Below are positions 1 to 64,000 of a stretch of DNA of 64,000 nucleotides, piece by piece. The position numbers and the translations under genes were made by a program. Numbering within the stretch: the stretch's first letter is position 1; every line of letters begins with the position of its first letter. The notes beneath the pieces are model-generated. The model did not search any database and was not told the DNA's origin. It saw nothing but the letters and a program-made list of their open reading frames with translations. The stretch is taken from contig JAGZIW010000006.1 in assembly GCA_018366035.1 (NCBI GenBank), forward strand, positions 126,847-190,846. The letters run 5' to 3'. Source of the DNA: Butyricicoccus pullicaecorum (GTDB lineage Bacteria; Bacillota; Clostridia; Oscillospirales; Butyricicoccaceae).

Positions 1-1008
1 GTGACCAAAAAGGTTACCGATTTGTTGGACGCAAAGGGAATGGCATATACATTGTATTCGGATATTAAACCAAATCCAACCATTGAGAATGTAAAGGCGG
101 GTGTAGAGGCATATAAGGCTTCGGGCGCGGATTATATGATTGCTATTGGCGGCGGTTCCTCTATGGATACCGGTAAGGCAATTGGCATTATTATCAACAA
201 TCCGGAGTTTGCAGATGTGCGTTCTTTGGAGGGCGTAGCGCCGACCAAAAATCGTACTGTATTTACCATTGCCGTTCCGACAACTGCGGGCACGGCTGCC
301 GAGGCAACCATCAACTATGTCATTACAGACGTGGAAAAGAAACGCAAGTTTGTTTGTGTAGATACAAATGATATTCCAGATGTTGCGGTTGTAGATCCAG
401 AAATGATGGCAAGTATGCCGAAGAAACTGACCGCTGCAACCGGTATGGACGCCCTGACCCATGCAATTGAAGGCTACACCACAAAGGCAGCATGGGAGTT
501 AGCGGACTGCCTGAACCTTGAGGCAATTCGTCTGATTTCTAGAGGTCTGCGCAGTGCAGTCAATGGGGAAGACGCAGGACGTGAGGATATGGCGCTGGGT
601 CAGTTTGTAACAGGTATGGCATTTTCGAATGTTGGTTTGGGTATTGCGCATTCAATGGCGCATACATTGGGTGCAGTATATGATACACCACATGGTGTTG
701 CCTGTGCAATGATGCTGCCGATTGTTATGGAGTATAATGCAGAGTGCAGCGGAGAGAAATATAAGGCGATTGCGGAGGCAATGGGTGTTGATACAACGGG
801 AATGGATCAGCTGGCTTACCGTAAGGCTGCCATTGATGCAGTGCGCCAGCTGTCTGTTGATGTTGGAATTCCGACTAAGCTGGAAGCACTCCGCGAGGAG
901 GACCTTGATTTTCTGGCAGAGTCCGCTTTTGCAGACGCTTGCTGCCCGGGCAATCCGAAGGATACTAATGTTGCGGATTTGAAGGAACTGTTCCGCAAAT
1001 TACAGTGA
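1..1008 (+). CDS. Iron-containing (group III) alcohol dehydrogenase, FucO/lactaldehyde-reductase-like. The 5' end is cut by the window edge.
   Basis: ORF 1..1008. Fe-ADH motifs are present (GGGSSMDTGK, HAIEGYTT, metal-site GIAHSMAHTLG). The family is typically about 385 aa, so about 50 N-terminal residues lie outside the window. Confidence 0.85.
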   Translation: MTKKVTDLLDAKGMAYTLYSDIKPNPTIENVKAGVEAYKASGADYMIAIGGGSSMDTGKAIGIIINNPEFADVRSLEGVAPTKNRTVFTIAVPTTAGTAAEATINYVITDVEKKRKFVCVDTNDIPDVAVVDPEMMASMPKKLTAATGMDALTHAIEGYTTKAAWELADCLNLEAIRLISRGLRSAVNGEDAGREDMALGQFVTGMAFSNVGLGIAHSMAHTLGAVYDTPHGVACAMMLPIVMEYNAECSGEKYKAIAEAMGVDTTGMDQLAYRKAAIDAVRQLSVDVGIPTKLEALREEDLDFLAESAFADACCPGNPKDTNVADLKELFRKLQ

Positions 1009-1110
1009 TAGAGGTTTACATATTTTGTAAGAACAAAGAGTGGTGCCGTATAAACAGCACCACTCTTTGTTTATCATCATATTTGAAATTCAAAAGCGAT
1101 TTTTTGGTAC

Positions 1111-1602
1111 TCACTCTGCACGTGAATCCGCGATTTGATTTGCACGTACCGTCGCATAAGCAGTTCCGCCTGTGACACTTTCAATTTTAATGCGGAATTG
1201 GCAGTTGGAACTGTCACTGCCTACATAAAATACCTCCTGCCGCTTTTCTCCTGGATTCATTTGCGGAGACATGGCAGAGACGATTTCTCCTTTTCCAATG
1301 TCATATAAATAGACATGGACAGGCTCTGAATCTTTTGGCACTTCACAGTACCAACGGAGATAGAAGCCCTCTCCCTTTTCCATAATAAATCTTGGGGTTT
1401 CATCTGTTCCGCGGCTGCCTGTATCCAAATTCCATTCCTGTAAAAGTGGATATGGCTGTGCTGGGGAAGATGCCAGAGCAGAAGCGTTGTCTGATTGGAT
1501 ATTTTGCGCTGTATCGACTGCATCAGCACGCATTACAGCGGCAGAGAGCAGCATGCAGCCCACAAACATAGCACTCAGGACTCTTTTTGCTTGATATTTC
1601 AT
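1111..1602 (-). CDS. Hypothetical secreted protein, about 163 aa.
   Basis: Internal Met start (MKYQAKRV..) followed by a signal peptide (…LLSAAVMRADA). There are no recognisable catalytic motifs. It lies downstream of repeat element B1. Confidence 0.55.
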   Translation of the reverse strand: MKYQAKRVLSAMFVGCMLLSAAVMRADAVDTAQNIQSDNASALASSPAQPYPLLQEWNLDTGSRGTDETPRFIMEKGEGFYLRWYCEVPKDSEPVHVYLYDIGKGEIVSAMSPQMNPGEKRQEVFYVGSDSSNCQFRIKIESVTGGTAYATVRANQIADSRAE

Positions 1603-1663
1603 GATAACACCCGCTTTTGCTATCAGATACTTAGTTTTTACTTGGAAGGAGTCAGATATATGA

Positions 1664-1836
1664 CATACAATGCCATAGTATAAAAACAGACACACCAAAG
1701 CGCTAGAGTGTGTCTGAAATATATTCCAAATCGGCAGAAAATAGAAAGAAAAGAAACAGATATACGCAAAGAATGGATCTCTGCCGAAGTTGGACGATTT
1801 AATAATTTTCTGTGTTCGTTCAGCTTATATTTACAG
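1664..1836. repeat. Repeat element B, copy 1, about 170 bp and about 85-90% identical to 2139..2300.
   Basis: Direct alignment by eye of 1664..1836 with 2139..2300. Both copies contain the hairpin CAGACACAC…GTGTGTCTG. Confidence 0.8.
1679..1716 (-). terminator. Intrinsic terminator-like hairpin inside B1, read on the minus strand.
   Basis: Minus strand reads CAGACACAC-(12 nt)-GTGTGTCTG followed by TTTTTAT. It lies between the A1 promoter and gene 1111..1602. Confidence 0.55.
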
Positions 1837-1980
1837 CGATAGAATCTATCGCATCTTAATAGCTTATGCAAAGCGGTGCTTAAATCACCATTTTCTTGCT
1901 GCTGCCAGTTTGCATGTCTCATAAGCTGCCTTACGACGTTAAATGTCAAATGATGTTTGCCCATGTTTTTTGAAGGGTTT

Positions 1981-2133
1981 ATATACATAATAGCATACAG
2001 ATGTACAATATACAATACCGCAGCAGAGAATGACCATATATAGCAGAGATTGGTAAAAATGATAGTACTACCATAGAGTAGAAAGCGTCTGTGGATATCA
2101 GCCTGTTTGTCGAGTTTCGGAAAACGGGTGAAA
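1981..2133. repeat. Repeat element A, copy 1, about 150 bp and homologous to 3466..3620.
   Basis: It shares a 42-nt identical block (GCAGAGAATGACCATATATAGCAGAGATTGGTAAAAATGATA) with A2, and the flanks are similar. Confidence 0.8.
1987..2015 (-). promoter_or_regulatory. Predicted sigma-A-type promoter in A1, minus strand.
   Basis: Minus strand reads TTGTAT -17 nt- TATTAT. This geometry is conserved with A2. The direct repeats TCTCTGC at 2023..2029 and 2043..2049 lie 7 nt upstream of the -35. Confidence 0.45.
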
Positions 2134-2138
2134 TGCAG

Positions 2139-2300
2139 CATACAATGCCATAGTATAAAAATAGACACACCAAAGCGACTCTGGTGTGTCTGAATATATT
2201 CCAAACCGGCAGAAAATAGAAAGAAAAGAAAAAGATATACACAAAGGATCTGCCGGAGTTGGACAATTTTGTATTTTTCTGTGTTTATTCAGTTTACCTT
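2139..2300. repeat. Repeat element B, copy 2.
   Basis: Homologous to 1664..1836. It lies immediately downstream on the minus strand of CDS 2342..3424. Confidence 0.8.
2152..2192 (-). terminator. Intrinsic terminator of gene 2342..3424, inside B2.
   Basis: Minus strand reads AGACACACC-(11 nt)-GGTGTGTCT followed by ATTTTTATA. Confidence 0.65.
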
Positions 2301-2341
2301 AGAAATACTTCTTAAATTATTTAACAGATTCAAAGAATTTA

Positions 2342-3424
2342 TCATAATTTCTCAAGCAATATGATACGCATAATATTAGAGTTGTCTGCTCGGAAACACT
2401 GTTCAGCGGCAGACAATCCGTTGGAATTGGAGAACATCATATTGCGGCAAGTGTCCTCGTCCTTGCCTTCGGCAATCGCTGTCAAAACGGCATCACAAGC
2501 AGTAATTGCTTGTTTTGCTTGTGCAATGGTTTCGTTGTAATAGTAATCCAAAACAGGTGTATCCGGCTTAGCAGTGTCCAGAACAGCCTGCATGGTTTTT
2601 TTACCAATTTCGGCACATTGCTTGATTTCGTCCTTGGTTGTTTGATTGTAATTTCGCTGCATCAGCAGAAAAATATTATTTTCCTTATCTGTTGAGCTAT
2701 TTGTACCTGTGACACTGGACGTATTTGCATCAGGTGTATATTGTTTTTGCAGATGTGCGGGAACATCACCACTCTGTGCAAGGTGTTCATAAGTAAATAA
2801 CTGTTCAATTGTGTCTATATAGGTGTTTCCAGCAGCGATTTGCGCGTCGGTCATGGCTGTGCGCAAGAAAATCATGGCTGGACCCTGTGTATCTTTTTCA
2901 CGGTAATTGATATCCATACCACATAACTCGCCGATATTGCGCACCGGAAGATAATTTGTGCTATTGTATTCAATGGGATAGATGACCTCACCGGCTGCAT
3001 TCTTAAAGGTCTGCACCTGATCATCTACGACAACCTTGATATCATCACGCAGTCTGGCAGTAATACCGTCTGTTGTCTCCTGAGAAGCGGTATCATCTTC
3101 TGGGTCGTAAGTGCCGGATTCTGCATGAATTAGCTTTTGTGTAGTACCGCTTAGTGTGATAGTTTTAGAGGACTCATTCCAAGAGACATTTTTTCCCATC
3201 CACTCACCAGCAGTACGAATCGGGATATAAGTGGTGCCATTATAGCTTAGAAAATCAATTTCTTTGCCATTTGCGTCCCAACAGTACGCTCGCCGTCCTT
3301 CGGTGTAGATACGTCCATTGATTGTATTTGCCTGAATATCAGATACAGCAAGTGCGTTCACACCACAGGACAGAATCGCTGCGGTCGTTGCGGTGAACAC
3401 CAATGTTTTCCAATATTTTTTCAT
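2342..3424 (-). CDS. Secreted protein with copper-amine-oxidase N-terminal-like repeats, about 360 aa.
   Basis: The RBS AAGAGGTG lies 7 nt before ATG(MKKYWK). A signal peptide is present. Two 'YIPIR/YLPVR'-type repeats (IDFLSYNGTTYIPIRTAGEWMG and VIYPIEYNSTNYLPVRNIGELCG) are typical of the Cu-amine-oxidase N-terminal domain common in clostridial cell-surface proteins. Confidence 0.7.
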   Translation of the reverse strand: MKKYWKTLVFTATTAAILSCGVNALAVSDIQANTINGRIYTEGRRAYCWDANGKEIDFLSYNGTTYIPIRTAGEWMGKNVSWNESSKTITLSGTTQKLIHAESGTYDPEDDTASQETTDGITARLRDDIKVVVDDQVQTFKNAAGEVIYPIEYNSTNYLPVRNIGELCGMDINYREKDTQGPAMIFLRTAMTDAQIAAGNTYIDTIEQLFTYEHLAQSGDVPAHLQKQYTPDANTSSVTGTNSSTDKENNIFLLMQRNYNQTTKDEIKQCAEIGKKTMQAVLDTAKPDTPVLDYYYNETIAQAKQAITACDAVLTAIAEGKDEDTCRNMMFSNSNGLSAAEQCFRADNSNIMRIILLEKL

Positions 3425-3465
3425 AAAAAACACCTCTTAAAATAATTATCTTATTTGAAGAATCT

Positions 3466-3620
3466 ATATGTATAGTAGCATGCAGATGTGTAATATACAA
3501 TATCACGGCAGAGAATGACCATATATAGCAGAGATTGGTAAAAATGATACATGACCATGAGATGGAAAGCCAGCTGTGGACAATCTGCACAGCATGCTTG
3601 TCTGGTTTAGGAAAGCTGGT
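3466..3620. repeat. Repeat element A, copy 2. It overlaps the last 4 codons of LytTR gene 3607..4332.
   Basis: Homologous to 1981..2133 with an identical 42-nt core block. Confidence 0.8.
3472..3500 (-). promoter_or_regulatory. Predicted promoter of gene 2342..3424 in A2, with upstream direct repeats.
   Basis: Minus strand reads TTGTAT -17 nt- TACTAT, about 40 nt upstream of the start codon. TCTCTGC repeats at 3508..3514 and 3528..3534 have a 20-bp period and lie 7 nt upstream of the -35. Confidence 0.5.
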
Positions 3621-4332
3621 GAAAACCTGTTTTTACAGACAGTTTCTGCTGAGCATTTTTTTGCAGATAGCTGAAAAATACAGCATGAAATTGTTTTCTG
3701 CGCATTCGGCTTATATTGATGTGGCTGCCGTTTATCATTTTGATGTCATCTTTCACAAAGTCTGAAATGTGATGCAGATTGATTAAGAAGCTTGCATGTA
3801 CCCGACAAAAATCATATTCTGCCAGCAGGGTTTCTACATTTTTTAATCTTGTGCGAATTGCATGTTGTCCATCAATTGTATGTGCTATCACAACGTAATT
3901 TTGACATTCAAAATATAAAATATCCTGCAAGGGCATACAAAAGGTTCTGCCATAATCATCGGTCAGAGTAATGGTTTTGCAGTTCGAAATCTGCAGCGCC
4001 TGTTGGAGCACCTCCTGAAATTTTTTCTCCTGTATCGGTTTTAGCAAATAGCGGAATGCAATACCGAATGCCTCTGCCGCACAGGTGCTTGTTTCACTCA
4101 CCAGAATAATGAGGGGCTTTTGCTTTCCCGTCATCAATATTTGGACTTGCTTCAAACGCTCTGAATGTTCTTCTTCAACATACAGGAAGATAAGCGGAAA
4201 GAACTCCTGTTTTGCACTTTCTATCAGACTTTCCATAGAATCAAAGCTGATATATGGGAGCGCTGCCGCATATTTTTGCAGCAGAGGCTCCATGCACTCA
4301 CAAATTTGAAAATCACAAATTGCTATTCTCAT
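3607..4332 (-). CDS. LytTR-family DNA-binding regulator with a degenerate N-terminal receiver domain.
   Basis: The C-terminal LytTR domain reads ITLTDDYGRTFCMPLQDILYFECQNYVVIAHTIDGQHAIR…FCRVHASFLINLHHI. The N-terminal receiver-like fold lacks the acidic pair and the phospho-acceptor Asp (FLYVEEEH sits at the expected position). Confidence 0.8.
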   Translation of the reverse strand: MRIAICDFQICECMEPLLQKYAAALPYISFDSMESLIESAKQEFFPLIFLYVEEEHSERLKQVQILMTGKQKPLIILVSETSTCAAEAFGIAFRYLLKPIQEKKFQEVLQQALQISNCKTITLTDDYGRTFCMPLQDILYFECQNYVVIAHTIDGQHAIRTRLKNVETLLAEYDFCRVHASFLINLHHISDFVKDDIKMINGSHINISRMRRKQFHAVFFSYLQKNAQQKLSVKTGFHQLS

Positions 4333-4487
4333 ACTTTAGCACCTATCCTGTCTCAGACCAAAGATCTTTTCAGTGTTTTTATGTCTGTTGTGTTTCAGTC
4401 CAACAAAAGCGAAACGTCTCTCATGATGAAAAGCAAGGGACACGCTCCTTGTTGGTTCAAAGTAATGATTTATTTAGTGGATAGGAT

Positions 4488-4754
4488 TTAGACATTGATC
4501 CAGTATGGGTCAACCCAACAGCCTTTCGTTTCATTCCAACGGCGATATTGCAACACACCGTCCGCATTCTGTCGATATTTATACACAATCTTATCTGCAT
4601 AGGGTGTTATATTAACATTAGATATCGTCATCAAAGATGTGGGCGTTACCGAAGTATTAATCTGTATGTTATGTAGTTCTGCTGCACTAGCTGCGCTTAT
4701 ACAAGCGCTTATGGATAGTAGAGTACCTAATGTACCGATAAATTTGAATTTCAT
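4488..4754 (-). CDS. Small secreted protein, 88 aa with a mature part of about 64 aa.
   Basis: A strong RBS GAGGAGGAG lies 8 nt before ATG(MKFKF). The signal peptide MKFKFIGTLGTLLSISACISAASAA is followed by ELHN. The gene abuts the stop of the blaR1-like gene, consistent with co-transcription. Confidence 0.55.
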   Translation of the reverse strand: MKFKFIGTLGTLLSISACISAASAAELHNIQINTSVTPTSLMTISNVNITPYADKIVYKYRQNADGVLQYRRWNETKGCWVDPYWINV

Positions 4755-4758
4755 TGTA

Positions 4759-5925
4759 TTACTCCTCCTCATATATTATTGGAAAGTCTGTATGTTTTTT
4801 GAAAAAATTGAAATTTTCTTCGGAGATTTGCTTAGAGTTTGTTCCTTCGATATGAATCCAATAAGTCCCATCTTTTTTGATTTCCATCTGAGTATTTGAT
4901 GGAGTCAAATCAATCGCATTCGGCTCAGTACTGGGCGGTGCTTCGTATACTGGCTGCGGGAGCAGAATATAGGATAGCGACAGCATGAGCACACAAACCA
5001 GCGTAACCAGAAAATGAGACAGCCTGTGCGTGTTTTTGGGGGGATAGTGCATGACCGCCTGAAAGCGCTCCTTGATATTTTTTGTGTCGTCAGAATGAAT
5101 AAATGCGGTTGCCGTATAGCAGGCTGGTTTGGACGGGGATATATTGCGCATCGCCATGACGATTGTGCGCAAATAAGCTGCTTTTTCCGGTTTCTTCATG
5201 TCACGAACCACGATGGTATCGCACTTGATTTCCAGCATTTGCTCTAAATCTTCCCTCAGCAAATATACAATGGGATTCCACCAGAAGATACAGCAAAATA
5301 TCGAAACTATAAATTTGATTAAGATATCGTGGTTTTGAAAGTGCGTATATTCGTGGAGCAGGATATAATACAGCTCCTCGTCGGTATACACATTTTTTGG
5401 AAGTAAAATTGCTTTGTGGAATAAACCAACACCAAAGGGGACTTCGATATTGGGCATTGTATAGAGGGAAACTTTTTGCGGCTTTGCAAACCTTCTCTGT
5501 ACCGATTCAAAGACCGTATATGCCTGTGTATGGCACATGCTGGCGTATTTTCGAATCTGTACACAGGCTTTGTGATAGCGGAAGAAATGCCGAATGAGCA
5601 GGAGAGTGGTAATTCCAGCCCAAAGTATGAGCAGAGCCTGTCCCACAGAAAGCGGAAAGCCAAATAACTCCATGAAATGTGTTTTCAAAAGGTTGCGGAG
5701 CGGCACATAGAACCACGCATATAGATATTTGTCGCCCAATACAATCACCTGCGCAATTTCCGCAGGAAAGAAGGCACGTGCCATACTCAGCAGATAGAGC
5801 ACAAGGATAGCCCAAAGACTAAATCCGCTTTTGACACAGTATAGCCTGCGAAGAACATACATGCCGCCAATTAAAAGTGTGCTCCAGAATATGGACGCCA
5901 AAAAAGAGCATAATGTTATCTGCAT
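4759..5925 (-). CDS. BlaR1/MecR1-family M56 zinc-metallopeptidase signal transducer lacking a penicillin-binding sensor domain.
   Basis: The HExxH motif LLHEYTHFQNHD is present with multiple N-terminal TM helices and a short C-terminal extracellular tail without SxxK/KTG motifs. The ATG(MQITL) start lies just after the blaI stop. Confidence 0.8.
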   Translation of the reverse strand: MQITLCSFLASIFWSTLLIGGMYVLRRLYCVKSGFSLWAILVLYLLSMARAFFPAEIAQVIVLGDKYLYAWFYVPLRNLLKTHFMELFGFPLSVGQALLILWAGITTLLLIRHFFRYHKACVQIRKYASMCHTQAYTVFESVQRRFAKPQKVSLYTMPNIEVPFGVGLFHKAILLPKNVYTDEELYYILLHEYTHFQNHDILIKFIVSIFCCIFWWNPIVYLLREDLEQMLEIKCDTIVVRDMKKPEKAAYLRTIVMAMRNISPSKPACYTATAFIHSDDTKNIKERFQAVMHYPPKNTHRLSHFLVTLVCVLMLSLSYILLPQPVYEAPPSTEPNAIDLTPSNTQMEIKKDGTYWIHIEGTNSKQISEENFNFFKKHTDFPIIYEEE

Positions 5926-5926
5926 A

Positions 5927-6355
5927 TCAATCTTTCTCCTGATCGGTTTCTTCAAAGATATCGATCATCTGTTCCAGTTCGTCAATCAGCTTTTCATATT
6001 TTGTGCGGTCGGTTTTCTTATCCTCTTTTTTTACAAGTGCCATGGCGATTTTTGCAAAGGAACTTGTGTTCACGCCTTGCTGTGCGAGCAGTTCAGCAAC
6101 ATATTCCTCCTTGCTCATGCAAGGCTTGAATTGTCTGGTATACCGCTTGCCCGACTTTACAAAGCCGCAGACCGCAAGGAATTCGGACTCCTCTAAAATG
6201 CCCAGCATTTTATGGATATAACTCATGCTCCAGTTTGCGGCTTCTGGATACTCTTTTGCCAGCGGCAGGATTTCCAAGCTGGTCAGCGGAACTCCCTGAT
6301 CCCAAAAAATATTGAGTAATGTTTCTTCGGAGTTGGATAGCTTCTTTTTATTCAT
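5927..6355 (-). CDS. blaI: BlaI/MecI/CopY-family transcriptional repressor.
   Basis: It is a 142-aa winged-helix repressor (…SNSEETLLNIFWDQGVPLTSLEIL…SYIHKMLGILEESEFL…) immediately upstream of the M56 peptidase gene. The RBS is AAAGGTGA. Confidence 0.8.
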   Translation of the reverse strand: MNKKKLSNSEETLLNIFWDQGVPLTSLEILPLAKEYPEAANWSMSYIHKMLGILEESEFLAVCGFVKSGKRYTRQFKPCMSKEEYVAELLAQQGVNTSSFAKIAMALVKKEDKKTDRTKYEKLIDELEQMIDIFEETDQEKD

Positions 6356-6414
6356 GGCAATCACCTTTCCTCACATATAATAACCATTTTGGTTTTTATA
6401 TATTTTATGGGGTT

Positions 6415-6443
6415 ATTATAATCAGATTTTGCTCAAAAGTCAA
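6415..6443 (-). promoter_or_regulatory. Consensus sigma-A promoter for the blaI operon.
   Basis: Minus strand reads TTGACT -17 nt- TATAAT, about 55 nt upstream of the blaI ATG. The inverted repeats TATAATAACC…GGTTATTATA in the leader are a candidate BlaI operator. Confidence 0.6.
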
Positions 6444-6461
6444 TATCATAATGGAATATAA

Positions 6462-6497
6462 AAAAAGCATTGATTCAAAAATCAATGCTTTTATCGT
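6462..6497 (-). terminator. Intrinsic terminator downstream of the GNAT gene (bidirectional hairpin).
   Basis: AAAAAAGCATTGATT-CAAAAA-TCAATGCTTTTAT, with A and T runs on both sides. Confidence 0.7.
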
Positions 6498-6508
6498 ATC
6501 TGTAAATT

Positions 6509-6790
6509 TTAGGATTCCTCCGCCAGCAGGTCTGCATGCTCAGGGTGCTGAGAAAACCATTTTTGTGCATAAGAGCAGGTGGGAATCGCTTTTTGACCCT
6601 TGCTGCGCAGCTCCTGTGTGAGTGCATCAATCAGCTTTCCAGCAACGCCTTGTCCTCTCAGCGAGGAGTCTACAACAGTGGAGGTGATTTCTATGGTGTC
6701 CTCAGTTCTGCTGGCAAATGCTACAAAGGCAATTTCTTCCCCGTTTTGATTTTCGAGCCAAATACGTCCTGTTTTCTTTTTGAAATCCAT
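6509..6790 (-). CDS. Small GNAT-family N-acetyltransferase.
   Basis: The 93-aa protein carries the acetyl-CoA binding motif RGQGVAGKLIDAL. Confidence 0.7.
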   Translation of the reverse strand: MDFKKKTGRIWLENQNGEEIAFVAFASRTEDTIEITSTVVDSSLRGQGVAGKLIDALTQELRSKGQKAIPTCSYAQKWFSQHPEHADLLAEES

Positions 6791-6821
6791 TTTGAAAACT
6801 CCTTTTTTTGATATCTTGTGA

Positions 6822-6867
6822 TATGGAAAACAAAGACCGTAAGCAGCTTACGCATTGCTTGCGGTCT
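6822..6867 (-). terminator. Intrinsic terminator downstream of the dsrE-like/trx operon.
   Basis: Minus strand reads AGACCGCAAGCA-loop-TGCTTACGGTCT followed by TTGTTTTCC. Confidence 0.55.
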
Positions 6868-6886
6868 GAATGTTTCTGATTGAAAA

Positions 6887-7258
6887 TCAGGTGAGCTGTA
6901 AAGAGCCTTTTGCGTTCATCAGCAGGGATACGACATCTGGTGCATTGATCAGTTCAAAGCGGCTGTCCATATCCTCGGCAGTAAAACCATTGTGGAGCAT
7001 GCAGGCGTTGCAAATGCAGACTTGACCGCCCAGCTGCAGGAATTCCTCCAGTTGTCCGCTGACCTCCGCAAAAGGAGCGCCAATGTCAATGCCCTTGGTG
7101 GCATTGGGCTTGCCGAGCGCTACCGCATCTACCATCAGAATGATGGTAGCGCTGTGTCCCTGCTTGAGTGCATTGAGTCCCATCACAACTGCAACTGTGA
7201 CATGATTGGGATTGGATTTTCCCTCGAATAAAGTCACTACGAAATCTGTATTGCGCAT
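6887..7258 (-). CDS. DsrE/DsrF-like family protein.
   Basis: The 123-aa sequence (VAVVMGLNALKQGH…CICNACM) fits the DsrE/DsrF fold family. Confidence 0.65.
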   Translation of the reverse strand: MRNTDFVVTLFEGKSNPNHVTVAVVMGLNALKQGHSATIILMVDAVALGKPNATKGIDIGAPFAEVSGQLEEFLQLGGQVCICNACMLHNGFTAEDMDSRFELINAPDVVSLLMNAKGSLQLT

Positions 7259-7285
7259 TGAAAATTCCCTCCTAATTGCTTTGAT

Positions 7286-7594
7286 TTAATCCAGCATTGC
7301 CAGAATTTGTTCCTTTGGGCGTGCACCGACTGCATGATTGGTGATTTTTCCATTCTTTACGACCATGAGGGTGGGGATACTTGCAACCTGAAACTGTCCA
7401 GCCAGTTCCTGTTCATCTTGTACGTTGATTTTTACAACCTTGATTTCTGGGTGCTCCTCTGCAATTTCCTCTACAATCGGAACGACCATACGGCAGGGGC
7501 CACACCATGGTGCCCAGAAATCCAGAAGGACAGGCTTATCACTTTCGACAACCTCATGATGAAAATTGCTTTTATTTACATTGATTGCAGACAT
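7286..7594 (-). CDS. trxA: Thioredoxin.
   Basis: WAPWCGPC active-site motif in a 102-aa protein. Confidence 0.9.
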   Translation of the reverse strand: MSAINVNKSNFHHEVVESDKPVLLDFWAPWCGPCRMVVPIVEEIAEEHPEIKVVKINVQDEQELAGQFQVASIPTLMVVKNGKITNHAVGARPKEQILAMLD

Positions 7595-7742
7595 TGTAAT
7601 GTCCTCCTTTGTTTTCTTTTATGCGTTTACTATAACACGTTTCCGTTTCCGCTTCTGTAACTTTATCACAGAGAAAGGGAGAGATAGCAAGAGCCTGTAT
7701 AGAGAACTATACAGGCTCATTTCTGTTTATAAAGATATATTG

Positions 7743-9323
7743 TCAATTTCCTGCCTGATAGATAACGGCTCCGTCTACAATGGTTGCCAATATCCGAATA
7801 TGCTCCAAGTCACGTTTGGGGATATCGAGGGGATTCTGCTCCAAGATGACAAAGTTTGCCTTTTTACCTTGCGCAAGACTGCCCTTGTCTGTTTCCTCGC
7901 CATACTGATAGGCTGCGTTCAAGGTGACCGCTTTTAAGGCGTCCATAACAGAAACTGCCTGATTCTGATCAAGCGGGATTCCGTTTCGGGTGACGCGGTT
8001 GACTGCACAGCTGATGGTTTTCATCATATCAGGCGGGAGAACAGGGCTGTCCTGATGAAACGTATAGTGCAGATTACATTCCAGCGCATCATGGACGGGA
8101 GAAATGCGGCGGCCGCGCTGCTCCCCGAAGTTTGCCAAATGGATATCACCCCAGTAATAAGTGTGTGCAACAAAAAAGCTTGGAATCATGGAAAGCTTTT
8201 CCATGCGCTGCAATTCTTTCTTTTGCACAAGCTGTGCATGAATCATAACAGGACGACAGGTATCTGTGACAGAATGATCACAAACAACCTTTTCAAATTG
8301 CGTTACAAATTGATCGGCAGCGGCGTCTCCGTTGCAATGTGCCAGCAGCTGTGCATGATCTGCCAGTGCCTGTTCAATGAAATGATACAGTTCGTTATCT
8401 GAATGAATCGGGTAGCCGCAATCGGTTGTTCCCGTATAGGGTTCTTTCACCCATGCGGTTTTTCCCTGCGGAGAGCCGTCCAAAAAGATTTTATAGCCGC
8501 CAAGACGGAAGTGGTTGTGATAGCTGTGCTCCTCTGCATGCTTCTGATAGATTTCACGGCAGTGCGCCAAATCCAGATAGCCAACAACATCGATTTTTAA
8601 CAGCTGTTCGTTGGAAAGCATTTTGAGCAGGGGGTACAGGGTATCGGATACCATACCGTCTTGAATTGTGGTAATGCCATATTGCGCATATATCCTTTGC
8701 GCTTCGACTACATTTTTTTTGAGCACTTCGATATCAAAAGAGGAAATGGATTTTTGAAATTCAATAAATGCGTTTTCTTCCATATAGCCATTGAGACGTC
8801 CTGTGTCTTTGAATCGACCAAAGCGGCCACCCTTCGGTGGTTGTACAGTGTCATCTAGCCCTTCCTTTTGCAAACCGTAAGAGTTGACAACGCCTATGTG
8901 ATTGGATATGTGGATAATCATAATCGGATAATCAGAACCAATCAGATCCAGAACATGACAATCAGGGTGTGCTTTTTCTTTTAAGAAATTTTGGTCGTAA
9001 TTGACGCCGATGACCCATTGTCCCTTGGGAATCTTCCGTTTGCGGATAAATTCCTGCATGGTGGAAACGATATCGTCAAAATCCCTTGCCTCGGATAAAT
9101 CGCACTGAGAAAGCGAATTTGCAAAGCCGATAAAATGGGAGTGTCCATCAATAAAGCCGGGCAAAAGGGTATTGCCCTGCAAATTGATTTTTTCACCCTG
9201 CCAGTCCTTGGGCGGTTCGGTATAAACAGCAAGGATACGATCCGCTTCCACCGCAATCGCTGCTGCCACTGGATTTTTTTCGTCCATCGTGAGAATGGTA
9301 CCGTTATAATATAATGTTTTCAC
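7743..9323 (-). CDS. Amidohydrolase-family (amidohydrolase 3-like) metal-dependent hydrolase.
   Basis: The 526-aa protein carries the N-terminal metal-binding motif GFIDGHSHF and a C-terminal amidohydrolase fold. Confidence 0.75.
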   Translation of the reverse strand: MKTLYYNGTILTMDEKNPVAAAIAVEADRILAVYTEPPKDWQGEKINLQGNTLLPGFIDGHSHFIGFANSLSQCDLSEARDFDDIVSTMQEFIRKRKIPKGQWVIGVNYDQNFLKEKAHPDCHVLDLIGSDYPIMIIHISNHIGVVNSYGLQKEGLDDTVQPPKGGRFGRFKDTGRLNGYMEENAFIEFQKSISSFDIEVLKKNVVEAQRIYAQYGITTIQDGMVSDTLYPLLKMLSNEQLLKIDVVGYLDLAHCREIYQKHAEEHSYHNHFRLGGYKIFLDGSPQGKTAWVKEPYTGTTDCGYPIHSDNELYHFIEQALADHAQLLAHCNGDAAADQFVTQFEKVVCDHSVTDTCRPVMIHAQLVQKKELQRMEKLSMIPSFFVAHTYYWGDIHLANFGEQRGRRISPVHDALECNLHYTFHQDSPVLPPDMMKTISCAVNRVTRNGIPLDQNQAVSVMDALKAVTLNAAYQYGEETDKGSLAQGKKANFVILEQNPLDIPKRDLEHIRILATIVDGAVIYQAGN

Positions 9324-9398
9324 ATGCGCTCCTCCTGTGCTGTTATCAGTATTTGTAGTTTGTGATTTATGCAGGCTTGTTCATACAACAATTTGCTC

Positions 9399-10316
9399 CT
9401 ATGTTATGGCATCTTTGGATTTTCTGGTATAGTTTGCTGCTATAATGCCGGCACTGACAAGACCCAATGCGCACCAGCTTTGGAATGTCCAGCTTCTCTC
9501 AGATAGAAAGACGGCGGACAGAATCGCGCCAAATACCGGAATGAGGAACCCGTATAGTGATACGGTGCCAACGGGCCACTTTTTCAGCAGCGTTGTCCAA
9601 ATGGTAAATGCGGCAGACGATAAAATGATAAGATAAAGCATCAGGAAGCAGCCCTTAATGGATAGCGTTCCAATCGAACCACCGCCGCCATAGCCCAGAG
9701 CAAGCAGGAAGATACCGCCCAGTGTGAGCTGCCAGCCGGTGAGAACCATGGGGTCCCGTCCGGCTGTCATCACACGGGACACCAAAGCGCCCATGCCGGC
9801 AGAAGCCGCTGACAGAAGTACCAGCCCATCACCCATGAGCGAGAAGCCCCCCAAATCTCCGCCCAGCTGCAAAAGCACGACACCGGAAAATCCCATGAGA
9901 CAGCCGATTGTCTTTGTCAGCGTCAGCTTATCATTTGCCAGAAAGATATGGGCAAACAGAATGGCAAAGAATGTCTGTGTGCCGGAAAGCAAAGCGCCCT
10001 TGGTTCCGGTTGTGTGGGACAAACCAATATAATAGCATACATATTGAATGATGCTTTGGAAAAGACAAATTGACAAAATGGCACCAATGTTGCTTCGATT
10101 GATGGGTATGTTACGCTTTCCGATAAGAAGCGCAATCATGAGTGTTAGAATTCCCGCCATTGTAAAGCGCCAGCCTGCAAACACCAGCTGTGAAAAGGAA
10201 TCCGAGCCGATTCCAAAGAGTGCGTAGCCGACCTTGATGCAGGGCACGGCGCTGCCCCACAATGCTGTGGTCAGGATTGCCGGTAATACCAATGTGAACA
10301 GTTTATGCTTTTGCAA
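9399..10316 (-). CDS. EamA/DMT-family transporter.
   Basis: The 305-aa protein has 10 predicted TM helices and two EamA-like halves. Confidence 0.75.
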   Translation of the reverse strand: MQKHKLFTLVLPAILTTALWGSAVPCIKVGYALFGIGSDSFSQLVFAGWRFTMAGILTLMIALLIGKRNIPINRSNIGAILSICLFQSIIQYVCYYIGLSHTTGTKGALLSGTQTFFAILFAHIFLANDKLTLTKTIGCLMGFSGVVLLQLGGDLGGFSLMGDGLVLLSAASAGMGALVSRVMTAGRDPMVLTGWQLTLGGIFLLALGYGGGGSIGTLSIKGCFLMLYLIILSSAAFTIWTTLLKKWPVGTVSLYGFLIPVFGAILSAVFLSERSWTFQSWCALGLVSAGIIAANYTRKSKDAIT

Positions 10317-10380
10317 ACCTTTTCCCCCTTATTCTGTCCTGCACAGCGTGCGTACAGGATACTATTTTCAGATCGGTATT

Positions 10381-10409
10381 ATAATAGCATGTTTTTCTGT
10401 TTTTGTAAA
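10381..10409 (-). promoter_or_regulatory. Predicted promoter of the DMT transporter gene.
   Basis: Minus strand reads TTTACA -17 nt- TATTAT. The perfect palindrome ATATGTCAcaaaTGACATAT at 10432..10451 lies about 25 bp upstream. Confidence 0.45.
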
Positions 10410-10556
10410 TCTATGGGCATTTATCTGAGAGATATGTCACAAATGACATATATTTTCATTGCAGATATAGATGCCCCCTGCAGCGCCAGCTATGCGATGC
10501 AGGGGGAGAAAATAGGGACTGAAAATATAAGATTAGCTGTCCGCAATGCAGCTGTG

Positions 10557-11900
10557 TCAAAGCGCCAGCATGACAGAGGAGTGAAACACATGCAGGTCGT
10601 GAGTGAACTCCACCCCTCCATCGTATTTGTCTGCAATCGCCTCGATATTACGCAGCCCCAAACCGCTGTGATTAGGTTTGCTGGAAATATATCGGCCACC
10701 AACTTTTTTTGTTTCCTCGTGAAAGCCATTGTCCACAGTAATTGCCAGCATTTGCCCGTAACAGAGCATGTGAAACTGTATGAATCGCTCGTCCGGCTCT
10801 CCGCGGCTGGCAGCGTAGATGGCGTTTTCCAGCAGATTGCCGAGGATCACAGAAAGGTCGATATCCGAAATGGAAAGCGTATCAGGAATCTGGATACGGG
10901 CGTCAAAGCGAATATCCTCTTGTATGGCGATAGTCTGATAGTATCCAACGACCATGTTGACTATGGGGTTGTGGCAGAGCTCGATTAACTCATCTTGCTG
11001 AACAGCACACAGATACTGTTCCAAATATTCGCTTGCTTCCTGTACTTGGCCACGCTGCAAGAAGCCTTGCAGCGTAATAATATGATGCCGCATATCGTGA
11101 CGCAGCCGGCGGCTGTTCTCGATGTTGGTACAAATGTGATGATACTGTTCCTTTTGAATGGAAAGCAGGTGGCGGGTCTGACTTGTATCGTGCTGAGAGC
11201 GCAGCTTTTCATAGGAGAGATATATCATTTTGAAGAAGATGAGATAAATCGTCAGAACCAGCGCAAACAGGGCAAAATACAGGAACAGAGACATTGGATT
11301 ATAGAGGTATTCATAGTCGATGAAAGACAGCCCCACGGTCAGCAGCAGAAAGAGAAACAAGGGAAGTCCCGATAGATAGGTACATTCCTTGGCTGTCAGC
11401 TCAGCTTCCATCGGGCAGTAGTACCGAATCAGAATCAATAGGAACAAGGGCAGAATCAGTGCGGTGCTCAAAGCCAGACTGATAATTGTCCAGCTGCGGT
11501 AGGGAAGCCCGTCATAACCAGTGGAGGGGAGCAGGCGGGTACAGATGACATTGTTGATAGAAGTGATTACCAGTCCGCAGGTAAGGACAAAGGAAAAAAT
11601 AAATAGTTTTTTCTGCCAGATTTCTCTGACCAAATACAGATACCAGATCAGGCAGGGAAACAGACACAGGATAAAGGCCACGTTGACTGCTTGAAACAGG
11701 GTGTGGTCAGGAGGAAACAGCTGCTGTAAAGTACAGCCACCGATTGCAAAAAGTATAGCAAGTGTCAGGATCAGCCAAAGAGTCAAGACTACAGAGCGCT
11801 TTGTGGACAAGCGAAGATGTTTGCGGTAGGGATAAAACGCAAGGACAGCAAAGGGAATAATTTGCAGCAAAAAGCCGGTAAACAGTCGGAGAAAGGTCAT
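10557..11900 (-). CDS. Membrane sensor histidine kinase of the AgrC/ComD/BlpH-like (HPK10, GHKL HATPase_c_5) type.
   Basis: The 447-aa protein has about 8-10 TM helices. It has the H-box RHDMRHHIITLQG and a C-terminal GHKL ATPase region (N-box LLENAIYA, G-box GLGLRNIEAIADKYDGG). Its cognate LytTR regulator lies immediately upstream. Confidence 0.8.
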   Translation of the reverse strand: MTFLRLFTGFLLQIIPFAVLAFYPYRKHLRLSTKRSVVLTLWLILTLAILFAIGGCTLQQLFPPDHTLFQAVNVAFILCLFPCLIWYLYLVREIWQKKLFIFSFVLTCGLVITSINNVICTRLLPSTGYDGLPYRSWTIISLALSTALILPLFLLILIRYYCPMEAELTAKECTYLSGLPLFLFLLLTVGLSFIDYEYLYNPMSLFLYFALFALVLTIYLIFFKMIYLSYEKLRSQHDTSQTRHLLSIQKEQYHHICTNIENSRRLRHDMRHHIITLQGFLQRGQVQEASEYLEQYLCAVQQDELIELCHNPIVNMVVGYYQTIAIQEDIRFDARIQIPDTLSISDIDLSVILGNLLENAIYAASRGEPDERFIQFHMLCYGQMLAITVDNGFHEETKKVGGRYISSKPNHSGLGLRNIEAIADKYDGGVEFTHDLHVFHSSVMLAL

Positions 11901-11905
11901 GGCAT

Positions 11906-12616
11906 TTACCTCCGTGTCAGGTCGAATAGGAATCGTTGGTACTGTGCTTTGAGTTCGGCACGATTGTTTCTGGAAAGAGAAATTTCGGTTCCATCTTTCA
12001 GAATCAGCTTGCTGGAGAGAAAGGAACGAATAAATTCCATATTCACCACAAAGCTGCGCTGAGGTCGCAGAAAACGGCAGCTGTCCAATTGTTCAAAGAG
12101 CGTATTTAGAGAAGTGTAGGTCTGAAACTGCTGTGTATTTGTATGAACGATACACAGCTTATTAAACACCTCGATATAGGTGATTCGTTTGGCTGGAATA
12201 GAAATGCTGCCTTGACTGCTATGAATGTGCAAAACAGGGTTGGCACTCTCTCCCAAACGGGTAAGACAGCGATCCATTGCTTCCCACACGGCGGACTGCT
12301 CTAAGGGTTTGAGCAGATAGTGCACTGCGCCCAGACCAAAGGCTTCAATGGCGTGCTCTCGACTAGTGGTGATGAATACGACCTGTGGATCTCCGCCCAG
12401 ATGCCGAATGACTTCTGTGCCCAGAAGCCCGTCTAGATAAATATCCATGAAGATGATTTGAAAGCTCTGTGACATATCTAAAAGCGCTTCTCCTCTGAAA
12501 AAGCGTGTAATGGCAAATTCCAGACCGTGTGTGGATTGGTATGCCCGAAGAAAGGCTTCCAGAATATCGAGTTGCTGCGGTTCATCATCGCACAGCGCGA
12601 TCTGCAAGAGGAACAC
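11906..12616 (-). CDS. LytTR-family response regulator (ComE/AgrA-like).
   Basis: The receiver domain has an acidic N-terminus (LCDDEP) and the phospho-acceptor in IIFMDIYLDG. The C-terminal LytTR domain reads …YIEVFNKLCIVHTNTQQF…FLRPQRSFVVNMEFI. Confidence 0.85.
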   Translation of the reverse strand: MFLLQIALCDDEPQQLDILEAFLRAYQSTHGLEFAITRFFRGEALLDMSQSFQIIFMDIYLDGLLGTEVIRHLGGDPQVVFITTSREHAIEAFGLGAVHYLLKPLEQSAVWEAMDRCLTRLGESANPVLHIHSSQGSISIPAKRITYIEVFNKLCIVHTNTQQFQTYTSLNTLFEQLDSCRFLRPQRSFVVNMEFIRSFLSSKLILKDGTEISLSRNNRAELKAQYQRFLFDLTRR

Positions 12617-12969
12617 TTCCTTTCCTTATGATTTAGTTTATCATAACAACAAATCTGTTTCAGCACAACAAGTTATTTCGTAAAAAGCAGATTTTTGGCG
12701 TGAACTGCACATCTATGATTGGGGCGAGTCATATATAATAAAGATAAACCAAAAAGGTGAATCAAATTTTAATTAAGAAAGAGGCAGATGTTCTCTGTAG
12801 GAAAGGAGAGCACCTGTATTAGAAATTGATTCCACAATAGAAAGTTCCTATATAGATTAAGGTGTGCAATCTATTGCAGGGGCGCAGCAGACCCGTAATT
12901 GCAATAATTCATATGAGTTTAAGCCATTTTTTGATGACAAACAAGGGGAAGTGAAGAGGGGAAAAGGTC

Positions 12970-14133
12970 ATGAGAGTGTTGCAAAAGATAGGTATATTAT
13001 GTCTGACAATGTTTATAATGGCGGTGCTGACTGCTTGTGAAGCAGGGAAGGATCCTCAAAAAACTGTCGAAAAAACGACTGTACGTATAGCAGTAATGGG
13101 AAATCCTGAAAATTTTTACGCTTCTTATATGGACGGTATAGAAGCAGCTGTTTCTGATGTCCAAAAGGAGTATGCAGATACCGAATATCTCTTTGATGTT
13201 GAGTTTTTCAACGATGAATCAAATTATGAAAAAGGCATGAAAATTGTTGACCAATTGATACACAATGATGATTTTATCGGTGTAATCGGTTCGAGAAATA
13301 TGGAAATTAGCAGTGGAACCGCACATATTTTCGATGAGTACGGAAAGGTTTTCGTTGCACCATATTATATGTATGACAGTGTGTGTGCGGATAACTATTA
13401 TGATTATGTTTTTTCCATGTGCAGTTCTGCTAAAAATACAGGAATCCTTTTAAGAAAAGCAGCAGAGCAGAGCAATGCTGAAAAATGGGCAGCATGCTTC
13501 ACTTCCCGTGAATTTGAGAGAGACGAACTGATTGGTTTTGTAAATTATCAAGGTTACAAAACCGAAGTCGTAGACTGCATATCCATAGAGGAATTGAGTA
13601 AGGATTTCGATGCAGTGTATGATAAATGGGAGCTGTTAGGGGTGGAAGGTGTTGCTTTCTTTGTAAAAGAATTGGAAGGACATAACATCTTGAAGAAGCT
13701 GAAAGCGAAAAATCCGAATCTGGTTTGCGCAGGCGATATCTTATTTGATGACAGCTTGATGATGGAGGAAGATGCAGCATTTGAAGCCGGAATGAAAGAC
13801 TTCATCATAGCAGACGCTTTCTATTTAGATGAGAATGACGAAAGTGAAAACCAGAAGGTTGATCAGATTGCACAAAGCTATCTTCGTGAAAAGGGTATTC
13901 AGATAGATTATTGGTATTTGCAGGGCTATAATGCAGTGCGTATGCTTTGCGATACTGTTGTAAAAAATAAAACGACAGATCCAAAGGTGATAGCTGAGGC
14001 TTTGCACGTTGATGGATATGACGGGCTTATGCAGATATTCCAGTTTGATATGCGCGGTGTTCAGACCAAGGTTCCTGATTATTATCAAATCTATACATCA
14101 GAGGGCACTTGGAAGAAATATATTGCACATTAG
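12970..14133 (+). CDS. Lipoprotein with a type-I periplasmic-binding-protein (Leu/Ile/Val- or amide-receptor-like) fold.
   Basis: Lipobox LTAC after the signal peptide. The two-lobed PBP-like sequence (IAVMGNPEN…IGVIGSRNM…) is present. It is the first gene of the exporter operon and no permease or ATPase partner is adjacent. Confidence 0.65.
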   Translation: MRVLQKIGILCLTMFIMAVLTACEAGKDPQKTVEKTTVRIAVMGNPENFYASYMDGIEAAVSDVQKEYADTEYLFDVEFFNDESNYEKGMKIVDQLIHNDDFIGVIGSRNMEISSGTAHIFDEYGKVFVAPYYMYDSVCADNYYDYVFSMCSSAKNTGILLRKAAEQSNAEKWAACFTSREFERDELIGFVNYQGYKTEVVDCISIEELSKDFDAVYDKWELLGVEGVAFFVKELEGHNILKKLKAKNPNLVCAGDILFDDSLMMEEDAAFEAGMKDFIIADAFYLDENDESENQKVDQIAQSYLREKGIQIDYWYLQGYNAVRMLCDTVVKNKTTDPKVIAEALHVDGYDGLMQIFQFDMRGVQTKVPDYYQIYTSEGTWKKYIAH

Positions 14134-14144
14134 GGGGATCGTTA

Positions 14145-15019
14145 TGGGATTGTTCAGAGAAAAAGCCATGCAAAGCAGCAGTACATTATCTGATGTCGGA
14201 AGGGGAATTGCAGGTATTCGTATTTCTGTATGGCTTTCGGTCATGGGTCTTGGAATTTGTGCTGCCGTTTTTATGATATGGCTGTTTTTCGGCACGATAT
14301 ATGAGACTGTTTCCGTTACTGGACTTGTATGGCCTTTGGAATCTGGAGGAACAGTATATGCGGAAACAACAGGTATTGTAACAGGACAAGTGATATATTC
14401 TGGTGCAGAGGTGAAAGCTGGAGATATTTTGGCGATTTTATACGATGATGAAGCACTCATGCAGCTCGATCTTGCCAAAACAGAAAATTCTTCTGCCTTT
14501 GCAGAATTACAAAAAAAGTACATTAGAAAAACGGTTGTTCGTTCTCATGTTGACGGTATCGTATCGCACATTGTAGATAAGGATACTCGTGTTGCCGAAG
14601 GTGAAGTAGTAGCAGAGGTCATTCCCTTTGATAAAGACGGAAATAATAAAAGAATTACCACATTTATTCCGGCTGATCGGTTAGATCAAATCGAAAATAA
14701 TATGGAGGTTCAGATTGTCCCCGAATTTGCGTCACGGGATAGGGACGGATATGTCTATGGTTATATATCGAGTGTTGGAAAATATCCAATAACCGGAGAA
14801 TATGTCAAGCAGTATTATGATTCTATATTTTCTTTGGGTATCGATATGCAGGAAAAGTATATCTGTGTGGAAATCACAATGGTTTCCGACGCAAACGCAA
14901 AAAGTGGATTAAAATGGTCCAATACAAAAAGTGAGGAAATTGATATAGGTCTGGGAACGCTCTGCCATTGCGATGTTGTCACCAATAAGCTGCAGCCATA
15001 CCAGTATTTGGTCAGGTAG
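14145..15019 (+). CDS. HlyD-family membrane-fusion/adaptor protein (bacteriocin-secretion accessory type).
   Basis: The RBS GGGGGA precedes ATG(MGLFRE). There is one N-terminal TM helix and a biotin-lipoyl-like hairpin (VIYSGAEVKAGDILAILYD). It is shorter than LcnD/ComB (291 aa). Confidence 0.7.
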
Positions 15020-15027
15020 GTGACAGT

Positions 15028-17166
15028 ATGAAAAAAGTGAAAAAGGTAAAACCAGTATTACAGATGGAGGTTACGGAATGTGGTGCAGCTTCACTTTGTA
15101 TGATACTGGATTATTATGGAAAATCAGTTGCGATGGAGCAGCTGCGTCTTGAGTGCGGGGTTTCCAGAAATGGCGTCAATGCAAAAAATATAGCAAGAGC
15201 CTCTATGCTGCATGGGCTCAAGCCACGCGCCTTAAAGGTGGGCGTACATGCAGCAAAGGAATTGAAATTTCCTGCCATCATTCACTGGAATATGGATCAC
15301 TTTGTGGTGCTTTGCGGATTCACAAAAAAAGGTGCTGTGATTGCAGATCCAGCGTCAGGGCTAAGATATGTACTGGAAGAAGAATTTTCCAAAAACTTTA
15401 CTGGGATTGCGCTGGAATTTACACCGAATGAAAGCTTTGAAAAAAATAGAACGCTGAAAAAGGATTATATCAAATCCTGTCTAAAATCGTTCGCACTCGT
15501 TCTGATTATATTTGTGGTTTGTGAGTTTTGCATGCTCATATCTGGCGGTGTTCTTCCTTTTCTAAACTCAGTATACATTAATAAAGTGCTTTTAGATGGT
15601 AAAATGCAGCAGCTTTCCTTTGCAACTGCGGTATTACTTATTTGTTTGTTGATTGCTTTTTTTGGTGGTGTGATAAGGGCATATACCATAAACAAAATTG
15701 TAAAACAGTTGAATGCGAAATTGAATTTTGGATTTTTTGAGCATATATTAAAATTTCCCATAGAATTTTTCTTGCAGAGAAATTCCGGAGAGCTGGCTAT
15801 GAGGCAGGGGGAAGTGATGAATACGGGAAGATGGATTGTGATGATGCTGCCGTTTATCTTCACATCAATGCTTCAGATTTTCATATATCTGACACTTTTG
15901 ATTTTTATGAATCTAAAAATTGCAATCATTGGTGCTGTTATGGTCGTAGTGAATGCAATAGCCGTGGTAATCGCTTCCAAGCGGTATCGGGAAAAGGTTA
16001 TGAGATCTGATCGGGAACGCGCCACGCTGCAAGGGCTTATTTCGCAAACTATAGACGCTGTGGAAACGATAAAATCCTGTGGCTGTGAAGATGCTGTTTT
16101 TGAAAGGCTGATTTCTGCCGGCAGTATCGCAATCAATGCAAGAACAGAGATCGAAAAGACCACAGTTCTCACCAATACAGTATTTACATTTTTGAACGCT
16201 TTTTCCTCAGCTTTGGTGATTGTGGCAGGTGTATGGGAAATCTTATTCAGTTCTTTGACGACAGGCTCCCTGATTGCGCTTCAGGGGGTTATGGCGGCAA
16301 TGCTGGCACCAATTGGAAACGCGATGAATATGGGATTTCAGATGCAGCAGCTCTCTGGTATGACACACAGAACAAATGATGTCATGCGCTATATGACAGA
16401 TACAAAGTTTGCCGAAGCTGAGCAGAAAGAGTTAACAGAGCTGGACAGTGACATAACATTTGAAAACATCACGTTCGGATATAGCCCTTTGGATACGCCA
16501 ATTTTAAAGGATTTTCATTTCCATATAAAAAAAGGAGGCAGTCTAGCCATAGTAGGCGGCAGTGGCAGTGGAAAATCTACTGTTGCAAAGCTGATTGCAG
16601 GATTGTTTTGTGAACAAAACGGTAAGATATTTTTTGGCAGCAGCGAAAGAAAGGAAATCGGACGAGATGACTTCTATTCGGAGGTTGCAGTCGTAACACA
16701 AAGTATCAGGCTTTTTGAGGGAACTGTGCTGGATAATATCACCATGTTTGACAATACCATTCCGTATGATGATGTTGTCGCTGCGGCAAAAATCGCTTGT
16801 ATTCATGAGGGGATTATTGCAAGACCTTCAGGTTATCGTGAGTGGGTGTCAGAAAATGGAAGAAATTTTTCAGGTGGGCAAAGACAGAGAATTGAAATTG
16901 CAAGAGCAATTGTGAAAAAGCCAAAACTGCTGATTATGGACGAGGCAACAAGCGCCTTAGATGCGGACACGGAAATGGATATTATGCAGGCAGTGTCTGA
17001 CATGGGAATCACAACGATTGTAGTAGCACACAGGCTTTCTGCAATAAGATATTGCGATAGTATCATTGTTATGAGAAATGGAGAGATTGCAGAACGTGGT
17101 ACGCACCATGAGCTTATGGCAATGGACGGAGAATATGCTGCGCTTCAGAGAGAAGGTGATATCTAG
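15028..17166 (+). CDS. Peptidase-C39 domain ABC transporter (bacteriocin/peptide-pheromone exporter, ComA/LagD-like).
   Basis: The N-terminal C39 domain has catalytic Cys18 (VTECGAASLCMILDYYG) and His (HFVVL). It also has a 6-TM permease domain and an NBD with Walker A GGSGSGKST, signature SGGQRQRIEIARA and Walker B LLIMDEAT. Confidence 0.9.
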   Translation: MKKVKKVKPVLQMEVTECGAASLCMILDYYGKSVAMEQLRLECGVSRNGVNAKNIARASMLHGLKPRALKVGVHAAKELKFPAIIHWNMDHFVVLCGFTKKGAVIADPASGLRYVLEEEFSKNFTGIALEFTPNESFEKNRTLKKDYIKSCLKSFALVLIIFVVCEFCMLISGGVLPFLNSVYINKVLLDGKMQQLSFATAVLLICLLIAFFGGVIRAYTINKIVKQLNAKLNFGFFEHILKFPIEFFLQRNSGELAMRQGEVMNTGRWIVMMLPFIFTSMLQIFIYLTLLIFMNLKIAIIGAVMVVVNAIAVVIASKRYREKVMRSDRERATLQGLISQTIDAVETIKSCGCEDAVFERLISAGSIAINARTEIEKTTVLTNTVFTFLNAFSSALVIVAGVWEILFSSLTTGSLIALQGVMAAMLAPIGNAMNMGFQMQQLSGMTHRTNDVMRYMTDTKFAEAEQKELTELDSDITFENITFGYSPLDTPILKDFHFHIKKGGSLAIVGGSGSGKSTVAKLIAGLFCEQNGKIFFGSSERKEIGRDDFYSEVAVVTQSIRLFEGTVLDNITMFDNTIPYDDVVAAAKIACIHEGIIARPSGYREWVSENGRNFSGGQRQRIEIARAIVKKPKLLIMDEATSALDADTEMDIMQAVSDMGITTIVVAHRLSAIRYCDSIIVMRNGEIAERGTHHELMAMDGEYAALQREGDI

Positions 17167-19280
17167 TGAAGGAACTTGAAAGAATAAGAGAAAAAAAGCG
17201 TGAAGATATTCGGCTTGCCCATGAGAATATGGAGAAAGCGCTCAAGGGAAATGGTGGTTTACAGGGCGTGAATGCAGTGCTGAAATTTTTAAATGTCAAT
17301 GGGAGTGTTGACGACAGTTTGCCAATTCGTGTACAGCTTGAAAGGCTTACGGAGCGCTATAATATCAATATTCGCTATGGAAAGCTTGAAACAGATTTTT
17401 ATATGAAAGCGATACTGCCCATGCTTGTAAAGACAAAGGAGGATACGTATCTTGCGGTGATACCAAGACAGAACGGCTCCTGCTACTATATAAAGGGCAA
17501 TCAAAAGATAAATTTATCCGAAGAAAAACGTACATTGTTTACAGATGAGGCACTGTACTTTTATAAGAATTTGGGAAATGATAGGGTTACCTTAAAAAGC
17601 CTTGTGCAGTTCATGTTCGATTGTGTATCGACAAGAGATAAGTTGACAGTAATATTGCTTTCCGTAACAGCGTCGGTAAGCGGGCTGCTTCTGCCATGGG
17701 CAAATAACTATATTTTTTCTAAGATTATTCCGACAGGGGATTCGTCGGGCGTTTTAGCTACTGCGGCACTGATGCTGTCTGCAATCCTGACTGCGACGAT
17801 TGTAAAGCTGATTCAATCCTTTGTAATGACCAATTCGATGGCGAGGGTGAGTGCGTATGTCCAAAATAGTGTTATTCATCGATTGCTAAGAGTACAGTCT
17901 GGATTTTTTAAATCTGAGAAGTCAGGAGCTGTTTCGGATTTGATCATGCGGTTTTCTGATATCTTGCAGATTATATCAGCAAATAGTATTACTGCTTTTA
18001 TATCAGCAGCTTTATCTGTGGTATATCTCTATCAAATTTATCATTATGCACCTTCTCTTTTGGGTGTAACGTTTTTGATAACGGCTATACTTTTAATTGT
18101 TATTATAAGAGAAGGTGTATCTAGTATTCAATACAAAAAAACATACGCAAAAGCGCTGTCCGATATGTCTGGCTTTGTTTATGAAATGTTTTCGGGTATG
18201 GAACAGGTAAAGTTAAACGGAGCGGAGGCAAAAATGCTGCATCGGTGGAGTCAACGATATGTCACATGTGCCAATGCGGAGACACCGCCGTTTGTTATAA
18301 GGTATTCCGAAGTGCTTTATAAGCTGATTACGACCCTTGCGATGCTTTTTATATTTTGGGGTGCTGCAGATGTCCCTGCATCGAGTTACATTGCGTTTGC
18401 AACTTCGTATGGTTCGTATATTGGAGCACTGATGAGTCTCGCGGGCGTAATTGCAACAATTGGTGAGTTTCAGGCAGCCTACGAAATGGTGCGTCCGCTC
18501 TTTGATGCAGGGCTTGAGGAGACAGAGACGAACAAGCAAAGACCAGCAGAGATAAATGGTGAGATCACGGTTTCAGATTTGTCGTTTCGATATCATGATA
18601 CAATGCCTTATATCATAAAGGACATGTCTTTTCGTGTGAAAAAGGGCGAGAGTATTGGAATTGTGGGAGCCTCAGGCTGTGGGAAATCCACACTGATCCG
18701 GCTGCTTTTGGGATTTGAAACGCCTGAGGACGGCAGTATTTATATTGACGGATTTGATTTGAGAGAGCTGGATTTGAAATATTATCGGCAAAATATTGGT
18801 ACCGTGATGCAAAATGCAAAGCTGATATCAGGAGATATTTATTCTAATATAGTATTGACAAAGCCAAATGCACACATTGACGAGGTGTGGGAAGCGGTTT
18901 CTCTGGCGGGCCTGTACGATGATATTACAGCACTTCCTATGGGACTGCATACGCCTGTTAGTGAGGATAACTGTACGCTTTCCGGAGGTCAACGGCAGAG
19001 AATATTGATAGCGAGAGTCATGATTGCAAAGCCATCTATACTGATCTTTGATGAAGCGACATCTGCACTGGATAATATTACACAGGCTAAGATTACAGAA
19101 GGTATCAATCGGCTTGACTGCACGAAACTGATAGTGGCGCACCGATATACAACAATTAGGGCTTGTGATAGGATTTTTGTGATGGATCGAGGTAGGATTG
19201 CAGAATGTGGTACTTATCATGAGTTGATTGCTAAAAAGGGCATATTTTTTGGACTGATGTCAGGACAAAAGTTGCAATAA
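17166..19280 (+). CDS. Second ABC transporter permease/ATPase with an N-terminal non-catalytic (C39-like?) extension.
   Basis: GTG start overlaps the upstream stop. The first 150 aa or so lack the Cys/His protease motifs. Then come a 6-TM domain and an NBD (GASGCGKST, LSGGQRQRILIARV, ILIFDEATSALD). Tandem pairing with a C39-ABC resembles the TIGR03796/TIGR03797 'NHLM' exporter pair. Confidence 0.85.
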   Translation: MKELERIREKKREDIRLAHENMEKALKGNGGLQGVNAVLKFLNVNGSVDDSLPIRVQLERLTERYNINIRYGKLETDFYMKAILPMLVKTKEDTYLAVIPRQNGSCYYIKGNQKINLSEEKRTLFTDEALYFYKNLGNDRVTLKSLVQFMFDCVSTRDKLTVILLSVTASVSGLLLPWANNYIFSKIIPTGDSSGVLATAALMLSAILTATIVKLIQSFVMTNSMARVSAYVQNSVIHRLLRVQSGFFKSEKSGAVSDLIMRFSDILQIISANSITAFISAALSVVYLYQIYHYAPSLLGVTFLITAILLIVIIREGVSSIQYKKTYAKALSDMSGFVYEMFSGMEQVKLNGAEAKMLHRWSQRYVTCANAETPPFVIRYSEVLYKLITTLAMLFIFWGAADVPASSYIAFATSYGSYIGALMSLAGVIATIGEFQAAYEMVRPLFDAGLEETETNKQRPAEINGEITVSDLSFRYHDTMPYIIKDMSFRVKKGESIGIVGASGCGKSTLIRLLLGFETPEDGSIYIDGFDLRELDLKYYRQNIGTVMQNAKLISGDIYSNIVLTKPNAHIDEVWEAVSLAGLYDDITALPMGLHTPVSEDNCTLSGGQRQRILIARVMIAKPSILIFDEATSALDNITQAKITEGINRLDCTKLIVAHRYTTIRACDRIFVMDRGRIAECGTYHELIAKKGIFFGLMSGQKLQ

Positions 19281-19388
19281 CAAAAATGAGAAAGAGGTGA
19301 AAAGATAACAAGGAAAGAACTCATATATTTGCGTGAAAAATCACGCAGCAGGTTGTTCAATGCAAAATGAATTAAGGAGGGGAAAAAC

Positions 19389-22300
19389 TTGAATAAAATT
19401 CAACAGAGGGCAGTAAGTGGTATTTTGTCATTTTCAATGATTGTATCAGCAATGCCCAGCGCATTTGCGCGAAATGAATCAATTAGTGGGACAGCCGAAA
19501 TTTCTTTTGCGGCGTCAAAGTATGTCGTCTCAGAAAATGAAAAAAAGCTGAAAGTGAAAATCGTACGCTCAGGCGGTAACGAGAGTAAGATTGATGTAGC
19601 ATTTAAGACAGCTGATTTTACTGCTGAATATGGCGCTGACTATGTTGTACTTGACGAAAACGGTGATGAATTGCCTGTTGTTGACGGAATTGCTCCAGAT
19701 GAATCTATGTTTGAGGAGGTATCGGACAATGCAATCATTACAGAGGTTGATGAGGATACTACTGTAACAGACGATCAAACCACTGAAAAATTAGAGGAAT
19801 CAGAGCAAAATACTGAAGATAACAATACAACAGATGAAATCATAAACGATGAGGGAGAGGTCGAAGAGCTTTCGACTGTAATTGAAAATGTTTCTGATGC
19901 GGAAATTCAGGAGGAGACCGCTGATGCAGAGAAGCCGGAGGAGTCTCTTGAAAAATCAGAGTCTGAGAATAGCAATCCTGTAACAGGTGAACAGACAGAT
20001 GAAAAATCTGAACAGCCCGGTGAAGATGTTGGAGATGATACCACGGGAGACGAAGGCGGTGAGGATACCGATACTGAGACTCAGGAGCCGACAGAAAATG
20101 TTCCAGATACAGAAAAGCAGGACGAGGTATCTGATACTGCGGAAGATGAGCCAACTTTGGATAGTCAAGGCACAGCAAGGACCTCCACCGGTTCTGCTCT
20201 GCTTGATGCACAGGCACAGTATTTACAATTGCCTGACGAAGATGGAGAGACTGCGGAAGCAGTAGAAAACATTCTTACAGAGACAAACAACTATTTTCAA
20301 GGTGCGCGTGGTGCAGTGGGTGTTGTGACCTTTCAGGAGGGACAAACCCAAAAGGAAATCACAATAAAGATTCTTGATAATGATCGCGCTCATGCAGATA
20401 AGATTATCATGCTGTCGCTTATGGGAATAAACGGCGATGAGAAAACTTCACTTGCAGCAAATCCTACGGCGTATGTTAATATTATGGACGATGAGGCATA
20501 TGAAAAGCCTGTTATTACTCCAGCGATCAATGAAATTACGCTGACAGAGCAGGAGCCGACCTATGAACTTACGCTCACAAGAAACGAGGGCGTTGAATAC
20601 TACACTTCTGTTCTTGTTTCGACAGTTAAGGGCACAGCACAAGAGGGCTACCATTATGAAAAAATCGAAAATGCAAGCCTTGCGTTTGTGCCCGGAGAAA
20701 CAGAAAAGAAAGTGAAGATTTCAGCGGAACACTTCGACAAAGAAATGACGTTTGGAATTCGCTTGGAAAGTGATGGCACCTGTGAGATAACAGATGAATA
20801 CATTGATGTAACCATGGCGGCAAAGTCTGCGCAAGCTGCTGTAATAAATAGCGAAGCCGCTGTGCTAACGTCTGTGGATAATAACATTGCGCAGGCAGCA
20901 TCAAATGTACTCGGAGCCCCATCTACACTAGTTGTACTGGATATGGAGAAGGGGCCTAGCATGGGCAGTCAGGATGGTTGGCATAGAAGGGGAGAAAGGG
21001 ATTATGGTCTTTATGAAACCTATAAGAATAGTGGCAGGACATGGGTTGCGAAGAATGCAACCAATCTTTCTGGCGTAGACAAAATTTCGTTTTCTCATCA
21101 GAACAAGGGACATTATGTCGGAAAACGTGGGGCATACCATATCTTTATTGAACTCCTTCGTGGAAAGGACAGAGATGATTACGGAGCATCTGGTGACAAA
21201 AATCTCAGAAAAGATGGAAATCATGGATGGACAGACAGTAGGCTAGATGTTTCGGAGTTGAACGGTGATTATTTTATCCGTTTTGGTATCAGAAATGATG
21301 GCTGGCCCGCTGATAATGCGGAAAGCTGGTTTGGAGATCGTGTGCATTTAGAGTGGAAAAGGTATAACTTTGACATTCATAACAAACAGGTATTTAACCG
21401 CCTTGCATATGATTACGCAGATAAAACTGGTGAAGCTTTAAAAATCGCATATACAGATGGTCAAGATGATTATGATTATATTCCTTCTGTGAAGCTGGTG
21501 GATAACGCAGGCAATGAGGTAAGTGGTTTTTATGCGAATGCAAATCAAACAATAAAGCCGGTATCGACAAATCCGCAGCTTGATGCAAAGTATGGCGTAG
21601 AGCTTGAGGGCGTATATCTTTATACAAAAGACAACGACAGTCTTTATAGGAAAGAGACCAGATACCCATATAAGGATCATTGGTATACAGACAAGACGTT
21701 GTGGATACCTTCGAGCGGCATAAGCGCAGACCAGAGTTTGGCAGAACGCATTGACAAAACATTTGGACGCAATGTAACAGTAGTCAAAGTGATGCCGAAG
21801 TTTAAGCAAAAAACAATCACGTTAAATGTTCATAATATAGATGATGAAAATACGTATATTGCTAATATGAACAGCAAGCAGGCGGAAAGCTATCGTGATT
21901 GGGGGGCGAGGGGATATTATAATCAATATACCTTCCCAATGAATTCCAAGATTAAGGTTCGTGCGGTTGGTGCTTCAAATAAAACGATTACAGGATTCAA
22001 AGTAGATCTGTGGTCAAAGTCGGATAAGGACGATCCGATCTATTCTGATAGTAATGCACCAGAAAGAATGACGTATGTTCTTTCTGAAAATATGAGTTTT
22101 TATCCGAGAACCGAGAATGACGGAATGAATGTTGCGTATATGCCGAATGTGGATAAGGTGGTAGATGATCTGACAGGGCGCGCATTTCTCCAGCCGTCAA
22201 CCGCACAGGAGGCAGAAGAGCTGCTCGCTTCCAATAAAAACGGTGATATCCATATCAAAACAGTTTATCCGGGCATGCTCTGGACACTGCGCGCAACAGC

Positions 22301-25300
22301 ACCAGAAGGATATTATGTCAAGTGGACAAATGGAACCGGAGATATTAAAAATATCAACGGAATGATAGATGCAAGCTCCGATCCAAATGTCAACGAGCAA
22401 ACAGAAAGTACGAAAAAGTTCAAGGACTTGTATAATCCGATTTTCGGTGATATATTGTCTCGCGATATCGTACAGAACAACACAAAATATTATTATGAGT
22501 TTGTAAAGAATAACAATACATCAACGGTAGTCAAAGGCAGAGTAGAACGGGAAAATGGAAGTTTTTACGATGTGGTACACAATAGGCGGCTCGATGTAAC
22601 ACCAGTTAACGCGACACAGGTAAGTATTGCGGGAACTGCTGGATTTACAGATGGGACGGGTCACTTTGCCATAGAGGTTAAAAATGTTCCACGTTCAGGA
22701 ATGATTAGTATTCTGGTAGATGACAATGGAACTACGTATCCCGCTACAGCGTTGATAAATAATCTATATCTGACACTTCCGGCGTACGAGTGTTTCAAGC
22801 CAAAGGCATTGAATATAAGATATGAAGATGATGTAACCAATAAAATAAACGGTACAGCTGTCAATGTCAAAGATGATACACTGCATATAACCGCAGAGGT
22901 CGAAAGCAATGGTACCATTGAGCCTGTGGACGCAAAATTCTCTATCCATAAGGTGAATGGTTCGGTGATTGATTGTTCAACAGACAGCAGATTTACCAAC
23001 GGGTTTGCAAACAGAACAGCAACACTCAGCTTTAATCCGAAATCTGTATTGGATTCGGGTGACAGAATATACGTTTCTTTCACAGACCAGAATGGTAAGT
23101 CTTATAAATCAATGGATTTGGGGTATGACTTTGTTACGCCGCTTAATCTCGGAACCTTTTTGTTCCCGCTGATTGGCAGTGAGCTGCTCGAAGACACATA
23201 CAGCAGTGCGGTAGAGCTGATAGGTGACCCACTTGGCAACGTATCGTTAGGTAAGATTGGCTTTGATGAACCTGTAACGGAAGATGTTACTCCGCCGGGA
23301 ATGGACTCCAATGAGTATAAGTATCAAATGACAACTTATCAATTTGGTGACTATAAGAGTGCGGTAAAGACCTTCGGTGCGGAGAGTGAGGAGGAGCCTG
23401 ACCAGAGCAAGAGTGAAGAGACAAAGAAAAAGGCGAAAAAGGCATTGGACAAGAACGGTCAAAAACCTGATGGAGGAGGATATAAAACGGCAAAATCCTT
23501 CTCATGGGAGCTTTCCCCTAAAATGGTATTTGCCATGCAGCTAACAAGCCGAAATGTAGATGGTGAATACAAATACTTCTTTGAAGAACTGGATTTCATT
23601 GTAGGGCTTGACTTTGATGTGGACGGAAAAATAACGATCACTTTGCCCATTGGAATGAACGTCATTATCACGGCTGGACTGAATGGAAATATTACTGGCA
23701 TATTCCAACTCAAAACCGATTACACAGGAGATTCGACATGGAACACCAATAAGGTCGAGTACAGTCCGGAGACATTCGGATTATTCGAAGAAATAGAGCA
23801 TGTCAACAGAAAGGCATATCTGATGCTCGATCCGAATATTTCGCTTGGACTTGGCGTAGAGATTGCAATTATTGAATTGGGTGGACATGCGAACTTCAAC
23901 TTTGATATGGATTTTGAATTTGGACTGAATGCAGGTTCGTTAGGACACCGCATGTACGGTGATATGACATATAACTTTGATTATTATATCAAGGTGCTGT
24001 CATTTGAGGTTTACTCTAATGCAACAAAGGAACAGACTGTCAAGCTATTTTCGGAGAATGCCGATGGACATATCGAACCCGACCTCATTCCGGATCTTTT
24101 GAGTGCGGAAGATGATAGAATACAATCCATACAGTCAACAAGAGATTATCTTGACAATGAATCGGGGTGGAACAGCAGCAATTATGCAATATCACCTTTT
24201 GATATCGATGCAGGCAATACAGAGGAAATGACTTTGCAAAGCGGAATATATCCCAGCGCAAAGACAACGCTTACACCAATTGGTGGCGGTAAGATGTTTA
24301 TGACATTCATCGGTGATGTGCCGTCAAGAGGTGATGTGGATCGAACTGGTCTGTTTTACTCCATATATGATGGCACAACATGGTCACAGCCAAAGCTGGT
24401 AGACGATGATGGAACGCTAGATGATTACCCGAATGTATTTGATTTGGGAGATAAGCTGTTGATTTCATGGTCCTCGGCAGACAAAAAGTTTGGGAACAAT
24501 GCAACAACGCAGCAGGCTTTGTCCGCGCTGGATATCAAGACGGTGTTCTTTGAAAAAAAGAGTGAACGTTTTGAACAGGTGACACAGCTGACACATAAAA
24601 CAGAGCAGGACTATGCTGCGGATGTGAATCCGAAGGCTGCATATGACAGTACAAGCGACAGACTGATACTCTACTATACCAAAACTGAGTATGAAGATGC
24701 CAAAACATTGACAGATCTTACTACTGCTGCATCGGTTATCGCATACCGTTTCTATGAAAATGGGAAGTGGAATGATGCATCAAGCTATACAGATAAAGAG
24801 CTTGCAGGTGTTACAGACAAGGAGGCGTATAAACGAAATTGGTACGGTCAGAGATTCCTTGATACGAGACTTGACAAAATGAGCCAAGAAATGCTCCGAA
24901 TCGTTGATTCCGATGCAATTTCTTACAACGGGCTGGCGCTCTATGCATGGACGGTTGACTATGATAAGGATTTGAATACCGTAGAGGACCGCGATGTATT
25001 CATGCAGATTTATAACTTTAAGCAAAATGATTTTACCCATATCGTAAAAATGACGCCAGAAGCAGGTGCGTATCAAGCACCACAATTTGGCCGATATAAA
25101 GATGAAACATTCCTGTTCTATTCTTCTATTGGGAAATTGGGAGAAGGTGAGAATCAAGAACAAAGCGGTATTGCTTATTTGGAGGTAAGCGATATTATCT
25201 CAAACGATAAGTACACAAAGGTCAATATAGGTTCCTCTGAGTACTATAAGCTGGAATACGAAACAATGTCTGGGGAAACAACTTCCAGCGATGGAACAAT

Positions 25301-27431
25301 CATTCCCGAAGAAAAGCAAACTGTAAAGATTATGCCGTCATATGCTGTGAAATTAGATGGATATGTAAACAATTACAGTGTTGACGTCGATCAGAACGAA
25401 AGCATGTATTTGACATGGACAAATTCTGATGAAAATGGTTCCAGACAGGTATATACATCTATTTTTGACTGTGACCCGTCTGTGGGTACGAAAGCTGCAG
25501 CAGCTGATGAGGCTTCGCGGAACTCAGACTGGAGTGAAGCGTTTAAGCTGACAAATGCAGAAGATGTATCGTACAGAAATGCTGATGCAGCTGTTATGGA
25601 CGGAAAGCTTTATATTGTATCATCAAAGACTCCTTATATTACAGATGGTGACAGCAAGAAGCTTGATGATAACAATACAAGCCTTGTCATGCTGACACAT
25701 ATACCATATGCAAGGGCTGTAACAGTCGATGAAAATGCGCTGACAGTAAATACAGAATATGTGTATCCGAATACAGGATTCGTTCTAACTTCAACAGTAA
25801 AGAATGAGGGTACTAAATTTATTGACAAACCAGTTACCTTTAGATTCACAATGGTATCTAATGGTGTGGTGACAGAGTTTGGAACACAGACCGTAGAAGG
25901 TGTCTGGGGTGCCGGAAAGATGTTGCAGGCATCTGTCAATGTTCCTGCAATTTCTGAGATTCGTGATGATCTTACTTTCTGTGCAGATATTACCGTAGAA
26001 GGCGGAACACCAATTCGACAGGAGATGCGTATTATAAAGGAGCATAATCTGGTTTCTGATGGAGATGCCTCTCTCGTAGAGAATACGGACGGGCATAGTC
26101 TGTATATCCCGCTGAAAAACAAGGGAAATGTCACGTCCCCAGAGGTTACGGTAAGTCTATATACCGCGAAGGGAGATACTGTAGATAAGCTGATAGACGC
26201 ATATACTGTCAATACCATTGCCGAAAATACATCAATAACGATGGAGGAGACGGTTCAAATTCCTGACAGTGCCTTTGTGATTGATGAAAATGACGGTGCA
26301 GCAGATATTATTGCAGTGGTACAGGCTGGCGGCGAGGACGTGATTACACTCAAAGCGACTGCACACAAAAATTTCGATGCACAGGCAATCGAAACGATGC
26401 GTAAGGTGACTGGTGTGTCCATCGAGGGCAATGACAGAATTTATGCAAAGCGCCTTGAGGATATTGAAATTGCAACGGAAGTTGGAGGTACAGCAGGCGA
26501 TGAAGTTATGGTTCTCTGGAAAAGCGACAATGCAGATGTTGTATATGTCAGAGAAGACAACACTTTGTTTGCAGCCGGAAACGGTACGGCTCGTCTGACA
26601 GGTTATGTTATCCCGTCTGCACAAAATATCGTATTCCAATACGACGGAACATCAGAGAAGGAAGATGTGCTGAAGAATATACCTTCGACACTGCATCACA
26701 CAGTAGTTGCAGATGTAATCGTAAACGAAACTGGCACAGATTCTGGTGGTGGTTCTTCCGGAGGCAGTTCCGACGATGATGATGATTTTGATAAAGAGGA
26801 ACCCAAAAAGGAAGAAGAATTGAATGAGCCAACTACACCGTCAACCGGAACTTGGACAAATCCATTCCGTGATGTTTCTAGCGATGATTGGTTCTTTGAC
26901 AGCGTTCAATATGTTTGTGAGAACAACATCTTCAAGGGCATGACGGATACAAGCTTTGAACCACACGCCAAATTGACAAGAGCAATGCTGGTAACAGTGC
27001 TCTATCGTTTGGAGGGAGATTTAGATATGAATGGAATTTCAGGAAGTTCGTTTACAGATGTGGCAGCAGAAAGCTGGTATGGAGATGCTGTATATTGGGC
27101 AAGCCAGAACGGGATTGTAAAGGGGTATGCAGAAGGAACTTTTGCGCCAAATGATCAAATTACCCGTGAACAGTTTGCGGCCATTATGGAGCGTTATGCT
27201 ACCTATGAGGGAAATAGAGTATCAAATTCTGTCGATATGTCGCAATTTACGGACAAAGAAGAAATTTCAGATTGGGCAGTCACAAGTCTTTCTTGGGCGG
27301 TTGGCTCCGGTTTGATTTCTGGTAAGGGCAATGGTATCCTAGATCCAAAGGGCAGCGCAACACGTGCTGAGGCTGCTGCAATTCTCCAGAGATATATAGA
27401 AAATATATCGAAAAACAGTATGGTACAATAA
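19389..27431 (+). CDS. Giant (2680 aa) secreted multidomain S-layer-homology surface protein.
   Basis: TTG start after RBS AAGGAGGGG, then a Sec signal peptide (…SAMPSAFA|RNES). Two Calx-beta-like domains are present, the first split by a D/E/T-rich insert of about 200 aa. A BNR Asp-box (SIYDGTTW) and CARDB-like segments (VKNEGT.., LKNKGNV..) follow. A Big_2-like domain, a GS/D-rich linker and three C-terminal SLH repeats (WFFDSVQYV…, WYGDAVYWA…, DWAVTSLSWA…) complete the protein. Confidence 0.85.
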   Translation: MNKIQQRAVSGILSFSMIVSAMPSAFARNESISGTAEISFAASKYVVSENEKKLKVKIVRSGGNESKIDVAFKTADFTAEYGADYVVLDENGDELPVVDGIAPDESMFEEVSDNAIITEVDEDTTVTDDQTTEKLEESEQNTEDNNTTDEIINDEGEVEELSTVIENVSDAEIQEETADAEKPEESLEKSESENSNPVTGEQTDEKSEQPGEDVGDDTTGDEGGEDTDTETQEPTENVPDTEKQDEVSDTAEDEPTLDSQGTARTSTGSALLDAQAQYLQLPDEDGETAEAVENILTETNNYFQGARGAVGVVTFQEGQTQKEITIKILDNDRAHADKIIMLSLMGINGDEKTSLAANPTAYVNIMDDEAYEKPVITPAINEITLTEQEPTYELTLTRNEGVEYYTSVLVSTVKGTAQEGYHYEKIENASLAFVPGETEKKVKISAEHFDKEMTFGIRLESDGTCEITDEYIDVTMAAKSAQAAVINSEAAVLTSVDNNIAQAASNVLGAPSTLVVLDMEKGPSMGSQDGWHRRGERDYGLYETYKNSGRTWVAKNATNLSGVDKISFSHQNKGHYVGKRGAYHIFIELLRGKDRDDYGASGDKNLRKDGNHGWTDSRLDVSELNGDYFIRFGIRNDGWPADNAESWFGDRVHLEWKRYNFDIHNKQVFNRLAYDYADKTGEALKIAYTDGQDDYDYIPSVKLVDNAGNEVSGFYANANQTIKPVSTNPQLDAKYGVELEGVYLYTKDNDSLYRKETRYPYKDHWYTDKTLWIPSSGISADQSLAERIDKTFGRNVTVVKVMPKFKQKTITLNVHNIDDENTYIANMNSKQAESYRDWGARGYYNQYTFPMNSKIKVRAVGASNKTITGFKVDLWSKSDKDDPIYSDSNAPERMTYVLSENMSFYPRTENDGMNVAYMPNVDKVVDDLTGRAFLQPSTAQEAEELLASNKNGDIHIKTVYPGMLWTLRATAPEGYYVKWTNGTGDIKNINGMIDASSDPNVNEQTESTKKFKDLYNPIFGDILSRDIVQNNTKYYYEFVKNNNTSTVVKGRVERENGSFYDVVHNRRLDVTPVNATQVSIAGTAGFTDGTGHFAIEVKNVPRSGMISILVDDNGTTYPATALINNLYLTLPAYECFKPKALNIRYEDDVTNKINGTAVNVKDDTLHITAEVESNGTIEPVDAKFSIHKVNGSVIDCSTDSRFTNGFANRTATLSFNPKSVLDSGDRIYVSFTDQNGKSYKSMDLGYDFVTPLNLGTFLFPLIGSELLEDTYSSAVELIGDPLGNVSLGKIGFDEPVTEDVTPPGMDSNEYKYQMTTYQFGDYKSAVKTFGAESEEEPDQSKSEETKKKAKKALDKNGQKPDGGGYKTAKSFSWELSPKMVFAMQLTSRNVDGEYKYFFEELDFIVGLDFDVDGKITITLPIGMNVIITAGLNGNITGIFQLKTDYTGDSTWNTNKVEYSPETFGLFEEIEHVNRKAYLMLDPNISLGLGVEIAIIELGGHANFNFDMDFEFGLNAGSLGHRMYGDMTYNFDYYIKVLSFEVYSNATKEQTVKLFSENADGHIEPDLIPDLLSAEDDRIQSIQSTRDYLDNESGWNSSNYAISPFDIDAGNTEEMTLQSGIYPSAKTTLTPIGGGKMFMTFIGDVPSRGDVDRTGLFYSIYDGTTWSQPKLVDDDGTLDDYPNVFDLGDKLLISWSSADKKFGNNATTQQALSALDIKTVFFEKKSERFEQVTQLTHKTEQDYAADVNPKAAYDSTSDRLILYYTKTEYEDAKTLTDLTTAASVIAYRFYENGKWNDASSYTDKELAGVTDKEAYKRNWYGQRFLDTRLDKMSQEMLRIVDSDAISYNGLALYAWTVDYDKDLNTVEDRDVFMQIYNFKQNDFTHIVKMTPEAGAYQAPQFGRYKDETFLFYSSIGKLGEGENQEQSGIAYLEVSDIISNDKYTKVNIGSSEYYKLEYETMSGETTSSDGTIIPEEKQTVKIMPSYAVKLDGYVNNYSVDVDQNESMYLTWTNSDENGSRQVYTSIFDCDPSVGTKAAAADEASRNSDWSEAFKLTNAEDVSYRNADAAVMDGKLYIVSSKTPYITDGDSKKLDDNNTSLVMLTHIPYARAVTVDENALTVNTEYVYPNTGFVLTSTVKNEGTKFIDKPVTFRFTMVSNGVVTEFGTQTVEGVWGAGKMLQASVNVPAISEIRDDLTFCADITVEGGTPIRQEMRIIKEHNLVSDGDASLVENTDGHSLYIPLKNKGNVTSPEVTVSLYTAKGDTVDKLIDAYTVNTIAENTSITMEETVQIPDSAFVIDENDGAADIIAVVQAGGEDVITLKATAHKNFDAQAIETMRKVTGVSIEGNDRIYAKRLEDIEIATEVGGTAGDEVMVLWKSDNADVVYVREDNTLFAAGNGTARLTGYVIPSAQNIVFQYDGTSEKEDVLKNIPSTLHHTVVADVIVNETGTDSGGGSSGGSSDDDDDFDKEEPKKEEELNEPTTPSTGTWTNPFRDVSSDDWFFDSVQYVCENNIFKGMTDTSFEPHAKLTRAMLVTVLYRLEGDLDMNGISGSSFTDVAAESWYGDAVYWASQNGIVKGYAEGTFAPNDQITREQFAAIMERYATYEGNRVSNSVDMSQFTDKEEISDWAVTSLSWAVGSGLISGKGNGILDPKGSATRAEAAAILQRYIENISKNSMVQ

Positions 27432-27454
27432 TTTTTAGAAAGGTTGATAAAATT

Positions 27455-27613
27455 ATGGCAAAGGAAATGAAGAATCTAAACAAAGAGGCAGAGGAGCAGG
27501 ACGTTCAGGAGCTTGACTTTGACGAATTGGAAGAGGTTACAGGAGGATCTATAAAAGATGTCGTTTATACCCCGACGGTAGATATCAGTCAGGACACGAA
27601 GTTAAAAATCTGA
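27455..27613 (+). CDS. Double-glycine-leader precursor peptide, 52 aa. It is absent from the ORF track because it is under 60 aa.
   Basis: ATG lies 24 nt after the giant-protein stop, with RBS GAAAGG upstream. Translation is MAKEMKNLNKEAEEQDVQELDFDELEEVTGG|SIKDVVYTPTVDISQDTKLKI. The leader fits the GG consensus (L-12, E-8, L-7, V-4, GG). An intrinsic terminator follows directly. Confidence 0.7.
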   Translation: MAKEMKNLNKEAEEQDVQELDFDELEEVTGGSIKDVVYTPTVDISQDTKLKI

Positions 27614-27630
27614 GTTCTGTGAAGTGAAAT

Positions 27631-27668
27631 GTGGAGAGCTGTTTTATAACAGCTCTCCACATTTTTAT
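27631..27668 (+). terminator. Intrinsic terminator ending the exporter/giant-protein/peptide operon.
   Basis: GTGGAGAGCTGTT-ttat-AACAGCTCTCCAC followed by ATTTTTAT. Confidence 0.8.
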
Positions 27669-27840
27669 CTGATGGAGCAACTTTCGCAGGGAAAGCCATG
27701 GAATATCGTGTCTGATAGTTATAGTGTGAAGTTGTCAGAAGTATCCATTATTTTCAGAAAGTCACATGATGCCTTTCTAAAGTTAGATCATTGCCTTCTC
27801 TTCTGTGATATAGTTTTCTTTATAAAATAAATACCGAGGC

Positions 27841-27888
27841 GAAAAACAGAAAAAGAAAACCGCCATTTCTTAACGAAATGACGGTTTT
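27841..27888 (-). terminator. Intrinsic terminator of the tRNA gene.
   Basis: Minus strand reads AAAACCGTCATTTC-gttaa-GAAATGGCGGTTTT followed by a T-rich run. Confidence 0.6.
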
Positions 27889-27890
27889 AA

Positions 27891-27966
<76 letters not shown>

Positions 27967-28006
27967 ATATCTGGTGTTGTGCACCGCTCATGTTTGGTGC
28001 TCCATT

Positions 28007-28035
28007 ATAATATCATATCGACAGGGCGATGTCAA
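28007..28035 (-). promoter_or_regulatory. Sigma-A promoter of the tRNA-fMet gene.
   Basis: Minus strand reads TTGACA -17 nt- TATTAT(AAT), about 40 nt upstream of the tRNA 5' end. Confidence 0.65.
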
Positions 28036-28060
28036 CGCTTTTTTGAAAAAAATTTATTGT

Positions 28061-28107
28061 ACAGTAAAAAATCGAATGGGGCAGACCGGTATGAGAAGGG
28101 TCTGCCC
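28061..28107 (-). terminator. Intrinsic terminator downstream of dacB.
   Basis: Minus strand reads GGGCAGACC-loop-GGTCTGCCC followed by ATTCGATTTTTTAC. Confidence 0.65.
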
Positions 28108-28135
28108 GAAATATGTATTCGAGGATTGAAAGAAA

Positions 28136-29521
28136 TCAGTTATCCTTATGATGCTGGTCGCGTTCATACTGTTCCATACGGGAATACTTTGAACGCATCA
28201 TCTGCTGCCGGCGTATCCGCTTGCGGCGAATACGGATCATATAGAGGGATATATAAAGGATAAACAGGGCAATCAGTACAACCAGAAGCACCTTGAATAT
28301 AGGGGTGCTGAAAAAGTTTTCCAATAGATAGGCGTAGTAGAGTACCTCGGACATGGAAACATCGCTGAGTGCGAGCAGGTCAACCGTACCATAGGTGACT
28401 CCGTCGCGTGACAGGGTCATCGTACCAAGCTTGTCTCCCTTAGTAATGGGGGCGACAATATCCTGTTTGACAGATAATGTTTTTTCGAAGTCCTCCAATG
28501 TCAGATCTTTCGGTACAGTTGCGTCAAGGTCACTGCCTGCTACAAGCATTAAAGAATCTGTCTGTGTAGAAAGCCGGATCGGAACCTCTTCAATTTCGGC
28601 ACCCTCTTCTACAAGCGTTTTGGAGGCATAATTATCGTATGCCCACATAAACAGGCGCTTTGTTTCGGGAAATGAGAGGGGATAGGGATCATTCGGGAGA
28701 CGTTCGCAGCCGAGCATAACAGAAATAAGCTTGGCTTTTTTCTTTTCGGCAGCTGCAACCAGACAGTAGCCTGCCTGTGAGGTATGTCCGGTTTTTACGC
28801 CCTTTGCATAGCCATAAAAATGTGGGTTATTGCGGGATAAAATTAGTTGGTTGGTTGTCAGAATATACAGGTTTTTTCCATTCGGATGCTCGGAAACCTT
28901 GTTGGTCACACTGAGATTTTTCTGTGCAGTATTGGCAATCATGGCAAAAGTTTCGTTTTTCATTGCCTCTTGCGTAATACGGAACAGGTCATGGGCAGTG
29001 GTGTAATGGTTGTCATCATGCAGACCGTTTGGATTGACAAAATGTGTATCCGTACAACCCAGATCGGCCGCACGTGCATTCATTTTTTTTACGAATTCGG
29101 GGATAGAACCGCCAACAAAACGTGCAAGTGTGTTCGCTGCTTCGTTGCCGGAGGGCAGCATGAGACCATAAAGCAAATCAATGACGGGAACTTCTTCTCC
29201 TACTACAAAGCCAGCCATAGAACCGTCGGAGGGGATTCCGTTGAAGTCCTCTTCCAATACTGTGACCTTCTGCTCAAGATCCTGAACATTATCCAGTACA
29301 ATCAGTGCGGTCATGATTTTTGTTGTGGAAGCGGGATATCGGCGTTCCTCCGCATTTTTTTGATAAAGCGGCATTCCGGTGACAGGGTCACCGAGATAAA
29401 CAGCTTCCGCTTGGATCATAGGATCTTCAATCGCCTGTGCGGTGGGAACGAATAAGACGGAAATGCACAGTAGAACGGTCAATAGCACGGCGAAATGTCG
29501 CCGCAGGGCAGGGAAAGTCAT
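28136..29521 (-). CDS. dacB: D-alanyl-D-alanine carboxypeptidase (serine-type, PBP5/DacB-like) with a C-terminal membrane anchor.
   Basis: Signal peptide, then SxxK (ASTTKIMT), SxN (LPSGNEAAN) and KTG (GVKTGHT) motifs, and a C-terminal TM helix. Confidence 0.85.
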   Translation of the reverse strand: MTFPALRRHFAVLLTVLLCISVLFVPTAQAIEDPMIQAEAVYLGDPVTGMPLYQKNAEERRYPASTTKIMTALIVLDNVQDLEQKVTVLEEDFNGIPSDGSMAGFVVGEEVPVIDLLYGLMLPSGNEAANTLARFVGGSIPEFVKKMNARAADLGCTDTHFVNPNGLHDDNHYTTAHDLFRITQEAMKNETFAMIANTAQKNLSVTNKVSEHPNGKNLYILTTNQLILSRNNPHFYGYAKGVKTGHTSQAGYCLVAAAEKKKAKLISVMLGCERLPNDPYPLSFPETKRLFMWAYDNYASKTLVEEGAEIEEVPIRLSTQTDSLMLVAGSDLDATVPKDLTLEDFEKTLSVKQDIVAPITKGDKLGTMTLSRDGVTYGTVDLLALSDVSMSEVLYYAYLLENFFSTPIFKVLLVVLIALFILYISLYMIRIRRKRIRRQQMMRSKYSRMEQYERDQHHKDN

Positions 29522-29778
29522 TCTTCGGGTTCCTCCAGTATAAAGTCCTCATCGGAAAAGTGTCCTCGTATGACGGCGGGTTTGGGTGGAATACGACGCA
29601 GAGGGTCATAGCGGAATGCGCGGCAAGCGTAGCTTGTCGGTACCACGCCGCGTCGGCGGCAGGCAACATGCTCGCCGTCGAGCGGCGCAGAACGGGCGCA
29701 GTAAAGACAGCGTGGCTCGATATCCTGACGGAATAGAAAACGATTTGGTCGCAATGTACACCATACCTCCTTTTGCAC
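29518..29778 (-). CDS. Small Cys-rich hypothetical protein (86 aa) translationally coupled to dacB.
   Basis: ORF with five Cys (CxxC plus three more). Its stop overlaps the dacB ATG (ATGA). No family was recognised. Confidence 0.4.
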   Translation of the reverse strand: MQKEVWCTLRPNRFLFRQDIEPRCLYCARSAPLDGEHVACRRRGVVPTSYACRAFRYDPLRRIPPKPAVIRGHFSDEDFILEEPEE

Positions 29779-29797
29779 GAATGGGTATATATCATTA

Positions 29798-30895
29798 TTA
29801 TAGCGGAATATGATGCTTTTTTCCAGAGAAAATTACACAAAAAAGTGAATATATGAAGAAAATAAATCCGATTGCAGGTTTTCCGGCGGACGATATGGGA
29901 TAGGGAGAAAACGTAGAGATGGAGATGGGAAAAGCTGCCTGACAAAGAATGGTCAAGGCAGCGGCAAGCAAGCCATGCAAAGCCTTCCCGTATAAGACAC
30001 GCCGAATGGACAATCCGTTCATGACCGCTGCCGTTTGACAGAGCACAGAGCAGCCGCCAAATCCCACAAGCATGCTCATCGCCGGAAGCAGTGCGCGGCC
30101 GCAGGACTCCGGAAGAAGCACCAGACCGCTGGTCATTTCCAAAAGACCGGTGAGCAGCGGTGCAGCGGCTGCTTCCGGTGCCCCAAGGAACCAAAGAAGG
30201 GGTGCACAGAGAATCGGTGCCAGCGCAAATACACCAGCGGCTTCCAATACATGGCGAAGCATGGAAAAAAGCATGATGAATACGGTGATTTTGAGACAGG
30301 AGCGTCCAGCTTGTTCAGCAGATGCAACAAGGCTTGCAGAGAAAGATACATTGGCTGGCAAGCTTCGTTGGGGAGATTTTTGGTATTGTGCCGTGTGGTG
30401 AGGAAGCAGAAGTCCGGTCAAGAGTGCGGTCACAATATGGATTCCATATAAAAATAAGCCGATTTTGATAGAGCCGCATAGTCCGGCTCCGCATACGCCG
30501 ATGAGAAATGCTGGTCCTGTATTGTTACAAAAACCGAGCAGCTGCTCGGTCTCTGTGCGGGATAATGTACCAGACTGATAAAGTTCGTATGCTGCCTGCG
30601 CACCGATTGGGTAACCGCCAATCAGCCCAAGCAGCAAGGGACCGGCAGACTCACCGGACAATCCGTATAGGCGGCGCAGCAGCGGTGCACACCAGTTTCC
30701 CAGTTTTCGTACAGCGCCCGTGCGAATGAGCAGACCACTCAAAACAAAAAAAGGAAACAAAGATGGAATTGCCGTAGAATATGCGATTTTAAGACCTTCC
30801 TGCACCCCCTGTGCAGCAGCACTGGCATGGGGAAGAACCAAAAAAAAGAATGCACAGGAAAAAATAATGGCAGAATAAGAAAGCAATGTGCGCAT
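29798..30895 (-). CDS. ylbJ: Sporulation integral membrane protein YlbJ (nucleoside-recognition/Gate-domain family).
   Basis: Start ATG(MRTLLSYS). A polytopic membrane protein with two Gate-like halves (GLIGGYPIGAQ…, LLEMTSG…). Confidence 0.65.
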   Translation of the reverse strand: MRTLLSYSAIIFSCAFFFLVLPHASAAAQGVQEGLKIAYSTAIPSLFPFFVLSGLLIRTGAVRKLGNWCAPLLRRLYGLSGESAGPLLLGLIGGYPIGAQAAYELYQSGTLSRTETEQLLGFCNNTGPAFLIGVCGAGLCGSIKIGLFLYGIHIVTALLTGLLLPHHTAQYQKSPQRSLPANVSFSASLVASAEQAGRSCLKITVFIMLFSMLRHVLEAAGVFALAPILCAPLLWFLGAPEAAAAPLLTGLLEMTSGLVLLPESCGRALLPAMSMLVGFGGCSVLCQTAAVMNGLSIRRVLYGKALHGLLAAALTILCQAAFPISISTFSPYPISSAGKPAIGFIFFIYSLFCVIFSGKKHHIPL

Positions 30896-31004
30896 AAGAA
30901 GTCCCCCTTGGCAGTACATAGAAAAATTCAGCTTTGTCCATCGTATGCAGTGCGGTCTAGTTTCATGCTGGGAGTGCATAGACTGTGAGGTGGAAGGGAG
31001 GTGC

Positions 31005-31262
31005 ATGCGGATGGGACTGCTGGAATGGAGCGAGCGGGTTGGTCGTGTGGTACAGGGCAGACCACGGCTTGAGGTCGAGAATGGCCGTCTGGTCATTGAA
31101 CAGCACAAAAGTATGCGTGCATACAGCAGTACATGTATCCGGGTGGACTGCCCGGGCGGTGAGGTGTGTATTGAAGGAGAACAGCTGACGCTGGAGGCAC
31201 TTTCAAGGGCAGAACTGTCGATTCAGGGGACGATAATAAGCGTAACATGGAAGGACAGGTGA
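31005..31262 (+). CDS. yqfC: YabP-family sporulation protein (YqfC-like).
   Basis: RBS GGAGGTG. About 86 aa (…LEVENGRLVIEQHKSMRAYSSTCIRVD…LSIQGTIISVTW) with the YabP/YqfC fold signature. It lies immediately upstream of yqfD. Confidence 0.7.
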   Translation: MRMGLLEWSERVGRVVQGRPRLEVENGRLVIEQHKSMRAYSSTCIRVDCPGGEVCIEGEQLTLEALSRAELSIQGTIISVTWKDR

Positions 31263-31268
31263 TATAAG

Positions 31269-32492
31269 ATGCTGGGACGGCTGCTTATGTGGTCAGCGGG
31301 AAGGATAAAGATTAGAGTGCAGGGGGCGTCAACAGAGCGCTTCTTGAATGTGTGCCTGCGCGGGGAAATCGAACTATGGAATGTGGTACGCATAGATGCA
31401 CGTACTTTGACAGCCACGCTGTCCTTACAGGATTTCTATCGGCTGCGCAGCTTTATGGGACGTACTGGCTGTCGTGTACATGTTATCAAAAAATCTGGGC
31501 TGCCATTTTGGGGCAAGTGGCTGAAAATGCGCCCGCTGCTTGTGGGAGGCACCGTGGGGCTGCTTGGGCTTATGGTAATGCTGAGCCAATTTCTGTGGGT
31601 GCTGGAGATTGATGCAGCGCCGGGGGTACCTGTGGCAAAGCTGCGGCATATCCTGCGCGAATCTGGTATTTATGAAGGGGCATATTTGCAGAACATTGAG
31701 ACAGATGTTGCCAGACGTGCCATTCAGACCGAGATTCCAGAGGCTGGTGTGATTACCATAACCAAAATCGGCAATGCAATTCGGATCTCTGTACAGGAGG
31801 CTGTACCCACCCCGAAAAAGCTCGACCGCGCCGCACCGACGGGACTTGTAGCAGAGCGGGCTGGTGTAATCAGCAAAGCAACAATTACCGGAGGAGACCT
31901 TTTGGTAAAGCCCGGAGATGCGGTGGAAACCGGAACCCTGTTGGTTTCCTCAGCGGTGCCAAACACGACTGAATGGGGGGTGCCGCATCGCACACATAGC
32001 ATGGGGCGTGTCATGGCATACACCAGCCGTACAGCAGAATTTTTGCTCCCTTTAACTTGGATACAGGAGACTCCAACGGACAAGGTCCGAACACAATATG
32101 CTTTGGTTTTTGGTGATCGCCGCATAAATTTATATTTAGGGAGTGGTATTACAGCGGGGAGTTGTGATAAAATAATAGAAAAAACAAGGCTTTCGATTGG
32201 CAGTCGTCTGATGCTGCCCATCTCGCTTGTTCGGCAGACCTATCAGGTTCAAGATGCCGCCCTGATAACCGGAGATGCACAAAAAGTGGGAGAGGCAGCG
32301 GCAAAGCGCTTTTTAGATGAACTGGCGCAGACACTAGATGGAAAAATTCTGGAAAGCAGCTGGCAGGCGGAAGAAGTGAATGGTGCAGTACGCGTGCGTG
32401 TGACGGCGGCTTGTGAAGAACAGATTGCAGCCGAGATGATCGATTACACGCCGCTTCCTGAAAAACCAGAGCCGAAAAATGAGGATTCATAA
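31269..32492 (+). CDS. yqfD: Sporulation protein YqfD (stage IV).
   Basis: A 407-aa protein with an N-terminal YqfD-domain (IKIRVQGASTERFLNVCLRGEIELWNV) and a central TM segment. Confidence 0.75.
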   Translation: MLGRLLMWSAGRIKIRVQGASTERFLNVCLRGEIELWNVVRIDARTLTATLSLQDFYRLRSFMGRTGCRVHVIKKSGLPFWGKWLKMRPLLVGGTVGLLGLMVMLSQFLWVLEIDAAPGVPVAKLRHILRESGIYEGAYLQNIETDVARRAIQTEIPEAGVITITKIGNAIRISVQEAVPTPKKLDRAAPTGLVAERAGVISKATITGGDLLVKPGDAVETGTLLVSSAVPNTTEWGVPHRTHSMGRVMAYTSRTAEFLLPLTWIQETPTDKVRTQYALVFGDRRINLYLGSGITAGSCDKIIEKTRLSIGSRLMLPISLVRQTYQVQDAALITGDAQKVGEAAAKRFLDELAQTLDGKILESSWQAEEVNGAVRVRVTAACEEQIAAEMIDYTPLPEKPEPKNEDS

Positions 32493-32515
32493 GCCTTGCA
32501 AGGTTTTAGAAAGGC

Positions 32516-33583
32516 ATGACAAATATTATGATAGAAAAAACCATGCAAATGGAACAGGTTGATTTGATGATTGCCGTTTTTGGGGCATTCGATGAGAATA
32601 TTAAGCTCATTGAACGCGAACTTGGGGTGTCGATCGTCAGCCGAGAAACCGAACTGAAGATTTCAGGTGAGCCGCAGGCGGCAGAGACTGCGGAGCGGGT
32701 TCTGATTGCCCTTTTGGAGATGGCACGCCGCGGAGATGCGGTTGGTACGCAAAGCGTTCAATATGTCATTGGATTAGCACGGGAGGGACGAGAACATGAG
32801 GTGCACGCGATGGGGCGTGATGTGCTGGTCATTACTGCGAAGGGAAAGCCGGTGAAAGCCAAGACGCTGGGACAGAAAAAATATATGGAGGCAATTCGCA
32901 ATCATACGGTGACTATGGGGATTGGTCCGGCAGGTACCGGAAAAACCTATCTCGCAGTAGCGGCGGCGGTTGCAGCGTTTCGGGATAAGCAGGTATCCCG
33001 TATCATTTTGACGCGTCCGGCAGTTGAGGCTGGAGAGAAGCTTGGATTTTTGCCCGGGGATTTACAGAGTAAGGTCGATCCCTATCTGCGTCCTTTGTAT
33101 GATGGGCTGTTTGACATGATGGGTGCGGAAACCTTTCAGAAACATATGGAAAAAGGCTCCATCGAGGTAGCGCCGCTTGCGTATATGCGCGGACGTACCT
33201 TGGACGATTCCTTTATCATTTTGGACGAGGCGCAGAACACCACACCGGAACAGATGAAAATGTTTTTGACCCGTATTGGGTTTGGCTCCAAGGCGGTGAT
33301 TACAGGCGATATCACACAGATCGATCTGCCCGATGGAAAAATTTCCGGACTGAGAGAGGCTTGCCGCGTACTGGAAAATGTTGAGGATATTGCGCAGTGC
33401 TATCTGACAGATAAAGATGTTGTGCGGCATGAGCTGGTACAGAGGATTGTTAAGGCGTATGCAGACTATGAAAGCCGTAAAAAGCCGCGTGAGCGGGAGC
33501 AGCCCACTATGCGCCGTAAGCAAAGCATGCAGCAGGACGGTACGCCGCGCACATTCAGACGTCGATTGGAGGGAAGAAGATGA
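32516..33583 (+). CDS. phoH: PhoH-family ATPase (YbeZ-like).
   Basis: Walker A GIGPAGTGKTYLA and the PhoH C-terminal domain. The start may be one of the internal Met a few codons downstream. Confidence 0.85.
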   Translation: MTNIMIEKTMQMEQVDLMIAVFGAFDENIKLIERELGVSIVSRETELKISGEPQAAETAERVLIALLEMARRGDAVGTQSVQYVIGLAREGREHEVHAMGRDVLVITAKGKPVKAKTLGQKKYMEAIRNHTVTMGIGPAGTGKTYLAVAAAVAAFRDKQVSRIILTRPAVEAGEKLGFLPGDLQSKVDPYLRPLYDGLFDMMGAETFQKHMEKGSIEVAPLAYMRGRTLDDSFIILDEAQNTTPEQMKMFLTRIGFGSKAVITGDITQIDLPDGKISGLREACRVLENVEDIAQCYLTDKDVVRHELVQRIVKAYADYESRKKPREREQPTMRRKQSMQQDGTPRTFRRRLEGRR

Positions 33584-34074
33584 GTCATCGAATCCGTGTA
33601 ACGACAGAGGTAGATTTGCCGCGTGAAGCAGAAGTGTGTGCGCTCATCACCTCTTGTGCAGAGCAGGTGCTTTTGCAGGAGGATATTGACTTTGATGCGT
33701 TCATTGATGTCACAATTGTCGTTGGAGAAACCATTCGGCAGATGAATGCGGAATATCGGGACAAAGATGCGGTGACAGATGTTCTTTCTTTTCCCATGTA
33801 TGCGTTTTATAACGGAGAAGCACAGGAACCGCTGGACGATGATCCGGAGACCCACTGTGTGATGCTGGGTGATATGATCTTAAATTATGACCGTGCTTGT
33901 GAACAGGCAGCAGATTTTGGTCATTCTGCGGAACGTGAGTGCGGATTTTTGACAGTACATTCAGTTTTACATTTGCTCGGATATGACCACGAGCGGGACG
34001 AAGCAGACCGTCTGCTCATGCGCAAAAAGGAAGAAGAAAATCTCGCTGCACTGGGTTTGGTACGCAAGGTATGA
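33580..34074 (+). CDS. ybeY: rRNA maturation RNase YbeY.
   Basis: Metal-binding motif HSVLHLLGYDHE. It is coupled to phoH by an ATGA overlap. Confidence 0.9.
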   Translation: MSHRIRVTTEVDLPREAEVCALITSCAEQVLLQEDIDFDAFIDVTIVVGETIRQMNAEYRDKDAVTDVLSFPMYAFYNGEAQEPLDDDPETHCVMLGDMILNYDRACEQAADFGHSAERECGFLTVHSVLHLLGYDHERDEADRLLMRKKEEENLAALGLVRKV

Positions 34075-34535
34075 TGGGGCATGAAATTCGAAAGCTGCGC
34101 CAAAGCTTTCAATATGCCATTCGCGGGATCGGTCTTTGCATGGCAAGCGAACGAAATTTTCGGATACACCTGACTGCGGCAGGATATGTAACAATTTTTG
34201 CATTTTTAGGCAGGTTATCATCGGTACAATGTGCAGTGCTGGCACTGTGCTTTGGGGTGATGATGGGTGCTGAGCTTATGAATACAGCAATCGAATATCT
34301 GTGCGATTGGAAAGCGGCCGGATACGACCGCACCGTGCGCGATGCCAAGGATATTGCGGCGGCCGCTGTGTTCGTGTGTGCAGTTTCGTGTACGATTATT
34401 GGATTGCTGTTCTTTCTCCCTGTCCTGCCGTTTGTTTTGAGACAGCTGCGGGCACATGTTTTTTTGTTGACAGCACTTGTGATATCAGTGCCCTGTGCTG
34501 TCTGGTTTATTTTTGCATTTGGAAGGAAAAGATAA
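34071..34535 (+). CDS. dgkA: Diacylglycerol kinase/undecaprenol kinase (DgkA family).
   Basis: A three-TM small kinase (RNFRIHLTAAG…MGAELMNTAIE). Confidence 0.8.
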   Translation: MMGHEIRKLRQSFQYAIRGIGLCMASERNFRIHLTAAGYVTIFAFLGRLSSVQCAVLALCFGVMMGAELMNTAIEYLCDWKAAGYDRTVRDAKDIAAAAVFVCAVSCTIIGLLFFLPVLPFVLRQLRAHVFLLTALVISVPCAVWFIFAFGRKR

Positions 34536-35429
34536 ATGAAAATTACAAAAACTGCGATTATTTCGATGGTCGGTAGACCGAATGTGGGAAAATCTACGCT
34601 GACCAATAAGCTGGTTGGGCGCAAGGTTGCAATCGTATCGGATAAACCGCAAACGACCCGTACACGGATCACGGGCTTGCTCAACCGTGACTGCTGTCAG
34701 TATGTATTTCTGGATACGCCGGGGCTGCATAAGCCGCGTTCTCGGCTGGGAGATTACATGGTCAAGGTGGTTGCGGATACGGTGTCTGAGGTTGACGCTG
34801 CGGCGCTGATCGTAGAGCCGGTTGCCAATATCGGTGCACCAGAGGAAAATCTGATTGCACAAATCAAGGCTTCTAATATTCCGGCTATCCTTGTCATCAA
34901 CAAAATCGATACCGTAAAGCATGAAGATTTGCTTGCTGTGATTGCGGCATATGCCGCACAGCACGAATTTGCAGCCATTGTTCCCGTCTGTGCCCGTACA
35001 GGTGAAGGGCTGGACGATTTGCTTTGTGAGTTTGAAAAATTTGCACTGGAAGGACCACAGCTGTTCCCAGAGGATATGATTTCAGATCAGCCGGAAAAGC
35101 AGATGGCGGCAGAGATCATTCGCGAAAAAATGCTGCGGCTGCTGGATCGGGAGGTCCCGCATGGAGTCGCGGTTGGTATTGAGAAGATGGAAAAGCGCGA
35201 AAATGGTGTTACTGCTATTTATGCAACCATTTACTGCGAAAAAGCCAGTCATAAAGGCATTATCATTGGTAAGAATGGTGTCATGCTCAAGCGCATCGGT
35301 GAGTATGCGCGCCGTGATCTCGAACGTGAGTTTGACAGCAAGGTTTATCTGGATCTGTGGATAAAGGTCAAGGAGGACTGGCGCAACAACCAGTATCAGA
35401 TGCGTAATTTTGGATATCAGGACGAATAA
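34536..35429 (+). CDS. era: GTPase Era.
   Basis: G1 motif GRPNVGKSTL, G3 motif DTPG and a C-terminal KH domain. Confidence 0.92.
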   Translation: MKITKTAIISMVGRPNVGKSTLTNKLVGRKVAIVSDKPQTTRTRITGLLNRDCCQYVFLDTPGLHKPRSRLGDYMVKVVADTVSEVDAAALIVEPVANIGAPEENLIAQIKASNIPAILVINKIDTVKHEDLLAVIAAYAAQHEFAAIVPVCARTGEGLDDLLCEFEKFALEGPQLFPEDMISDQPEKQMAAEIIREKMLRLLDREVPHGVAVGIEKMEKRENGVTAIYATIYCEKASHKGIIIGKNGVMLKRIGEYARRDLEREFDSKVYLDLWIKVKEDWRNNQYQMRNFGYQDE

Positions 35430-35516
35430 GAGCCTGAGATAGACATAGAATGCAGGATTTGCCAACATTATGTCGGATTCTTTGGGGAAGACTAAGCCTT
35501 GAAAGGAGCGATTCTA

Positions 35517-35660
35517 ATGGACGTACAAGCATTCTGGGATCGATTTATCCACACAGGAGAGCCGGCGGCATATTTACTATATCGCGGGCTGGTACAGGAC
35601 AAAGAGGAGCGATATGGAGCATCTAACGCTCAAGGGTCTGGTCATTCGGGAAAATGATTT
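35517..35660 (+). CDS. YqzL-family small protein (47 aa), not in the ORF track.
   Basis: RBS GAAAGGAG lies 7 nt before the ATG. Translation is MDVQAFWDRFIHTGEPAAYLLYRGLVQDKEE…. It occupies the same era–recO position as yqzL in Bacillus. It overlaps the recO start in another frame. Confidence 0.45.
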
Positions 35661-36405
35661 CGGAGATCAGGATCGGTATATTACAGTACTGACAGAAGCG
35701 GGGCGTCGCATCGAGGTGCTATGTAAAGGTGTGCGCAGACGCGGCGGGCGTATGGTGCACGCCGTGCGGCTGTTTTGCTTTAGCGAACTGACCCTGTATG
35801 CAGGGCGCGGCGGAAAGTTTACTTTGACACAGGCGGATCTCATAGCATCTTTTTGGGGCGTGACGGAGAGCATGGAAAACTACGCCTTATGCTGTTATCT
35901 TGCGGAGCTTGCCGGACATATGACCGATACAGAGGTAGATAGTCCGGCAGTGACTCGGCTGCTGTTATATGCACTGCGCGCCATTGCGGATCAAAAACGG
36001 GATCGTCTGACCGTCAAGGCGGCATTTGAATTGAGAATCATGGCGGAGAGCGGATATACACCGGATCTGTCTGCGTGTTCTGTGTGCAGCACGCAGACGA
36101 TGGAACCTGTCTGGTTTTCTCCGCAGGACGGTGTGTGCCGCTGCGGTGCGTGCACCACACGGCTTGGTACATGTGGATATGCTTGCCTGTCGCCTGCAAC
36201 ACTGGCGGCTTTTTCGCATATCCTGACACAGACAATCCCGCGCGTCTATGCATTCTCCTTATCTGGGGCAGCGCGGATACAGCTGGCAGAGCTGTGCGAA
36301 GCCTATGCACTCTGTCATGCAGAGCGTGGCTTTGACAGTCTGACATTTTATCACTCCCTCGAGGCGGAGGGAGGTATTTCAAGAATATTGGGAGCAAAAA
36401 AATGA
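35614..36405 (+). CDS. recO: DNA repair protein RecO.
   Basis: N-terminal OB-fold (LKGLVIRENDFGDQDRYITVLT) and a C-terminal Cys4 zinc motif (CSVCS…CRCGAC). Confidence 0.85.
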   Translation: MEHLTLKGLVIRENDFGDQDRYITVLTEAGRRIEVLCKGVRRRGGRMVHAVRLFCFSELTLYAGRGGKFTLTQADLIASFWGVTESMENYALCCYLAELAGHMTDTEVDSPAVTRLLLYALRAIADQKRDRLTVKAAFELRIMAESGYTPDLSACSVCSTQTMEPVWFSPQDGVCRCGACTTRLGTCGYACLSPATLAAFSHILTQTIPRVYAFSLSGAARIQLAELCEAYALCHAERGFDSLTFYHSLEAEGGISRILGAKK

Positions 36406-38801
36406 ACCGATTGGCACAAAAATCACTTCATACATTGGAATATTTTACCGTTTTGGAGCTGTTGGCAGCACAGACGGTCTCGGCACATGGACGTGAGCTT
36501 GCGCTTGCACTGCGCCCGATTTCTGATCGGGAAGATGTAGCGCTTTCTTTGCGTCAGACAACGGACGCAAAGGATATGATGGTCAAAAATGGCAGCCCAA
36601 CCTTAGGCGGAATTCGGGATATTACCGCTGCACTGCGCCGATGTGAGGTGGGCGGCGTACTCAATATGCGGGAACTTCTAGATGTCGCATCACTCTTGCA
36701 GGCGTCCAGACTCATGCAGGCATATTTTGCTGAACAGGAAGAAAAGACTACGCTCACTGCGATTTATCACCGTCTATCCGGAAACCGTGCGCTGGAGGAA
36801 TCCATCACCACATCGATTTTATCCGAGGAGGAAATGGCCGATGGCGCTTCGGCAGAACTTGCTTCGATTCGGCGTGAAATGCGTCGGATCGGCGGCAGGG
36901 TGCGTGAAACGCTTGGGCGTCTGATTTCGGGTGAGCGTGCAAAATACTTACAGGAAGCCATTATTACCCAGCGCAATGGGCGCTTTGTTGTTCCGGTAAA
37001 AGCGGAGCATCGCGGCGACGTGCCGGGACTTGTGCATGATACCTCGGGAACGGGTGCCACCATCTTTGTGGAACCTGCGCAGGTGGTCGAAATCAATAAT
37101 CAGCTCAAGGTCTTGGAGGGGCGAGAGCAGCAGGAAGTTGAGCGGATCTTAGCGGCACTGTCAGCGGACGTTGCACAGTGCGCAGACTCTCTCCAAGAGG
37201 ATTATGAAGCTCTCTGTACCTTTGACTTCATTTTTGCACGTGCCAAGCTGTCCTTTCAGCTTAACGCAAGTGAACCGCGGCTGACAGAACAGTATCGTGT
37301 GAATTTGCAGCGTGCGCGGCATCCGCTGTTGGATCAGAAGCAGGCAGTTCCGATTGACATTGCAATTGGTGATACCTATGATACCTTGGTGATTACAGGT
37401 CCAAATACAGGAGGTAAGACGGTATCCATTAAGACACTGGGACTTCTATGTCTGATGGCGCAATCCGGTCTGCATATTCCGGCGAATGAACTGTCTGAGG
37501 TCTGTGTTTTTGAAAATATTTATGCAGATATCGGCGATGAACAGTCGATCGAGCAGAGTCTGTCCACGTTTTCCTCACATATGAAAACCATTGTAGGGAT
37601 TATGGAAAAGTGTGCACGTGGTGATCTGGTTTTGTTCGATGAGCTGGGCGCGGGAACTGACCCTGTGGAAGGGGCGGCGCTTGCGGTTTCAGTGATCGGC
37701 TATGCCAGACAAATGGGTGCACGGGTTGCAGCAACTACGCATTATTCTGAACTTAAGACCTTCGCACTGACAACAGAAGGCGTAGAAAATGCTTCCTGTG
37801 AGTTCGATGTCAGCACGCTGCGCCCAACCTATCGCTTGCTGACGGGAATTCCGGGCAAGTCCAATGCGTTTGCTATTGCGGCACGTTTGGGCTTGCAGCC
37901 AGCGATATTGGAGCACGCAAAGGAGCAGATTTCGAATGAGAACACGCGGTTTGAAGATGTGCTTGTGGAACTGGAAAAAGAGCGCCGACAGTTGGAAAGA
38001 TATAAAGCAGAGGCAGAACGTCTGCGGGCATCTGCGCAAAGCGAACGAGATAAGGCAGAAAATCTGCGTGACAAAACACAAGATGAAACCGACCGGATCT
38101 TGGAAAATGCGCGTCTCAAGGCTGACCGCATTTTGAAAGACGCCCGTATGGCGGCCGAAACGGTCTTTGACGAACTCGAGGATATGAAAAAGCAGGCGCA
38201 GAAGTCGGCAGCAGATGCAAATTTATCTGCGGCAAAGACTGCGCTTCGTGGTATTATTACACAAACGGAGACTGAACTGCGCGGTCAGGCGCGGCAGAAG
38301 CACACGGTTGACCGCAATGTGGTGCAAAATTTGAAGGCCGGAGATGAAGTACAGCTTTTGAATGTGTCAGGGGTAACGGCAACCGTACTCAAAGCGCCAG
38401 ATGCGGAGGGAAACGTGCAGGTACAGGCAGGCATCATGAAGATGATGGTGCGGATAGAGGAAGTACGCCCACTCAAAAAGAAGGAAAGCAAGACGACCTC
38501 GAAAAAAAAGCCGGCAAGCGGCACAGGACATGGCGTGCGGGAACTGCGTGTGCAGGCTGCACCCAGCGAAATCGACGTGCGTGGACTTTGCGCAGAGGAG
38601 GCGATTTTGGAAGTGGATCAGTTTATTTCCTCTGCACTCATGAGTAAGCTTCCGAGCGTGCGGATTATCCATGGCAAGGGAACGGGAACTCTTCGTGCTG
38701 CCATTCAGTCTCACTTAAAGCGAAATAAGTTCTGCAAGACTGTGCGCAATGGCGTGTTTGGTGAGGGAGAAATGGGCGTGACCGTAGTAGAATTTCGATG
38801 A
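36402..38801 (+). CDS. mutS2: Endonuclease MutS2.
   Basis: Walker A GPNTGGKT, a MutS ATPase core and a C-terminal Smr domain. The 799-aa gene overlaps recO (ATGA). Confidence 0.9.
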   Translation: MNRLAQKSLHTLEYFTVLELLAAQTVSAHGRELALALRPISDREDVALSLRQTTDAKDMMVKNGSPTLGGIRDITAALRRCEVGGVLNMRELLDVASLLQASRLMQAYFAEQEEKTTLTAIYHRLSGNRALEESITTSILSEEEMADGASAELASIRREMRRIGGRVRETLGRLISGERAKYLQEAIITQRNGRFVVPVKAEHRGDVPGLVHDTSGTGATIFVEPAQVVEINNQLKVLEGREQQEVERILAALSADVAQCADSLQEDYEALCTFDFIFARAKLSFQLNASEPRLTEQYRVNLQRARHPLLDQKQAVPIDIAIGDTYDTLVITGPNTGGKTVSIKTLGLLCLMAQSGLHIPANELSEVCVFENIYADIGDEQSIEQSLSTFSSHMKTIVGIMEKCARGDLVLFDELGAGTDPVEGAALAVSVIGYARQMGARVAATTHYSELKTFALTTEGVENASCEFDVSTLRPTYRLLTGIPGKSNAFAIAARLGLQPAILEHAKEQISNENTRFEDVLVELEKERRQLERYKAEAERLRASAQSERDKAENLRDKTQDETDRILENARLKADRILKDARMAAETVFDELEDMKKQAQKSAADANLSAAKTALRGIITQTETELRGQARQKHTVDRNVVQNLKAGDEVQLLNVSGVTATVLKAPDAEGNVQVQAGIMKMMVRIEEVRPLKKKESKTTSKKKPASGTGHGVRELRVQAAPSEIDVRGLCAEEAILEVDQFISSALMSKLPSVRIIHGKGTGTLRAAIQSHLKRNKFCKTVRNGVFGEGEMGVTVVEFR

Positions 38802-39041
38802 TGAGAAAAGAAAAAAGAAAAAATGAAAAGCTTCCGAAACAGTTGTCAGGGGTTGGGAATTGTTCAAATGGTTCAATATGAAATGTAAAAATTGCATATT
38901 TTCTACAAATCAGACGAGTATTTCCGCTAAAATAGGATTGACGAAAAGGGAAAAAAAAGGTATCCTATTATCATATCGATAAATGAGAGTCAGAAACAGT
39001 CAAAGAACCGATTAAACTTTGAATTAGGGAGCGATGAGGAA

Positions 39042-39305
39042 ATGTATTCGAAAGAAGTACAGGTGACCAATCAGGTAGGTCTTTATGCAAGACCAGCAAC
39101 TTTTTTCATTCAGAAGGCAAATGAGTTTAAGAGCACGATCCTCGTTGAGAAGGAAGAACGCCGTGTCAATGCAAAGAGCCTGCTTGGTATTTTGTCTCTT
39201 GGCATTACTAAGGGCACTACGATCAATTTGATCGCTGATGGTCCAGATGAGGAAGAAGCCGTCAATGCACTTGTAGAGCTGATTACTTCAAATTTCTCAG
39301 ACTAA
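39042..39305 (+). CDS. HPr-like phosphocarrier protein with Tyr at the His15 position (Crh-like).
   Basis: It aligns with HPr at GLYARPAT (versus GIHARPAT) and at the Ser46 region (NAKSLLGI). It is 87 aa. Confidence 0.8.
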   Translation: MYSKEVQVTNQVGLYARPATFFIQKANEFKSTILVEKEERRVNAKSLLGILSLGITKGTTINLIADGPDEEEAVNALVELITSNFSD

Positions 39306-39323
39306 GCCATTTTGTAAGGTCCA

Positions 39324-39353
39324 TAAAAGCACCGCGTGAGCGGTGCTTTTCTT
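39324..39353 (+). terminator. Intrinsic terminator after the HPr-like gene.
   Basis: AAAAGCACCGC-gtga-GCGGTGCTTTTCTT. Confidence 0.75.
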
Positions 39354-39389
39354 GTATATCAGAAATTGTCGATTTATTTGGAAAGAATC

Positions 39390-41219
39390 ATGCAGGAACG
39401 ATTTGAAGAACTTAAAAATAAGGTGCGCAGTTTACCGCTTATGTCAGGCGTTTATATTATGAAAAACAAGGCAGGACAGGTTATTTACGTTGGAAAGGCG
39501 AAGGCGCTCAAAAATCGGGTTTCTCAATATTTTCAATCAGATGCCAGACATAGCCCTAAAACCTTGCGCATGGTGTCGAATATCTATGACTTTGATATCA
39601 TTGTTACAGAGACAGAATTTGAGGCATTGGTGCTTGAAAACCAGATGATCAAAAAATATCAGCCAAAGTATAATATTTTGCTGAAAGATGACAAGGGATA
39701 TCCCTTTATCAAGGTGACCCTTTCCAGATCATATCCGGAATTTTCGATTGTGTCCAAGCCGGCTGCTGATGCGGACCGATATTTTGGCCCGTATACGAGC
39801 CGCCGTGCGGCAGCCAATGCCATTGATACCATCAACGAAGCGCTCAAGCTTAAAACCTGCCGCCGTGTTTTTCCACGTGACATTGGAAAGGAAAGACCGT
39901 GCCTGAATCTGCATTTGGGACGTTGCATTGCACCCTGTACAGGACAGATTCAACAAGAAGAATATGCAGAGCGTGTGCGCGAAGCAGTTGCACTTCTCGA
40001 AGGCAACGATAAAAAGCTGCTGACGGATTTGGAAGCACGTATGGAGCAGGCTGCCGAAGAATTACATTTTGAACAGGCTGCGGTATTGCGCGATCGGATT
40101 CGGGCGATCCATGCGCTGGGAGAAAAACAGAAGGTTGTGGCTGCGGCGTTTGCAGAGCTTGATGCCATAGCTTATGTGCAGGGGCAGACACGAGGCTGCG
40201 TTGTTGTACTGCATTATCTTGCAGGCAATTTGTATGACAAGGAATTTACTTTGCTCGATGGGGTCACGGCTGCCGATGCAGGGGAGGCACTGGGGGCATT
40301 TCTCAAGCAATATTACACGTTTCGGAACGCGGTGCCGCGCACCGTGCTGCTCTCTGATCCCGTGGACGAAATGGAGGCAGTGGGAGAATTCCTCTCCTCG
40401 ATTGCGGCAAGAAAGGTGGAGCTTACGGTGCCGCAGCGTGGCAGAAAGCACGATATCGTGCGGCTGGCACACAAGAATGCAGAGGAGGAAATTCTGCGTG
40501 TAGAGACCAGTCTGGAACGTCGTGTGAGATCGCTCGAGCTTTTACAGCAGATGACAGGAATGAAAGCCCTGCCGGCTGTTTTGGAAGCATATGATATCTC
40601 CAATTTTGCCGGACAGGATACCGTGGGCTCAATGGTGGTGTTTGCAGATGCAAAGCCGGCACGTTCACGCTATCGCAAATTTCGAATTGCAGTGGCAGCC
40701 AATGGACAAGACGATTATGCTTCCATGCGCGAAATGCTGACACGGCGCTTGCAGCGCTTTCAAGATGGTGATGAAAAGTTTTGTCCGCTCCCAGACGCGT
40801 TTCTCATCGATGGCGGATTGGGGCATGTGCGTGTTGCAGGGGAAGTGCTCGAGCAATTTGGCATAGATGTACCGTGCTTTGGTATGGTAAAGGACGACCG
40901 CCACCGCACCCGCGCATTGATTGCACCTGACGGACGGGAATTTGGGATTTCTACGGTTCCGGCTGTGTTTGCGCTGATTGGGCGGATTCAGGAGGAAGTA
41001 CACCGCTTTGCCATTACCTATAACCGTGCGCTTGGCAGCAAAAGACTGCGCGGCTCCTCTTTGGACAAGATCGAAGGGGTAGGAGAAAAGCGGCGCAATG
41101 ATTTATTGAAACACTTTGGAACCATTGAGAATATTAAGGCGGCGTCAGTAGAGGAACTGTCGCGTGTGGTGCCCCGCACAGTGGCAGAGCATATTGCGTC
41201 ATACTACCAGAAAAAATAA
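39390..41219 (+). CDS. uvrC: Excinuclease ABC subunit C.
   Basis: GIY-YIG motif (GVYIMKNKAGQVIYVGKA), the UvrC homology region and C-terminal RNase H/HhH domains. The ATG(MQERF) lies downstream of the terminator, so the 39336 start on the ORF track is rejected. Confidence 0.88.
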   Translation: MQERFEELKNKVRSLPLMSGVYIMKNKAGQVIYVGKAKALKNRVSQYFQSDARHSPKTLRMVSNIYDFDIIVTETEFEALVLENQMIKKYQPKYNILLKDDKGYPFIKVTLSRSYPEFSIVSKPAADADRYFGPYTSRRAAANAIDTINEALKLKTCRRVFPRDIGKERPCLNLHLGRCIAPCTGQIQQEEYAERVREAVALLEGNDKKLLTDLEARMEQAAEELHFEQAAVLRDRIRAIHALGEKQKVVAAAFAELDAIAYVQGQTRGCVVVLHYLAGNLYDKEFTLLDGVTAADAGEALGAFLKQYYTFRNAVPRTVLLSDPVDEMEAVGEFLSSIAARKVELTVPQRGRKHDIVRLAHKNAEEEILRVETSLERRVRSLELLQQMTGMKALPAVLEAYDISNFAGQDTVGSMVVFADAKPARSRYRKFRIAVAANGQDDYASMREMLTRRLQRFQDGDEKFCPLPDAFLIDGGLGHVRVAGEVLEQFGIDVPCFGMVKDDRHRTRALIAPDGREFGISTVPAVFALIGRIQEEVHRFAITYNRALGSKRLRGSSLDKIEGVGEKRRNDLLKHFGTIENIKAASVEELSRVVPRTVAEHIASYYQKK

Positions 41220-41241
41220 AAATAGGAGGAGTTATAAAAAT

Positions 41242-41799
41242 ATGCGAGTCATTTCCGGCACGGCACGGGGGAAAAAACTGATTCCGGTGTCAGGCATGGG
41301 CACCCGACCTACCACAGATCGGGTGAAGGAATCTGTATTTAATATCATTCAAAATCATGTGCAATCTGCACGTGTACTCGATTTGTTTGCGGGAACTGGT
41401 CAGATGGGCATTGAAGCCTTGTCTCGTGGAGCGGTGCATTGTGATTTTGTCGATCGGGATAAGGCGGCACAAAATGTGATTCGGAAAAATGTGGAGGCTG
41501 CGCGTGTTTCCGAGCGCGCACGGGTCACAGGCGGAGACTTTGGTTCTTTTGTGGCAGGCTGTAAAAAAGAGATGTATGATATCATCTTTTTGGATCCGCC
41601 GTATGGCGGAAAAATACTTGGAGAAGCCCTGCGCGCAATAGAAAGGTTTGACATCTTGTCGAGAACTGGTATAATAGTATGCGAAAGTTTTGTAGACGAT
41701 TCCGTGCAAACCAAATTTTCGATTGGCCGTACCTATCGATATGGAACCGTTCAGATTATGATTTTATCACATCAGCAGGAGAATGGAACGAATCTATGA
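41242..41799 (+). CDS. rsmD: 16S rRNA (guanine966-N2)-methyltransferase RsmD.
   Basis: RBS AGGAGGAG. Starts MRVISGTARG. SAM motif DLFAGTGQMGIEALSRG and DPPY motif. Confidence 0.85.
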   Translation: MRVISGTARGKKLIPVSGMGTRPTTDRVKESVFNIIQNHVQSARVLDLFAGTGQMGIEALSRGAVHCDFVDRDKAAQNVIRKNVEAARVSERARVTGGDFGSFVAGCKKEMYDIIFLDPPYGGKILGEALRAIERFDILSRTGIIVCESFVDDSVQTKFSIGRTYRYGTVQIMILSHQQENGTNL

Positions 41800-42281
41800 A
41801 AATTGCAATCTATCCGGGGAGTTTTGATCCGGTGACGCTGGGGCATTTAGATGTCATTGAACGAGCATCATCACTTTTTGACCGTCTAATCGTGGTTGTT
41901 ATGCACAACCAGACAAAGACGCCAATGTTTACATTGGAGGAACGTCAGAAATTTCTGCGTCAGATTACAGTACATTTGGACAATGTGGAAGTAGATGGAT
42001 TTTGCGGCTTGTTGGCAGAGTATGCGGCAAAACGCGGTGCATGCACCATTGTAAAAGGGCTGCGCGCAGTTTCCGATTTTGAATCTGAGTTCCAGATGGC
42101 GCTGGCAAACCGGAAGCTGAACCCAAATCTTGATACTGCATTTTTGATGACGAGTGCAAAGTACATGTATTTGTCCTCGTCGCTGGTGAAGGATATTGCG
42201 GCCCATGGCGGTGCAATCTCTGGCTTTGTTTCGTCGGAGATCGAAACAGAGGTCTTGAAACGAATGAGAAAGGAAGACTGA
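41796..42281 (+). CDS. coaD: Phosphopantetheine adenylyltransferase.
   Basis: YPGSFDPVTLGHLD (H/TxGH motif). ATGA overlap with rsmD. Confidence 0.92.
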   Translation: MKIAIYPGSFDPVTLGHLDVIERASSLFDRLIVVVMHNQTKTPMFTLEERQKFLRQITVHLDNVEVDGFCGLLAEYAAKRGACTIVKGLRAVSDFESEFQMALANRKLNPNLDTAFLMTSAKYMYLSSSLVKDIAAHGGAISGFVSSEIETEVLKRMRKED

Positions 42282-42285
42282 ATTT

Positions 42286-42750
42286 ATGGCAGCTGCATTA
42301 GAAGAACTGATCAATAATATTCAGGAAATGGTTCAGGAGGCATGGACGCTTCCATTGGCGAGTGACAAGTGTGTAATTGAGCGTGAGAGAATGCTCGATC
42401 TGATTGACGAGCTGCGCAGTACATTGCCGGCAGACATCAAGATGGCGGCAGAGATTGTTCAGCAGAGAAATCAAATGATGGCAGACGGCAGACGAGAGCT
42501 CGATACCATGAAAAAACGCCTTGAAGAGGAAGCGCGCAAGATGCTCAGCAAAACGGAAATCATGCAGCAGGCGCGCGCACGGGCAAAGGAAATCGTAGGG
42601 AATGCAGAGATTCAGGCAAAAGAGCTGCGCCGCGCAGCGAATGAATACTGTGAGGATTCCCTCAAGCGCACCGAAGAGGCGCTCAGCTTATCTTCGGAGG
42701 AGCTCAAGAAAGCGCGTGCGCGATTTCGATCGGCAGCGAAAAATGGATAA
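42286..42750 (+). CDS. Hypothetical coiled-coil protein, 154 aa.
   Basis: ORF immediately after coaD. It is highly charged and alpha-helical (…EEARKMLSKTEIMQQARARAKEI…). No catalytic motifs were found. Confidence 0.45.
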   Translation: MAAALEELINNIQEMVQEAWTLPLASDKCVIERERMLDLIDELRSTLPADIKMAAEIVQQRNQMMADGRRELDTMKKRLEEEARKMLSKTEIMQQARARAKEIVGNAEIQAKELRRAANEYCEDSLKRTEEALSLSSEELKKARARFRSAAKNG

Positions 42751-43008
42751 ATACAGGAGGAGGACGTTTGTGCGTTCTCCTTTTGCTTGAGACTGTCGAA
42801 GGGCTGTCAAAGTCCTTTCAGACGGTGAAATTCCGCTGAAGATACCTCAATTGTGCGGCGAATAAAAATTTTCTTGTTGTATATTTCAATTGTTTTCGTC
42901 TGTACCCGTCAAAGAATGAAAATCGAACAAATGTACGAAAAACGTGGAAAAATGTAAAAAAATGTACACTTCTGTCCGTTAAAATTGAAGTAAAGGCGCG
43001 GGAAGGGG

Positions 43009-43037
43009 TTGCAATTTGGTTACAAAACGACTATAAT
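43009..43037 (+). promoter_or_regulatory. Near-consensus sigma-A promoter of the dcw cluster (P-mra).
   Basis: TTGCAA -17 nt- TATAAT, 75 nt upstream of rsmH. Confidence 0.6.
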
Positions 43038-43112
43038 AGAACAAGAATAGAGGGTGTCTCTATTTTTTAGTGTGCCTAAATCATAGGGCTCAGGATATTA
43101 GGAAATTTAAGC

Positions 43113-44054
43113 ATGAACGATTTTTTTCATATCAGTATTTTGCTGGAGCCTTGCCTTGACGCATTGCAGATTAAGCCGGACGGTGTCTACATAGATGCAA
43201 CCCTTGGTGGGGCAGGACATTCATTCCATATTGCCAGCCGTTTGTCCGATGCGGGAACACTGCTCTGCATAGACAGGGACAGAGAAGCCCTTGCAAATGC
43301 AGAGGTTCGCTTGGCACCTGTACGAAACCGTGTGCGTTTGTGCCAAAGTGATTTTCGGCAGTTAGATGCAGTTTTGTCACGTGAGGGCTTTACACAGGCA
43401 GATGGCATACTCTTTGATTTGGGCGTATCCTCTCCGCAGCTCGATCATGGGGAACGTGGCTTTTCCTACATGAAGGACGCACCGCTTGATATGCGCATGG
43501 ATCAGGGACAGGCTCTGACAGCCTATGATATTGTCAATGGCTGGTCGCGTGAGGAAATCCGCAGAATTCTGTTTGAATACGGAGAAGAACGCTATGCACC
43601 GCTCATCGCGGCTGCAATCGAGCGGTACCGTCAGCAAAAGCCGATTGAGACAACACTGGAACTTGTAGATATTATCAAGGGTGCAATGCCTGTGAAGGCA
43701 CTGCGCGAAAAGCAGCACCCAGCAAAGCGCAGCTTTCAGGCAATTCGGATTGCGGTCAATGATGAACTTGGCGCAGTTTCTGAGGCGATGGAAAAGGCGA
43801 TTGATGTGCTTGCGCCGTGTGGGCGTTTGGCTGTCATTACTTTTCACTCACTGGAAGACCGCATTGTAAAAAACACATTCCAGAAGGCGGCACAGGGCTG
43901 TACCTGTCCGCGTGATTTTCCGGTATGTGTGTGCGGCAATCAGCCGCGCATCAAAATAATTACACGTAAACCAATCGTTCCGAACAGTGATGAGCTGAAC
44001 GAGAACGCCCGTGCCCGCAGTGCAAAGCTGCGTGTGTGCGAGAAACTGGGGTAA
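43113..44054 (+). CDS. rsmH: 16S rRNA (cytosine1402-N4)-methyltransferase RsmH (MraW).
   Basis: The 313-aa protein has a SAM-binding N-terminus (DATLGGAGHS) and the MraW family C-terminus. Confidence 0.9.
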   Translation: MNDFFHISILLEPCLDALQIKPDGVYIDATLGGAGHSFHIASRLSDAGTLLCIDRDREALANAEVRLAPVRNRVRLCQSDFRQLDAVLSREGFTQADGILFDLGVSSPQLDHGERGFSYMKDAPLDMRMDQGQALTAYDIVNGWSREEIRRILFEYGEERYAPLIAAAIERYRQQKPIETTLELVDIIKGAMPVKALREKQHPAKRSFQAIRIAVNDELGAVSEAMEKAIDVLAPCGRLAVITFHSLEDRIVKNTFQKAAQGCTCPRDFPVCVCGNQPRIKIITRKPIVPNSDELNENARARSAKLRVCEKLG

Positions 44055-44073
44055 CTACGAGAGGAGTCCAATT

Positions 44074-44658
44074 ATGATAAAAGCAAGCCGTGACAGCGCT
44101 GCATATCAACTGGACGCTGCATCGTCGCCAGACCAGCTGGACACCAGCCGTTTTGCGCAGCCTGAAAAATCAGATGTGCAGCAACAGCAGTCGAAGCCGG
44201 AGGGGAGACAGCCGGCGTCAAAACAAAAACAAACCGCTGGCAGACATCATAAAAAAAACAAAAAAGGGACGCAAATCAGGCAGCGTATTCGACTGGTTAC
44301 ACCAGCAAGACTGTTTTGTGCGGTTTTTGTTGGCATTTTGTGTACTTGCTTGATTTATTCGCAGATGATGTTGACCGTAAAGACACATGAGCTGAGCCAG
44401 TGCGAGAGTGAACTGAAGGTACTTGAAAGTGCCCATGTGTCGCTTATGAGTAAGTATGAGCAGCAATATAATGCAGATTATATTGCGGAATATGCAGAAA
44501 ATACACTTGGCATGGTGAAATTAAGCACCAGTCAGATCGAATATATCGAACTTGCCAGACAGGAGGGCATTGATGTCACATCGTCAGCGCCGACAACCGG
44601 TGGTGTGGTTGGTTCGCTTGTGAGAGGCTTTACTGCGCTTTTGGAATATCTGCGATAA
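44074..44658 (+). CDS. ftsL: FtsL/DivIC-like septum formation initiator.
   Basis: A bitopic protein with one TM helix (LFCAVFVGILCTCLIY) then a coiled coil. It sits at the ftsL position between rsmH and the PBP gene. Confidence 0.6.
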   Translation: MIKASRDSAAYQLDAASSPDQLDTSRFAQPEKSDVQQQQSKPEGRQPASKQKQTAGRHHKKNKKGTQIRQRIRLVTPARLFCAVFVGILCTCLIYSQMMLTVKTHELSQCESELKVLESAHVSLMSKYEQQYNADYIAEYAENTLGMVKLSTSQIEYIELARQEGIDVTSSAPTTGGVVGSLVRGFTALLEYLR

Positions 44659-44747
44659 GCCCCGCAATAAGATAGATACTACGGGAGTGAGAGGTGTCAT
44701 GCACTTCTGACTCCTTTTTTTCTGAATTTGACGGAGGAATCACGCTT

Positions 44748-47249
44748 ATGCCCATGAAAGGTCCCGGCAAGGAAATGCAGCGCCGTATGGTTGTTATGGC
44801 ATCGCTTGCCTGCTTAATCGGGTTTTCCGCAGTTGCTGCGCGCTTGGCTTGGATGCAAATCTATCAGTTTGAGTATTATAATACCAAAGCAAGCTCTCTG
44901 CAAACGAGAGATACGATTTTGCAGCCAAAGCGCGGCACAATTTATGACAGTAATATGACCGAGCTTGCGGTTTCCGCGAGCACAGAACGTGTGGAAATTT
45001 ATCCAAGCCAGTTCGTCAGCAAGGACAATATCAATTCCCAAAAAAAAGGACTCAATATACCGGTAGAGGAGCAGCAGGAACGGGTTGCAAGGCTGCTGTC
45101 TGATGTTTTGGGGGTGGATTACGAATCTGTACTGAAAAAAGCACAGGACACCAAGAAGGGCGGTCTAAGCGTTGCGTTTGGTGTGGAAAAAGAGGTTGCT
45201 GACCGCCTGCGTGAGGAAATTAAAAAAGCCAAAGATGCGTATGATGAGGATACAAAGCGTATTCGGGCAAATGACGGTGTGGGAAGCTATTCTGATGAAG
45301 CTTTTGTTTATGGCAGTCTGATTGGCTTTGTAGATGACTATCACCGTTATTATCCAATGGGGGCTTTTGCTTCTCAGGCAATTGGCTTTATGACAGAAAA
45401 TGAAAATCCGGTAGGACAGTGGGGAATCGAACGGCAGTATGAAGCCGAGCTTGCCGGATCTGCCGGACGCATTGTACGGGCGGCAAATTCCTCTGGCGGG
45501 CAGCTTCCGGTCGAGGCAGAGCAGTATGTTCCGGCGCAAGATGGAAATTCTGTGGTTCTTACTATTGACTCTACGATTCAGGAAACACTGGAAAAGCAGC
45601 TGGAGACTGCGCTTGCAGATAACCCGAAAGCACGCGGCGGCGTTTCCGGCATCGTCATGGATGTAAAAACAGGAGAACTGCTGGCACTTGCAGAGCTGCC
45701 GGACTTTGATCCCAATACACCGAATACCATTACAAATGAACAGCAGATCGCTTCGATGAAGGAGCAGCTGACCGAAAAATTGACCGAAAAAGAAATGGAT
45801 ACCACACAGCTGCCAGACGATGAGTGGTTCAAAAATGGTGGTTCCAAAAATTTGACACAGGAAATGCAGGACAATAAGGACTTGATTTCTATTTTGACGG
45901 AAATCCGCACCACATCTCTCAATGATATGTGGAAAATCAAGCCGGTTACAGACAAATATGAGCCGGGATCTGCGTTTAAGCTTGTGACAGTCGCTGCGGC
46001 GTATGAGGAACATGCAGTTGATGCAAACAGCACATTTTTCTGCAATGGTGCTTTGAAGGTGGATTCGGAGACGACTATTAAATGTCATAAGATTGCGGGT
46101 CATGGTCAGCAGACCTTGACAGAGGCTTTGGAAAATTCTTGTAACGTCGCGATGATGAATATTGCATTCCAGTTGGGTGCAGATAAATTTTATGAATATT
46201 TTGATGCATTCGGTTTGCTGGATCGCACTGAAATCGATCTTCCGGGCGAGCGCGATACCGTTTCCTCTGACATGCACAGTTTGGAAGCTTTGCGTAAAAC
46301 AAAGAGTACACTGGCGACTACATCTTTCGGTCAGCGCTTTAAGGTTTCCCCAATTCAGATGTTGTCTACGGTTTGTGCAATTGTAGATGATGGAAGACTC
46401 AAGAAACCACATATTGTAAAGGAAATATTGAATGCAGATGGTACAGTGAAGCAGGTGATAGAGCCTGAGATTAAACGTCAGGTTGTCTCAGCAGAGACTT
46501 CCGCATATATGCGTGAGGCAATGGAGAAGGTCGTTTCAGAAGGTACCGGACAGAACGCTTATGTTGCAGGATTCCGCATTGGCGGTAAGACCGCAACCTC
46601 GGAGCTGTCTTTGCCGGGCACACCACTTGACAAGCAGCGCTATACGGCATCTTTTGTCGGCGTTGCGCCTATGGACGATCCGCAAATTGCTGTCCTCATT
46701 ATTATTTCAGATTTGCCGTATTCGGCACCTCATGGCGGCGGTGCTATTGCAGCGCCGGTTGTTGGACGTGTGATGAATGAAGTGCTGCAATATTTGGGCA
46801 CAGAGCCAATTTATGATGAGAGCGAAACCGATCGGCGGGAGATGAGTACGCCGCGCGTCATTGGTATGACAAAAGAAGATGCAAAGGCGGCGGCAGAACG
46901 TGCAGAGCTGAAGTGTCGATTCTTAGGGGAGGGAGACACGGTAAGCGATCAGGTTCCGAGTGCCGGTCAGAAGATTCCCGTAGGCAGTGAGATGATTATT
47001 TATCTGGGTGACCGCACCAAGACGACTGAGCCGGTTACAGTACCACGTCTCATTGGACGCTCTCCAGAAGAAGTGGAGTCTATGCTGGAAAGTCGTAATC
47101 TGTATGTACGGCGTACAGGTGTAGCAAGCAATAAGTATAACTGGCAGACCAATGCCATTAAACAAAATCCAGCAGCCGGAAGTAAAGTATCTGTTGGTAC
47201 TGTGATTGAGGTCGAGTTCTCAAATACAGAGGGCGTAAGTGACCGCTAA
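44748..47249 (+). CDS. Class B penicillin-binding protein with two C-terminal PASTA domains (SpoVD/FtsI/PBP2B-like).
   Basis: RBS GGAGGA lies 8 nt before ATG(MPMKGPG). Transpeptidase motifs SxxK (GSAFK), SCN and KTA(T) are present. Two PASTA repeats sit at the C-terminus. Confidence 0.85.
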   Translation: MPMKGPGKEMQRRMVVMASLACLIGFSAVAARLAWMQIYQFEYYNTKASSLQTRDTILQPKRGTIYDSNMTELAVSASTERVEIYPSQFVSKDNINSQKKGLNIPVEEQQERVARLLSDVLGVDYESVLKKAQDTKKGGLSVAFGVEKEVADRLREEIKKAKDAYDEDTKRIRANDGVGSYSDEAFVYGSLIGFVDDYHRYYPMGAFASQAIGFMTENENPVGQWGIERQYEAELAGSAGRIVRAANSSGGQLPVEAEQYVPAQDGNSVVLTIDSTIQETLEKQLETALADNPKARGGVSGIVMDVKTGELLALAELPDFDPNTPNTITNEQQIASMKEQLTEKLTEKEMDTTQLPDDEWFKNGGSKNLTQEMQDNKDLISILTEIRTTSLNDMWKIKPVTDKYEPGSAFKLVTVAAAYEEHAVDANSTFFCNGALKVDSETTIKCHKIAGHGQQTLTEALENSCNVAMMNIAFQLGADKFYEYFDAFGLLDRTEIDLPGERDTVSSDMHSLEALRKTKSTLATTSFGQRFKVSPIQMLSTVCAIVDDGRLKKPHIVKEILNADGTVKQVIEPEIKRQVVSAETSAYMREAMEKVVSEGTGQNAYVAGFRIGGKTATSELSLPGTPLDKQRYTASFVGVAPMDDPQIAVLIIISDLPYSAPHGGGAIAAPVVGRVMNEVLQYLGTEPIYDESETDRREMSTPRVIGMTKEDAKAAAERAELKCRFLGEGDTVSDQVPSAGQKIPVGSEMIIYLGDRTKTTEPVTVPRLIGRSPEEVESMLESRNLYVRRTGVASNKYNWQTNAIKQNPAAGSKVSVGTVIEVEFSNTEGVSDR

Positions 47250-47273
47250 TGAAGAGAAGAGAGGCTGATCCGT

Positions 47274-48710
47274 ATGAAACTGCGTGATTTATTACAAGAT
47301 ATTCCCGTGCTCTCCAGTGCAGTGGATTTAGACACCGAGATTCGGGAGGTACGTTACGATTCCAGAGCCGTAGAGTCGGGTGATTTATTTGTCGCAATTC
47401 GGGGCTTTGCCGCCGATGGACATGAGTATATTGGAATGGCGCTCAAAAAAGGAGCTGCTGCTGTGGTATGTCAGGAGGCAGGCAAGGGGATTCCGGCAAT
47501 CATTGTTGCCGATACCCGCGCTGCATTGGCCGATATTGCAGGCAATCGGTTTGGACACCCATCTGAAAAGCTCAAGATGATCGGTGTTACGGGAACCAAT
47601 GGCAAAACAACTACAACAACACTCATCAAGCATATTTTGGAGTGTCAGGGCTTCAAGGTGGGACTCATCGGAACCAATCAGAATATGATTGGAGAGCAGG
47701 TGATCCCGACAGAACGCACCACACCAGAGTCTTATGAACTTCAAGCATTATTTGCACGCATGGCAGATGCAGGCTGCACACACTGTGTTATGGAAGTGTC
47801 TTCACACTCCTTGGTGCTCGACCGTGTGCGCGGGGTGCGTTTTGAAACCGGCGTGTTCACCAATCTTACGCAGGATCATTTGGATTTCCATAAGACTATG
47901 GAAGCCTATCGTGAGGCAAAGGCAAAATTGTTCGAACTGAGTAATCAGGGGGTCATCAATTTAGATGACCCAGCAGCAGAAAAAATGCTGGCAAGTGCAC
48001 ATTGCCCCTGCATGACCTTCTCGGCGCGAAAGGACGCTGCGGATTTGTCTGCCAAGAATATAGTATTGGGTGCTTCTGGCGTGGAATTTGTAGCAGCAGA
48101 AAAGGGCGGGATCGCACGGGTTTCTTTGGGGATTCCGGGACTTTTCTCTGTGGAAAATGCGCTGGCAGCCATGGGTGCCTGTCTTACGCTGGGCATTTCG
48201 ATTGAGGCTTGTGCGCATGCACTGGAAAGCGCACAGGGTGTTGCAGGGCGTGCGGAGGTCGTGCCAACAGATACAGATTATACTGTGCTCATTGACTATG
48301 CACATGCGCCGGACGGTGTATCCAATATCCTGCGCACAGTGCGCGGGTTTGCACAGGGACGTGTGATTGCGCTCTTTGGCTGCGGCGGAGACCGTGATAA
48401 AACCAAGCGACCCATTATGGGAAGGATTGCGGCAGAGCTTGCAGATTACTGTATAGTGACCTCGGATAATCCGCGTACCGAGCAGCCGCAGGCGATTATT
48501 GATGATATTCTGACAGGTATGCAGGACGCCAAGGTTCCGGTAGATGTGATTTGTGACCGTGTGCAGGCGATCCACCATGCATTGGCGCTTGCAAAGACGG
48601 GTGATGTTGTGGTTCTCATGGGCAAGGGGCACGAAACCTATCAGGAAATTGACCATGTCAAGCATCACATGGACGAACGGGAAATTATTGCAGATTATTT
48701 TAAGAAGTAA
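47274..48710 (+). CDS. murE: UDP-N-acetylmuramoyl-L-alanyl-D-glutamate–2,6-diaminopimelate ligase.
   Basis: Mur ligase P-loop GVTGTNGKTTTT. It sits at the murE position in the dcw cluster. Confidence 0.9.
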   Translation: MKLRDLLQDIPVLSSAVDLDTEIREVRYDSRAVESGDLFVAIRGFAADGHEYIGMALKKGAAAVVCQEAGKGIPAIIVADTRAALADIAGNRFGHPSEKLKMIGVTGTNGKTTTTTLIKHILECQGFKVGLIGTNQNMIGEQVIPTERTTPESYELQALFARMADAGCTHCVMEVSSHSLVLDRVRGVRFETGVFTNLTQDHLDFHKTMEAYREAKAKLFELSNQGVINLDDPAAEKMLASAHCPCMTFSARKDAADLSAKNIVLGASGVEFVAAEKGGIARVSLGIPGLFSVENALAAMGACLTLGISIEACAHALESAQGVAGRAEVVPTDTDYTVLIDYAHAPDGVSNILRTVRGFAQGRVIALFGCGGDRDKTKRPIMGRIAAELADYCIVTSDNPRTEQPQAIIDDILTGMQDAKVPVDVICDRVQAIHHALALAKTGDVVVLMGKGHETYQEIDHVKHHMDEREIIADYFKK

Positions 48711-48777
48711 CAGCGGTACCACAGACCTGTAAAGGCTGTAAGCTTGCTGGAAAACAGAGATAGAAGGGGAGTCATTT

Positions 48778-50145
48778 ATGGAGCCATTTACCCTCTCTCA
48801 GGCAGCTGCATGGACGGAAGGCACCTGCACGGCAGATGTGACAATTACAAAGGTTGTACGAGATGCACGTGAGGCGCAGTCGGGAAGTTTATTTGTCGCA
48901 ATTCAGGGAGAACGATTTGACGGACATGATTTTATAGGGCAGGCGGTGGAGCGCGGTGCGGCAGCAGTACTCACCCACCGAAAAGAGGAAACCTATCCAA
49001 TACCAGCGCTCTATGTACAGGATACTCGGCAGGCACTGCTGGATTTGGCAGGTGGATACCGCATGCAGTTTGACTGTCCGGTGGTTGCTGTTACAGGTTC
49101 TGTTGGCAAGACGACGACCAAAGAGATGATTGCATCGGTGTTGTCTGAGCGGTATCAGACCTTGAAAACGCAGGGGAATCTCAATAATACCATTGGCATG
49201 CCCTTTACAGCCTTGGAACTTACACAAGAGACCGAAGCGGCTGTGTTTGAGATGGGCATGTCCGGATTTGGAGAAATCGCAGCCATGGCAGCCTGTGGGC
49301 AGCCGAATTTGGCAGTTATTACAATGATTGGTACCTCTCATATTGAATTTCTCGGCTCGAGAGAAGGAATTTGCCGCGCAAAGATGGAAATTCTGGAAGG
49401 GCTTGCAGCCCGTGGCGGCATTGCGATCCTAAATGGCGATGAGCCGCTTCTGTGGGAGCAGCGTGACCAGCTGTTTGGCAGAGTGGTGTGGTTTGGTGTA
49501 CAAAACCCAGAGTGTATGTTCCGTGCACAGGAGATTTCCTGTAAAGATGGCATATTGCAGTTTACGATGATTATGCCGGAGGGGAGTCAGAAGGTTTCTG
49601 TAACCTCACAGGGCACACATAACGTGACAAATGCACTGGCAGCAGCGGCCTGCGGTTGGCTTCTGGGGTTGGACGGTGCAGAAATTGCAGCCGGTCTTTC
49701 CGCATATCGTCCGGTTGGAATGCGCGAAAAGTGCTATGAAAGAAATGGGTTCATCATCTATGAGGACTGCTATAATGCAAGTCCGGATTCGATGGAGGCA
49801 GCGCTTCGGGCAATGTCGGAGATGGAAAGCTCGCGTCATATCGCTGTACTGGGGGGTATGGGAGAGCTTGGAGATTATGCGGAAGAGGGACATCGCCGCG
49901 CGGGCCGCGCAGCAGCAGCGTATGCGGATATTCTCTTGACCTATGGTGAAAATACAGAATACCTGCGTGAAGGGGCACGGGAGGCAGGCATGGACGAAGC
50001 CAATATTTGGGGATTTGACAGCCACAAGACGCTTGCTGCGGCCCTCCAAACCCTTGCACAGTCAGGCGATGTTCTGCTGTTTAAGGGCAGTCGCTCTATG
50101 CAGATGGAGAATGCTTTGAAATTGTTCCTTGGGGAGGAAGTTTAA
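48778..50145 (+). CDS. murF: UDP-N-acetylmuramoyl-tripeptide–D-alanyl-D-alanine ligase.
   Basis: P-loop VTGSVGKTTTKEM and the Mur ligase C-terminal domain. Confidence 0.9.
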   Translation: MEPFTLSQAAAWTEGTCTADVTITKVVRDAREAQSGSLFVAIQGERFDGHDFIGQAVERGAAAVLTHRKEETYPIPALYVQDTRQALLDLAGGYRMQFDCPVVAVTGSVGKTTTKEMIASVLSERYQTLKTQGNLNNTIGMPFTALELTQETEAAVFEMGMSGFGEIAAMAACGQPNLAVITMIGTSHIEFLGSREGICRAKMEILEGLAARGGIAILNGDEPLLWEQRDQLFGRVVWFGVQNPECMFRAQEISCKDGILQFTMIMPEGSQKVSVTSQGTHNVTNALAAAACGWLLGLDGAEIAAGLSAYRPVGMREKCYERNGFIIYEDCYNASPDSMEAALRAMSEMESSRHIAVLGGMGELGDYAEEGHRRAGRAAAAYADILLTYGENTEYLREGAREAGMDEANIWGFDSHKTLAAALQTLAQSGDVLLFKGSRSMQMENALKLFLGEEV

Positions 50146-50147
50146 TT

Positions 50148-51149
50148 ATGAAAACCATTCTGATTGCAGCAGTGATTGCCTTTGCTGTAACTGTTGTCAT
50201 CGGCAAGCCCATTATACGGTGGCTGCAAAAACAGAAATTTGGACAAAAGATTCTCGAAATTGGTCCAAAGTGGCATATGAATAAGCAGTATACCCCGACA
50301 ATGGGCGGATTTATGTTTATGATTGGCATTTCAGCCGCGGTGGGCATCACCGGACTGCTCTTAGGTGTATTTTCGTCTGGCGGTGCAGCAATTGGCAGTT
50401 TTTTTTCGGTATGGCTTTTGGCAGTTGCCTATGGCTGCGTTGGCTTTGTAGATGATTGGGCGAAAATCAAGAAGAAGGAAAATGCAGGACTGACCCCAAA
50501 ACAGAAATTGATTTTACAAATTGTGGTTGCGGCGGTATTTGTATCCCTCCTGCACCTGTCAGGAGATCTGCCAATGGTCGAAGGTGGGGGAATCCTGCTG
50601 CCAATTCCGGGCACCAGCATTTCGCTGACGCTGCCATGGGTAGTCTATCTTATTTTTGCAATTTTTACCATCGTGGCAGAAAATAATGCAGTGAATTTGA
50701 CCGACGGTATTGATGGGCTTGCAGCGAGTGTGACCTTGCCGGTTGCCGTATTTTTCATGGCACTCAATTACGGGCATAATCTCGGGGCAACTGTCTTTGC
50801 AGCAGCTCTTGTCGGTGCCCTCTGTGCGTTTTTGATTTATAATTTTAACCCAGCTAAGGTGTTTATGGGAGATACCGGTTCGCTGTTCTTAGGCGGTGCC
50901 GTTGCAGGGCTTGCGTTTGCAGCAGGTCAGCCGCTTATTTTGCTGCCGGTTGGATTGATTTATCTCGTCGAGACGATTTCTGTTGTTTTGCAGGTTGGCT
51001 ATTTTAAGTTGAGCCATGGCAAACGTTTGTTTAAGATGGCGCCTATTCACCACCATTTTGAAATGTGCGGTTGGGGAGAAAAGAAAATCGTGTTTGTATT
51101 TGCGGGAATCACAGTGATTATGTGTGCATTGTCTTGGGTGTTACTCTAA
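50148..51149 (+). CDS. mraY: Phospho-N-acetylmuramoyl-pentapeptide transferase.
   Basis: A 10-TM protein with conserved motifs (NAVNLTDGIDGLA, HHHFE). Confidence 0.92.
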   Translation: MKTILIAAVIAFAVTVVIGKPIIRWLQKQKFGQKILEIGPKWHMNKQYTPTMGGFMFMIGISAAVGITGLLLGVFSSGGAAIGSFFSVWLLAVAYGCVGFVDDWAKIKKKENAGLTPKQKLILQIVVAAVFVSLLHLSGDLPMVEGGGILLPIPGTSISLTLPWVVYLIFAIFTIVAENNAVNLTDGIDGLAASVTLPVAVFFMALNYGHNLGATVFAAALVGALCAFLIYNFNPAKVFMGDTGSLFLGGAVAGLAFAAGQPLILLPVGLIYLVETISVVLQVGYFKLSHGKRLFKMAPIHHHFEMCGWGEKKIVFVFAGITVIMCALSWVLL

Positions 51150-51183
51150 TGGACTGCTGTGTGCCCGCCGGAAAGGAGTCCGC

Positions 51184-52356
51184 ATGAATATCACAACACC
51201 CCAGAACAAACGGGCTAAACAGCAGCCACAGCATATTGCGCCACGCACACAACGGCTAGACGGCAGTACCCTGCTTGGGATTGTGCTGCTGTTGGCTGTT
51301 GGACTCATTGCGCTGTTTTCCGCAAGCTATCCCACAGCAATCAGTAAATTTGATAATGGTATGTATTTTATCACAAGGCAGGGGCTTTATGCCGTTTTGG
51401 GTTTTGTCGGTATGCTTGTGGTGTCTAGCGTGGATTATCATGTTTATCTGCGTTTCCAAAAGCCGTTTTTTCTATTTTGTCTTGGCTTATTGATCCTTGT
51501 CCCTTTTATTGGTGTAGAGCATAATGGCGCTCAGCGCTGGATCAATCTGCCGATTTTGGGTGAATTCCAGCCATCTGAGCTGATGAAGCTTTCGGTTATC
51601 ATTTCGTTTTCATACTATACTGTCAAGATGGGAGATAAGGTACGGGAGCTTCGGGGAAATTTACCATTTTTTGGCGCACTGGTAGTTATTGCAGGGCTTT
51701 TGTATATGGAGCCGCATTTATCAGCAACCATTATTATCTTTGGTATTGGGCTTGCTATTTTGATTGTAGCAGGCATGAAGGTTTGGTATTTTATTCCGCT
51801 GGGTGTAGTTCTCGGTGCAGCCGGCACATGGTATATTACAACACAGGGCTATGCAAATGCCCGTATTCAATCTTGGCTTGACCCGTTTGCAACTGCTGAA
51901 ATTTTTCGGCATGATGGCTGGCAGGGCGGCAACAGCCAGATTGCAATTGGCTCCGGCGGTCTTTGGGGTCGTGGACTGGGGCAGGGACTGCAAAAGCATC
52001 TGTACTTACCAGAACCGCAGAATGATTTTATTTTTTCTGCGTGGTGTGAGGAAATGGGATTTATTGGGGCAATCATTGTTATCCTTCTGTTTGCCTTTTT
52101 GATCTACCGCTGTTATTATGTTGCCTTTCATGCACCGGATAAAATGGGCTGCCTGATTGCAACAGGAATCGCAACCAAGCTGGCGATTCAGACATTAGTA
52201 AACCTTTGGGTTGTCACAGGATTGTTTCCTGTTACAGGTGCATCTTTGCCGTTCTTTAGCTATGGAGGCACGGCACTCATCATGCAGATGGGCGAAATGG
52301 GTATCCTTTTGAATATTTCACGCAATATGCTGCCCAGCGAAAAACGCCGGGGCTAG
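51184..52356 (+). CDS. ftsW: FtsW/RodA/SpoVE-family peptidoglycan glycosyltransferase (SEDS).
   Basis: RBS GAAAGGAG. A polytopic membrane protein with SEDS motifs (…LPEPQNDFIFS…, …PFFSYGGTA…). Confidence 0.85.
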   Translation: MNITTPQNKRAKQQPQHIAPRTQRLDGSTLLGIVLLLAVGLIALFSASYPTAISKFDNGMYFITRQGLYAVLGFVGMLVVSSVDYHVYLRFQKPFFLFCLGLLILVPFIGVEHNGAQRWINLPILGEFQPSELMKLSVIISFSYYTVKMGDKVRELRGNLPFFGALVVIAGLLYMEPHLSATIIIFGIGLAILIVAGMKVWYFIPLGVVLGAAGTWYITTQGYANARIQSWLDPFATAEIFRHDGWQGGNSQIAIGSGGLWGRGLGQGLQKHLYLPEPQNDFIFSAWCEEMGFIGAIIVILLFAFLIYRCYYVAFHAPDKMGCLIATGIATKLAIQTLVNLWVVTGLFPVTGASLPFFSYGGTALIMQMGEMGILLNISRNMLPSEKRRG

Positions 52357-52367
52357 GGAGAGTATTT

Positions 52368-53492
52368 ATGAAGCTGTATATTACTGGCGGCGGCACAGGT
52401 GGTCATGTGACGCCGGGGCTTGCCATTGCACGATATTTTGAAAGCAAACGTTCGGATATGGAGGTGCGTTTTGCGGGCACCAGCCGCGGGATCGAGTCAC
52501 GGCTTGTACCGCGTGAGGGATACCCGCTCGATACGATAGAAATTGTGGGTCTGCGCCGTGCACTCAGTCCGGCTGCAATTGGGCACAATCTCAATGCACT
52601 GCGGCTGGCAGCAGCTTCAATTGGTACTGCGAAAAAGCTGCTGCGGCAGGCGAAGCCAGATGTTGTTATCGGCTGCGGCGGCTACGCTTCCTTTCCCATC
52701 GTGTCCGCCGCCCAAAAGCTTGGTATTCCGACTGTATTGCTGGAGGTCAATGCGTATCCCGGCATTACCACCAAGATGCTGGCAAAAAAAGCGGATAAGG
52801 TGCTCATTTGCTTTGAGGAGGCACGGGAACTGGTTGGCGGAGGCGATAAGGTCGTTTTGACCGGCTCTCCTGTGCGCGGTGAAATTGTGTTTGCAGATCG
52901 GGAGAAGGCACGCGAGAAGCTGAGACTTCGTCCAGAGGATAGGTTTGTTGTGTCTTTTTGGGGTTCTATGGGCGCAAAGTATATGAACGAGCACATGGCA
53001 GGTATGCTCGCGCTGGAAACCAAAAAGGGAACCACGTTTCATCATATCCATGCAACTGGTTCGGCAGCATTTCAGTGGCTGCCAAAGATGGCGAGAGAGC
53101 AAGGTGCCATTTTAGAAGGTGGTATGGTCGAGGTTACAGAATATATCTATGATATGGCATCTTATATGGCGGCAGCAGATTTGGTGATCTGCCGTGCAGG
53201 GGCAGCGACCATTGGAGAGTTGTGTGCGCTGGGACGTGCTTCGATTATGGTGCCATCTCCGTATGTCGCAGAAAATCATCAGGAGAAGAATGCACGGGCT
53301 TTGGAGCATGCAGGGGCATGTGAGGTGCTATTGGAGCAGGAGGCGACACCGGAAAAGCTGCTTGGCATGACAGAACGGCTGCTGGCAGACGACAGAAAAC
53401 GGGAAGCTATGGGAAAGGCAGCAGCAAAACTGGCACAGCTGGACGCAGGAGAAAAAATTTATCAAGAGATTTTAACCGTTCTGCCCCAGTGA
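52368..53492 (+). CDS. murG: UDP-N-acetylglucosamine–N-acetylmuramyl-(pentapeptide) pyrophosphoryl-undecaprenol N-acetylglucosamine transferase.
   Basis: N-terminal GGTGGHV and a C-terminal GT28 domain. Confidence 0.92.
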   Translation: MKLYITGGGTGGHVTPGLAIARYFESKRSDMEVRFAGTSRGIESRLVPREGYPLDTIEIVGLRRALSPAAIGHNLNALRLAAASIGTAKKLLRQAKPDVVIGCGGYASFPIVSAAQKLGIPTVLLEVNAYPGITTKMLAKKADKVLICFEEARELVGGGDKVVLTGSPVRGEIVFADREKAREKLRLRPEDRFVVSFWGSMGAKYMNEHMAGMLALETKKGTTFHHIHATGSAAFQWLPKMAREQGAILEGGMVEVTEYIYDMASYMAAADLVICRAGAATIGELCALGRASIMVPSPYVAENHQEKNARALEHAGACEVLLEQEATPEKLLGMTERLLADDRKREAMGKAAAKLAQLDAGEKIYQEILTVLPQ

Positions 53493-53515
53493 TTCGGAAA
53501 CAGTGAGGTTTGAAT

Positions 53516-54670
53516 ATGGCAAAACGGAAAGTGCATACAGATTCCGGTCGGTCCGCGCGTCAGGCGCGGACCGGTCTGGATCGTTTTGCTGCCCCAGAAG
53601 AAGGAAACAATGTTTCTCCGCAGAAACCCTCTGTGCAGCGCCCAAAGGATACAAGTGGACAAAGAGCCAGACAGGCACAAGCAGAACAGCGCCGCAGGGC
53701 GGGTTCTCCTTCACAAGGTCGGACAACAAAAATGACGCCGCACCAGCAGCCACATAACAGCCGCAGGCCAATGGCACCCGGACGGACAGAGCGGGAACGC
53801 TCGCTGCACCTGCGCAAAATTATAAAGCGCAAGGAAAGACGTGCCCGAATGTATAAATTTATGGCAGTCCTTCTAAGTTTCGTATGCGGGATTTTCGCAC
53901 TTACGACCTTCTTTCAGGTGGAATCGATTGAAATAGAAGGATTGTCACGCTATACCACCGATGAGGTTCGGCAGGTTTTGGGGATACAGCAGGGAGACAA
54001 TCTCTTTTTTTGTGACAGAAAAGGTGCAGAGAAACGTTTACAGACGCAGTATCCATATTTTGAAAGTGTTTGGATTGAACGGGATATGCCGAATCAGCTC
54101 ATCGTGCATATCAAAGAGGCAAAGCCTATTGCAGCAGTCAATGGAATACAGGGCGGCTGGTTTGTGCTGGATAAAAACTGTCGGGTGCTGGAGCGAACCG
54201 ACCAGAGCGGAGCAAATGGAATTGCACAGGTTATGGGAATCCGCACAAGCGGCGCAGAAGCGGGACAAACTTTGACAGCGGATAATGTACAGGCTGTGGA
54301 GGACTTGAAAATACTCGCAAATGCACTGGATACTGCCGGACTTGCTGGAAAAGCAACGCTGTATAATTTGCAGGATCCCAATAATATTTGGTTTTTATAT
54401 GAGGAGCGGTTTGCGGTCTGCGTCGGGGATACCAGTGAACTGCCGCGTAAGCTCGCAATTCTCGATGCCCTCATTCAAGGTGACCAATTTACTCCGTCAG
54501 ATCGCGGCTCCATCAATCTTGCATTGGGGGACCGCGCTATCACAAATACCAATTTATCTGCCGTAGATGTGCTCAAGACCGTGCGCGGACAGATGGATAT
54601 TGAACGGATTCACAATCAAACTGTACAGGAGCAGGAGGATTCTGCGGATATGGAAGAATCTGGAGAATAA
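53516..54670 (+). CDS. divIB: Cell-division protein DivIB/FtsQ-like with a long basic N-terminal tail.
   Basis: One TM helix (FMAVLLSFVCGIFALTTFF), followed by POTRA and FtsQ beta-domains. About 110 N-terminal residues are R/K/Q-rich and disordered. Confidence 0.7.
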   Translation: MAKRKVHTDSGRSARQARTGLDRFAAPEEGNNVSPQKPSVQRPKDTSGQRARQAQAEQRRRAGSPSQGRTTKMTPHQQPHNSRRPMAPGRTERERSLHLRKIIKRKERRARMYKFMAVLLSFVCGIFALTTFFQVESIEIEGLSRYTTDEVRQVLGIQQGDNLFFCDRKGAEKRLQTQYPYFESVWIERDMPNQLIVHIKEAKPIAAVNGIQGGWFVLDKNCRVLERTDQSGANGIAQVMGIRTSGAEAGQTLTADNVQAVEDLKILANALDTAGLAGKATLYNLQDPNNIWFLYEERFAVCVGDTSELPRKLAILDALIQGDQFTPSDRGSINLALGDRAITNTNLSAVDVLKTVRGQMDIERIHNQTVQEQEDSADMEESGE

Positions 54671-54727
54671 TGTCTGATACTGTCGTGTGGAAAAGTAAGT
54701 TTTTTTCACAAAGTGAGCGGTAACATC

Positions 54728-54756
54728 TTGCCAAATGGCCAGAAAAGCGGTAAAAT
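54728..54756 (+). promoter_or_regulatory. Predicted ftsZ promoter.
   Basis: TTGCCA -17 nt- TAAAAT, about 110 nt upstream of the ftsZ ATG. Confidence 0.5.
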
Positions 54757-54867
54757 GAAAAGAAATGGGGGCAGTGCGCTTCTTTTTAAGAAACTGTGCA
54801 ATCGATTCAGATTTCAAGATATGGAATTAAGGAAAATTTTTCGAATACACATACGGAGGACGGCAAA

Positions 54868-56040
54868 ATGGGATTTCAGTTTGAAGCAGGACTTGATAAT
54901 GTAGTAAATATTAAAGTAGTTGGTATCGGTGGCGGCGGCAATAATGCTGTAAACCGCATGATTTCTAATGGGATACAGGGCGTAGAATTCATCGCCATCA
55001 ATACGGACAAGCAGGCACTGCAATACTCTTCTGCACCGACTAAGATCCAGATCGGAGAGAAGATCACCAAGGGACAGGGCGCAGGCTCTGACCCCATGCG
55101 TGGACAGAAAGCGGCAGAGGAAAGCAAGGACGAAATTGCTTCTGCACTGGAGGGTGCACATATGGTGTTTATCACTGCTGGCATGGGCGGCGGCACAGGA
55201 ACTGGTGCGGCGCCGGTCGTTGCAGAGATTGCGCGCTCTATGGGTATGCTGACCATCGGTGTTGTAACACGTCCATTTGCATTTGAAGGCAAAAAGCGTC
55301 TGGAACAGGCACTTTATGGTATTGAAAATATGCGTGAGAATGTAGATTCTCTAGTTATCATTCCAAATGAACGTCTCAAGTTTGTTTCCGAGCAAAAAAT
55401 CACATTTAAGAATGCGTTTGAGATTGCAGACAATGTTCTGCGTCAGGCAGTTGCAAATATTTCTGAGCTGATCACCGTACCCGGTTTTATCAATCTTGAT
55501 TTTGCAGACGTGACTTCGGTTATGAAGGACGCCGGATTTGCGCATATCGGTACTGGTGCTGCGACGGGCAAGGACAAGGCTTCTGAGGCTGCACAGATGG
55601 CAATCTCCAGCCCGCTGCTTGAAACCTCGATTGATAATGCACGCGGCATCATTCTTTCCATTAGCGGTTCTGCGGATATTGGTCTGGAGGAAATCGAGAC
55701 AGCAGCAGGTATGGTACAGGCTGCGGCGCACCCAGATGCTCATATTATCTTTGGTGCATCTATTGATGAGGATTTGGACGATGAGCTGCGTGTAGTTGTT
55801 ATTGCAACCGGCTTTGACAACGTACCGGAATCCGCAAAGGGTCCAGACGGCAAGGCGGTACCAGCAGTGCAGAATACAGCAGCTGGAGCGGCGGCACAGA
55901 GCGGTTTCCAAACGCCTTTTCGCGCACAGCAGGCAGAGCAGGTATCACAGGATACACAGCAGCTGTCGCACCCGACACAGGCTGAAATCGAAGATGATGC
56001 GTTTAAGGCGATCATTGATATCTTCAATCACAATAACTAA
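54868..56040 (+). CDS. ftsZ: Cell-division GTPase FtsZ.
   Basis: RBS GGAGGA. Starts [31 protein letters not shown]. Tubulin signature GGGTGTG. Confidence 0.95.
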
Positions 56041-56064
56041 AAACACACACGATTTTATGCGTGT

Positions 56065-56095
56065 AAAAACAGCCCTAAAGCAGGGCTGTTTTTGC
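56065..56095 (+). terminator. Intrinsic terminator after ftsZ.
   Basis: AAAAACAGCCCT-aaagc-AGGGCTGTTTTTG. Confidence 0.85.
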
Positions 56096-56225
56096 CACAT
56101 ATAGTGAATGTCAAATAAGAGAAAGGAGCTGATGGGCTGTGAGCCCTGAACCGAGTCGAAAACGGGAATATGGTTTGCAGCGTGTCACGGATTTGGGCTG
56201 ACCGCTGTAGAAAGGCGGTTTGCTT

Positions 56226-57170
56226 ATGATTGAATATTTCAAGTCTGATGCAGGGCGCGTGGTACAGATCTCAGCATTTGAAACTGGCTGCTGGATCAAT
56301 TTGGTGCGCCCTTCGTCAGAGGAGATCAGATGTATTTTAGATGATCACGGTGTAGAGGAGGACTTCCTGCGCGCGGCACTCGACCCAGAGGAAAGCTCTC
56401 GTGTTGAGGTGGAGGAAGAACAGACCCTGCTGATCGTCGATATTCCAACCATTGAAGAAAGCAATGTAGAACAGGACGAATCCAAGATTTTTGGAACGCT
56501 GCCTATGGGCATTGTGGTTTTGCCAAATACTGTGATTACAGTCTGTCTGCAAGATACAGCGGTTCTGCGTGGAATCGCACAAAACAAGGTACGCGATATT
56601 CATACCGCGCTGCGTACAAGATTGGTGCTCCAGATCCTGCTGCGCGTAGCCGGATTGTTCCTGCGGAATCTGCGTATGATTGAGCGGGACTTTACACATA
56701 TTGAGAATCATTTATATGAATCTCTGAAAAATGAAGAACTGTTCCGCTTGCTGGGCTTGTCCAAGTCGCTTGTCTATTTTTCAGCTTCCCTCAAGTCCAA
56801 CGAGGTCACGATGGAAAAGGTGCTGCGTGGACGTGTACTCAAGCTGTATGAGGACGACCGCGATCTTTTGGAAGATGCACTCATTGAGATTCGTCAGGCA
56901 AATGAGATGGCAACAATTTATTCTAGCATCGTCAATGGTACAAGAGAAGCCTATTCCTCGGTTGTGTCCAACGATATGAACAGCATTATGAAGGTGCTGA
57001 CCATTATTACCATTTTTATGACCATTCCGAATATCATTTTTGGTTTCTATGGTATGAATATTTTGGGAAATCAGCTTCCGCTTGCCTCATGGTGGTGGGT
57101 TCCTGTGATTATTGCAGTGGTTGGCTGTATCGGTGCATGGATTTTTATGAAGCGCAAAAACTTGTTATAA
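56226..57170 (+). CDS. corA: CorA-family Mg2+/Co2+ transporter.
   Basis: Two C-terminal TM helices with the YGMN motif (FGFYGMNI). Confidence 0.85.
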   Translation: MIEYFKSDAGRVVQISAFETGCWINLVRPSSEEIRCILDDHGVEEDFLRAALDPEESSRVEVEEEQTLLIVDIPTIEESNVEQDESKIFGTLPMGIVVLPNTVITVCLQDTAVLRGIAQNKVRDIHTALRTRLVLQILLRVAGLFLRNLRMIERDFTHIENHLYESLKNEELFRLLGLSKSLVYFSASLKSNEVTMEKVLRGRVLKLYEDDRDLLEDALIEIRQANEMATIYSSIVNGTREAYSSVVSNDMNSIMKVLTIITIFMTIPNIIFGFYGMNILGNQLPLASWWWVPVIIAVVGCIGAWIFMKRKNLL

Positions 57171-57183
57171 GAAAAAGCTGTTC

Positions 57184-57222
57184 AAGGACATTTCCAAGAA
57201 CAGCTTTTTTGTTTGAGATTTT
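57184..57222. terminator. Bidirectional intrinsic terminator between corA (+) and argF (-).
   Basis: AAAAAGCTGTTC-aaggacatttccaa-GAACAGCTTTTTT. Confidence 0.8.
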
Positions 57223-57236
57223 TGGACAGCGCGTGA

Positions 57237-58142
57237 TTATGCACCCAATAGTTTTACAAGCACTGCCTTTTGTGCATGCAGGCGGTTTTCTGCTTCTTCG
57301 AATAGTTCATCTGCATGCGCTTCAAATACTTCCGCTGTGATTTCCTGCCCGCGGTATGCAGGCAGACAGTGCAGCACCATGGCGCCCTCGCGTGCAGCTG
57401 CCATCAGGGTATCATTGATCTGATAGCCTTTGAAAATCCTTGCACGTTCTTCTTTTTCGCTTTCCTGACCCATGGAAGCCCATGTGTCGGTATAGACAAC
57501 ATCTGCATTTTGAGCCGCCTGCATGGGATCGGTCGTCAAGGTGAAGTTTGGATTGTTTTTTGCAAATTCCAGTACAATGGGGTCTGGCTGATAGCCCGCC
57601 GGACAGGCAACAGAGATTTTCATACCCGTTTTGAGTCCGCCAACAATCAGAGAGTTTGTCATATTGTTGCCGTCTCCGATATAGGCAAGGTGAATTCCAT
57701 CGAGAGAAGCGTATTTTTCACGAATCGTCATCAGGTCTGCAAGTACCTGACAAGGGTGTGCAAAATCGGTAAGTCCATTGATGATGGGAATAGAGCCATA
57801 TTCAGCAAGATCTTCGACCTCTTTCTGCGCAAAAGTCCGAATCATAATACCGTCCAGATAGCGGGAGAGGACACGGGCGGTATCCTGTACAGGCTCTCCG
57901 CGTCCAATTTGCAGGTCGCGGGAAGATAAGAACAGCGCCTGTCCCCCCAACTGATACATACCTGTTTCAAAAGAAACACGGGTACGGGTCGAGGATTTTT
58001 GAAAAATCATACCAAGTGATTTTCCGGCAAGCAGTGGGTGTGCGATGCCATTCTTTCTTTCATATTTGAGCTGGTCGGCAAGATCGAGGATTGAAATGAT
58101 TTCCTCAGCAGAAAGGTCGAGCAGCTTGAGTAAGTGTTTCAT
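57237..58142 (-). CDS. argF: Ornithine carbamoyltransferase.
   Basis: STRTRVSFE carbamoyl-phosphate motif, HCLP motif, 301 aa. Confidence 0.92.
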   Translation of the reverse strand: MKHLLKLLDLSAEEIISILDLADQLKYERKNGIAHPLLAGKSLGMIFQKSSTRTRVSFETGMYQLGGQALFLSSRDLQIGRGEPVQDTARVLSRYLDGIMIRTFAQKEVEDLAEYGSIPIINGLTDFAHPCQVLADLMTIREKYASLDGIHLAYIGDGNNMTNSLIVGGLKTGMKISVACPAGYQPDPIVLEFAKNNPNFTLTTDPMQAAQNADVVYTDTWASMGQESEKEERARIFKGYQINDTLMAAAREGAMVLHCLPAYRGQEITAEVFEAHADELFEEAENRLHAQKAVLVKLLGA

Positions 58143-58156
58143 AAATAAAATCCTTT

Positions 58157-59344
58157 CTATTCATTGCAGAATACGGTTTTCATGATGGCAAGCGCCTCAT
58201 CAAGCTCGGAATATGTAATGGTAAGCGGAGGCAGCAGACGAATGATATTCTTTCCGGCAGTTAATGCGAGAACACCGTGCGCAATGAGCTTGCTTGCAAG
58301 TACACTGTGCTGCCCTTCTGGAACGATAATGCCCAGCATAAGACCCAAGCCGCGCACGCCTTCAATCATGGGTGCGTGAAGCGCTAGGATTTTATTTTGG
58401 AGATAGTCACCTTTTTGACGGACCTCCTCCAGAAATGCCGGCTCATTTACAATGGACAGAACGGCATTGGCAGCCGCGCACATAGCGGGAGAGCCGCCAA
58501 AGGTGGTCGCATGGGTTCCAGATGTCAGAACATCGCAGCAGGATTTTGCTGCCATAACCGCACCAATGGGAACGCCGCCGCCCAGTCCTTTTGCCATGGT
58601 GACGATATCCGGCTGAATGTCATATTGCTGGAAGCAGAACAGTGAGCCAGTGCGCCCAATACCGGTTTGCACTTCATCAATGATGAGCAGCAGATCCCTT
58701 TCACGGCACAGTGCTTCGACCGCCTTTACAAAGCTGGGATCTTGCGGAAGGACACCGCCTTCTCCCTGAATCAACTCCATCATAATGGCGCAGGTACTGT
58801 CATCGATCTTGGATTCGAGATCGGCGACATTGCCTGCCGCTGCGTAGTCAAAACCCTCTGTAAAGGGAAAAAAGAAATCATGAAAACGGGTTTGACCGGT
58901 TGCCTTTAAGGTAGTGATGGTGCGCCCATGAAAGGAGTTCCAAAGGGTAATGATTTTGTGTCGGCCGGCGCCATATTTATCAAAGGAATATTTGCGGGCA
59001 AGCTTGATTGCGCCTTCGTTTGCTTCTGCACCGGAGTTTGAAAAGAAAACCTTGCCCATGCCGGTTGAAGTAGCCAATGTTTTTGCAGTCTGCACCATGG
59101 GTGCTGTGGTGAATAGATTGGAAACATGCATGAGCTTATGAATCTGTGCTTCCAGCGCCTGTGTCAGCACAGGGTGATCGTAGCCCAGACAGTTGACACC
59201 GATTCCAGAAGTCAAATCTATATAACGCTTTCCTTCCATATCCCAAAGAGCGGCACCCTTGCCGTGGTCGAGTGCTATCGGAAACCGCCCATAGGTCTGC
59301 ATCACATATTGTTCTTCTTCTGCTTTTAATTGCTGATAAGTCAT
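58157..59344 (-). CDS. argD: Acetylornithine aminotransferase (class III PLP aminotransferase).
   Basis: RBS GGGGGA. Starts MTYQQLKAEEEQYVMQTYGR. PLP-lysine region (DEVQTGIGRTG…TMAKGLGGG). Confidence 0.88.
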   Translation of the reverse strand: MTYQQLKAEEEQYVMQTYGRFPIALDHGKGAALWDMEGKRYIDLTSGIGVNCLGYDHPVLTQALEAQIHKLMHVSNLFTTAPMVQTAKTLATSTGMGKVFFSNSGAEANEGAIKLARKYSFDKYGAGRHKIITLWNSFHGRTITTLKATGQTRFHDFFFPFTEGFDYAAAGNVADLESKIDDSTCAIMMELIQGEGGVLPQDPSFVKAVEALCRERDLLLIIDEVQTGIGRTGSLFCFQQYDIQPDIVTMAKGLGGGVPIGAVMAAKSCCDVLTSGTHATTFGGSPAMCAAANAVLSIVNEPAFLEEVRQKGDYLQNKILALHAPMIEGVRGLGLMLGIIVPEGQHSVLASKLIAHGVLALTAGKNIIRLLPPLTITYSELDEALAIMKTVFCNE

Positions 59345-59363
59345 AAGGAAATCCCCCAAAATT

Positions 59364-60233
59364 TTAGATAAACATGGTTCCAACACCGGCATCGCTTAGA
59401 AGCTCAATCAAAATAGAGTGCTTGACACGACCGTCCTGAATATTGGCACGTTCTACACCCTTGCGGATTGCCTCTACACAGCAGTCTACCTTGGGGATCA
59501 TGCCCCCTGAGATGATGCCCTCCTTAATCAGTGCTGGAACCTCGGAGACCTTCAGGCGGGTCAGCAGAGTGCTTTCATCATTGGGATCACGCAAAAGCCC
59601 GCGCACATCGGTAAGCAGAATGAGTTTTTTTGCGCCAAGTGCGATTGCAAGCTTTGCAGCAGCGGTATCTGCATTGATATTATAGTTGGTATCCTCGTCA
59701 ATACCTTGCGCAACAGTGGAAACAACAGGGATATATCCCTTGCTGAGTACATCAATCACAGGCTGTGGATTGACAGAAACGATATCACCAACATAGCCAT
59801 AGTCGGTATTCTGTTCATCTGTAAGACGTTTGGCACAAAAAAGTCCGCCGTCCATGCCGCCAAGACCGATGCCCTGCCCACCTGCGTGCTGGAGGAGGGT
59901 GACAAGGTCTTTATTGACCTTGCCGCATAGAATCATCTGCACAATGTCCATGGTTTCGCGGTCTGTATAGCGCAGACCATTGACAAACCGAGATTCTTTG
60001 CCGATTTTTTTGAGCATTTCTGAGATTTCCGGACCGCCGCCGTGCACCACAACAACACGCACGCCAACAAGAGACAGCAGCACGATATCGTGAATGACAG
60101 CATCTTTGAGAGTTTCGTTTATCATTGCATTGCCGCCGTATTTGATTACAACGGTCTGTCCGTAATATTCTTGAATATAGGGGAGTGCCTCCACCAAAAC
60201 ATTTGCGTTTGCTGCGGGATCAAATGTATTCAT
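59364..60233 (-). CDS. argB: Acetylglutamate kinase.
   Basis: VIKYGGNAM…VVVHGGGP amino-acid kinase motifs. Confidence 0.92.
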   Translation of the reverse strand: MNTFDPAANANVLVEALPYIQEYYGQTVVIKYGGNAMINETLKDAVIHDIVLLSLVGVRVVVVHGGGPEISEMLKKIGKESRFVNGLRYTDRETMDIVQMILCGKVNKDLVTLLQHAGGQGIGLGGMDGGLFCAKRLTDEQNTDYGYVGDIVSVNPQPVIDVLSKGYIPVVSTVAQGIDEDTNYNINADTAAAKLAIALGAKKLILLTDVRGLLRDPNDESTLLTRLKVSEVPALIKEGIISGGMIPKVDCCVEAIRKGVERANIQDGRVKHSILIELLSDAGVGTMFI

Positions 60234-60242
60234 AGCTGCTCC

Positions 60243-61451
60243 TTAAGTACGATAATCACCGTTGATTTTTACATAGTCATAGGTGAGGTCACAGCCCCAT
60301 GCGGTGGCAGAACTATTGCCGTCATAGAGTGTAATTGCAATCGTGACTTCATCTTCAGACAGGATTTGTTTTGCAAGTGCTTCGTCAAAATCCAGTGCGC
60401 GTCCGGATTCACATACGGTAATCGTTCCGGCACATGAGCAAAAAGCAACACGAACGGTTTCGGGGTTAAAGGACTCACCAGAGTAGCCCATTGCACACAG
60501 GATACGTCCCCAATTTGCATCTGCGCCAAACATAGCAGCTTTCACAAGTGAGGATTTGCATACTGCCTTGGCAAGCCCTTCAGCGGCAGCTTCATCGCAG
60601 GCACCTGAAACTGTGCAGGTAATGAGACGAGATGCACCCTCGCCGTCTGCTGCAATTTTACGTGCAAGAATGATGCACACGGCTTCCAGTGCTTCGTAGA
60701 AGGAAGCGGCAGCTTCTATGTTTTGAATGGGTGGATTTTCTGCAAGTCCGTTTGCCAGAATACAGCAGGTATCGTTGGTTGAGGTGTCTCCGTCTACGGA
60801 AACACGGTTGAAGGATTTTTGAACAGCTTTGGAAAGCAGTGATTGTAGCACACTCCCATCGATTGCACAGTCTGTGGTGAGAAAGCACAGCATGGTGCCC
60901 ATATTGGGGTGGATCATACCGGAGCCTTTACAGATACCTCCCAGATGGCAGGTCTTTCCGTCAACGGAAAAGGAAACAGCTGCGGACTTTTCTATGGTGT
61001 CCGTTGTCATAATGGCGTTGGCAGCTGCATCGGAGCCGTCAGGGGATAGGGTGAGCGTACAAAGCTTTTCTTCAATACATTCGATATTGAGCCGCTGTCC
61101 AATCACGCCTGTTGAACAAACAATAACGTCTGATTCTGGTATGCCCAGCAGCTTTGCGCAGGCTGCGGACTCTCGGTAGGCGTTTTGGAGCCCGTCAGGT
61201 GCACAGGCATTTGCGTTGCCGGAATTGACAATGATTGCCTGTGCCTGCTGATTAGCGAGATGCTCCCGTGTCACTTGAATGGGCGCTGCCTGTACGCGGT
61301 TTTTGGTATAGACTGCCGCCGCCGTACAGACAGTTTGGGAATAAATTACAGCGGTATCATTTTTTGTGGAAGATGCTTTGATACCGCAGCAGGTTGCGCC
61401 GGCAGAAAAGCCTTGCGCAGCGGTCACGCCGCCAGAAATGATTTCATACAT
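60243..61451 (-). CDS. argJ: Bifunctional ornithine acetyltransferase/N-acetylglutamate synthase.
   Basis: ArgJ family with the autoproteolytic site …GTMLCFLTTD (T-M-L). Confidence 0.9.
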   Translation of the reverse strand: MYEIISGGVTAAQGFSAGATCCGIKASSTKNDTAVIYSQTVCTAAAVYTKNRVQAAPIQVTREHLANQQAQAIIVNSGNANACAPDGLQNAYRESAACAKLLGIPESDVIVCSTGVIGQRLNIECIEEKLCTLTLSPDGSDAAANAIMTTDTIEKSAAVSFSVDGKTCHLGGICKGSGMIHPNMGTMLCFLTTDCAIDGSVLQSLLSKAVQKSFNRVSVDGDTSTNDTCCILANGLAENPPIQNIEAAASFYEALEAVCIILARKIAADGEGASRLITCTVSGACDEAAAEGLAKAVCKSSLVKAAMFGADANWGRILCAMGYSGESFNPETVRVAFCSCAGTITVCESGRALDFDEALAKQILSEDEVTIAITLYDGNSSATAWGCDLTYDYVKINGDYRT

Positions 61452-61469
61452 GGGAAATAAATTCTCCTT

Positions 61470-62378
61470 CTATCGGGTAAGTCCAGTGGTTTCCTCCAAA
61501 CCGAGCATAAGATTCATATTTTGAACCGCAGCACCAGAAGCACCCTTACCGAGATTGTCAAAGAGTGCCGTGACAATGGTCTGCGTTTGATGTCCATTGA
61601 CATAGAGTGTGAGACTGTCACGTCCTGCAAACATGTTGGCAGAGAGCGTTGAGGGCTCCGTAGACTGAACGGAAACGAGAGGCTGCTCTGCATAGTGAGC
61701 CGAGAGAAGCTCCCAAACCGTCTGTACATTCATATGTGGCAGGCTTACTGTGGTTGCCATTCCCTTATAGTAGTCATCAACCACGGGACAGAATACGGGA
61801 GGCTGTGTGAGTCCACAAACGGTCTGCATTTCCGGTAAATGCTTATGCTGCAAATGCAATCCGTAAATGCGGGGGGCATAGAGGTCGACAGACTTTTGCT
61901 GTGCTTCGTAATCTGCAATCATTTTCTTGCCGCCGCCGGAATAGCCCGTGAGAGAAAAACAGGTCAAAGGAGTATCTCTGGAAAGCAGACCAGCAGACAC
62001 CAACGGATAGACAATGGAGATGAAACCGGTTGCGTGACAGCCCGGGTTTGCGACACGAGCTGCCTGCTGGATTGCAGTACGATGAGCGGGAGAAAGCTCG
62101 GCAAAGCCATATGTCCACACAGTACGATGAGCAGTTGAGGCATCGATCACACGTGTATGAGGATTTTCAATGAGAGATACAGCTTCGCGTGCAGCGGCGT
62201 CGGGCAGACAAAGGAATACGATGTCGGCGGCATTGAGAAAGCGGCGGCGCTCCTCTGGATCTTTTCGCTTGTCAGGGGAAATGAGCAGAAGTTCCAAGTC
62301 ATCGCGCGCGCCCAGCCGCTCATAAATTTGCAGACCGGTGGTTCCCTCTTTGCCGTCAATATAAATTTTGGGACGCAT
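61470..62378 (-). CDS. argC: N-acetyl-gamma-glutamyl-phosphate reductase, short ('uncommon') form.
   Basis: 302 aa. It carries the catalytic Cys in NPGCHATG and an N-terminal Rossmann fold, and sits at the argC position of the operon. Confidence 0.8.
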   Translation of the reverse strand: MRPKIYIDGKEGTTGLQIYERLGARDDLELLLISPDKRKDPEERRRFLNAADIVFLCLPDAAAREAVSLIENPHTRVIDASTAHRTVWTYGFAELSPAHRTAIQQAARVANPGCHATGFISIVYPLVSAGLLSRDTPLTCFSLTGYSGGGKKMIADYEAQQKSVDLYAPRIYGLHLQHKHLPEMQTVCGLTQPPVFCPVVDDYYKGMATTVSLPHMNVQTVWELLSAHYAEQPLVSVQSTEPSTLSANMFAGRDSLTLYVNGHQTQTIVTALFDNLGKGASGAAVQNMNLMLGLEETTGLTR

Positions 62379-63772
62379 CAGGCATTGCCTCCCTGTGCAT
62401 CAAGAAAGTCCTGTATCACCTGAATTTGACGGGAAACCTCCTCCGGTGCAGGGCCACCCAAGGAGCGGCGTTCCTGTACACAGGTAACGAGGTCGATGGC
62501 GTGATAAATATCTTGCTCAAAGAGTGGGGACACCGCCTTGTATTCATCAAGAGACAGGGTGTCCAGCGTTTTTTCATGCTCGATGCAGTAATGTACCAGT
62601 GTACCGGTTGCTTTGTAGGCATCTCGGAAGGGAACTCCCTTTTTGGTGAGATAGTCGGCGCAGTCGGTGGCATTGATAAAGCCGCGTTTTGCCGCATTTT
62701 CCATATTCTGTGTGAGGACAGTCATAGTCTGAAACATGGGCGCAATCACCTTGAGACAATTTTTTACCGTATCAATGGCTTCAAAGGTTGCTTCCTTATC
62801 CTCCTGCATATCCTTGTTGTAGGCGAGCGGGATTGCCTTCATAAAGGTTAGGAGGGTTGTGAGTGCGCCATAGACGCGACCGGTTTTTCCGCGGATCAGT
62901 TCGCAGATATCCGGATTTTTCTTTTGCGGCATGATGGACGAGCCTGTGGAATAGGCATCGTCCAGTTCGATGAACTTGAATTCCCAAGAGCACCACGCAA
63001 TCACTTCTTCAGAAAGACGGGAAAGGTGCATCATCAAAATAGAAAGCGCAGAGCACAGCTCAATGCAGTAGTCCCGATCAGATACCCCATCAAGCGAGTT
63101 GTCCATAACAGAGGAGAATCCCAGAAGATCTGCAACAAGGCTGCGGTCAATGGGATAGGTTGTACCTGCCAGTGCCCCAGATCCCAAGGGGAGTGTATCC
63201 ATACCGCTCAGGCAGTCGTCCAGCCTGCGCACATCGCGCTTTAGCATATTGGCATAAGCCATGAGATGGTGGGCAAAGGTGATTGGCTGTGCACGCTGTA
63301 AATGGGTATAGCCGGGCATTACTGTTTTTATGTGCTGAGCTGCAACATCGCAAAGAACCTGCATAAAGTGCAGCACCAGAGCGCGGATTTCTCCGATTTC
63401 ACGGCGGACATACAGACGCATATCCAGTGCGACCTGATCATTTCGAGAGCGCGCGGTGTGCAGACGCTTGCCGGCATCTCCAATGCGCTCGGTCAGCAAC
63501 TGCTCATTTGCCATGTGAATATCTTCATAGAGTGCAGGGGAAAATTCGATTTTCCCGTCCTCGATGTCTGCGAGGATTCCCTGAAGCCCGCTGATAATTT
63601 TGGATACATCATCTGATGGAATGATACCCTGTTGTCCGAGCATGGTCGCATGCGCAATAGAGCCTTGAATGTCTTCTGCATACATACGGCAGTCAAACAT
63701 AACCGAAGAATTAAAATCGTTTACAACAGCATCGGTTTCCTTTTGGAACCGTCCTGCCCACATTTTAGCCAT
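62378..63772 (-). CDS. argH: Argininosuccinate lyase.
   Basis: Fumarate-lyase signature GSSIMPQKKNPD. Starts MAKMWAGRFQ. Confidence 0.92.
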   Translation of the reverse strand: MAKMWAGRFQKETDAVVNDFNSSVMFDCRMYAEDIQGSIAHATMLGQQGIIPSDDVSKIISGLQGILADIEDGKIEFSPALYEDIHMANEQLLTERIGDAGKRLHTARSRNDQVALDMRLYVRREIGEIRALVLHFMQVLCDVAAQHIKTVMPGYTHLQRAQPITFAHHLMAYANMLKRDVRRLDDCLSGMDTLPLGSGALAGTTYPIDRSLVADLLGFSSVMDNSLDGVSDRDYCIELCSALSILMMHLSRLSEEVIAWCSWEFKFIELDDAYSTGSSIMPQKKNPDICELIRGKTGRVYGALTTLLTFMKAIPLAYNKDMQEDKEATFEAIDTVKNCLKVIAPMFQTMTVLTQNMENAAKRGFINATDCADYLTKKGVPFRDAYKATGTLVHYCIEHEKTLDTLSLDEYKAVSPLFEQDIYHAIDLVTCVQERRSLGGPAPEEVSRQIQVIQDFLDAQGGNA

Positions 63773-63855
63773 AGTTGAAAAGTCCTCGTTTCTGATGGAT
63801 TCGATAATTGGATAAAAGAATACACGGGGCAAAATAAGTCGCCCCGTGTATGGAA

Positions 63856-64000
63856 TTACTCTACAGAGGGGAAGCCCGCACCGGTCTTATCCTGTAATGC
63901 AAGATCGTTCATTGCACGCACCTTGAGCGGCAGACCGAACAGGTTGATAAATCCGGCAGAATCTGCCTGATTGTAGGAATCATCTTCGCCAAAGGTTGCA
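63856..64000 (-). CDS. argG: Argininosuccinate synthase, C-terminal fragment. The 5' end lies outside the window.
   Basis: Translation …[47 protein letters not shown] matches the ArgG C-terminal region. It is operonic with argH. Confidence 0.6.

Follow-up and report, generated by a model that had tools for sequence, protein, structure and literature searches.

Butyricicoccus is a butyrate-producing gut commensal, and to our knowledge almost nothing is known about how its genes are regulated. The stretch of DNA analyzed here (64 kb, hereafter the window) contains two copies of a promoter cassette in which direct repeats lie next to the -35 element. An initial annotation proposed that these repeats define a LytTR regulon. 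This raises the questions of which protein reads the repeats and which genes they control.

Architecture of the duplicated cassette

Both cassettes, A1 (1963-2133) and A2 (3448-3620), are located on the minus strand. A 42-nt block had been described as identical between them, which we confirmed (2023-2064 equals 3508-3549), and this block is part of a wider duplication with 86% identity across 102 nt (1963-2064 versus 3448-3549). The upstream part of A2 overlaps the 3' end of a LytTR regulator gene and is followed by the repeats, or boxes, and a promoter; A1 has the same order with a decayed copy of that 3' end. The element TCTCTGC-N13-TCTCTGC-N7-TTGTAT-17-TA(T/C)TAT has two exact occurrences in the 64 kb, at 2049-1987 and 3534-3472 on the minus strand. 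In A2 the distal box TCTCTGC (3528-3534, read 3534-3528) is at approximately -69 to -63 from the predicted start, and the proximal box TCTCTGC (3508-3514, read 3514-3508) is at approximately -49 to -43, 7 nt upstream of the -35. The A2 core promoter (3472-3500) is comprised of TTGTAT (3500-3495), a 17-nt spacer that ends in TGC and so contains the TG of an extended -10, and TACTAT (3477-3472), and is predicted to start transcription near 3465. In A1 the distal box (2043-2049, read 2049-2043) and the proximal box (2023-2029, read 2029-2023), both TCTCTGC and the latter again 7 nt from the -35, precede a core promoter (1987-2015) formed by TTGTAT (2015-2010), 17 nt, and TATTAT (1992-1987), with a putative start near 1980.

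The exact pair TCTCTGC-N13-TCTCTGC was found only in A1 and A2, against a uniform expectation of 5e-4 for the 64 kb. When up to two mismatches were allowed there were 3 matches, compared with 0.52 expected from shuffled sequences. Published LytTR sites are 9-bp repeats that are 11-13 bp apart, lie 4-11 bp upstream of the -35, and are often followed by an extended -10 (PMC6193735). Both cassettes contain (A/T)TCTCTGCT twice with a 20-bp period, and thus show at least two repeats of about 9 bp at the 11-13 bp separation and 20-22 bp period of such sites. These repeats are 7 nt from TTGTAT, followed by the 17-nt spacer and TGnTAnnAT, and in A2 the RBS and ATG are 41 nt away. The claim of a LytTR-typical architecture therefore holds, with the 20-bp period, the 7-nt gap, and the TGn all inside the published range (PMC6193735).

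The sequence features initially annotated for the cassette were all recovered with the exception of a related motif at 12617-12969. There we found one degenerate half-site (TTCTCTGTAGG) that has no partner 19-23 bp away and did not pass any of the relaxed two-box scans. Direct repeats in this and other intergenic regions were limited to weak 8-of-9 matches that bear no relation to the boxes. An Rfam search of positions 1-7000 returned no family at E≤1, indicating that the cassette and the downstream elements described below (a relic RNA and module B) are not known RNAs. We also looked in the window for a dispersed uvrA-recJ copy, and neither uvrA nor recJ was present.

Genes and relics downstream of the boxes

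Downstream of A2 is a gene (2342-3424, minus strand) that encodes a secreted protein 360 aa long with a Cu_amine_oxidN1 domain (Pfam PF07833, E 3.4e-10). We infer that A2 serves this gene directly through a 5'UTR of approximately 41 nt that contains the RBS AAGAGGTG. Orthologs and paralogs of the 360-aa protein also follow cassettes in four related loci (L001, L006, L014, and L102). Next on the minus strand is module B2 (2139-2300), a conserved 3' element. It combines a long-range stem and pyrimidine-rich loop with a downstream intrinsic terminator, which a terminator scan placed at a hairpin (2191-2163) with a U-run; B2 has a fold energy of -19.6 kcal/mol (z -5.3).

The arrangement downstream of A1 is different. 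Region X (1832-1980, minus strand) contains no intact gene and is comprised of a type-2 cassette 5'UTR fused to a gene relic, the last ~35 codons (~115 nt) of a deleted Cu_amine_oxidN1 paralog; it aligns with the 5'UTRs of L012 and L006 and with the 3' end of the L014 gene. A small ORF in this region was considered as a peptide gene and rejected, as it has no RBS, is stopped after 5 codons in L006, and aligns as part of the relic. Region X is followed by module B1 (1660-1831, minus strand), a second copy of the 3' element that is 83-97% identical to B2 over repeat families D2, D3, and D5. The module carries a terminator, and its duplication thus places a terminator copy (hairpin 1716-1687 followed by UUUUU; fold energy -14.6 kcal/mol, z -3.5) between A1 and the next gene, 80 nt ahead of the ATG. 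That gene (1111-1602, minus strand) encodes a secreted protein of 163 aa with no Pfam match and no known family, and in this strain has no boxed promoter of its own. In L001 its ortholog is directly preceded by a three-box cassette, and in L102 by a box-less derivative promoter. The duplication of module B (1660-1831 and 2139-2300) is absent from the initial annotation.

The view that each boxed promoter lies upstream of a secreted-protein gene thus applies to A2, which faces the 360-aa gene, but not to A1, where a relic and then a terminator intervene. A1 would drive a transcript of approximately 300 nt across the relic. This transcript would end at the B1 terminator or read through it into the 163-aa gene, which A1 can reach by no other route. 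The proteins encoded near cassettes, which we call cargo, are Cu_amine_oxidN1 proteins and proteins of no known family with Sec-type signal peptides; Cu_amine_oxidN1 was the sole Pfam match above threshold among them. In contrast to the products of bacteriocin regulons, this cargo is not bacteriocin-like.

A LytTR regulator with a degenerate receiver

The gene that overlaps the upstream edge of A2 (3607-4332, minus strand) was initially annotated as an atypical LytTR gene, and we agree with this. It encodes a 241-aa regulator with a Pfam LytTR match (E 1.8e-16), and residues 1-122 gave no match to Response_reg (PF00072) even at E≤1. The AF2 model (pLDDT 83) is formed by a (βα)5 domain and a LytTR domain, with residues 228-241 disordered. 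The first domain (~120 residues, pLDDT ~85) has strands at residues 3-6, 27-30, 47-51, 74-79, and 94-97 and five alternating helices, which is the fold of a receiver. The best Foldseek matches of the model are full-length ComE (4cbv) and AgrA bound to DNA (4xqn), and REC domains match it at target-normalized TM-scores of 0.7-0.84. In the alignment CDF--Q replaces CDDE and FLYVEEE replaces FLDIEM, while the conserved Lys (YLLKP) is kept. The acidic pocket (DD or DE after β1) and the Asp that ends β3 in phosphorylatable receivers are absent. The receiver fold is kept but the acidic pocket and phospho-acceptor Asp are missing, and we therefore regard this domain as a pseudo-receiver. The same signature is common to the entire clade at 60-100% identity.

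The regulator is homologous to AgrA-type proteins in both the REC and LytTR portions and is 40% identical overall, and 42% identical in the LytTR domain, to response regulators of agrBD/histidine kinase loci. These nearest phosphorylatable relatives (~40% identity) are encoded in agrB-agrD/HTH-RR-HK loci. Five promoters in their agr loci have the form [C/T]ACTGCA-N14-[C/T][T/A]CTGCA-N6-TTGnnn-16/17-TATAAT. Their boxes are homologous to those of the cassettes, sharing the CTGC core and the distance to the -35 (the spacing of CTCTGC-N7-TTG), whereas the sequence between the boxes is unrelated and the period is 21 bp rather than 20 bp. A combined regular expression applied to 904 kb, which included 80 unrelated LytTR loci, matched solely these five agr promoters and 11 cassette copies. 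The 80 control loci encode distant LytTR regulators (24-33% identity) taken from a metagenome scan with the regulator alignment; the CTGC-box pattern was present in 0/80 of them, and the scan returned no member of the pseudo-receiver clade. The regulator descends from an AgrA-like response regulator of an agrBD/histidine kinase system.

The similarities to AgrA at P2 and P3 in Staphylococcus and in clostridial agr-like loci include the LytTR DNA-binding domain joined to an N-terminal domain with the REC fold, two direct repeats that directly precede the -35 (PMC4227749), and a regulator model that superposes on AgrA LytTR-DNA structures at a target-normalized TM-score of ~0.8. There are also clear differences. 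The neighbors of the regulator gene are a BlaI-like gene, a BlaR1/M56 gene, a gene for an 88-aa secreted protein, and cargo genes; agrB, agrD, and a partner kinase are not beside it. We found no AgrC-type histidine kinase among the neighboring genes, and the sole HATPase_c_5 kinase of the window is 6 kb away and paired with another response regulator. No AgrB or AgrD homolog was detected in the window or in eight related loci, using tblastn with the relatives' proteins and Pfam searches of the neighbors. The receiver lacks the acidic pocket and phospho-acceptor Asp of AgrA, and the cassette spacer has the optimal 17 nt compared with the suboptimal 18-20 nt in P2 and P3. The AgrA box consensus is ACAGTTAAG, from which the cassette boxes differ. 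A relaxed two-box scan and a repeat search found no box pair upstream of the regulator gene (4333-4487) or the BlaI-like gene. Unlike agr, the regulator gene thus has no visible autoinduction loop. Autoregulation is usual in LytTR quorum-sensing systems, and the absence of boxes upstream of the regulator gene speaks against control of the cassettes by this regulator.

Phosphorylation-independent LytTR regulators of the HdrRM/BrsRM type act on 9-bp direct repeats and control secreted products, and the cassettes resemble their sites in repeat geometry, distance to the -35, extended -10, and secreted-product targets (PMC6193735). Those regulators lack any receiver-like domain, share their transcript with a membrane inhibitor protein, and control their own operon through repeats located there. 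By contrast, the regulator described here has a degenerate receiver rather than a LytTR domain alone, no adjacent membrane-protein gene in the window (the downstream gene is the Cu_amine_oxidN1 gene behind its own promoter), and no repeats at its own promoter. It is also similar to HP1043/HsrA, ChxR, BldM, and RitR, orphans without a kinase that keep the receiver fold and have lost the phosphotransfer residues, and whose activity is presumably set by expression level or another input (PMC12632262). The described pseudo-receivers of this kind have OmpR/PhoB- or NarL-type outputs, whereas here the output is LytTR. In the literature searched we found no description of a pseudo-receiver with a LytTR output, which is no proof of absence, and nothing specific on Butyricicoccus agr systems.

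Because the phosphorylation residues are lost and there is no partner kinase or agrBD nearby, the regulator probably acts without phosphorylation. A phosphorylatable LytTR protein could instead bind the boxes, either the second LytTR response regulator, whose presence at 11906-12616 was confirmed with Pfam, or an AgrA elsewhere in the genome. The former forms a canonical pair with the HATPase_c_5 kinase (10557-11900) 8 kb away and this pair is syntenic in L102. With such a binder the pseudo-receiver protein would compete for the repeats or act there as a co-regulator, comparable to the activator and repressor PlnC and PlnD, which are reported to bind one set of repeats with opposite effects (PMC2714321). 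Pseudo-receivers often require a partner (PMC12632262), which fits this idea. However, we found no link between the second regulator and the boxes, contrary to what had been suggested. Its LytTR domain is 26% identical to that of the adjacent regulator, versus 42% for the relatives with CTGC boxes, and its operon has no nearby box pair. It is therefore unlikely as the binder. The absence of the pattern from all 80 loci of comparably distant LytTR regulators, the absence of AgrB and AgrD homologs from the window and related loci, and diverged lineages in which short contigs hold the cassette with the pseudo-receiver gene alone also argue against a second LytTR protein, and we consider this explanation improbable.

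Conservation of the boxes and proposed control of the cargo genes

We counted 17 cassette copies across seven related Butyricicoccus-type loci, and in every case the same LytTR gene was close by. A dispersed copy is present in L012. Conversely, all contigs that contain the pseudo-receiver LytTR gene and extend far enough downstream of it (the window, L001, L003, L004, L006, L009, L017, and L102) carry the cassette. There are two or three boxes in 14 aligned copies and in three copies from L102, and the TGn of the extended -10 is found in 14/14 aligned copies. Among 185,579 species genomes scanned, true copies were confined to two Butyricicoccus MAGs, both of which have the regulator gene. Seven further matches in Bacteroides, Bifidobacterium, and other genomes outside Butyricicoccus share the pattern alone and were dismissed as chance. 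Thus, the cassette co-occurs exclusively with this regulator clade.

The boxes could nevertheless be non-regulatory by-products of tandem duplication of the cassette and slippage of a 20-bp unit, with a promoter that is constitutive from its extended -10. Copies have either 2 or 3 boxes, as expected from slippage, the majority of them arose by recent duplication, the core promoter combines the optimal 17-nt spacer with a TG extension, and box-less derivatives still precede intact genes. Most copies are at least 85% identical, so independent evidence comes from only four or five lineages. In these lineages, however, conservation has a sharp boundary at the distal box. When the window is compared with L017, L003, and L004, whose regulators are 60-78% identical, the sequence before the distal box is 24-28% identical, rising to 64-81% between that box and the -10 and to 75-85% in the start region; in four lineages the repeats are therefore conserved while the upstream flank has diverged (24-28% versus 64-85% from the distal box onward). 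The TnTCTnCTATATA core of the distal box is invariant across the four. The boxes co-vary by lineage at fixed spacing (TCTCTGC twice, TTTCTGC twice, TTTCTTC twice, or TTTCTTC with TCTCTGC). The exact motif is missing from L003, and L004 has one site with two mismatches. The boxes in these loci read TTTCTTC, and the pattern was widened to TYTCTKC. Also difficult to explain by slippage are the five independent agr-type promoters with the same core, the same -35 distance, and unrelated inter-box sequence, and the lack of the pattern in the 80 control loci. We regard a non-regulatory origin as the least probable explanation. The comparison supports the view that the two-box element beside the -35 is a conserved regulatory module rather than a product of chance or of duplication alone. 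Within the window, the proposed LytTR regulon is limited to the A1 and A2 promoters. Box-less derivative promoters precede certain cargo genes, indicating that control by the boxes is dispensable for at least some members of the array.

A protein of another family could also read the repeats. AraC-type proteins use direct repeats ~21 bp apart beside the -35, but the conserved block contains no AraC gene. The BlaI-like repressor is a second candidate, since L001, L006, L009, and L102 all retain BlaI and BlaR1 (M56) genes upstream of the LytTR gene, and the A1 spacer contains TACAtcTGTA, a palindrome that we take to resemble a BlaI operator. We rejected this spacer site as an operator since TACAnnTGTA is not conserved and is missing from A2, L003, and L004. 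Moreover, BlaI-type proteins bind palindromes and not direct repeats phased at 20 bp, the BlaI promoter has a different inverted repeat and no boxes, and L004 keeps the cassette though BlaR1 is largely deleted. Reading by another family is therefore very improbable in our view.

We consider it likely that the cassette is a LytTR-controlled promoter whose boxes are bound by the adjacent regulator, probably independently of phosphorylation. The core of the direct boxes is T(C/T)TCT(G/T)CT; there are two of them, or three in some strains, and they would be centered near -46 and -66. Immediately downstream come a weak -35 (TTGTAT/C/A) and an extended -10 (TGnTAnnAT). With a spacing of 20 bp the boxes lie on the same face of the helix. 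The most likely binder would be the regulator of the gene directly upstream (3607-4332), acting as a dimer or a head-to-tail oligomer. It would recruit or stabilize RNA polymerase in the manner of AgrA at P2 and P3 and directly drive the Cu_amine_oxidN1 gene from A2. Its output would depend on its amount or on another input. AgrA-dependent P2 and P3 core promoters are deliberately poor (PMC4227749), whereas the cassette core promoter, with its 17-nt spacer and extended -10, looks fairly competent by itself, suggesting that the boxes could modulate rather than switch transcription. In Lactobacillus plantarum (PlnC/PlnD) and in streptococci (ComE/BlpR), several operons of the same locus likewise have a LytTR repeat pair before the -35 and upstream of secreted-product genes (PMC2714321). 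Those regulators differ in being phosphorylated by peptide-sensing kinases.

More speculatively, the locus may represent a new arrangement in which a non-phosphorylatable descendant of AgrA is placed downstream of a BlaI/BlaR1 sensor and serves a shuffling array of secreted-protein genes, a reading that we hold as tentative and rather unlikely. Upstream there would be a BlaI/BlaR1-type protease sensor and the conserved 88-aa secreted protein, which has the C-terminus YRRWNETKxCWVDPYWI, and the amount of regulator would be the switch. The targets would be secreted-protein genes in a rapidly reshuffling array whose modules are exchangeable (a promoter with boxes, a 5'UTR, a common signal peptide, a variable mature domain, and the conserved 3' hairpin and terminator). 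Recombination between these modules would let strains acquire, lose, or disconnect cargo genes.

These results provide an uncharacterized Butyricicoccus regulator with a defined target, T(C/T)TCT(G/T)CT with a 20-bp period, and thus a candidate regulator-operator pair. They also suggest an evolutionary route by which an agr-type regulator may have lost its kinase, peptide genes, and phosphorylation site, kept its DNA boxes, and come to serve a strain-variable set of secreted proteins. If the regulator does bind the boxes, no earlier example of a pseudo-receiver joined to a LytTR output is known to us from the literature searched. The cassettes with their boxed promoter, signal peptide, and terminator would be natural expression parts for this group of bacteria.

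The promoter cassette and its footprint

The two cassette copies, A1 and A2, share an identical 42-nt block on the minus strand (2023-2064 and 3508-3549) within a larger duplication of 86% identity (1963-2064 and 3448-3549). Both are laid out as TCTCTGC-N13-TCTCTGC-N7-TTGTAT-N17-TA(T/C)TAT on this strand, with the distal box at 3534-3528 in A2 and 2049-2043 in A1, the proximal box at 3514-3508 and 2029-2023, the -35 element at 3500-3495 and 2015-2010, and the -10 element at 3477-3472 and 1992-1987. Every sequence statement of the initial annotation about the duplication, the 42-nt block, and the box, -35, and -10 geometry was borne out in this minus-strand reading. The exact two-box pattern occurs in the whole 64 kb only at A1 and A2, and with up to two mismatches there were three matches against 0.52 expected from shuffles. 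Relaxed scans of the window, using box variants and 20-21 bp periods, gave no sites beyond these two, so that a motif near 12.6 kb proposed as a related site is not supported. An operon-like run on the plus strand (12970-27431), oriented divergently to the pair formed by the second LytTR regulator and its kinase, encodes a periplasmic binding protein, an HlyD-like protein, two ABC transporters of ~700 aa each, and a 2680-aa ORF.

Copies in relatives were drawn from contigs encoding close homologs of the LytTR regulator adjacent to A2 and from 185,579 species genomes searched for the degenerate pattern TYTCTKC-N13-TYTCTKC-N4-RTATTGTA. Seven matches in other phyla had nothing in common beyond the pattern and were rejected. 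This left 17 copies (14 aligned in register and three from L102) from the window and the related loci L001, L003, L004, L006, L009, L012, L014, L017, and L102. The cassette lies within a few kb of the regulator on every regulator-bearing contig with enough downstream DNA. Each copy has two or three boxes with a period of strictly 20 bp, and all 14 aligned copies contain a core in which a 17-nt spacer, with TGn at its end, separates TTGTA(T/C/A) from TAnnAT. Box sequence varies by lineage (TCTCTGC, TTTCTGC, or TTTCTTC) and the boxes of a copy are usually alike; L004 has one mixed pair. When the window was compared with three diverged lineages whose regulators are 60-78% identical, sequence ahead of the distal box showed 24-28% identity, the stretch from that box to the -10 showed 64-81%, and the initial ~20 bases of the transcript showed 75-85%. 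These alignments indicate that the distal box is the start of a clean phylogenetic footprint. Repeats without any function are the less likely reading of such a pattern.

The conserved start region (ACAnAnAGATTCTTC; window ~3465-3447, with an equivalent in all cassettes) keeps its 75-85% identity in all lineages, is a perfect palindrome (TTCTTCGAAGAA) in type-2 5'UTRs (e.g. L001 11150-11175), and may act as a further operator or as an element of the RNA. Within the A1 spacer (2009-1993, minus) is TACAtcTGTA, which has the palindromic form of BlaI/MecI operators; its counterpart is CACAtcTG(C/T)A in A2 and most other copies and is absent in L003 and L004. One MAG has a copy outside the array, between uvrA and recJ/relA (L012, JAGZIN010000001.1, 2045-2083), with two boxes, TTGTAC-17-TATGAT, and a type-2 5'UTR, upstream of a gene whose 189-aa product is a multi-pass membrane protein without Pfam matches. 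The different chromosomal site of this copy shows that the module can be dispersed.

A pseudo-receiver regulator

The adjacent regulator (4332-3607, minus; 241 aa) has a LytTR domain (Pfam E 1.8e-16) and no Pfam receiver match even at E<=1. Among 5.8 billion proteins, it belongs to a small clade whose members (P0001-P0007) are 60-100% identical to it, including an exact match named as a protein of a Butyricicoccaceae MAG; beneath this, identity drops to ~40%, to proteins with a normal receiver domain. In the alignment, members of the clade lack the acidic pair that follows beta1 and are two residues shorter there (CDF--Q vs CDDE); they also lack the phospho-acceptor Asp (FLYVEEE, FLGIEQE, or FLHVEEE vs FLDIEM) and retain the conserved Lys. 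An AlphaFold model (pLDDT 83) consists of a (beta-alpha)5 domain, the LytTR domain, and a disordered tail at residues 228-241, and the structures that match it best are those of full-length ComE, AgrA LytTR-DNA complexes, and REC domains. Because the receiver fold is kept in the model and the acidic pair and Asp are gone in the alignment, we assign this protein as a pseudo-receiver LytTR regulator. Its last 14 codons (QQKLSVKTGFHQLS; 3607-3648, minus) occur only in the 241-aa lineages and encode residues predicted to be disordered.

Upstream of the regulator is a conserved block (window 4488-6364, minus; L001 3977-5847; L003 122-388; L018 395-592) encoding a BlaI-like repressor (6364-5927), a BlaR1/M56 protein whose C-terminal region is short and non-PBP (5955-4759), and a secreted protein of 87-89 aa (4754-4488; 88 aa in the window) that has YRRWNETKxCWVDPYWI as its conserved C-terminus. 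In L004, most of BlaR1 has been deleted. This block could be an input controlling the regulator. A strong promoter (TTGACT-17-TATAAT; 6420-6376, minus) precedes the BlaI-like gene, its -10 being part of a perfect 10-bp inverted repeat, TATAATAACC ... GGTTATTATA, whose arms are 25 nt apart, which may be the operator of the repressor or a leader hairpin.

Relation to AgrA-type promoters

All three placed canonical, receiver-bearing relatives (P0010, P0011, and P0008) are encoded in loci with agrB-agrD divergent from HTH-RR-HK(HATPase_c_5), where agrD encodes 48 aa (...TTCLFESYQPEVPE...). The pattern [C/T]ACTGCA-N14-[C/T][T/A]CTGCA-N6-TTGnnn-16/17-TATAAT describes the agrBD promoters as well as two further promoters situated downstream of the kinase. 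Their inter-box sequences are unrelated among loci, the distance from the proximal CTCTGC to the -35 is exactly 7 nt as in the window, and the period is 21 bp versus 20 bp. A single regular expression covering both box variants, blind to copies with TCTTC in either box (L003, L004, and L006 position 3432), was run on 904 kb including 80 loci of unrelated LytTR regulators and matched these five promoters, 11 cassette copies, and nothing else. Unplaced agr-like loci (L016 894-4352; L019 1094-4656; L020 166-2122) have agrB-agrD (48 aa) divergent from HTH(XRE)-RR-HK, the XRE-type HTH gene being an extra one that separates the promoter from the response regulator; the L016 locus adjoins conjugation-type genes (TpcC, Lysozyme_like).

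In published LytTR sites, 9-bp repeats with 11-13 bp between them lie 4-11 bp ahead of the -35, and an extended -10 is frequent (PMC6193735); the cassette architecture is inside this range. The box pair is centered near -56, close to the position of about -60 of promoter-proximal AgrA repeats (PMC4227749). The idea that the repeats are LytTR boxes is well supported by the footprint and the agr-type promoters of relatives. Action on the boxes by a regulator of another family is less likely, as is action by a different LytTR regulator. The window does encode a second one (11906-12616), earlier thought to be involved, which is not supported, since its LytTR domain is 26% identical to that of the adjacent regulator versus 42% for the canonical relatives. 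Most likely, judging from sequence comparison, the adjacent pseudo-receiver regulator would bind the boxes and activate the cassette promoters without phosphorylation.

A variable array of secreted-protein genes

Downstream of the regulator on the minus strand are A2, a gene for a secreted Cu_amine_oxidN1 protein (3424-2342), module B2, A1, region X, module B1, and a gene for a secreted 163-aa protein (1602-1111). Module B, overlooked earlier, is a second duplicated element (B1, 1660-1831; B2, 2139-2300; 83-97% identity) with no Rfam match, in which a long-range stem encloses a pyrimidine-rich loop and a terminator hairpin with U-run comes next (-19.6 kcal/mol in B2, -14.6 kcal/mol in B1). The stem is UCCAAC..CGGCAGA / UCUGCCG..UUGGA and the loop is ~37 nt (UCUUUUCUUUCUAUUUUCU). 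A 3' module is also found behind each cargo gene in L001 (7990-8110, 9460-9580, and 10870-10960) and L004 (3480-3590), and the pyrimidine stretch and TTGGAATA motif are still discernible in the diverged L004 lineage.

Region X (1980-1832) begins with sequence that can be aligned to the 5'UTR in other copies of the cassette; the remainder aligns to the final ~115 nt of a Cu_amine_oxidN1 paralog, which strain L014 carries intact. X was rejected as a gene; the sole ORF across it is broken in the close relative strain L006. Since X is a relic and B1 a terminator, A1 leads into a deletion relic and then a terminator 80 nt short of the ATG of the 163-aa gene. A1 therefore cannot be upheld as the promoter of this second gene. 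The earlier reading is partly supported: the LytTR boxes have good comparative support, and this assignment, the 12.6-kb motif, and the second regulator are not supported. In this strain, the 163-aa gene itself lacks a recognizable boxed promoter; upstream of it (1603-1680) is a further decayed box-less derivative without a -10.

Box-less derivative promoters precede intact cargo genes in L001 (~9580-9660) and L102 (~14960-15050 and ~16330-16420). In these the tail of module B (ATTGTATGCTG) runs directly into the spacer and -10 of the cassette (TGTGATAATAT), with the conserved start region next, and the boxes are gone, apparently through deletion between this tail sequence and the copy of it found at the -35. 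A simple on/off model is weakened because such derivatives precede intact cargo genes in some strains and because the core promoter looks fairly competent alone.

Cargo proteins with unrelated mature domains have a near-identical signal peptide (MKxxVKKILSAMFVGCMLLS...; window 1518-1602, minus; L001 9668 and 11200; L009 6950; L003 3352; L017 1480; L004 1683), and BLASTP from residue 33 to the end found no similarity among most of them. Promoter, 5'UTR, and signal peptide thus behave as a single module joined to varied domains. A decayed copy of the regulator 3' end lies ahead of internal cassettes (e.g. 2075-2133), which shows that the array expanded through duplication of this gene end along with the promoter behind it.

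The cassette element would work like an AgrA, ComE, or PlnC site. Because AgrB, AgrD, a kinase, and a phosphorylatable Asp are missing, the system is outside the agr family, and because it has a REC-like domain and lacks a membrane inhibitor gene and autoregulatory repeats it is not an HdrRM-type LytTR Regulatory System. A search of the available literature found no description of a pseudo-receiver with LytTR output, which is weak evidence of novelty. The system is best described as an AgrA-derived pseudo-receiver regulator with conserved AgrA-type boxes that serves a strain-variable secreted-protein gene array of repeated promoter and terminator modules.

Follow-up and report, generated by a model that had tools for sequence, protein, structure and literature searches.

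We found that a LytTR regulator of Butyricicoccus pullicaecorum carries a receiver-like N-terminal domain in which the phospho-acceptor column holds tyrosine (Tyr51). Its gene follows genes for a BlaI-like repressor, an M56 membrane protease and a small secreted protein, and two LytTR-type direct-repeat promoters adjoin it. The analysed stretch of 64,000 nt, here called the window, covers positions 126,847-190,846 of contig JAGZIW010000006.1 (GCA_018366035.1, forward strand). Because the aspartate is lost, the synteny is conserved and LytTR-type promoters are adjacent, phosphorylation-independent control via BlaI/M56 is the most economical model. We give about an even chance to the regulator being a phosphorylation-independent activator that acts on the direct-repeat promoters and whose abundance is set by BlaI/M56 derepression. 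The features are listed in Table 1.

Table 1. Features of the regulator locus and its surroundings, in window coordinates.
Feature	Position	Strand	Basis or details
Predicted target gene 2, 163-aa secreted protein (MKYQAKRVLS...)	1111..1601	-	Syntenic in L001, L007
LytTR-type promoter 2, copy of promoter 1 (86% identical)	1987..2051	-	DR1 2051-2043, DR2 2031-2023, -35 TTGTAT, -10 TATTAT 1992-1987
Terminator after target gene 1	2191..2163		
Predicted target gene 1, secreted 360-aa protein, Cu_amine_oxidN1-type domain	2342..3424	-	3' of promoter 1
LytTR-type promoter 1	3472..3536	-	DR1 AATCTCTGC 3536-3528, 11-bp spacer, DR2 ATTCTCTGC 3516-3508, 7 bp, -35 TTGTAT, 17 bp, -10 TACTAT 3477-3472
Regulator gene, pseudo-receiver and LytTR domain	3607..4332	-	ATG-to-stop ORF, 241 aa; Pfam, AF2, Foldseek
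LytTR DNA-binding domain, residues 129-217	3682..3948	-	PF04397; AgrA LytTR structures
Pseudo-receiver domain, residues 1-118	3979..4332	-	Homologue alignments, codon check, PDB profile alignment
Glu53 codon	4174-4176	-	
Tyr51 codon TAT, phospho-acceptor column	4180..4182	-	Alignments, codon check, PDB profile alignment
Small secreted protein gene	4488..4754	-	88 aa from ATG 4754, or ORF to 4772; signal peptide
M56 (BlaR1-type) membrane metalloprotease, HEYTH motif, short C-terminal ectodomain	4759..5925	-	PF05569; probable ATG 5925, ORF to 5955
BlaI-like (Penicillinase_R) repressor gene	5927..6355	-	PF03965; probable ATG 6355; stop 1 nt before M56 ATG
Inverted repeat ATAATAACC-N25-GGTTATTAT, candidate BlaI operator	6419..6377	-	Starts inside -10 hexamer, spans leader towards RBS
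Operon promoter TTGACT-17-TATAAT	6443..6415	-	Promoter scan 11/12
Canonical pair: LytTR response regulator (DD/D/T/K) 11906-12616, AgrC-like kinase 10557-11900	10557..12616	-	Pfam, site table, synteny

The regulator combines a LytTR domain with a degenerate receiver fold

PF04397 matched the C-terminal part of the regulator with an E-value of 1.8e-16 (60.6 bits; cut-off 22.6). The AF2 model (pLDDT 90.2) was compared with solved structures by Foldseek. AgrA LytTR structures matched it with TM scores of 0.82-0.84 and an rmsd of 1.8 A, and 3d6w reached a TM score of 0.80; the domain has the LytTR beta-fold.

In the N-terminal domain, the Pfam search found no PF00072 at E<0.1, and the NCBIfam alignments to BtsR/LytR equivalogs were below threshold. 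PF00072 is present in relatives with at most 41% identity; the database copies P0001-P0007 carry PF04397 only. The receiver fold that the initial annotation had read from the sequence pattern was borne out by structure prediction. The model has a (beta-alpha)5 layout (b1 3-6, b3 47-51, b4 74-79, b5 94-97), its top structural match was full-length ComE (4cbv, E 5e-13), and REC domains aligned with the N-terminal ~118 residues with TM scores of 0.75-0.85, including those of MrkE (0.85) and Staphylococcus aureus LytR (0.82). As modelled, the N-terminal domain is a receiver fold in degenerate form.

Tyrosine occupies the phospho-acceptor column

Since the N-terminal domain had no Response_reg match, residues were mapped through homologue alignments. 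In alignments of 25-54 homologues, FFPLIFLYVEE of the window stands where relatives have FFPLIFLDIEM, which puts Tyr51 in the Asp column. A phmmer alignment with MrkE (2qv0) gave the identical register, and the family profile matches the Tyr51 column to the phospho-Asp in the receiver structures of LytR, MrkE and XynC. Asp is retained in 188 of the 199 nearest relatives. The initial annotation had placed a glutamate in this column, a misalignment by two residues; its register was wrong, but the correct residue is still not Asp. Its observation that ICDF replaces the acidic pair was right: the family motif is ICDD, and the regulator keeps D7 and has Phe8 in place of the second Asp. Within the clade the latter position is F, Y, K or H. 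By comparison, S79 (end of beta4) and K98-P99 (end of beta5) are invariant across the clade, and the regulator retains the Y-T coupling pair S79/Y95 together with K98.

The glutamate had also been regarded as possibly phosphomimetic, that is, as a built-in residue at the phospho-acceptor site that locks the receiver in its active state. Three glutamates in a row (53-55) directly follow strand beta3, and Glu-for-Asp changes can activate some regulators, for example NtrC D54E in work cited in PMC4395418. We nevertheless regard a phosphomimetic as highly improbable, because the Asp column holds Tyr51, and Glu53 pairs with the native Glu at D+2 of the ancestral 'DIEM' motif, which canonical Asp-bearing relatives also have. 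Across the clade, the residues in the phospho-Asp column are Y, Y, H, Y, G and G, and those at position 53 are E, A, E, D, E and E (Ala in L001, L008 and P0002, and Asp in P0004). Since neither position is conserved, a phosphomimetic Glu and a phosphorylatable Tyr were both rejected.

The alignments support a pseudo-receiver that would have no capacity for Asp phosphorylation, and the missing Asp and second acidic residue suggest that regulator activity is independent of it. With the phosphorylation site lost, the regulator probably acts without a kinase.

Origin and selection of the regulator

The regulator clade is small and belongs to Butyricicoccus. A GTDB scan found it in two species-level genomes, which precludes broad phylogenetic statistics. 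The pseudo-receiver is under purifying selection, with a dN/dS of about 0.2 (0.17-0.31 in the clade, compared with 0.18-0.22 for the LytTR domain), and six loci preserve the reading frame. Its fold is most likely kept as a dimerisation and scaffold domain.

Canonical relatives of about 40% identity are located in loci with agrB, agrD-like, HTH, RR and AgrC-like genes. At least 30 canonical loci have an AgrC-like kinase gene directly 3' of the RR gene; at the regulator it is missing. The regulator derives from canonical AgrA-like response regulators. The earlier statement that no kinase gene is adjacent holds for the immediate neighbours, but an AgrC-like kinase and a canonical response regulator are encoded on the same strand 6.2 kb upstream, where C39-ABC exporter genes adjoin them. 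The neighbourhood of this pair is syntenic in L001, L007 and L008. The canonical response regulator and the pseudo-receiver regulator are about 24% identical, and the pair is probably a separate system.

The regulator gene follows a blaI-M56-small-protein module

The ORF list and Pfam confirmed the minus-strand order given in the initial annotation: blaI-like gene, M56 gene, small secreted protein gene and LytTR regulator gene. A Penicillinase_R repressor and an M56 HExxH protease are thus encoded together in one predicted operon, with 1-4 nt separating blaI, the M56 gene and the small gene. The M56 protein matched PF05569 with an E-value of 1.4e-30. It scored 95 bits against the NCBIfam model blaR1_generic (cut-off 400; model positions 104-327 of 585), and in this comparison the penicillin-binding (transpeptidase-like) sensor domain was absent from the 398-aa protein. 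The PF03965 match of the BlaI-like protein is modest (E 3.9e-7, 30.9 bits; cut-off 22.6), which speaks against control through regulator abundance. The N-terminal half of the small secreted protein is variable and its C-terminal motif, YRRWNETxxCWVDPYWI, is conserved; the protein is 44-46% identical between strains, compared with 86-96% for the flanking genes. Of 80 other loci, about 27 have this gene 3' of M56.

The inverted repeat at the operon promoter is invariant in L001, L007 and L008, and its exact 9-mer is unique within the 64 kb. It may function as the BlaI operator.

The order blaI-M56-small gene-regulator is kept in L001, L002, L004, L007 and L008, and the synteny of module and regulator holds across clade members that are 60-100% identical. 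L005 has a truncated M56 gene and a degraded small gene but an intact regulator and intact repeat boxes, an observation at odds with abundance control. A conserved gap of 155 nt separates the small gene from the regulator gene. Promoter prediction gave no promoter in this gap, and a weak 5-bp hairpin was the sole structure; its RNA fold was not significant (z-score -1.67), with no convincing terminator or riboswitch-like structure. The regulator gene is probably co-transcribed with the blaI-M56-small-protein operon. Because the gap is conserved, a separate promoter or regulatory site could be hidden there, and this too counts against abundance control.

Direct-repeat promoters adjoin the regulator gene

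The initial annotation had linked the regulator to LytTR-box promoters, and direct-repeat promoters of the LytTR type do lie immediately downstream of the gene. The window contains only two copies of perfect period-20 direct repeats, both at this place. No further box was found in the 64 kb, either with the pattern at up to three mismatches or with generic 10/11 repeats at periods 19-22. These scans gave no direct repeats near the canonical RR/HK and exporter genes, at 6365-6520 (the operon promoter) or at 4333-4487 (the gap before the regulator). Promoter 1 is conserved in L001, L007 and L008 as 2-3 tandem units; L004 and L005 have a diverged version of it.

This promoter architecture recurs in the agr-like loci of the canonical relatives, where 29-30 nt separate the second repeat from the -10 element, and the boxes of the window resemble those at the canonical relatives' loci L003 and L006. 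Repeat length (9 bp), spacer (11 bp) and distance to the -35 element (7 bp) are all within the published LytTR/LRS ranges (PMC6193735). We infer from these similarities that the candidate direct repeats at 3508-3536 and 2023-2051 are bound by the regulator.

Other Asp-less LytTR lineages

A second Asp-less lineage, L052/L151, has the order BlaI-M56-LytTR and an Asn in the Asp column. Each of its LytTR and M56 proteins shares about 25% identity with its counterpart in the window. L150 is a Ser-site relative of L052 with two unrelated genes upstream. In L052, L151 and L150, direct repeats lie 5' of the Asp-less gene itself; in L052 and L151, this position points to autoregulation rather than simple read-through, another observation against abundance set by the operon. 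L052 also has a second, canonical LytTR response regulator gene and a kinase fragment 3 kb downstream.

M56 genes adjoin the LytTR gene in two of five Asp-less lineages and in none of the 54 Asp-containing loci examined. The other three Asp-less lineages (P0192, P0146 and P0143) have ABC-transporter or solute-binding genes beside the LytTR gene, and no M56 gene there. Conversely, among 80 metagenome loci that carry BlaI and an M56 protein of the window protein's subfamily, none has a LytTR gene; since these loci work without it, the BlaI-M56 module does not need the regulator, which also counts against abundance control. The M56-LytTR link is not general. The initial proposal of phosphorylation-independent control via the M56 pathway gains from the pseudo-receiver, the synteny and the recurrence in L052/L151, and the 80 M56 loci and the three other lineages argue against it as a general arrangement.

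Comparison with known systems

The regulator shares the two-domain layout of REC fold and LytTR domain with AgrA/ComE/BlpR-type regulators, its relatives of 40% identity are located in agr-like loci, and in the promoters 9-bp direct repeats likewise form pairs at a distance of about two helical turns, with a weak -35 element downstream. Unlike these regulators, it has no phospho-acceptor Asp, its acidic pair is broken (D7-F8), its receiver is no longer detected by Pfam, and no kinase, AgrB or peptide gene is adjacent to it.

Pseudo-receivers make up several percent of receiver domains. The regulator resembles the aspartate-less receivers (ALR, e.g. RitR; PMC4395418, PMC12632262) in having a receiver fold without Asp and in its presumed phosphorylation independence. 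In the ALR pattern, acidic residues are changed, and the Thr/Ser plus Tyr/Phe coupling pair and the Lys are kept (PMC4395418, PMC12632262); the regulator follows this pattern. Unlike the reviewed ALRs, the regulator has a LytTR output domain, an unconserved Tyr/His/Gly as the replacing residue, and a gene in a BlaI/M56 operon. The main text of both reviews has no LytTR example. A literature search returned no paper joining LytTR with a pseudo-receiver, and its only two co-mentions of LytTR and BlaR1 were unrelated genome reports. In our assessment, the regulator belongs to the known pseudo-receiver class and its wiring is modestly novel.

HdrRM and BrsRM of Streptococcus mutans (PMC6193735) also place a kinase-independent LytTR activator beside a membrane protein, as proposed here. 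Their direct repeats are 9 bp long, have spacers of 11-13 bp and precede the -35 element by a few bp, like the boxes of the window; they control secreted or bacteriocin-type products, and the targets in the window are predicted secreted proteins. In contrast to the window regulator, HdrR- and BrsR-type regulators have no domain resembling a receiver. They are paired with a small transmembrane inhibitor, whereas the partners here are BlaI, the M56 protease and the secreted 88-aa protein, and their repeats are at the promoter of their own operon, whereas none precede the window operon or the regulator gene.

With BlaI/BlaR1 (MecI/MecR1), the locus shares a Penicillinase_R gene translationally coupled to an M56 HExxH membrane protease and a strong promoter overlapped by an inverted repeat. 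The locus differs from BlaI/BlaR1 in that its M56 protein lacks the penicillin-binding sensor domain, genes for a LytTR activator and for a variable small secreted protein have been added, and a beta-lactamase or PBP2a gene is absent.

A candidate pathway and its alternatives

Since no phosphoryl group can be accepted on Asp, the output of the regulator is probably set by the amount made. In the proposed pathway, the regulator gene would end a tightly coupled blaI-M56-small-protein operon, read from one strong sigma-70 promoter that the unique inverted repeat overlaps. The M56 protease would sense a signal, possibly with the co-encoded variable secreted protein, and BlaI repression would be lost. 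The derepressed operon, regulator included, would be transcribed. The regulator would then bind the paired 9-bp repeats AATCTCTGC-11 bp-ATTCTCTGC, 7 bp upstream of weak -35 elements, and switch on the adjacent secreted-protein genes. Both M56-dependent derepression and activation, rather than repression, at the boxes are presumed steps.

A broader scheme is tentative, and we hold it to be possible but doubtful: an undescribed hybrid pathway in which BlaI is removed by M56, for which the strain-variable secreted protein may serve as a self or pherotype signal. A kinase-free LytTR activator would then be made, and through it the response would reach secreted-protein genes with direct-repeat promoters. 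Butyricicoccus and a Lachnospiraceae lineage would each have arrived at this combination independently, and each would have lost the Asp once the protease module had replaced kinase input.

The regulator might instead be a quorum-sensing modulator, an unphosphorylatable paralogue that competes or heterodimerises with the canonical response regulator 11906-12616 (kinase 10557-11900) at shared repeats and serves as a phosphorylation-independent brake or co-activator, like LytTR-only or second-regulator proteins in bacteriocin loci. The same-strand pair beside C39-ABC exporters, 6.2 kb off and syntenic in three other loci, would suit this role, as would the canonical LytTR regulator and kinase fragment of L052 and the conserved alpha4-beta5-alpha5 residues S79, Y95 and K98. 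We consider it unlikely, because the two regulators are only about 24% identical, TCTCTGC-type repeats are absent near the RR/HK operon and the exporter genes, and the boxes strictly adjoin the pseudo-receiver gene and are like those of its own canonical relatives, L003 and L006. That the canonical pair 6 kb away could use the same boxes is a further observation against abundance control. Alternatively, M56 or another membrane partner could keep the regulator inactive, or cleave it, with release upon a signal and the pseudo-receiver as docking domain, by analogy with HdrRM and BrsRM. Membrane-protein inhibition of LytTR regulators has precedent (PMC6193735). M56 adjacency in two unrelated Asp-less lineages and in no Asp-containing relative, together with purifying selection on the pseudo-receiver surface, is consistent with such control. 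BlaI, however, is a known type of M56 substrate and, encoded in the same operon, is enough to explain signalling; 80 related BlaI-M56 modules have no LytTR gene, and L005 kept its regulator after M56 truncation. Post-translational control is improbable on this evidence.

The gene could also be a decaying orphan, the remnant of a lost agr-like system that drifts towards a pseudogene and has no regulatory role. In favour of decay, the catalytic residues have been lost and their positions vary, there is no cognate kinase or agrBD, P0006 and the M56 genes of L001 and L005 are frameshifted or truncated, and the clade is tiny, with two GTDB species hits. Decay is very unlikely, since dN/dS is about 0.2 in both domains clade-wide, six loci have an intact reading frame, the AF2 model is confident, and conserved, cognate-looking promoters adjoin the gene.

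If the activator pathway is right, a quorum-sensing regulator has been reconnected to a sensor based on a protease; otherwise the locus is one more orphan atypical response regulator. A 2025 review states that the switching of bacterial pseudo-receivers 'remain[s] a mystery' (PMC12632262). The locus is compact and testable, with the input module, the Asp-less regulator and the predicted target promoters within 5.5 kb, and it can be compared with the canonical agr-like sister family (40% identity). The genus Butyricicoccus produces butyrate in the gut, and the genes predicted to be controlled here encode secreted proteins.

Receiver fold without a phospho-acceptor Asp

The regulator ORF (241 aa) runs from ATG to stop. 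A Pfam search found a clear LytTR DNA-binding domain at residues 129-217 (PF04397, E 1.8e-16) and no Response_reg domain, even at E<0.1; NCBI names an identical database copy, from a Butyricicocc* MAG, only 'LytTR family ... DNA-binding domain-containing protein'. The AlphaFold2 model (input 54 homologues) was confident, with a mean pLDDT of 90.2. From the N-terminus, it contained b1 (3-6), a1 (8-21), b2 (27-30), a2 (33-42) and b3 (47-51), followed by a3 (57-66), b4 (74-79), b5 (94-97), a5 (102-116) and the LytTR beta-domain. The top Foldseek match in the PDB was full-length ComE (E 5e-13); AgrA LytTR domains matched the model with TM of 0.82-0.84, and the isolated receivers of MrkE, S. aureus LytR and T. 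maritima CheY with TM of 0.85, 0.82 and 0.79. Thus, the model and the PDB matches indicated a protein that joins a receiver fold to a LytTR domain, in line with the initial annotation.

Relatives at <=41% identity, in which PF00072 is present, read MRIAICDDE ... FFPLIFLDIEM ... PLIIFVT ... YLVKP, and the regulator reads MRIAICDFQ ... FFPLIFLYVEE ... PLIILVS ... YLLKP. The homologue alignments therefore place Tyr51 (codon TAT, 4180-4182) in the Asp column. Aligned directly to the MrkE receiver with phmmer, the regulator showed the identical register, and the family profile mapped the Tyr51 column onto the phospho-Asp in the receiver structures of LytR, MrkE and XynC; in the model, Tyr51 ends strand b3. 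Ser79 (Thr/Ser position), Tyr95 (K-3) and Lys98-Pro99 were retained. The initial annotation was thus right that the phospho-acceptor Asp is missing and that 'ICDF' replaces the DD pair, D7 being kept and the second Asp being Phe8. Its assignment of a possibly phosphomimetic Glu to the site was a two-residue misalignment, as Glu53 is the counterpart of the native Glu in 'DIEM', two residues past the Asp column. It had allowed that a conventional Asp might have been misaligned; the register was indeed wrong, but the correct residue is Tyr, not Asp.

Across the clade formed with close Butyricicoccus relatives, the Asp position reads Y, Y, H, Y, G, G, position 8 reads F, F, Y, K, H, H, and position 53 reads E, A, E, D, E, E. 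The pseudo-receiver is real, and Tyr51 and Glu53 are too variable in the clade to serve as a functional substitute for Asp.

Ancestry and selection

We collected the nearest relatives by a word-index search and an exhaustive HMMER search over 1.84 billion representatives. Asp was kept in 188 of about 199, the exceptions being the clade and three singletons (E, G or N). Among 185,579 GTDB species genomes, clade members occurred only in two Butyricicoccus pullicaecorum MAGs (88% and 86% identity); the remaining 51 matches (25-31% identity) kept Asp in all but one. The closest canonical relatives, P0010 and P0008 (~40% identity), reside in agr-like loci encoding AgrB, a 48-aa AgrD-like ORF, an HTH_3 protein, the response regulator (RR) and an AgrC-like HATPase_c_5 kinase, which indicates that the regulator is a derived AgrA-type protein whose kinase and peptide genes were lost. 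Pairwise dN/dS in the clade ranged from 0.17 to 0.31 across the pseudo-receiver and from 0.18 to 0.22 across the LytTR domain, values indicative of a degenerate receiver kept by selection and not decaying.

In the agr-like loci of two canonical sister regulators (L003 894-4130, L006 166-3378), the extra HTH_3 (XRE-type) gene lies immediately upstream of the RR gene, divergent from agrB and the 48-aa ORF, with LytTR boxes in the intergenic region between. One clade copy (P0006) carries a frameshift inside the LytTR domain, which may be real decay or an assembly error.

The BlaI-M56-small operon

The Pfam matches and ORFs confirmed the annotated order of blaI, M56, small secreted protein and LytTR genes. 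The M56 gene starts 1 nt past the blaI stop and the small gene 4 nt past the M56 stop; the 155-nt gap before the regulator gene contained no predicted promoter and a single 5-bp hairpin. The inverted repeat was invariant across three related genomes, and its exact 9-mer had no other occurrence in the 64-kb window.

Features of the regulator locus
Feature	Position	Strand	Basis
Terminator 3' of GNAT gene	6492-6463	-	first element of region in minus-strand order
Strong promoter TTGACT-17-TATAAT	6443-6415	-	promoter scan
Inverted repeat ATAATAACC-N25-GGTTATTAT	starts within -10 hexamer, runs toward RBS	-	sequence
BlaI-like gene	after inverted repeat	-	PF03965
M56 protease gene, 398 aa, HEYTH, without penicillin-binding domain	after blaI	-	PF05569
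Small secreted-protein gene	4488-4754, between M56 and 155-nt gap	-	ORF, gene order
Regulator gene	3607-4332, 3' of 155-nt gap	-	gene order
LytTR-type box promoter 1: AATCTCTGC-11 bp-ATTCTCTGC, 7 bp, TTGTAT, 17 bp, TACTAT	3536-3472	-	sequence
Box promoter 2, 86% identical copy of promoter 1	2051-1987	-	next intergenic region

The gene order was kept in all clade members with sufficient flank (L001, L002, L004, L007 and L008). In L005 the module has a truncated M56 gene and a degraded small gene (93-659: M56 cut to 72 aa, with a remnant of the small gene), and in L001 the M56 gene is frameshifted (6368-7569); each may be real decay or an assembly error.

On the same strand, 6.2-8.3 kb upstream, there is a canonical LytTR RR with an AgrC-like kinase, adjoining C39-ABC exporters. 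The earlier statement that no kinase is adjacent is therefore limited to the immediate neighbours. In the surrounding region (10557-27431), the pair sits beside genes for a periplasmic binding protein, an HlyD-like protein and two ABC exporters, of which one has a C39 peptidase domain, and beside a 2680-aa ORF (19389-27431); the region resembles a quorum-sensing/bacteriocin-type or large-exoprotein export locus.

Association of BlaI-M56 with Asp-less LytTR regulators

When all fetched loci were scanned with HMMs, the only ones with BlaI and M56 beside a LytTR gene were those of the clade and L052, a Lachnospiraceae MAG locus (BlaI E 7e-24, M56 E 8e-27). The L052 receiver is still Pfam-detectable and its site reads FLNINME, with Asn in the Asp position; L151, whose regulator is 77% identical to that of L052, has the same BlaI-M56-LytTR order and Asn. 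The L052 LytTR and M56 proteins share only ~25% identity with those of the window, so the L052 arrangement is an independent assembly. Its wider family is mostly canonical (DD/D/T/K in 104/119), one member (L147) having an adjacent kinase and another being an orphan elsewhere. Two of five Asp-less lineages, versus none of 54 Asp-containing loci, lie behind BlaI-M56 (hypergeometric probability ~0.006, from a small and non-independent sample). In 80 metagenome loci of the window's M56 subfamily (35-46% identity), BlaI was present in 80/80, the small secreted protein in ~27 and a LytTR gene in 0/80, which indicates that BlaI-M56-small is a widespread self-contained module and the regulator a lineage-specific add-on.

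The BlaI-M56-LytTR genes of L052 (8168-10960) and L151 (5111-7990), both in Lachnospiraceae, sit right after spoIIAA-spoIIAB-sigF, and their regulators read 'LLKDD' where 'LLKP' is expected. Direct repeats T(A/G)GTCATTTC(G/A)TG, period 20-21, precede the regulator gene, where they may mediate autoregulation, and the next gene. L150 (268-2674) encodes a Ser-site pseudo-receiver LytTR protein 69% identical to that of L052; upstream are genes for a 138-aa multi-pass membrane protein and a 369-aa protein without a Pfam match, not BlaI/M56, and the regulator gene has its own upstream direct repeats. The L150 arrangement recalls LytTR regulatory systems with membrane inhibitors.

Candidate target promoters

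Box promoter 1, directly downstream of the regulator gene, precedes the gene for a 360-aa secreted protein with a Cu_amine_oxidN1 domain, and box promoter 2 that for a 163-aa secreted protein. Beyond these two copies, no direct repeats of this kind were found in the 64 kb. Their geometry agrees with published LytTR sites, which are 9-bp repeats spaced by 11-13 bp and located 4-11 bp upstream of -35 (PMC6193735). The box promoters were conserved in L001, L007 and L008, with three tandem units in some; L004 and L005 have diverged boxes (CAACTTTCTTCT, period 20) in an unchanged -35/-10 frame. In the agr-like loci of the canonical relatives, the agrB promoter region carries TCACTGC-N14-ACTCTGC or TTACTGC-N14-TCTCTGC, placed 29 nt before TATAAT, indicating that the box type is a property of the regulator's LytTR subfamily. 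The two box promoters are likely candidate targets of the regulator.

A ~170-nt segment is duplicated with 83-97% identity (1664-1831 and 2139-2300, minus-strand reading), both copies ending in a GC-rich hairpin and T-run (AGACACACC...GGTGTGTCT). One copy is the terminator of the 360-aa gene; the other follows box promoter 2 and precedes the 163-aa gene, whose transcription from this promoter would have to pass a terminator-like leader. Within 1965-1638 there is also an unannotated ORF of ~108 codons, with no obvious RBS. The downstream region differs between strains: L001 (8909-11439) encodes a pair of Cu_amine_oxidN1-type paralogues, with 42% and 94% identity to the window protein and each behind a box of its own, and in L007 (10723-12310) ~1.6 kb of extra sequence separates the regulator from the orthologous gene.

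Proposed mechanism and relation to known systems

The most economical model, to which we give about an even chance and of which we infer each functional step, is control of regulator abundance via BlaI/M56. BlaI would repress the operon, and its M56-dependent loss would allow production of the operon including the Asp-less activator, which would dimerise via the retained receiver-like domain and turn on the direct-repeat promoters without phosphorylation. That such a protease-to-Asp-less-LytTR cascade is recurrent is a tentative proposal. It is unlikely that the regulator modulates the nearby canonical RR/kinase, and about as unlikely that M56 or another membrane partner would control it post-translationally, by analogy with LytTR regulatory systems. 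The dN/dS values count against a non-functional remnant, which we consider improbable, and the alignments contradict the phosphomimetic Glu, leaving that idea hardly any probability.

On three defining counts the regulator is not a canonical response regulator: it lacks the phospho-acceptor Asp and an intact acidic pair, and it does not reach the Pfam threshold. It is a LytTR family member and fits a known and common class, the pseudo-receivers or aspartate-less receivers (PMC4395418, PMC12632262); many members, like the regulator, retain the Thr/Ser-Tyr/Phe pair and Lys and lose the acidic pocket. The main text of neither review (PMC4395418, PMC12632262) contains LytTR examples, and our literature search found no paper connecting LytTR regulators to BlaR1/M56 systems. 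The regulator is not of the HdrRM type, and the upstream BlaI-M56 module is not a beta-lactam sensor. Thus, the protein class is already known, but the wiring of the regulator is unusual and possibly novel.

Variation of the small secreted protein

Between strains (window 4488-4754; L001, L002, L007 and L008), identity of the small secreted protein is only 44-46%, versus 86-96% for flanking genes, and only its last ~30 residues (QYRRWNETxxCWVDPYWI) are conserved. Two allele types (MKFKFIG... and MKNKLLC...) each accompany a different type of M56 C-terminal ectodomain tail (window tail 4759-4900). The small protein and the M56 tail look like a pherotype-like ligand/receptor cassette, or may be merely a co-recombining block. 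The BlaI-M56-small triad was present in ~27/80 related gut-metagenome loci.

Follow-up and report, generated by a model that had tools for sequence, protein, structure and literature searches.

The gene set described here, from a Butyricicoccus pullicaecorum MAG, is best explained as one member of a clostridial cassette that is conserved and has two modules, an export module and a cargo pair; to this explanation as a whole, including the mechanism proposed below, we assign a probability of about 0.5. In the export module, a LivJ-like lipoprotein and a short membrane-fusion adaptor accompany a heterodimeric peptidase-containing ABC exporter (PCAT), in which ABC1 has an intact C39 domain and ABC2 is the partner subunit. 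The cargo pair consists of a Sec-exported, SLH-anchored Calx-beta/beta-propeller wall protein of ~2,700 aa and a precursor of ~50 aa with a double-glycine (GG) leader. In the B. pullicaecorum genome it is accompanied by an AgrC-type kinase and a LytTR regulator, which would control it. All eight genes are found where the original prediction had placed them in the window (the whole stretch of 64,000 nucleotides that was analyzed), and ORF calls and Pfam and NCBIfam domains bear out the predicted domain classes and the layout as a single operon. The genes of this operon are separated by 10, 8, -1, 108, and 23 nt and are followed by an intrinsic terminator at 27631..27668 (plus strand; a fold of -36.7 kcal/mol, z = -8.4, and then a T-run). 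Terminator-like sites are not enriched inside the operon (14, with 12.4 +/- 3.5 expected from shuffled sequence), and the hairpin in the gap between ABC2 and the gene of the giant protein lacks a U-tract.

The first gene of the operon (12970..14133, plus strand) encodes the membrane-anchored LivJ-like lipoprotein of 387 aa, which has a type I periplasmic-binding-protein fold (Pfam Peripla_BP_6) and an LTAC lipobox whose Cys23 is invariant among 16 homologues. Its AF2 model has a pLDDT of 87.5, and the closest solved structure in a structure search is a Leu-binding SBP (4q6b/4mlc, TM 0.87). The HlyD/ComB-like adaptor (291 aa, with an N-terminal TM segment and weak matches to Pfam HlyD_2/HlyD_3) is present as predicted, but the source gene call and the homologues place its start at 14144 (14144..15019, plus strand) rather than at 14009, where there is an overlapping TTG. 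ABC1 (15028..17166, plus strand) is a half-transporter with C39, TMD, and NBD domains (Pfam Peptidase_C39 at 118.8 bits, ABC_membrane, ABC_tran), and the C39 residues Q12, C18, H91, and D107 are all there in its sequence. The partner half-transporter ABC2 (17166..19280, plus strand) has no recognizable C39 domain, and its N-terminal ~150 aa have no BLASTP similarity to the C39 domain of ABC1. PCAT1 of Clostridium (Hungateiclostridium) thermocellum, by comparison, forms a homodimer in which both peptidase domains are active. The window exporter shares with PCAT1 and other PCATs the C39-TMD-NBD architecture, a GG-leader substrate encoded nearby and the clostridial background (PMC6959990; PMC8794836), but it combines one predicted active subunit with a peptidase-less partner, an adaptor and a lipoprotein.

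A search against TIGR03794, TIGR03796, and TIGR03797 had been suggested for the transporter genes, and these models are indeed the top NCBIfam matches of the adaptor (111 bits, C-terminal half of the model only), ABC1 (688 bits), and ABC2 (561 bits), but all three scores lie under the cut-offs of 156, 853, and 709 bits, respectively. The models (Haft et al. 2010; PMC2887384) stand for the HlyD-like protein, the ABC transporter with peptidase and the ABC transporter without it in the NHLP/Nif11-type export cassette. With that cassette the window shares the identical order of adaptor, C39-ABC, and peptidase-less ABC as well as a cargo with a GG-type leader. Apart from the lower scores, the window differs in an adaptor that is ~130 aa shorter, in a cargo without an NHLP or Nif11 leader, in the absence of modification enzymes, and in the fixed presence of the LivJ-like lipoprotein and the giant SLH protein, neither of which is mentioned in the consulted passages of PMC2887384.

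The giant gene (19389..27431, plus strand) has a TTG start preceded by AAGGAGG and encodes 2680 aa. Its product begins with a Sec signal peptide, followed by three Calx-beta domains, an acidic linker and a stretch of ~1100 aa whose fold is unknown. A 7-bladed beta-propeller occupies aa ~1610-2108 (nt ~24216-25712); after it come a CARDB-like Ig domain and, at the C-terminus, three SLH domains (aa 2492-2667). The last gene (27455..27613, plus strand) encodes the GG-leader precursor, a leader of 31 aa (MAKEMKNLNKEAEEQDVQELDFDELEEVTGG) followed by a core of 21 aa (SIKDVVYTPTVDISQDTKLKI). The leader has hydrophobic residues at V-4, L-7, L-12, and V-15, and the free unmodified 21-mer has a predicted mass of 2362.3 Da and a net charge of ~0. 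Among the homologous loci two core types can be told apart, type A with a net charge of ~-0.5 and a GRAVY of -0.1, and type B with ~-1.2 and -0.8. Approximately 12 of the 21 core positions are kept across genera, and the conserved positions alternate. One locus (L026) contains a tandem duplicate of the peptide gene with identical cores.

The order lipoprotein, adaptor, C39-ABC, ABC, giant Calx-beta/SLH protein, and GG peptide recurs in ~16 species-level Clostridia genomes, so the arrangement is not a chance juxtaposition. These genomes span at least two NCBI orders, from Butyricicoccaceae to Monoglobales. The original prediction would have failed if the giant and the transporter genes occurred independently in relatives; they are co-conserved, with the gene order kept down to protein identities of 37-55%. 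Of the 14 species-level loci in which the gene next to ABC2 is visible, 13 have the giant there, in most cases starting 16-26 nt past ABC2, and the peptide gene lies 3' of the giant gene in all 12 loci that reach the giant's end. In one locus (L035) a gene for a GH115 enzyme takes the giant's place, and no GG peptide was found there.

The two-component system is encoded on the minus strand and consists of an AgrC/ComD-type sensor histidine kinase (10557..11900; 447 aa, with a GHKL kinase domain, Pfam HATPase_c_5 at 2.4e-15) and a LytTR-family response regulator (11906..12616; 236 aa, Pfam Response_reg and LytTR). Hydropathy predicts seven TM segments in the kinase, and its sole sequence match among solved structures is the Staphylococcus aureus AgrC kinase module (6e52, E 8e-5). 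The top NCBIfam matches of the regulator, LytR, BtsR, and AgrA, are each under the cut-off. The kinase-regulator pair had been presented as part of the locus, but it does not belong to the conserved core of the cassette: only about one locus in two has it as a neighbor. At L016 and L041 there are LytS-type kinases together with other regulators, at L027 an AraC regulator, and at L033, L034, and L035 no regulator within 5-6 kb. In the lineage of L022/L023 the kinase retains 77% identity in its kinase domain but has another sensor, an extracellular domain of ~260 aa; in the co-specific deletion strain L009, with 99.5% DNA identity to L023, the peptide is still of type A. L037 has an extra AgrC-like kinase gene directly 3' of the peptide gene.

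A putative LytTR box with two direct half-sites 20 bp apart (TTCGTAAAAAGCAGA and GGCGTGAACTGCACA) lies at 12677..12711 on the plus strand, within a segment that is conserved with L021, and a candidate -10 hexamer of the operon promoter, TATAAT (12733..12738, plus strand), can be read from the sequence 21 nt 3' of it. The box layout also occurs in L021, L025, L026, L022, L028, L031, and L037, and the position of TATAAT relative to the box is kept in seven other loci. More generally, the direct-repeat box is present ~21 nt 5' of TATAAT in every locus with the LytTR regulator and is missing from loci that lack this regulator. The box is the only pair of at least 14 bits in the 64-kb window, whose own sites were in the training set. 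A matrix built from the Butyricicoccus sites alone (window and L021) has its best match in L022 at 24 bits, with 13.7 bits for the next; this match is a second, independent site of identical layout 5' of another SLH-protein gene. The cross-clade matrix test of the box was not significant, and the half-site spacing of 20 bp compares with a canonical 21 bp; for pln-type LytTR regulators, the binding site consists of two 9-bp repeats, with a 12-bp spacer between them, immediately 5' of the promoter (PMC2714321). It is plausible from these patterns that the LytTR regulator controls the operon through the putative box, as had been proposed. Alignments indicate a long 5' leader of ~225 nt (12745..12969, plus strand), of which ~160 nt (about 12790-12950) are missing in L021 and L026; it has no meaningful Rfam match and no ORF with a GG leader.

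In the best explanation, the phosphorylated regulator would bind the two direct half-sites and activate the promoter, and the layout suggests a single transcript of ~14.9 kb reaching to the terminator. To judge from its domains, the giant would exit via Sec and be anchored to the wall through its SLH domains. By analogy with the PCAT family, the C39 domain of ABC1 would cut the precursor after Gly31, and ABC1/ABC2 and the adaptor would pump out the peptide, which would act outside the cell as a free unmodified 21-mer. In the B. pullicaecorum lineage the 21-mer would most likely be an autoinducer that feeds back through the 7-TM kinase, and expression of the giant would thereby depend on cell density. 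The sensor half of the kinase is about as conserved as the kinase half (80-84% versus 86-88% identity in close relatives, 30% versus 34-38% in distant ones), which fits a conserved ligand. Because giant and peptide are inherited and exchanged together in all lineages, the peptide probably has, or at least had in its origin, a further function connected directly with the giant; the best guess for the lipoprotein is that it serves at the membrane surface as a peptide receptor or as a chaperone. This explanation draws on the domains and layout, the C39 residues, the hydrophobic leader positions, the kept gene order, and the constant adjacency of the peptide gene, and also on the AgrC-like kinase, the box/TATAAT layout, the L022 site, the extra kinase of L037, and the duplicated peptide of L026. 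Against it stand the patchy two-component system, the swapped sensor of L022/L023 with a type A peptide still in L009, the cross-clade result and spacing of the box, a core conservation unlike that of fast-diverging pheromones, and a peptide type that tracks the giant.

The last of these points counts for a different role of the peptide, as a dedicated partner of the giant (its ligand, a cofactor of its assembly or maturation, or a recognition tag) rather than a kinase signal; the two genes would then be a polymorphic pair of cargoes open to any exporter module of the family, and the two-component system, where present, would sense something else and merely switch surface-protein genes on. We regard this as possible but less likely than the best explanation. 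Besides being always adjacent, peptide and giant are of matching type in 10 of 10 loci. The two Ornithomonoglobus loci (L031 and L037) have in common a block of 84% identical DNA that ends ~20 nt inside the giant gene, and past this point both the giant and the peptide are of different type. The giants of the window and L037 are 58% identical, compared with only ~40% for the lipoproteins and adaptors. A peptide gene is found 5' of a dockerin-bearing split giant without an adjoining exporter in L047, and a second GG peptide 3' of a type-B giant remnant in L027. Judged from these sequences, the peptide is inherited and exchanged with the giant rather than with the exporter or the kinase and regulator. 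The giant's 7-bladed propeller has a fold for which peptides or glycans are frequent ligands, and the box regulon in L022 takes in another SLH protein. However, adjoining genes would recombine together for that reason alone, so their joint exchange does not independently prove that they are functionally linked; the core has no similarity to any segment of its own giant, and a PCAT-exported peptide that serves as cofactor of a Sec-exported wall protein is, to our knowledge, without precedent. The predicted GG-peptide quorum sensing is borne out only in part: the AgrC-type kinase and the LytTR box speak for it, but the patchy two-component system and the peptide's tie to the giant do not; since the peptide is conserved across genera and moves with the giant, a pheromone for the kinase is only one possibility and not a demonstrated logic.

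A GG leader, a C39-ABC transporter, an accessory protein, and a LytTR two-component system, all present here, are the classical gene set of class II bacteriocins, and the leader region weakly matches TIGR03949 (17.1 bits, cut-off 21.5) and PF04604 (20 bits, cut-off 21.7). Nevertheless, a role of the peptide as a PCAT-exported toxin (an unmodified class II bacteriocin or something like a microcin), with the giant as an unrelated passenger, is unlikely, because the mature peptide is unmodified and of about zero net charge and no immunity gene is nearby. The cores of both types are hydrophilic, without Cys and without a hydrophobic or amphipathic stretch, they are conserved across genera at alternating positions, and they are strictly paired with the giant gene. 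The predicted absence of immunity and modification genes was confirmed, and no immunity-like small ORF lies within or adjoining the operon in any locus examined. It is more improbable still that the arrangement is meaningless, the giant gene having landed between an ancestral exporter operon and its peptide gene and then been inherited: the GH115 locus without a detected GG peptide and the GC content of the operon (0.40-0.43, flanks 0.47-0.53) would suit such an origin, but 13 of 14 species-level loci, from two orders and with proteins 37-55% identical, retain the gene order, the giant gene mostly starts a short distance past ABC2, and the giant-peptide module has been exchanged with the architecture kept. 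That the giant itself is the substrate of the ABC/HlyD machine is hardly credible: an HlyD-family adaptor and an ABC transporter beside a Ca-binding-domain surface protein of several thousand residues superficially recall the Gram-negative type I secretion of giant RTX-like adhesins (LapA/LapBCE, SiiE/SiiCDF), but all 15 giants examined have a Sec signal peptide and no GG leader, the anchoring is by SLH domains, no outer-membrane component is encoded at the locus, and the operon has a separate bona fide GG substrate.

Among regulated peptide systems, the window resembles ComCDE/ComAB, BlpCRH/BlpAB, and PlnABCD/PlnGH in its unmodified ~20-aa GG-leader peptide, its C39-ABC and accessory protein, its multi-TM AgrC/ComD-type kinase and its LytTR regulator with paired direct repeats 5' of promoters (PMC2714321; putative here). 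In contrast to these systems, the peptide gene lies outside the kinase/regulator operon and closes another operon, whose largest gene by far, at 8 kb, encodes a surface protein. The exporter is a two-gene heterodimer to which a lipoprotein is added, and the peptide, neutral or acidic in charge, shows conservation between genera. About half of the related loci lack the two-component system, and the visible regulon is made up of surface proteins and not of bacteriocin or competence genes. The staphylococcal Agr and enterococcal Fsr systems share with it the classes of kinase and regulator and the idea, proposed here, that surface factors are controlled by cell density. However, the peptides of Agr are produced by AgrB in the form of thiolactone rings and are not GG peptides exported by a PCAT, and the window locus has a GG peptide and a PCAT instead of an AgrB or AgrD homologue. 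Full-text literature searches found no published description of the combination of lipoprotein, exporter, giant, and GG peptide. The locus is a real and apparently undescribed variant of a GG-peptide/PCAT system that is coupled to a giant surface protein; each of its components is familiar singly, and it is for their combination that no description was found.

Pfam and NCBIfam scans of an ORF map of 8-31 kb reproduced all genes of the original prediction. On the plus strand these encode a lipoprotein (12970-14133), an HlyD-like adaptor, two ABC proteins (ABC1, 15028-17166; ABC2, 17166-19280), a giant wall protein (19389-27431) and a double-glycine (GG) leader peptide (27455-27613); on the minus strand lie an AgrC/ComD-type kinase (10557-11900) and a LytTR regulator (11906-12616). 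The adaptor gene is present as predicted, but its start is most likely 14144 (14144-15019, 291 aa) and not the overlapping TTG at 14009, in agreement with the gene call of the source assembly, a Butyricicoccus pullicaecorum MAG, and the fit to aligned homologues. The gene junctions measure, in order along the operon, 10, 8, -1, 108 and 23 nt, terminator-like matches inside the operon are not commoner than in shuffled sequence, and the proposed terminator hairpin at 27631-27668 is strong (-36.7 kcal/mol, z = -8.4); the genes are probably co-transcribed. The minus strand carries a tRNA-Met (CAT) gene (27891-27966) that is convergent with this terminator and has a terminator-like hairpin of its own (27856-27888). 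The GC content of the operon is 0.40-0.43 (12001-28000), compared with 0.45-0.53 in most other parts of the window and ~0.465 in the two-component genes, which is compatible with either horizontal acquisition or a compositional bias of the operon genes.

The same set of genes recurs in several genera of gut Clostridia. The lipoprotein has few homologues: an index of 5.8 billion proteins contains 16 clusters, and a set of 1.84 billion proteins 49 representatives at E<1e-30. Every fetched context holds the genes for the lipoprotein, the adaptor, the C39-containing ABC protein, the second ABC protein and then a large Calx-beta protein. With an ABC2 alignment as query, 17 relevant loci were recovered in 16 genomes from a set of one genome per GTDB species; they come from Butyricicoccus, Monoglobus, Candidatus Ornithomonoglobus, Hominilimicola and other Oscillospiraceae, Clostridia and 'Lachnospiraceae' MAGs; NCBI places Butyricicoccus and Monoglobus in separate orders. 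Comparison of the related loci by tblastn and all-against-all clustering recovered the same gene order wherever the extent of the contig allows. Compared with the window proteins, the lipoproteins are 37-44% identical, the adaptors 38-45% and the two ABC proteins 48-56%. A giant homologue directly follows ABC2 in 13 of the 14 species-level loci, in most of them after a gap of 16-26 nt, and a GG-leader peptide directly follows the giant gene in all loci that reach this point (12 of 12). The giant and transporter genes, whose independent occurrence would have refuted the original prediction, are thus co-conserved among relatives, and the aligned genomes establish a conserved six-gene cassette, which constitutes a small, well-delimited family in gut Clostridia. 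A metagenome scan with the ABC2 alignment (generic Walker-type patterns) returned only unrelated ABC transporters, at <=35-46% identity. At the one exceptional locus, L035, a Sec-dependent 1613-aa protein of the alpha-glucuronidase family GH115 (12301-17142) replaces the giant, and no GG peptide was found there.

Peptidase-containing ABC transporters (PCATs) are known exporters of bacteriocins, pheromones and RiPPs. ABC1 has an N-terminal C39 domain (PF03412, 118.8 bits) with the residues Q12, C18, H91 and D107, which we take, by analogy to ComA, to be the catalytic Cys, His and Asp and the oxyanion Gln. Pfam and NCBIfam scans identify ABC2 as a second ABC subunit without a C39 domain, and its N-terminus was not called a degenerate C39 domain because it has no BLASTP similarity to that of ABC1. 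Judged by their sequences, ABC1 and the GG peptide form a bona fide PCAT/GG-substrate pair, in which the precursor would be cleaved after Gly31 and the peptide exported. The comparison with TIGR03794, TIGR03796 and TIGR03797, proposed together with the original prediction, returned these families as best matches, but all three proteins stay below the curated cut-offs: ABC1 reaches 687.7 bits against TIGR03796 (cut-off 853.3; full length covered), ABC2 560.7 bits against TIGR03797 (cut-off 709.4) and the adaptor 111.4 bits against TIGR03794 (equivalog cut-off 156.2), the last with residues 151-333 only, at model positions 230-414. The gene order of adaptor, ABC protein with peptidase and ABC protein without peptidase, kept in all related loci, is that of the NHLP/Nif11 export cassette, whereas the cargo here has neither an NHLP (TIGR03793) nor a Nif11-type (TIGR03798) leader in the NCBIfam scan. 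The three proteins resemble that cassette (Haft et al., PMC2887384) and do not qualify as members. The lipoprotein is a Peripla_BP_6 protein with the lipobox LTAC, the Cys23 of which is invariant in 16 homologues, and its confident predicted model (pLDDT 87.5) superposes on leucine-binding substrate-binding proteins (4q6b, TM 0.87, 20% identity). No importer permease is encoded near its gene, and a search of PLSDB plasmids with the lipoprotein gave no match.

Besides its Sec signal peptide, the giant protein of the window (2680 aa) has three Calx-beta domains and, at its C-terminus, three SLH domains. These features mark it as Sec- and SLH-dependent; it is best described as a wall-anchored, adhesin-like protein that probably binds glycans or other ligands. 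Type I secretion of giant adhesins involves substrates without a Sec signal and with a C-terminal or GG-type signal, unlike the proteins found here: all 15 giants examined have classical Sec signal peptides, and their secretion by the ABC system is therefore excluded. A homology search with the central region of the giant gave at least six distant clusters, which are not usable as a census, led to the related loci L047 and L048 and fed the structure model.

The 52-aa peptide ORF of the window consists of the leader MAKEMKNLNKEAEEQDVQELDFDELEEVTGG and the 21-mer core SIKDVVYTPTVDISQDTKLKI, for which a monoisotopic mass of 2362.3 Da is predicted. The leader ends in DVQELDFDELEEVTGG before the first S of the core and has V-4, L-7, L-12 and V-15 at the hydrophobic positions of a double-glycine leader, a pattern kept in 15 family peptides. 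Leaders are alike across the members (ELDLDDLEQVTGG-like), and two related types of core can be told apart, type A (S-I-x-[DN]-V-x-Y-T-x-T-x-[DE]-I-S-x-D-T-K-x-K-I) and type B (G/S-A-F-D-N-V-P-R-V-P-x-x-x-I-D-D-x-L-[RK]-x-K-I). Both are free of cysteine and hydrophilic, with a net charge of about -0.5 and a GRAVY of -0.11 in type A and about -1.2 and -0.80 in type B. A third core type (AGKTTRPPTVTIHKYTETVKEKA) occurs in L027, and L026 has tandem duplicates of the peptide gene (20324-20482 and 20637-20795) with different leaders and identical cores.

With such cores, the peptide looks like neither a bacteriocin nor a RiPP. No modification enzyme is encoded beside the cassettes or in the window region, and the cassette and its surroundings have no conserved ORF for a small membrane protein, in line with the earlier statement that an immunity gene is lacking. 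Against a class II (unmodified) bacteriocin stand the core, which is neither cationic nor hydrophobic, and the absence of an adjacent immunity gene. A type A lantibiotic (PF04604, 20.0 bits, gathering cut-off 21.7) does not fit either, since the match covers the leader only, the core has no Cys and no LanB/C/M lies nearby. The NCBIfam scan of the peptide gave only TIGR03949 (class IIb), with a score of 17.1 bits, which is below the cut-off, and in the leader region.

The window kinase (447 aa, GHKL HATPase_c_5, seven hydrophobic segments) has the AgrC kinase module as its only sequence match among solved structures, and its partner is a REC-LytTR protein of 236 aa. A multi-TM HPK10-type kinase with a REC-LytTR regulator is the composition of AgrC/ComD-LytTR quorum-sensing systems, yet here the peptide gene is not co-inherited with the genes of these two proteins: 12 of 12 loci have the peptide, and about half have the AgrC/LytTR pair beside the cassette. 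An AgrC-like kinase and/or a LytTR regulator adjoins the cassette in the Butyricicoccus clade, in L022 and L023 (loci of one species, with another SLH-protein gene between the kinase and regulator genes), in L024 (LytTR protein only), in L028, and in L031 and L037, where an extra gene for a 1208-aa protein with a weak beta-helix match lies between the regulator and lipoprotein genes (959-4591 and 2136-5762, respectively). L031 is the only type-B locus with a LytTR regulator, and its contig ends before the kinase gene. Elsewhere, the kinases of L016 and L041 are of the LytS type and are accompanied by other regulators, an AraC regulator lies downstream in L027, and no such regulator was found within the available 5-6 kb in L033, L034 and L035 or within 2.5 kb in L029. 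Because the AgrC/LytTR pair is missing or replaced in these loci, it is a frequent companion of the conserved core and not a part of it. The gene directly behind the peptide gene codes for an AgrC-like orphan kinase (363 aa, HATPase_c_5) in L037 (20320-21411) and for a receiver domain in L032 (11383-11856).

The promoter region points to a probable regulatory link where the LytTR regulator is present. Within the intergenic region of 353 bp, the left ~170 bp are conserved with L021, a related locus, and contain a putative LytTR box at 12677-12711, made up of two direct half-sites 20 bp apart, with a candidate TATAAT 21 nt downstream (12733-12738). A repeat pair, a distance of ~21 nt and a TATAAT precede the operon in every locus with a LytTR regulator (8 loci) and not in the regulator-less loci; in L031 and L037 the extra 1208-aa protein gene is the first gene behind this promoter. 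The layout matches the one described for pln-type LytTR regulators (PMC2714321), in which a 12-bp spacer separates two 9-bp repeats and the promoter follows directly. Half-sites differ in sequence from clade to clade (e.g., TTTGTGATAAACTGT / TTTGTGATGAACCGT in L037), and a matrix from L028, L031 and L037 gave the window site 12.4 bits and third rank, with a mean shuffle maximum of 14.4. This result is not significant and therefore indicates weak cross-clade sequence similarity. A matrix from the window and L021 only had its top match in L022 (24 bits, compared with 13.7 for the next), at a site 21 nt upstream of a TATAAT; this second repeat-box promoter of L022 (3549-3640) precedes the gene of another, ~1,330-aa SLH protein with its true start at ATG 3638, and in L023 this gene is fragmented. 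Support for a box thus comes from the internal repeat, the conservation of its position and the independent site in L022. Together these comparisons document a recurrent, though not universal, AgrC/LytTR association with a positionally conserved repeat box, and the regulator probably controls the operon and would do so as an activator. Further downstream, ~160 nt of 5' leader (12790-12950) are present in the window, L025 and L022 and absent from L021 and L026; they include a ATGTGAGTCTAAGC-like motif, partly conserved and about 50 nt ahead of the start codon. In Rfam, the 5' leader and intergenic region had a chance-level match only, and the 5' leader has no peptide ORF.

What the peptide does can be read in several ways. 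The reading ranked first, to which we give a probability of about 0.5, is that the 21-mer is an autoinducer that is also functionally tied to the giant. Where the 7-TM sensor is present, sensor and kinase half are conserved to about the same degree, which fits a conserved ligand. In L022/L023 the kinase domain is 77% identical, but it is fused to a different sensor with two TM segments and a ~260-aa extracellular domain (L022 kinase at 1784-3385; faint dCache match in L023), and the peptide of L009, a deletion strain of this species, is still type A despite the sensor swap. According to the reading ranked second, which we regard as possible though less probable, the peptide is the partner of the giant and not the signal of the kinase. 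Peptide type and giant type agree in 10 of 10 complete loci, and the sharpest case is offered by L031 and L037, both from Ornithomonoglobus. Between these loci, the lipoproteins are 88%, adaptors 92%, ABC1 proteins 78% and ABC2 proteins 81% identical, and their DNA shares a single 84%-identical 11-kb block that ends ~20 nt into the giant gene. Past the block end, L031 has a type-B giant (74% identical to that of L029) and a type-B peptide, and L037 a type-A giant (58-64% identical to those of the window and L027) and a type-A peptide. The lipoprotein, with its 88% identity between one type-A and one type-B locus, does not go with peptide type. Co-swapping of giant and peptide is not independent functional proof, because adjacent genes recombine together; moreover, the peptide core scores against its own giant protein no better than shuffled peptides do, and the peptide as a strand mimic of the giant was rejected on this result.

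Other rearrangements also involve the two genes. L027 has a second GG peptide, the one with the third core type, right after a 359-aa type-B giant remnant and upstream of the lipoprotein gene (4302-5582). In L047 a type-A-like GG peptide gene lies upstream, not downstream, of the giant, with no exporter adjoining; this giant (2639-10614) bears a dockerin, is split and called as three ORFs (542, 935 and 968 aa), and suggests a cellulosome-attached relative. L009 matches L023 at 99.5% identity as far as the interior of a NADAR-DarT1 gene, past which the last ~105 codons of the giant gene and the peptide gene follow (9656-10153); the deletion of ~20 kb, adjoining a GmrSD/restriction island, has removed the kinase, regulator, exporter and most of the giant. 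Compared across these genomes, the cassette is modular, with a generic exporter module serving an exchangeable giant-plus-peptide pair. As a tentative extension, the giant and GG peptide may be a polymorphic 'receptor and ligand' or 'scaffold and cofactor' pair that is swapped as a unit among gut Clostridia and plugged into the generic module of lipoprotein, adaptor and ABC pair. The exported peptide would then bind the giant, for example at its propeller, or the LivJ-like lipoprotein, and binding would control adhesion, self-recognition or aggregation, while the AgrC/LytTR switch would be a lineage-specific add-on. That the peptide is a bacteriocin, that the genes are juxtaposed by chance, or that the giant is the substrate of the ABC system is in each case very improbable beside the cores, the gene order and the signal peptides of the related loci.

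Each component belongs to a known class, and a GG peptide with a PCAT, an AgrC-type kinase and a LytTR regulator is a known kind of circuit. For the combination, full-text literature searches found no paper describing the cassette, consistent with the original prediction that it has no established counterpart. As far as could be found, three features are apparently new, namely the fixed coupling with a giant SLH/Calx-beta/propeller protein, the LivJ-like lipoprotein as an obligatory member and the exchangeable giant-plus-peptide pair. We know of no description of a PCAT that exports a peptide partner for a Sec-exported surface protein. Across several genera of gut Clostridia, an exporter of the bacteriocin/pheromone type is here fixed to a lectin-like wall protein of 2,700 residues, a LivJ-like lipoprotein and a conserved peptide unlike bacteriocins, all three of them unusual partners. 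The 2362.3-Da peptide, the 35-bp putative operator and the soluble lipoprotein ectodomain are concrete, testable items. Butyricicoccus is a genus of probiotic interest. If the peptide is an autoinducer, the cassette would represent a quorum-sensing circuit that controls a probable major adhesin in little-studied butyrate-producing gut anaerobes; if it is the partner of the giant, it would represent a new use of GG-peptide export.
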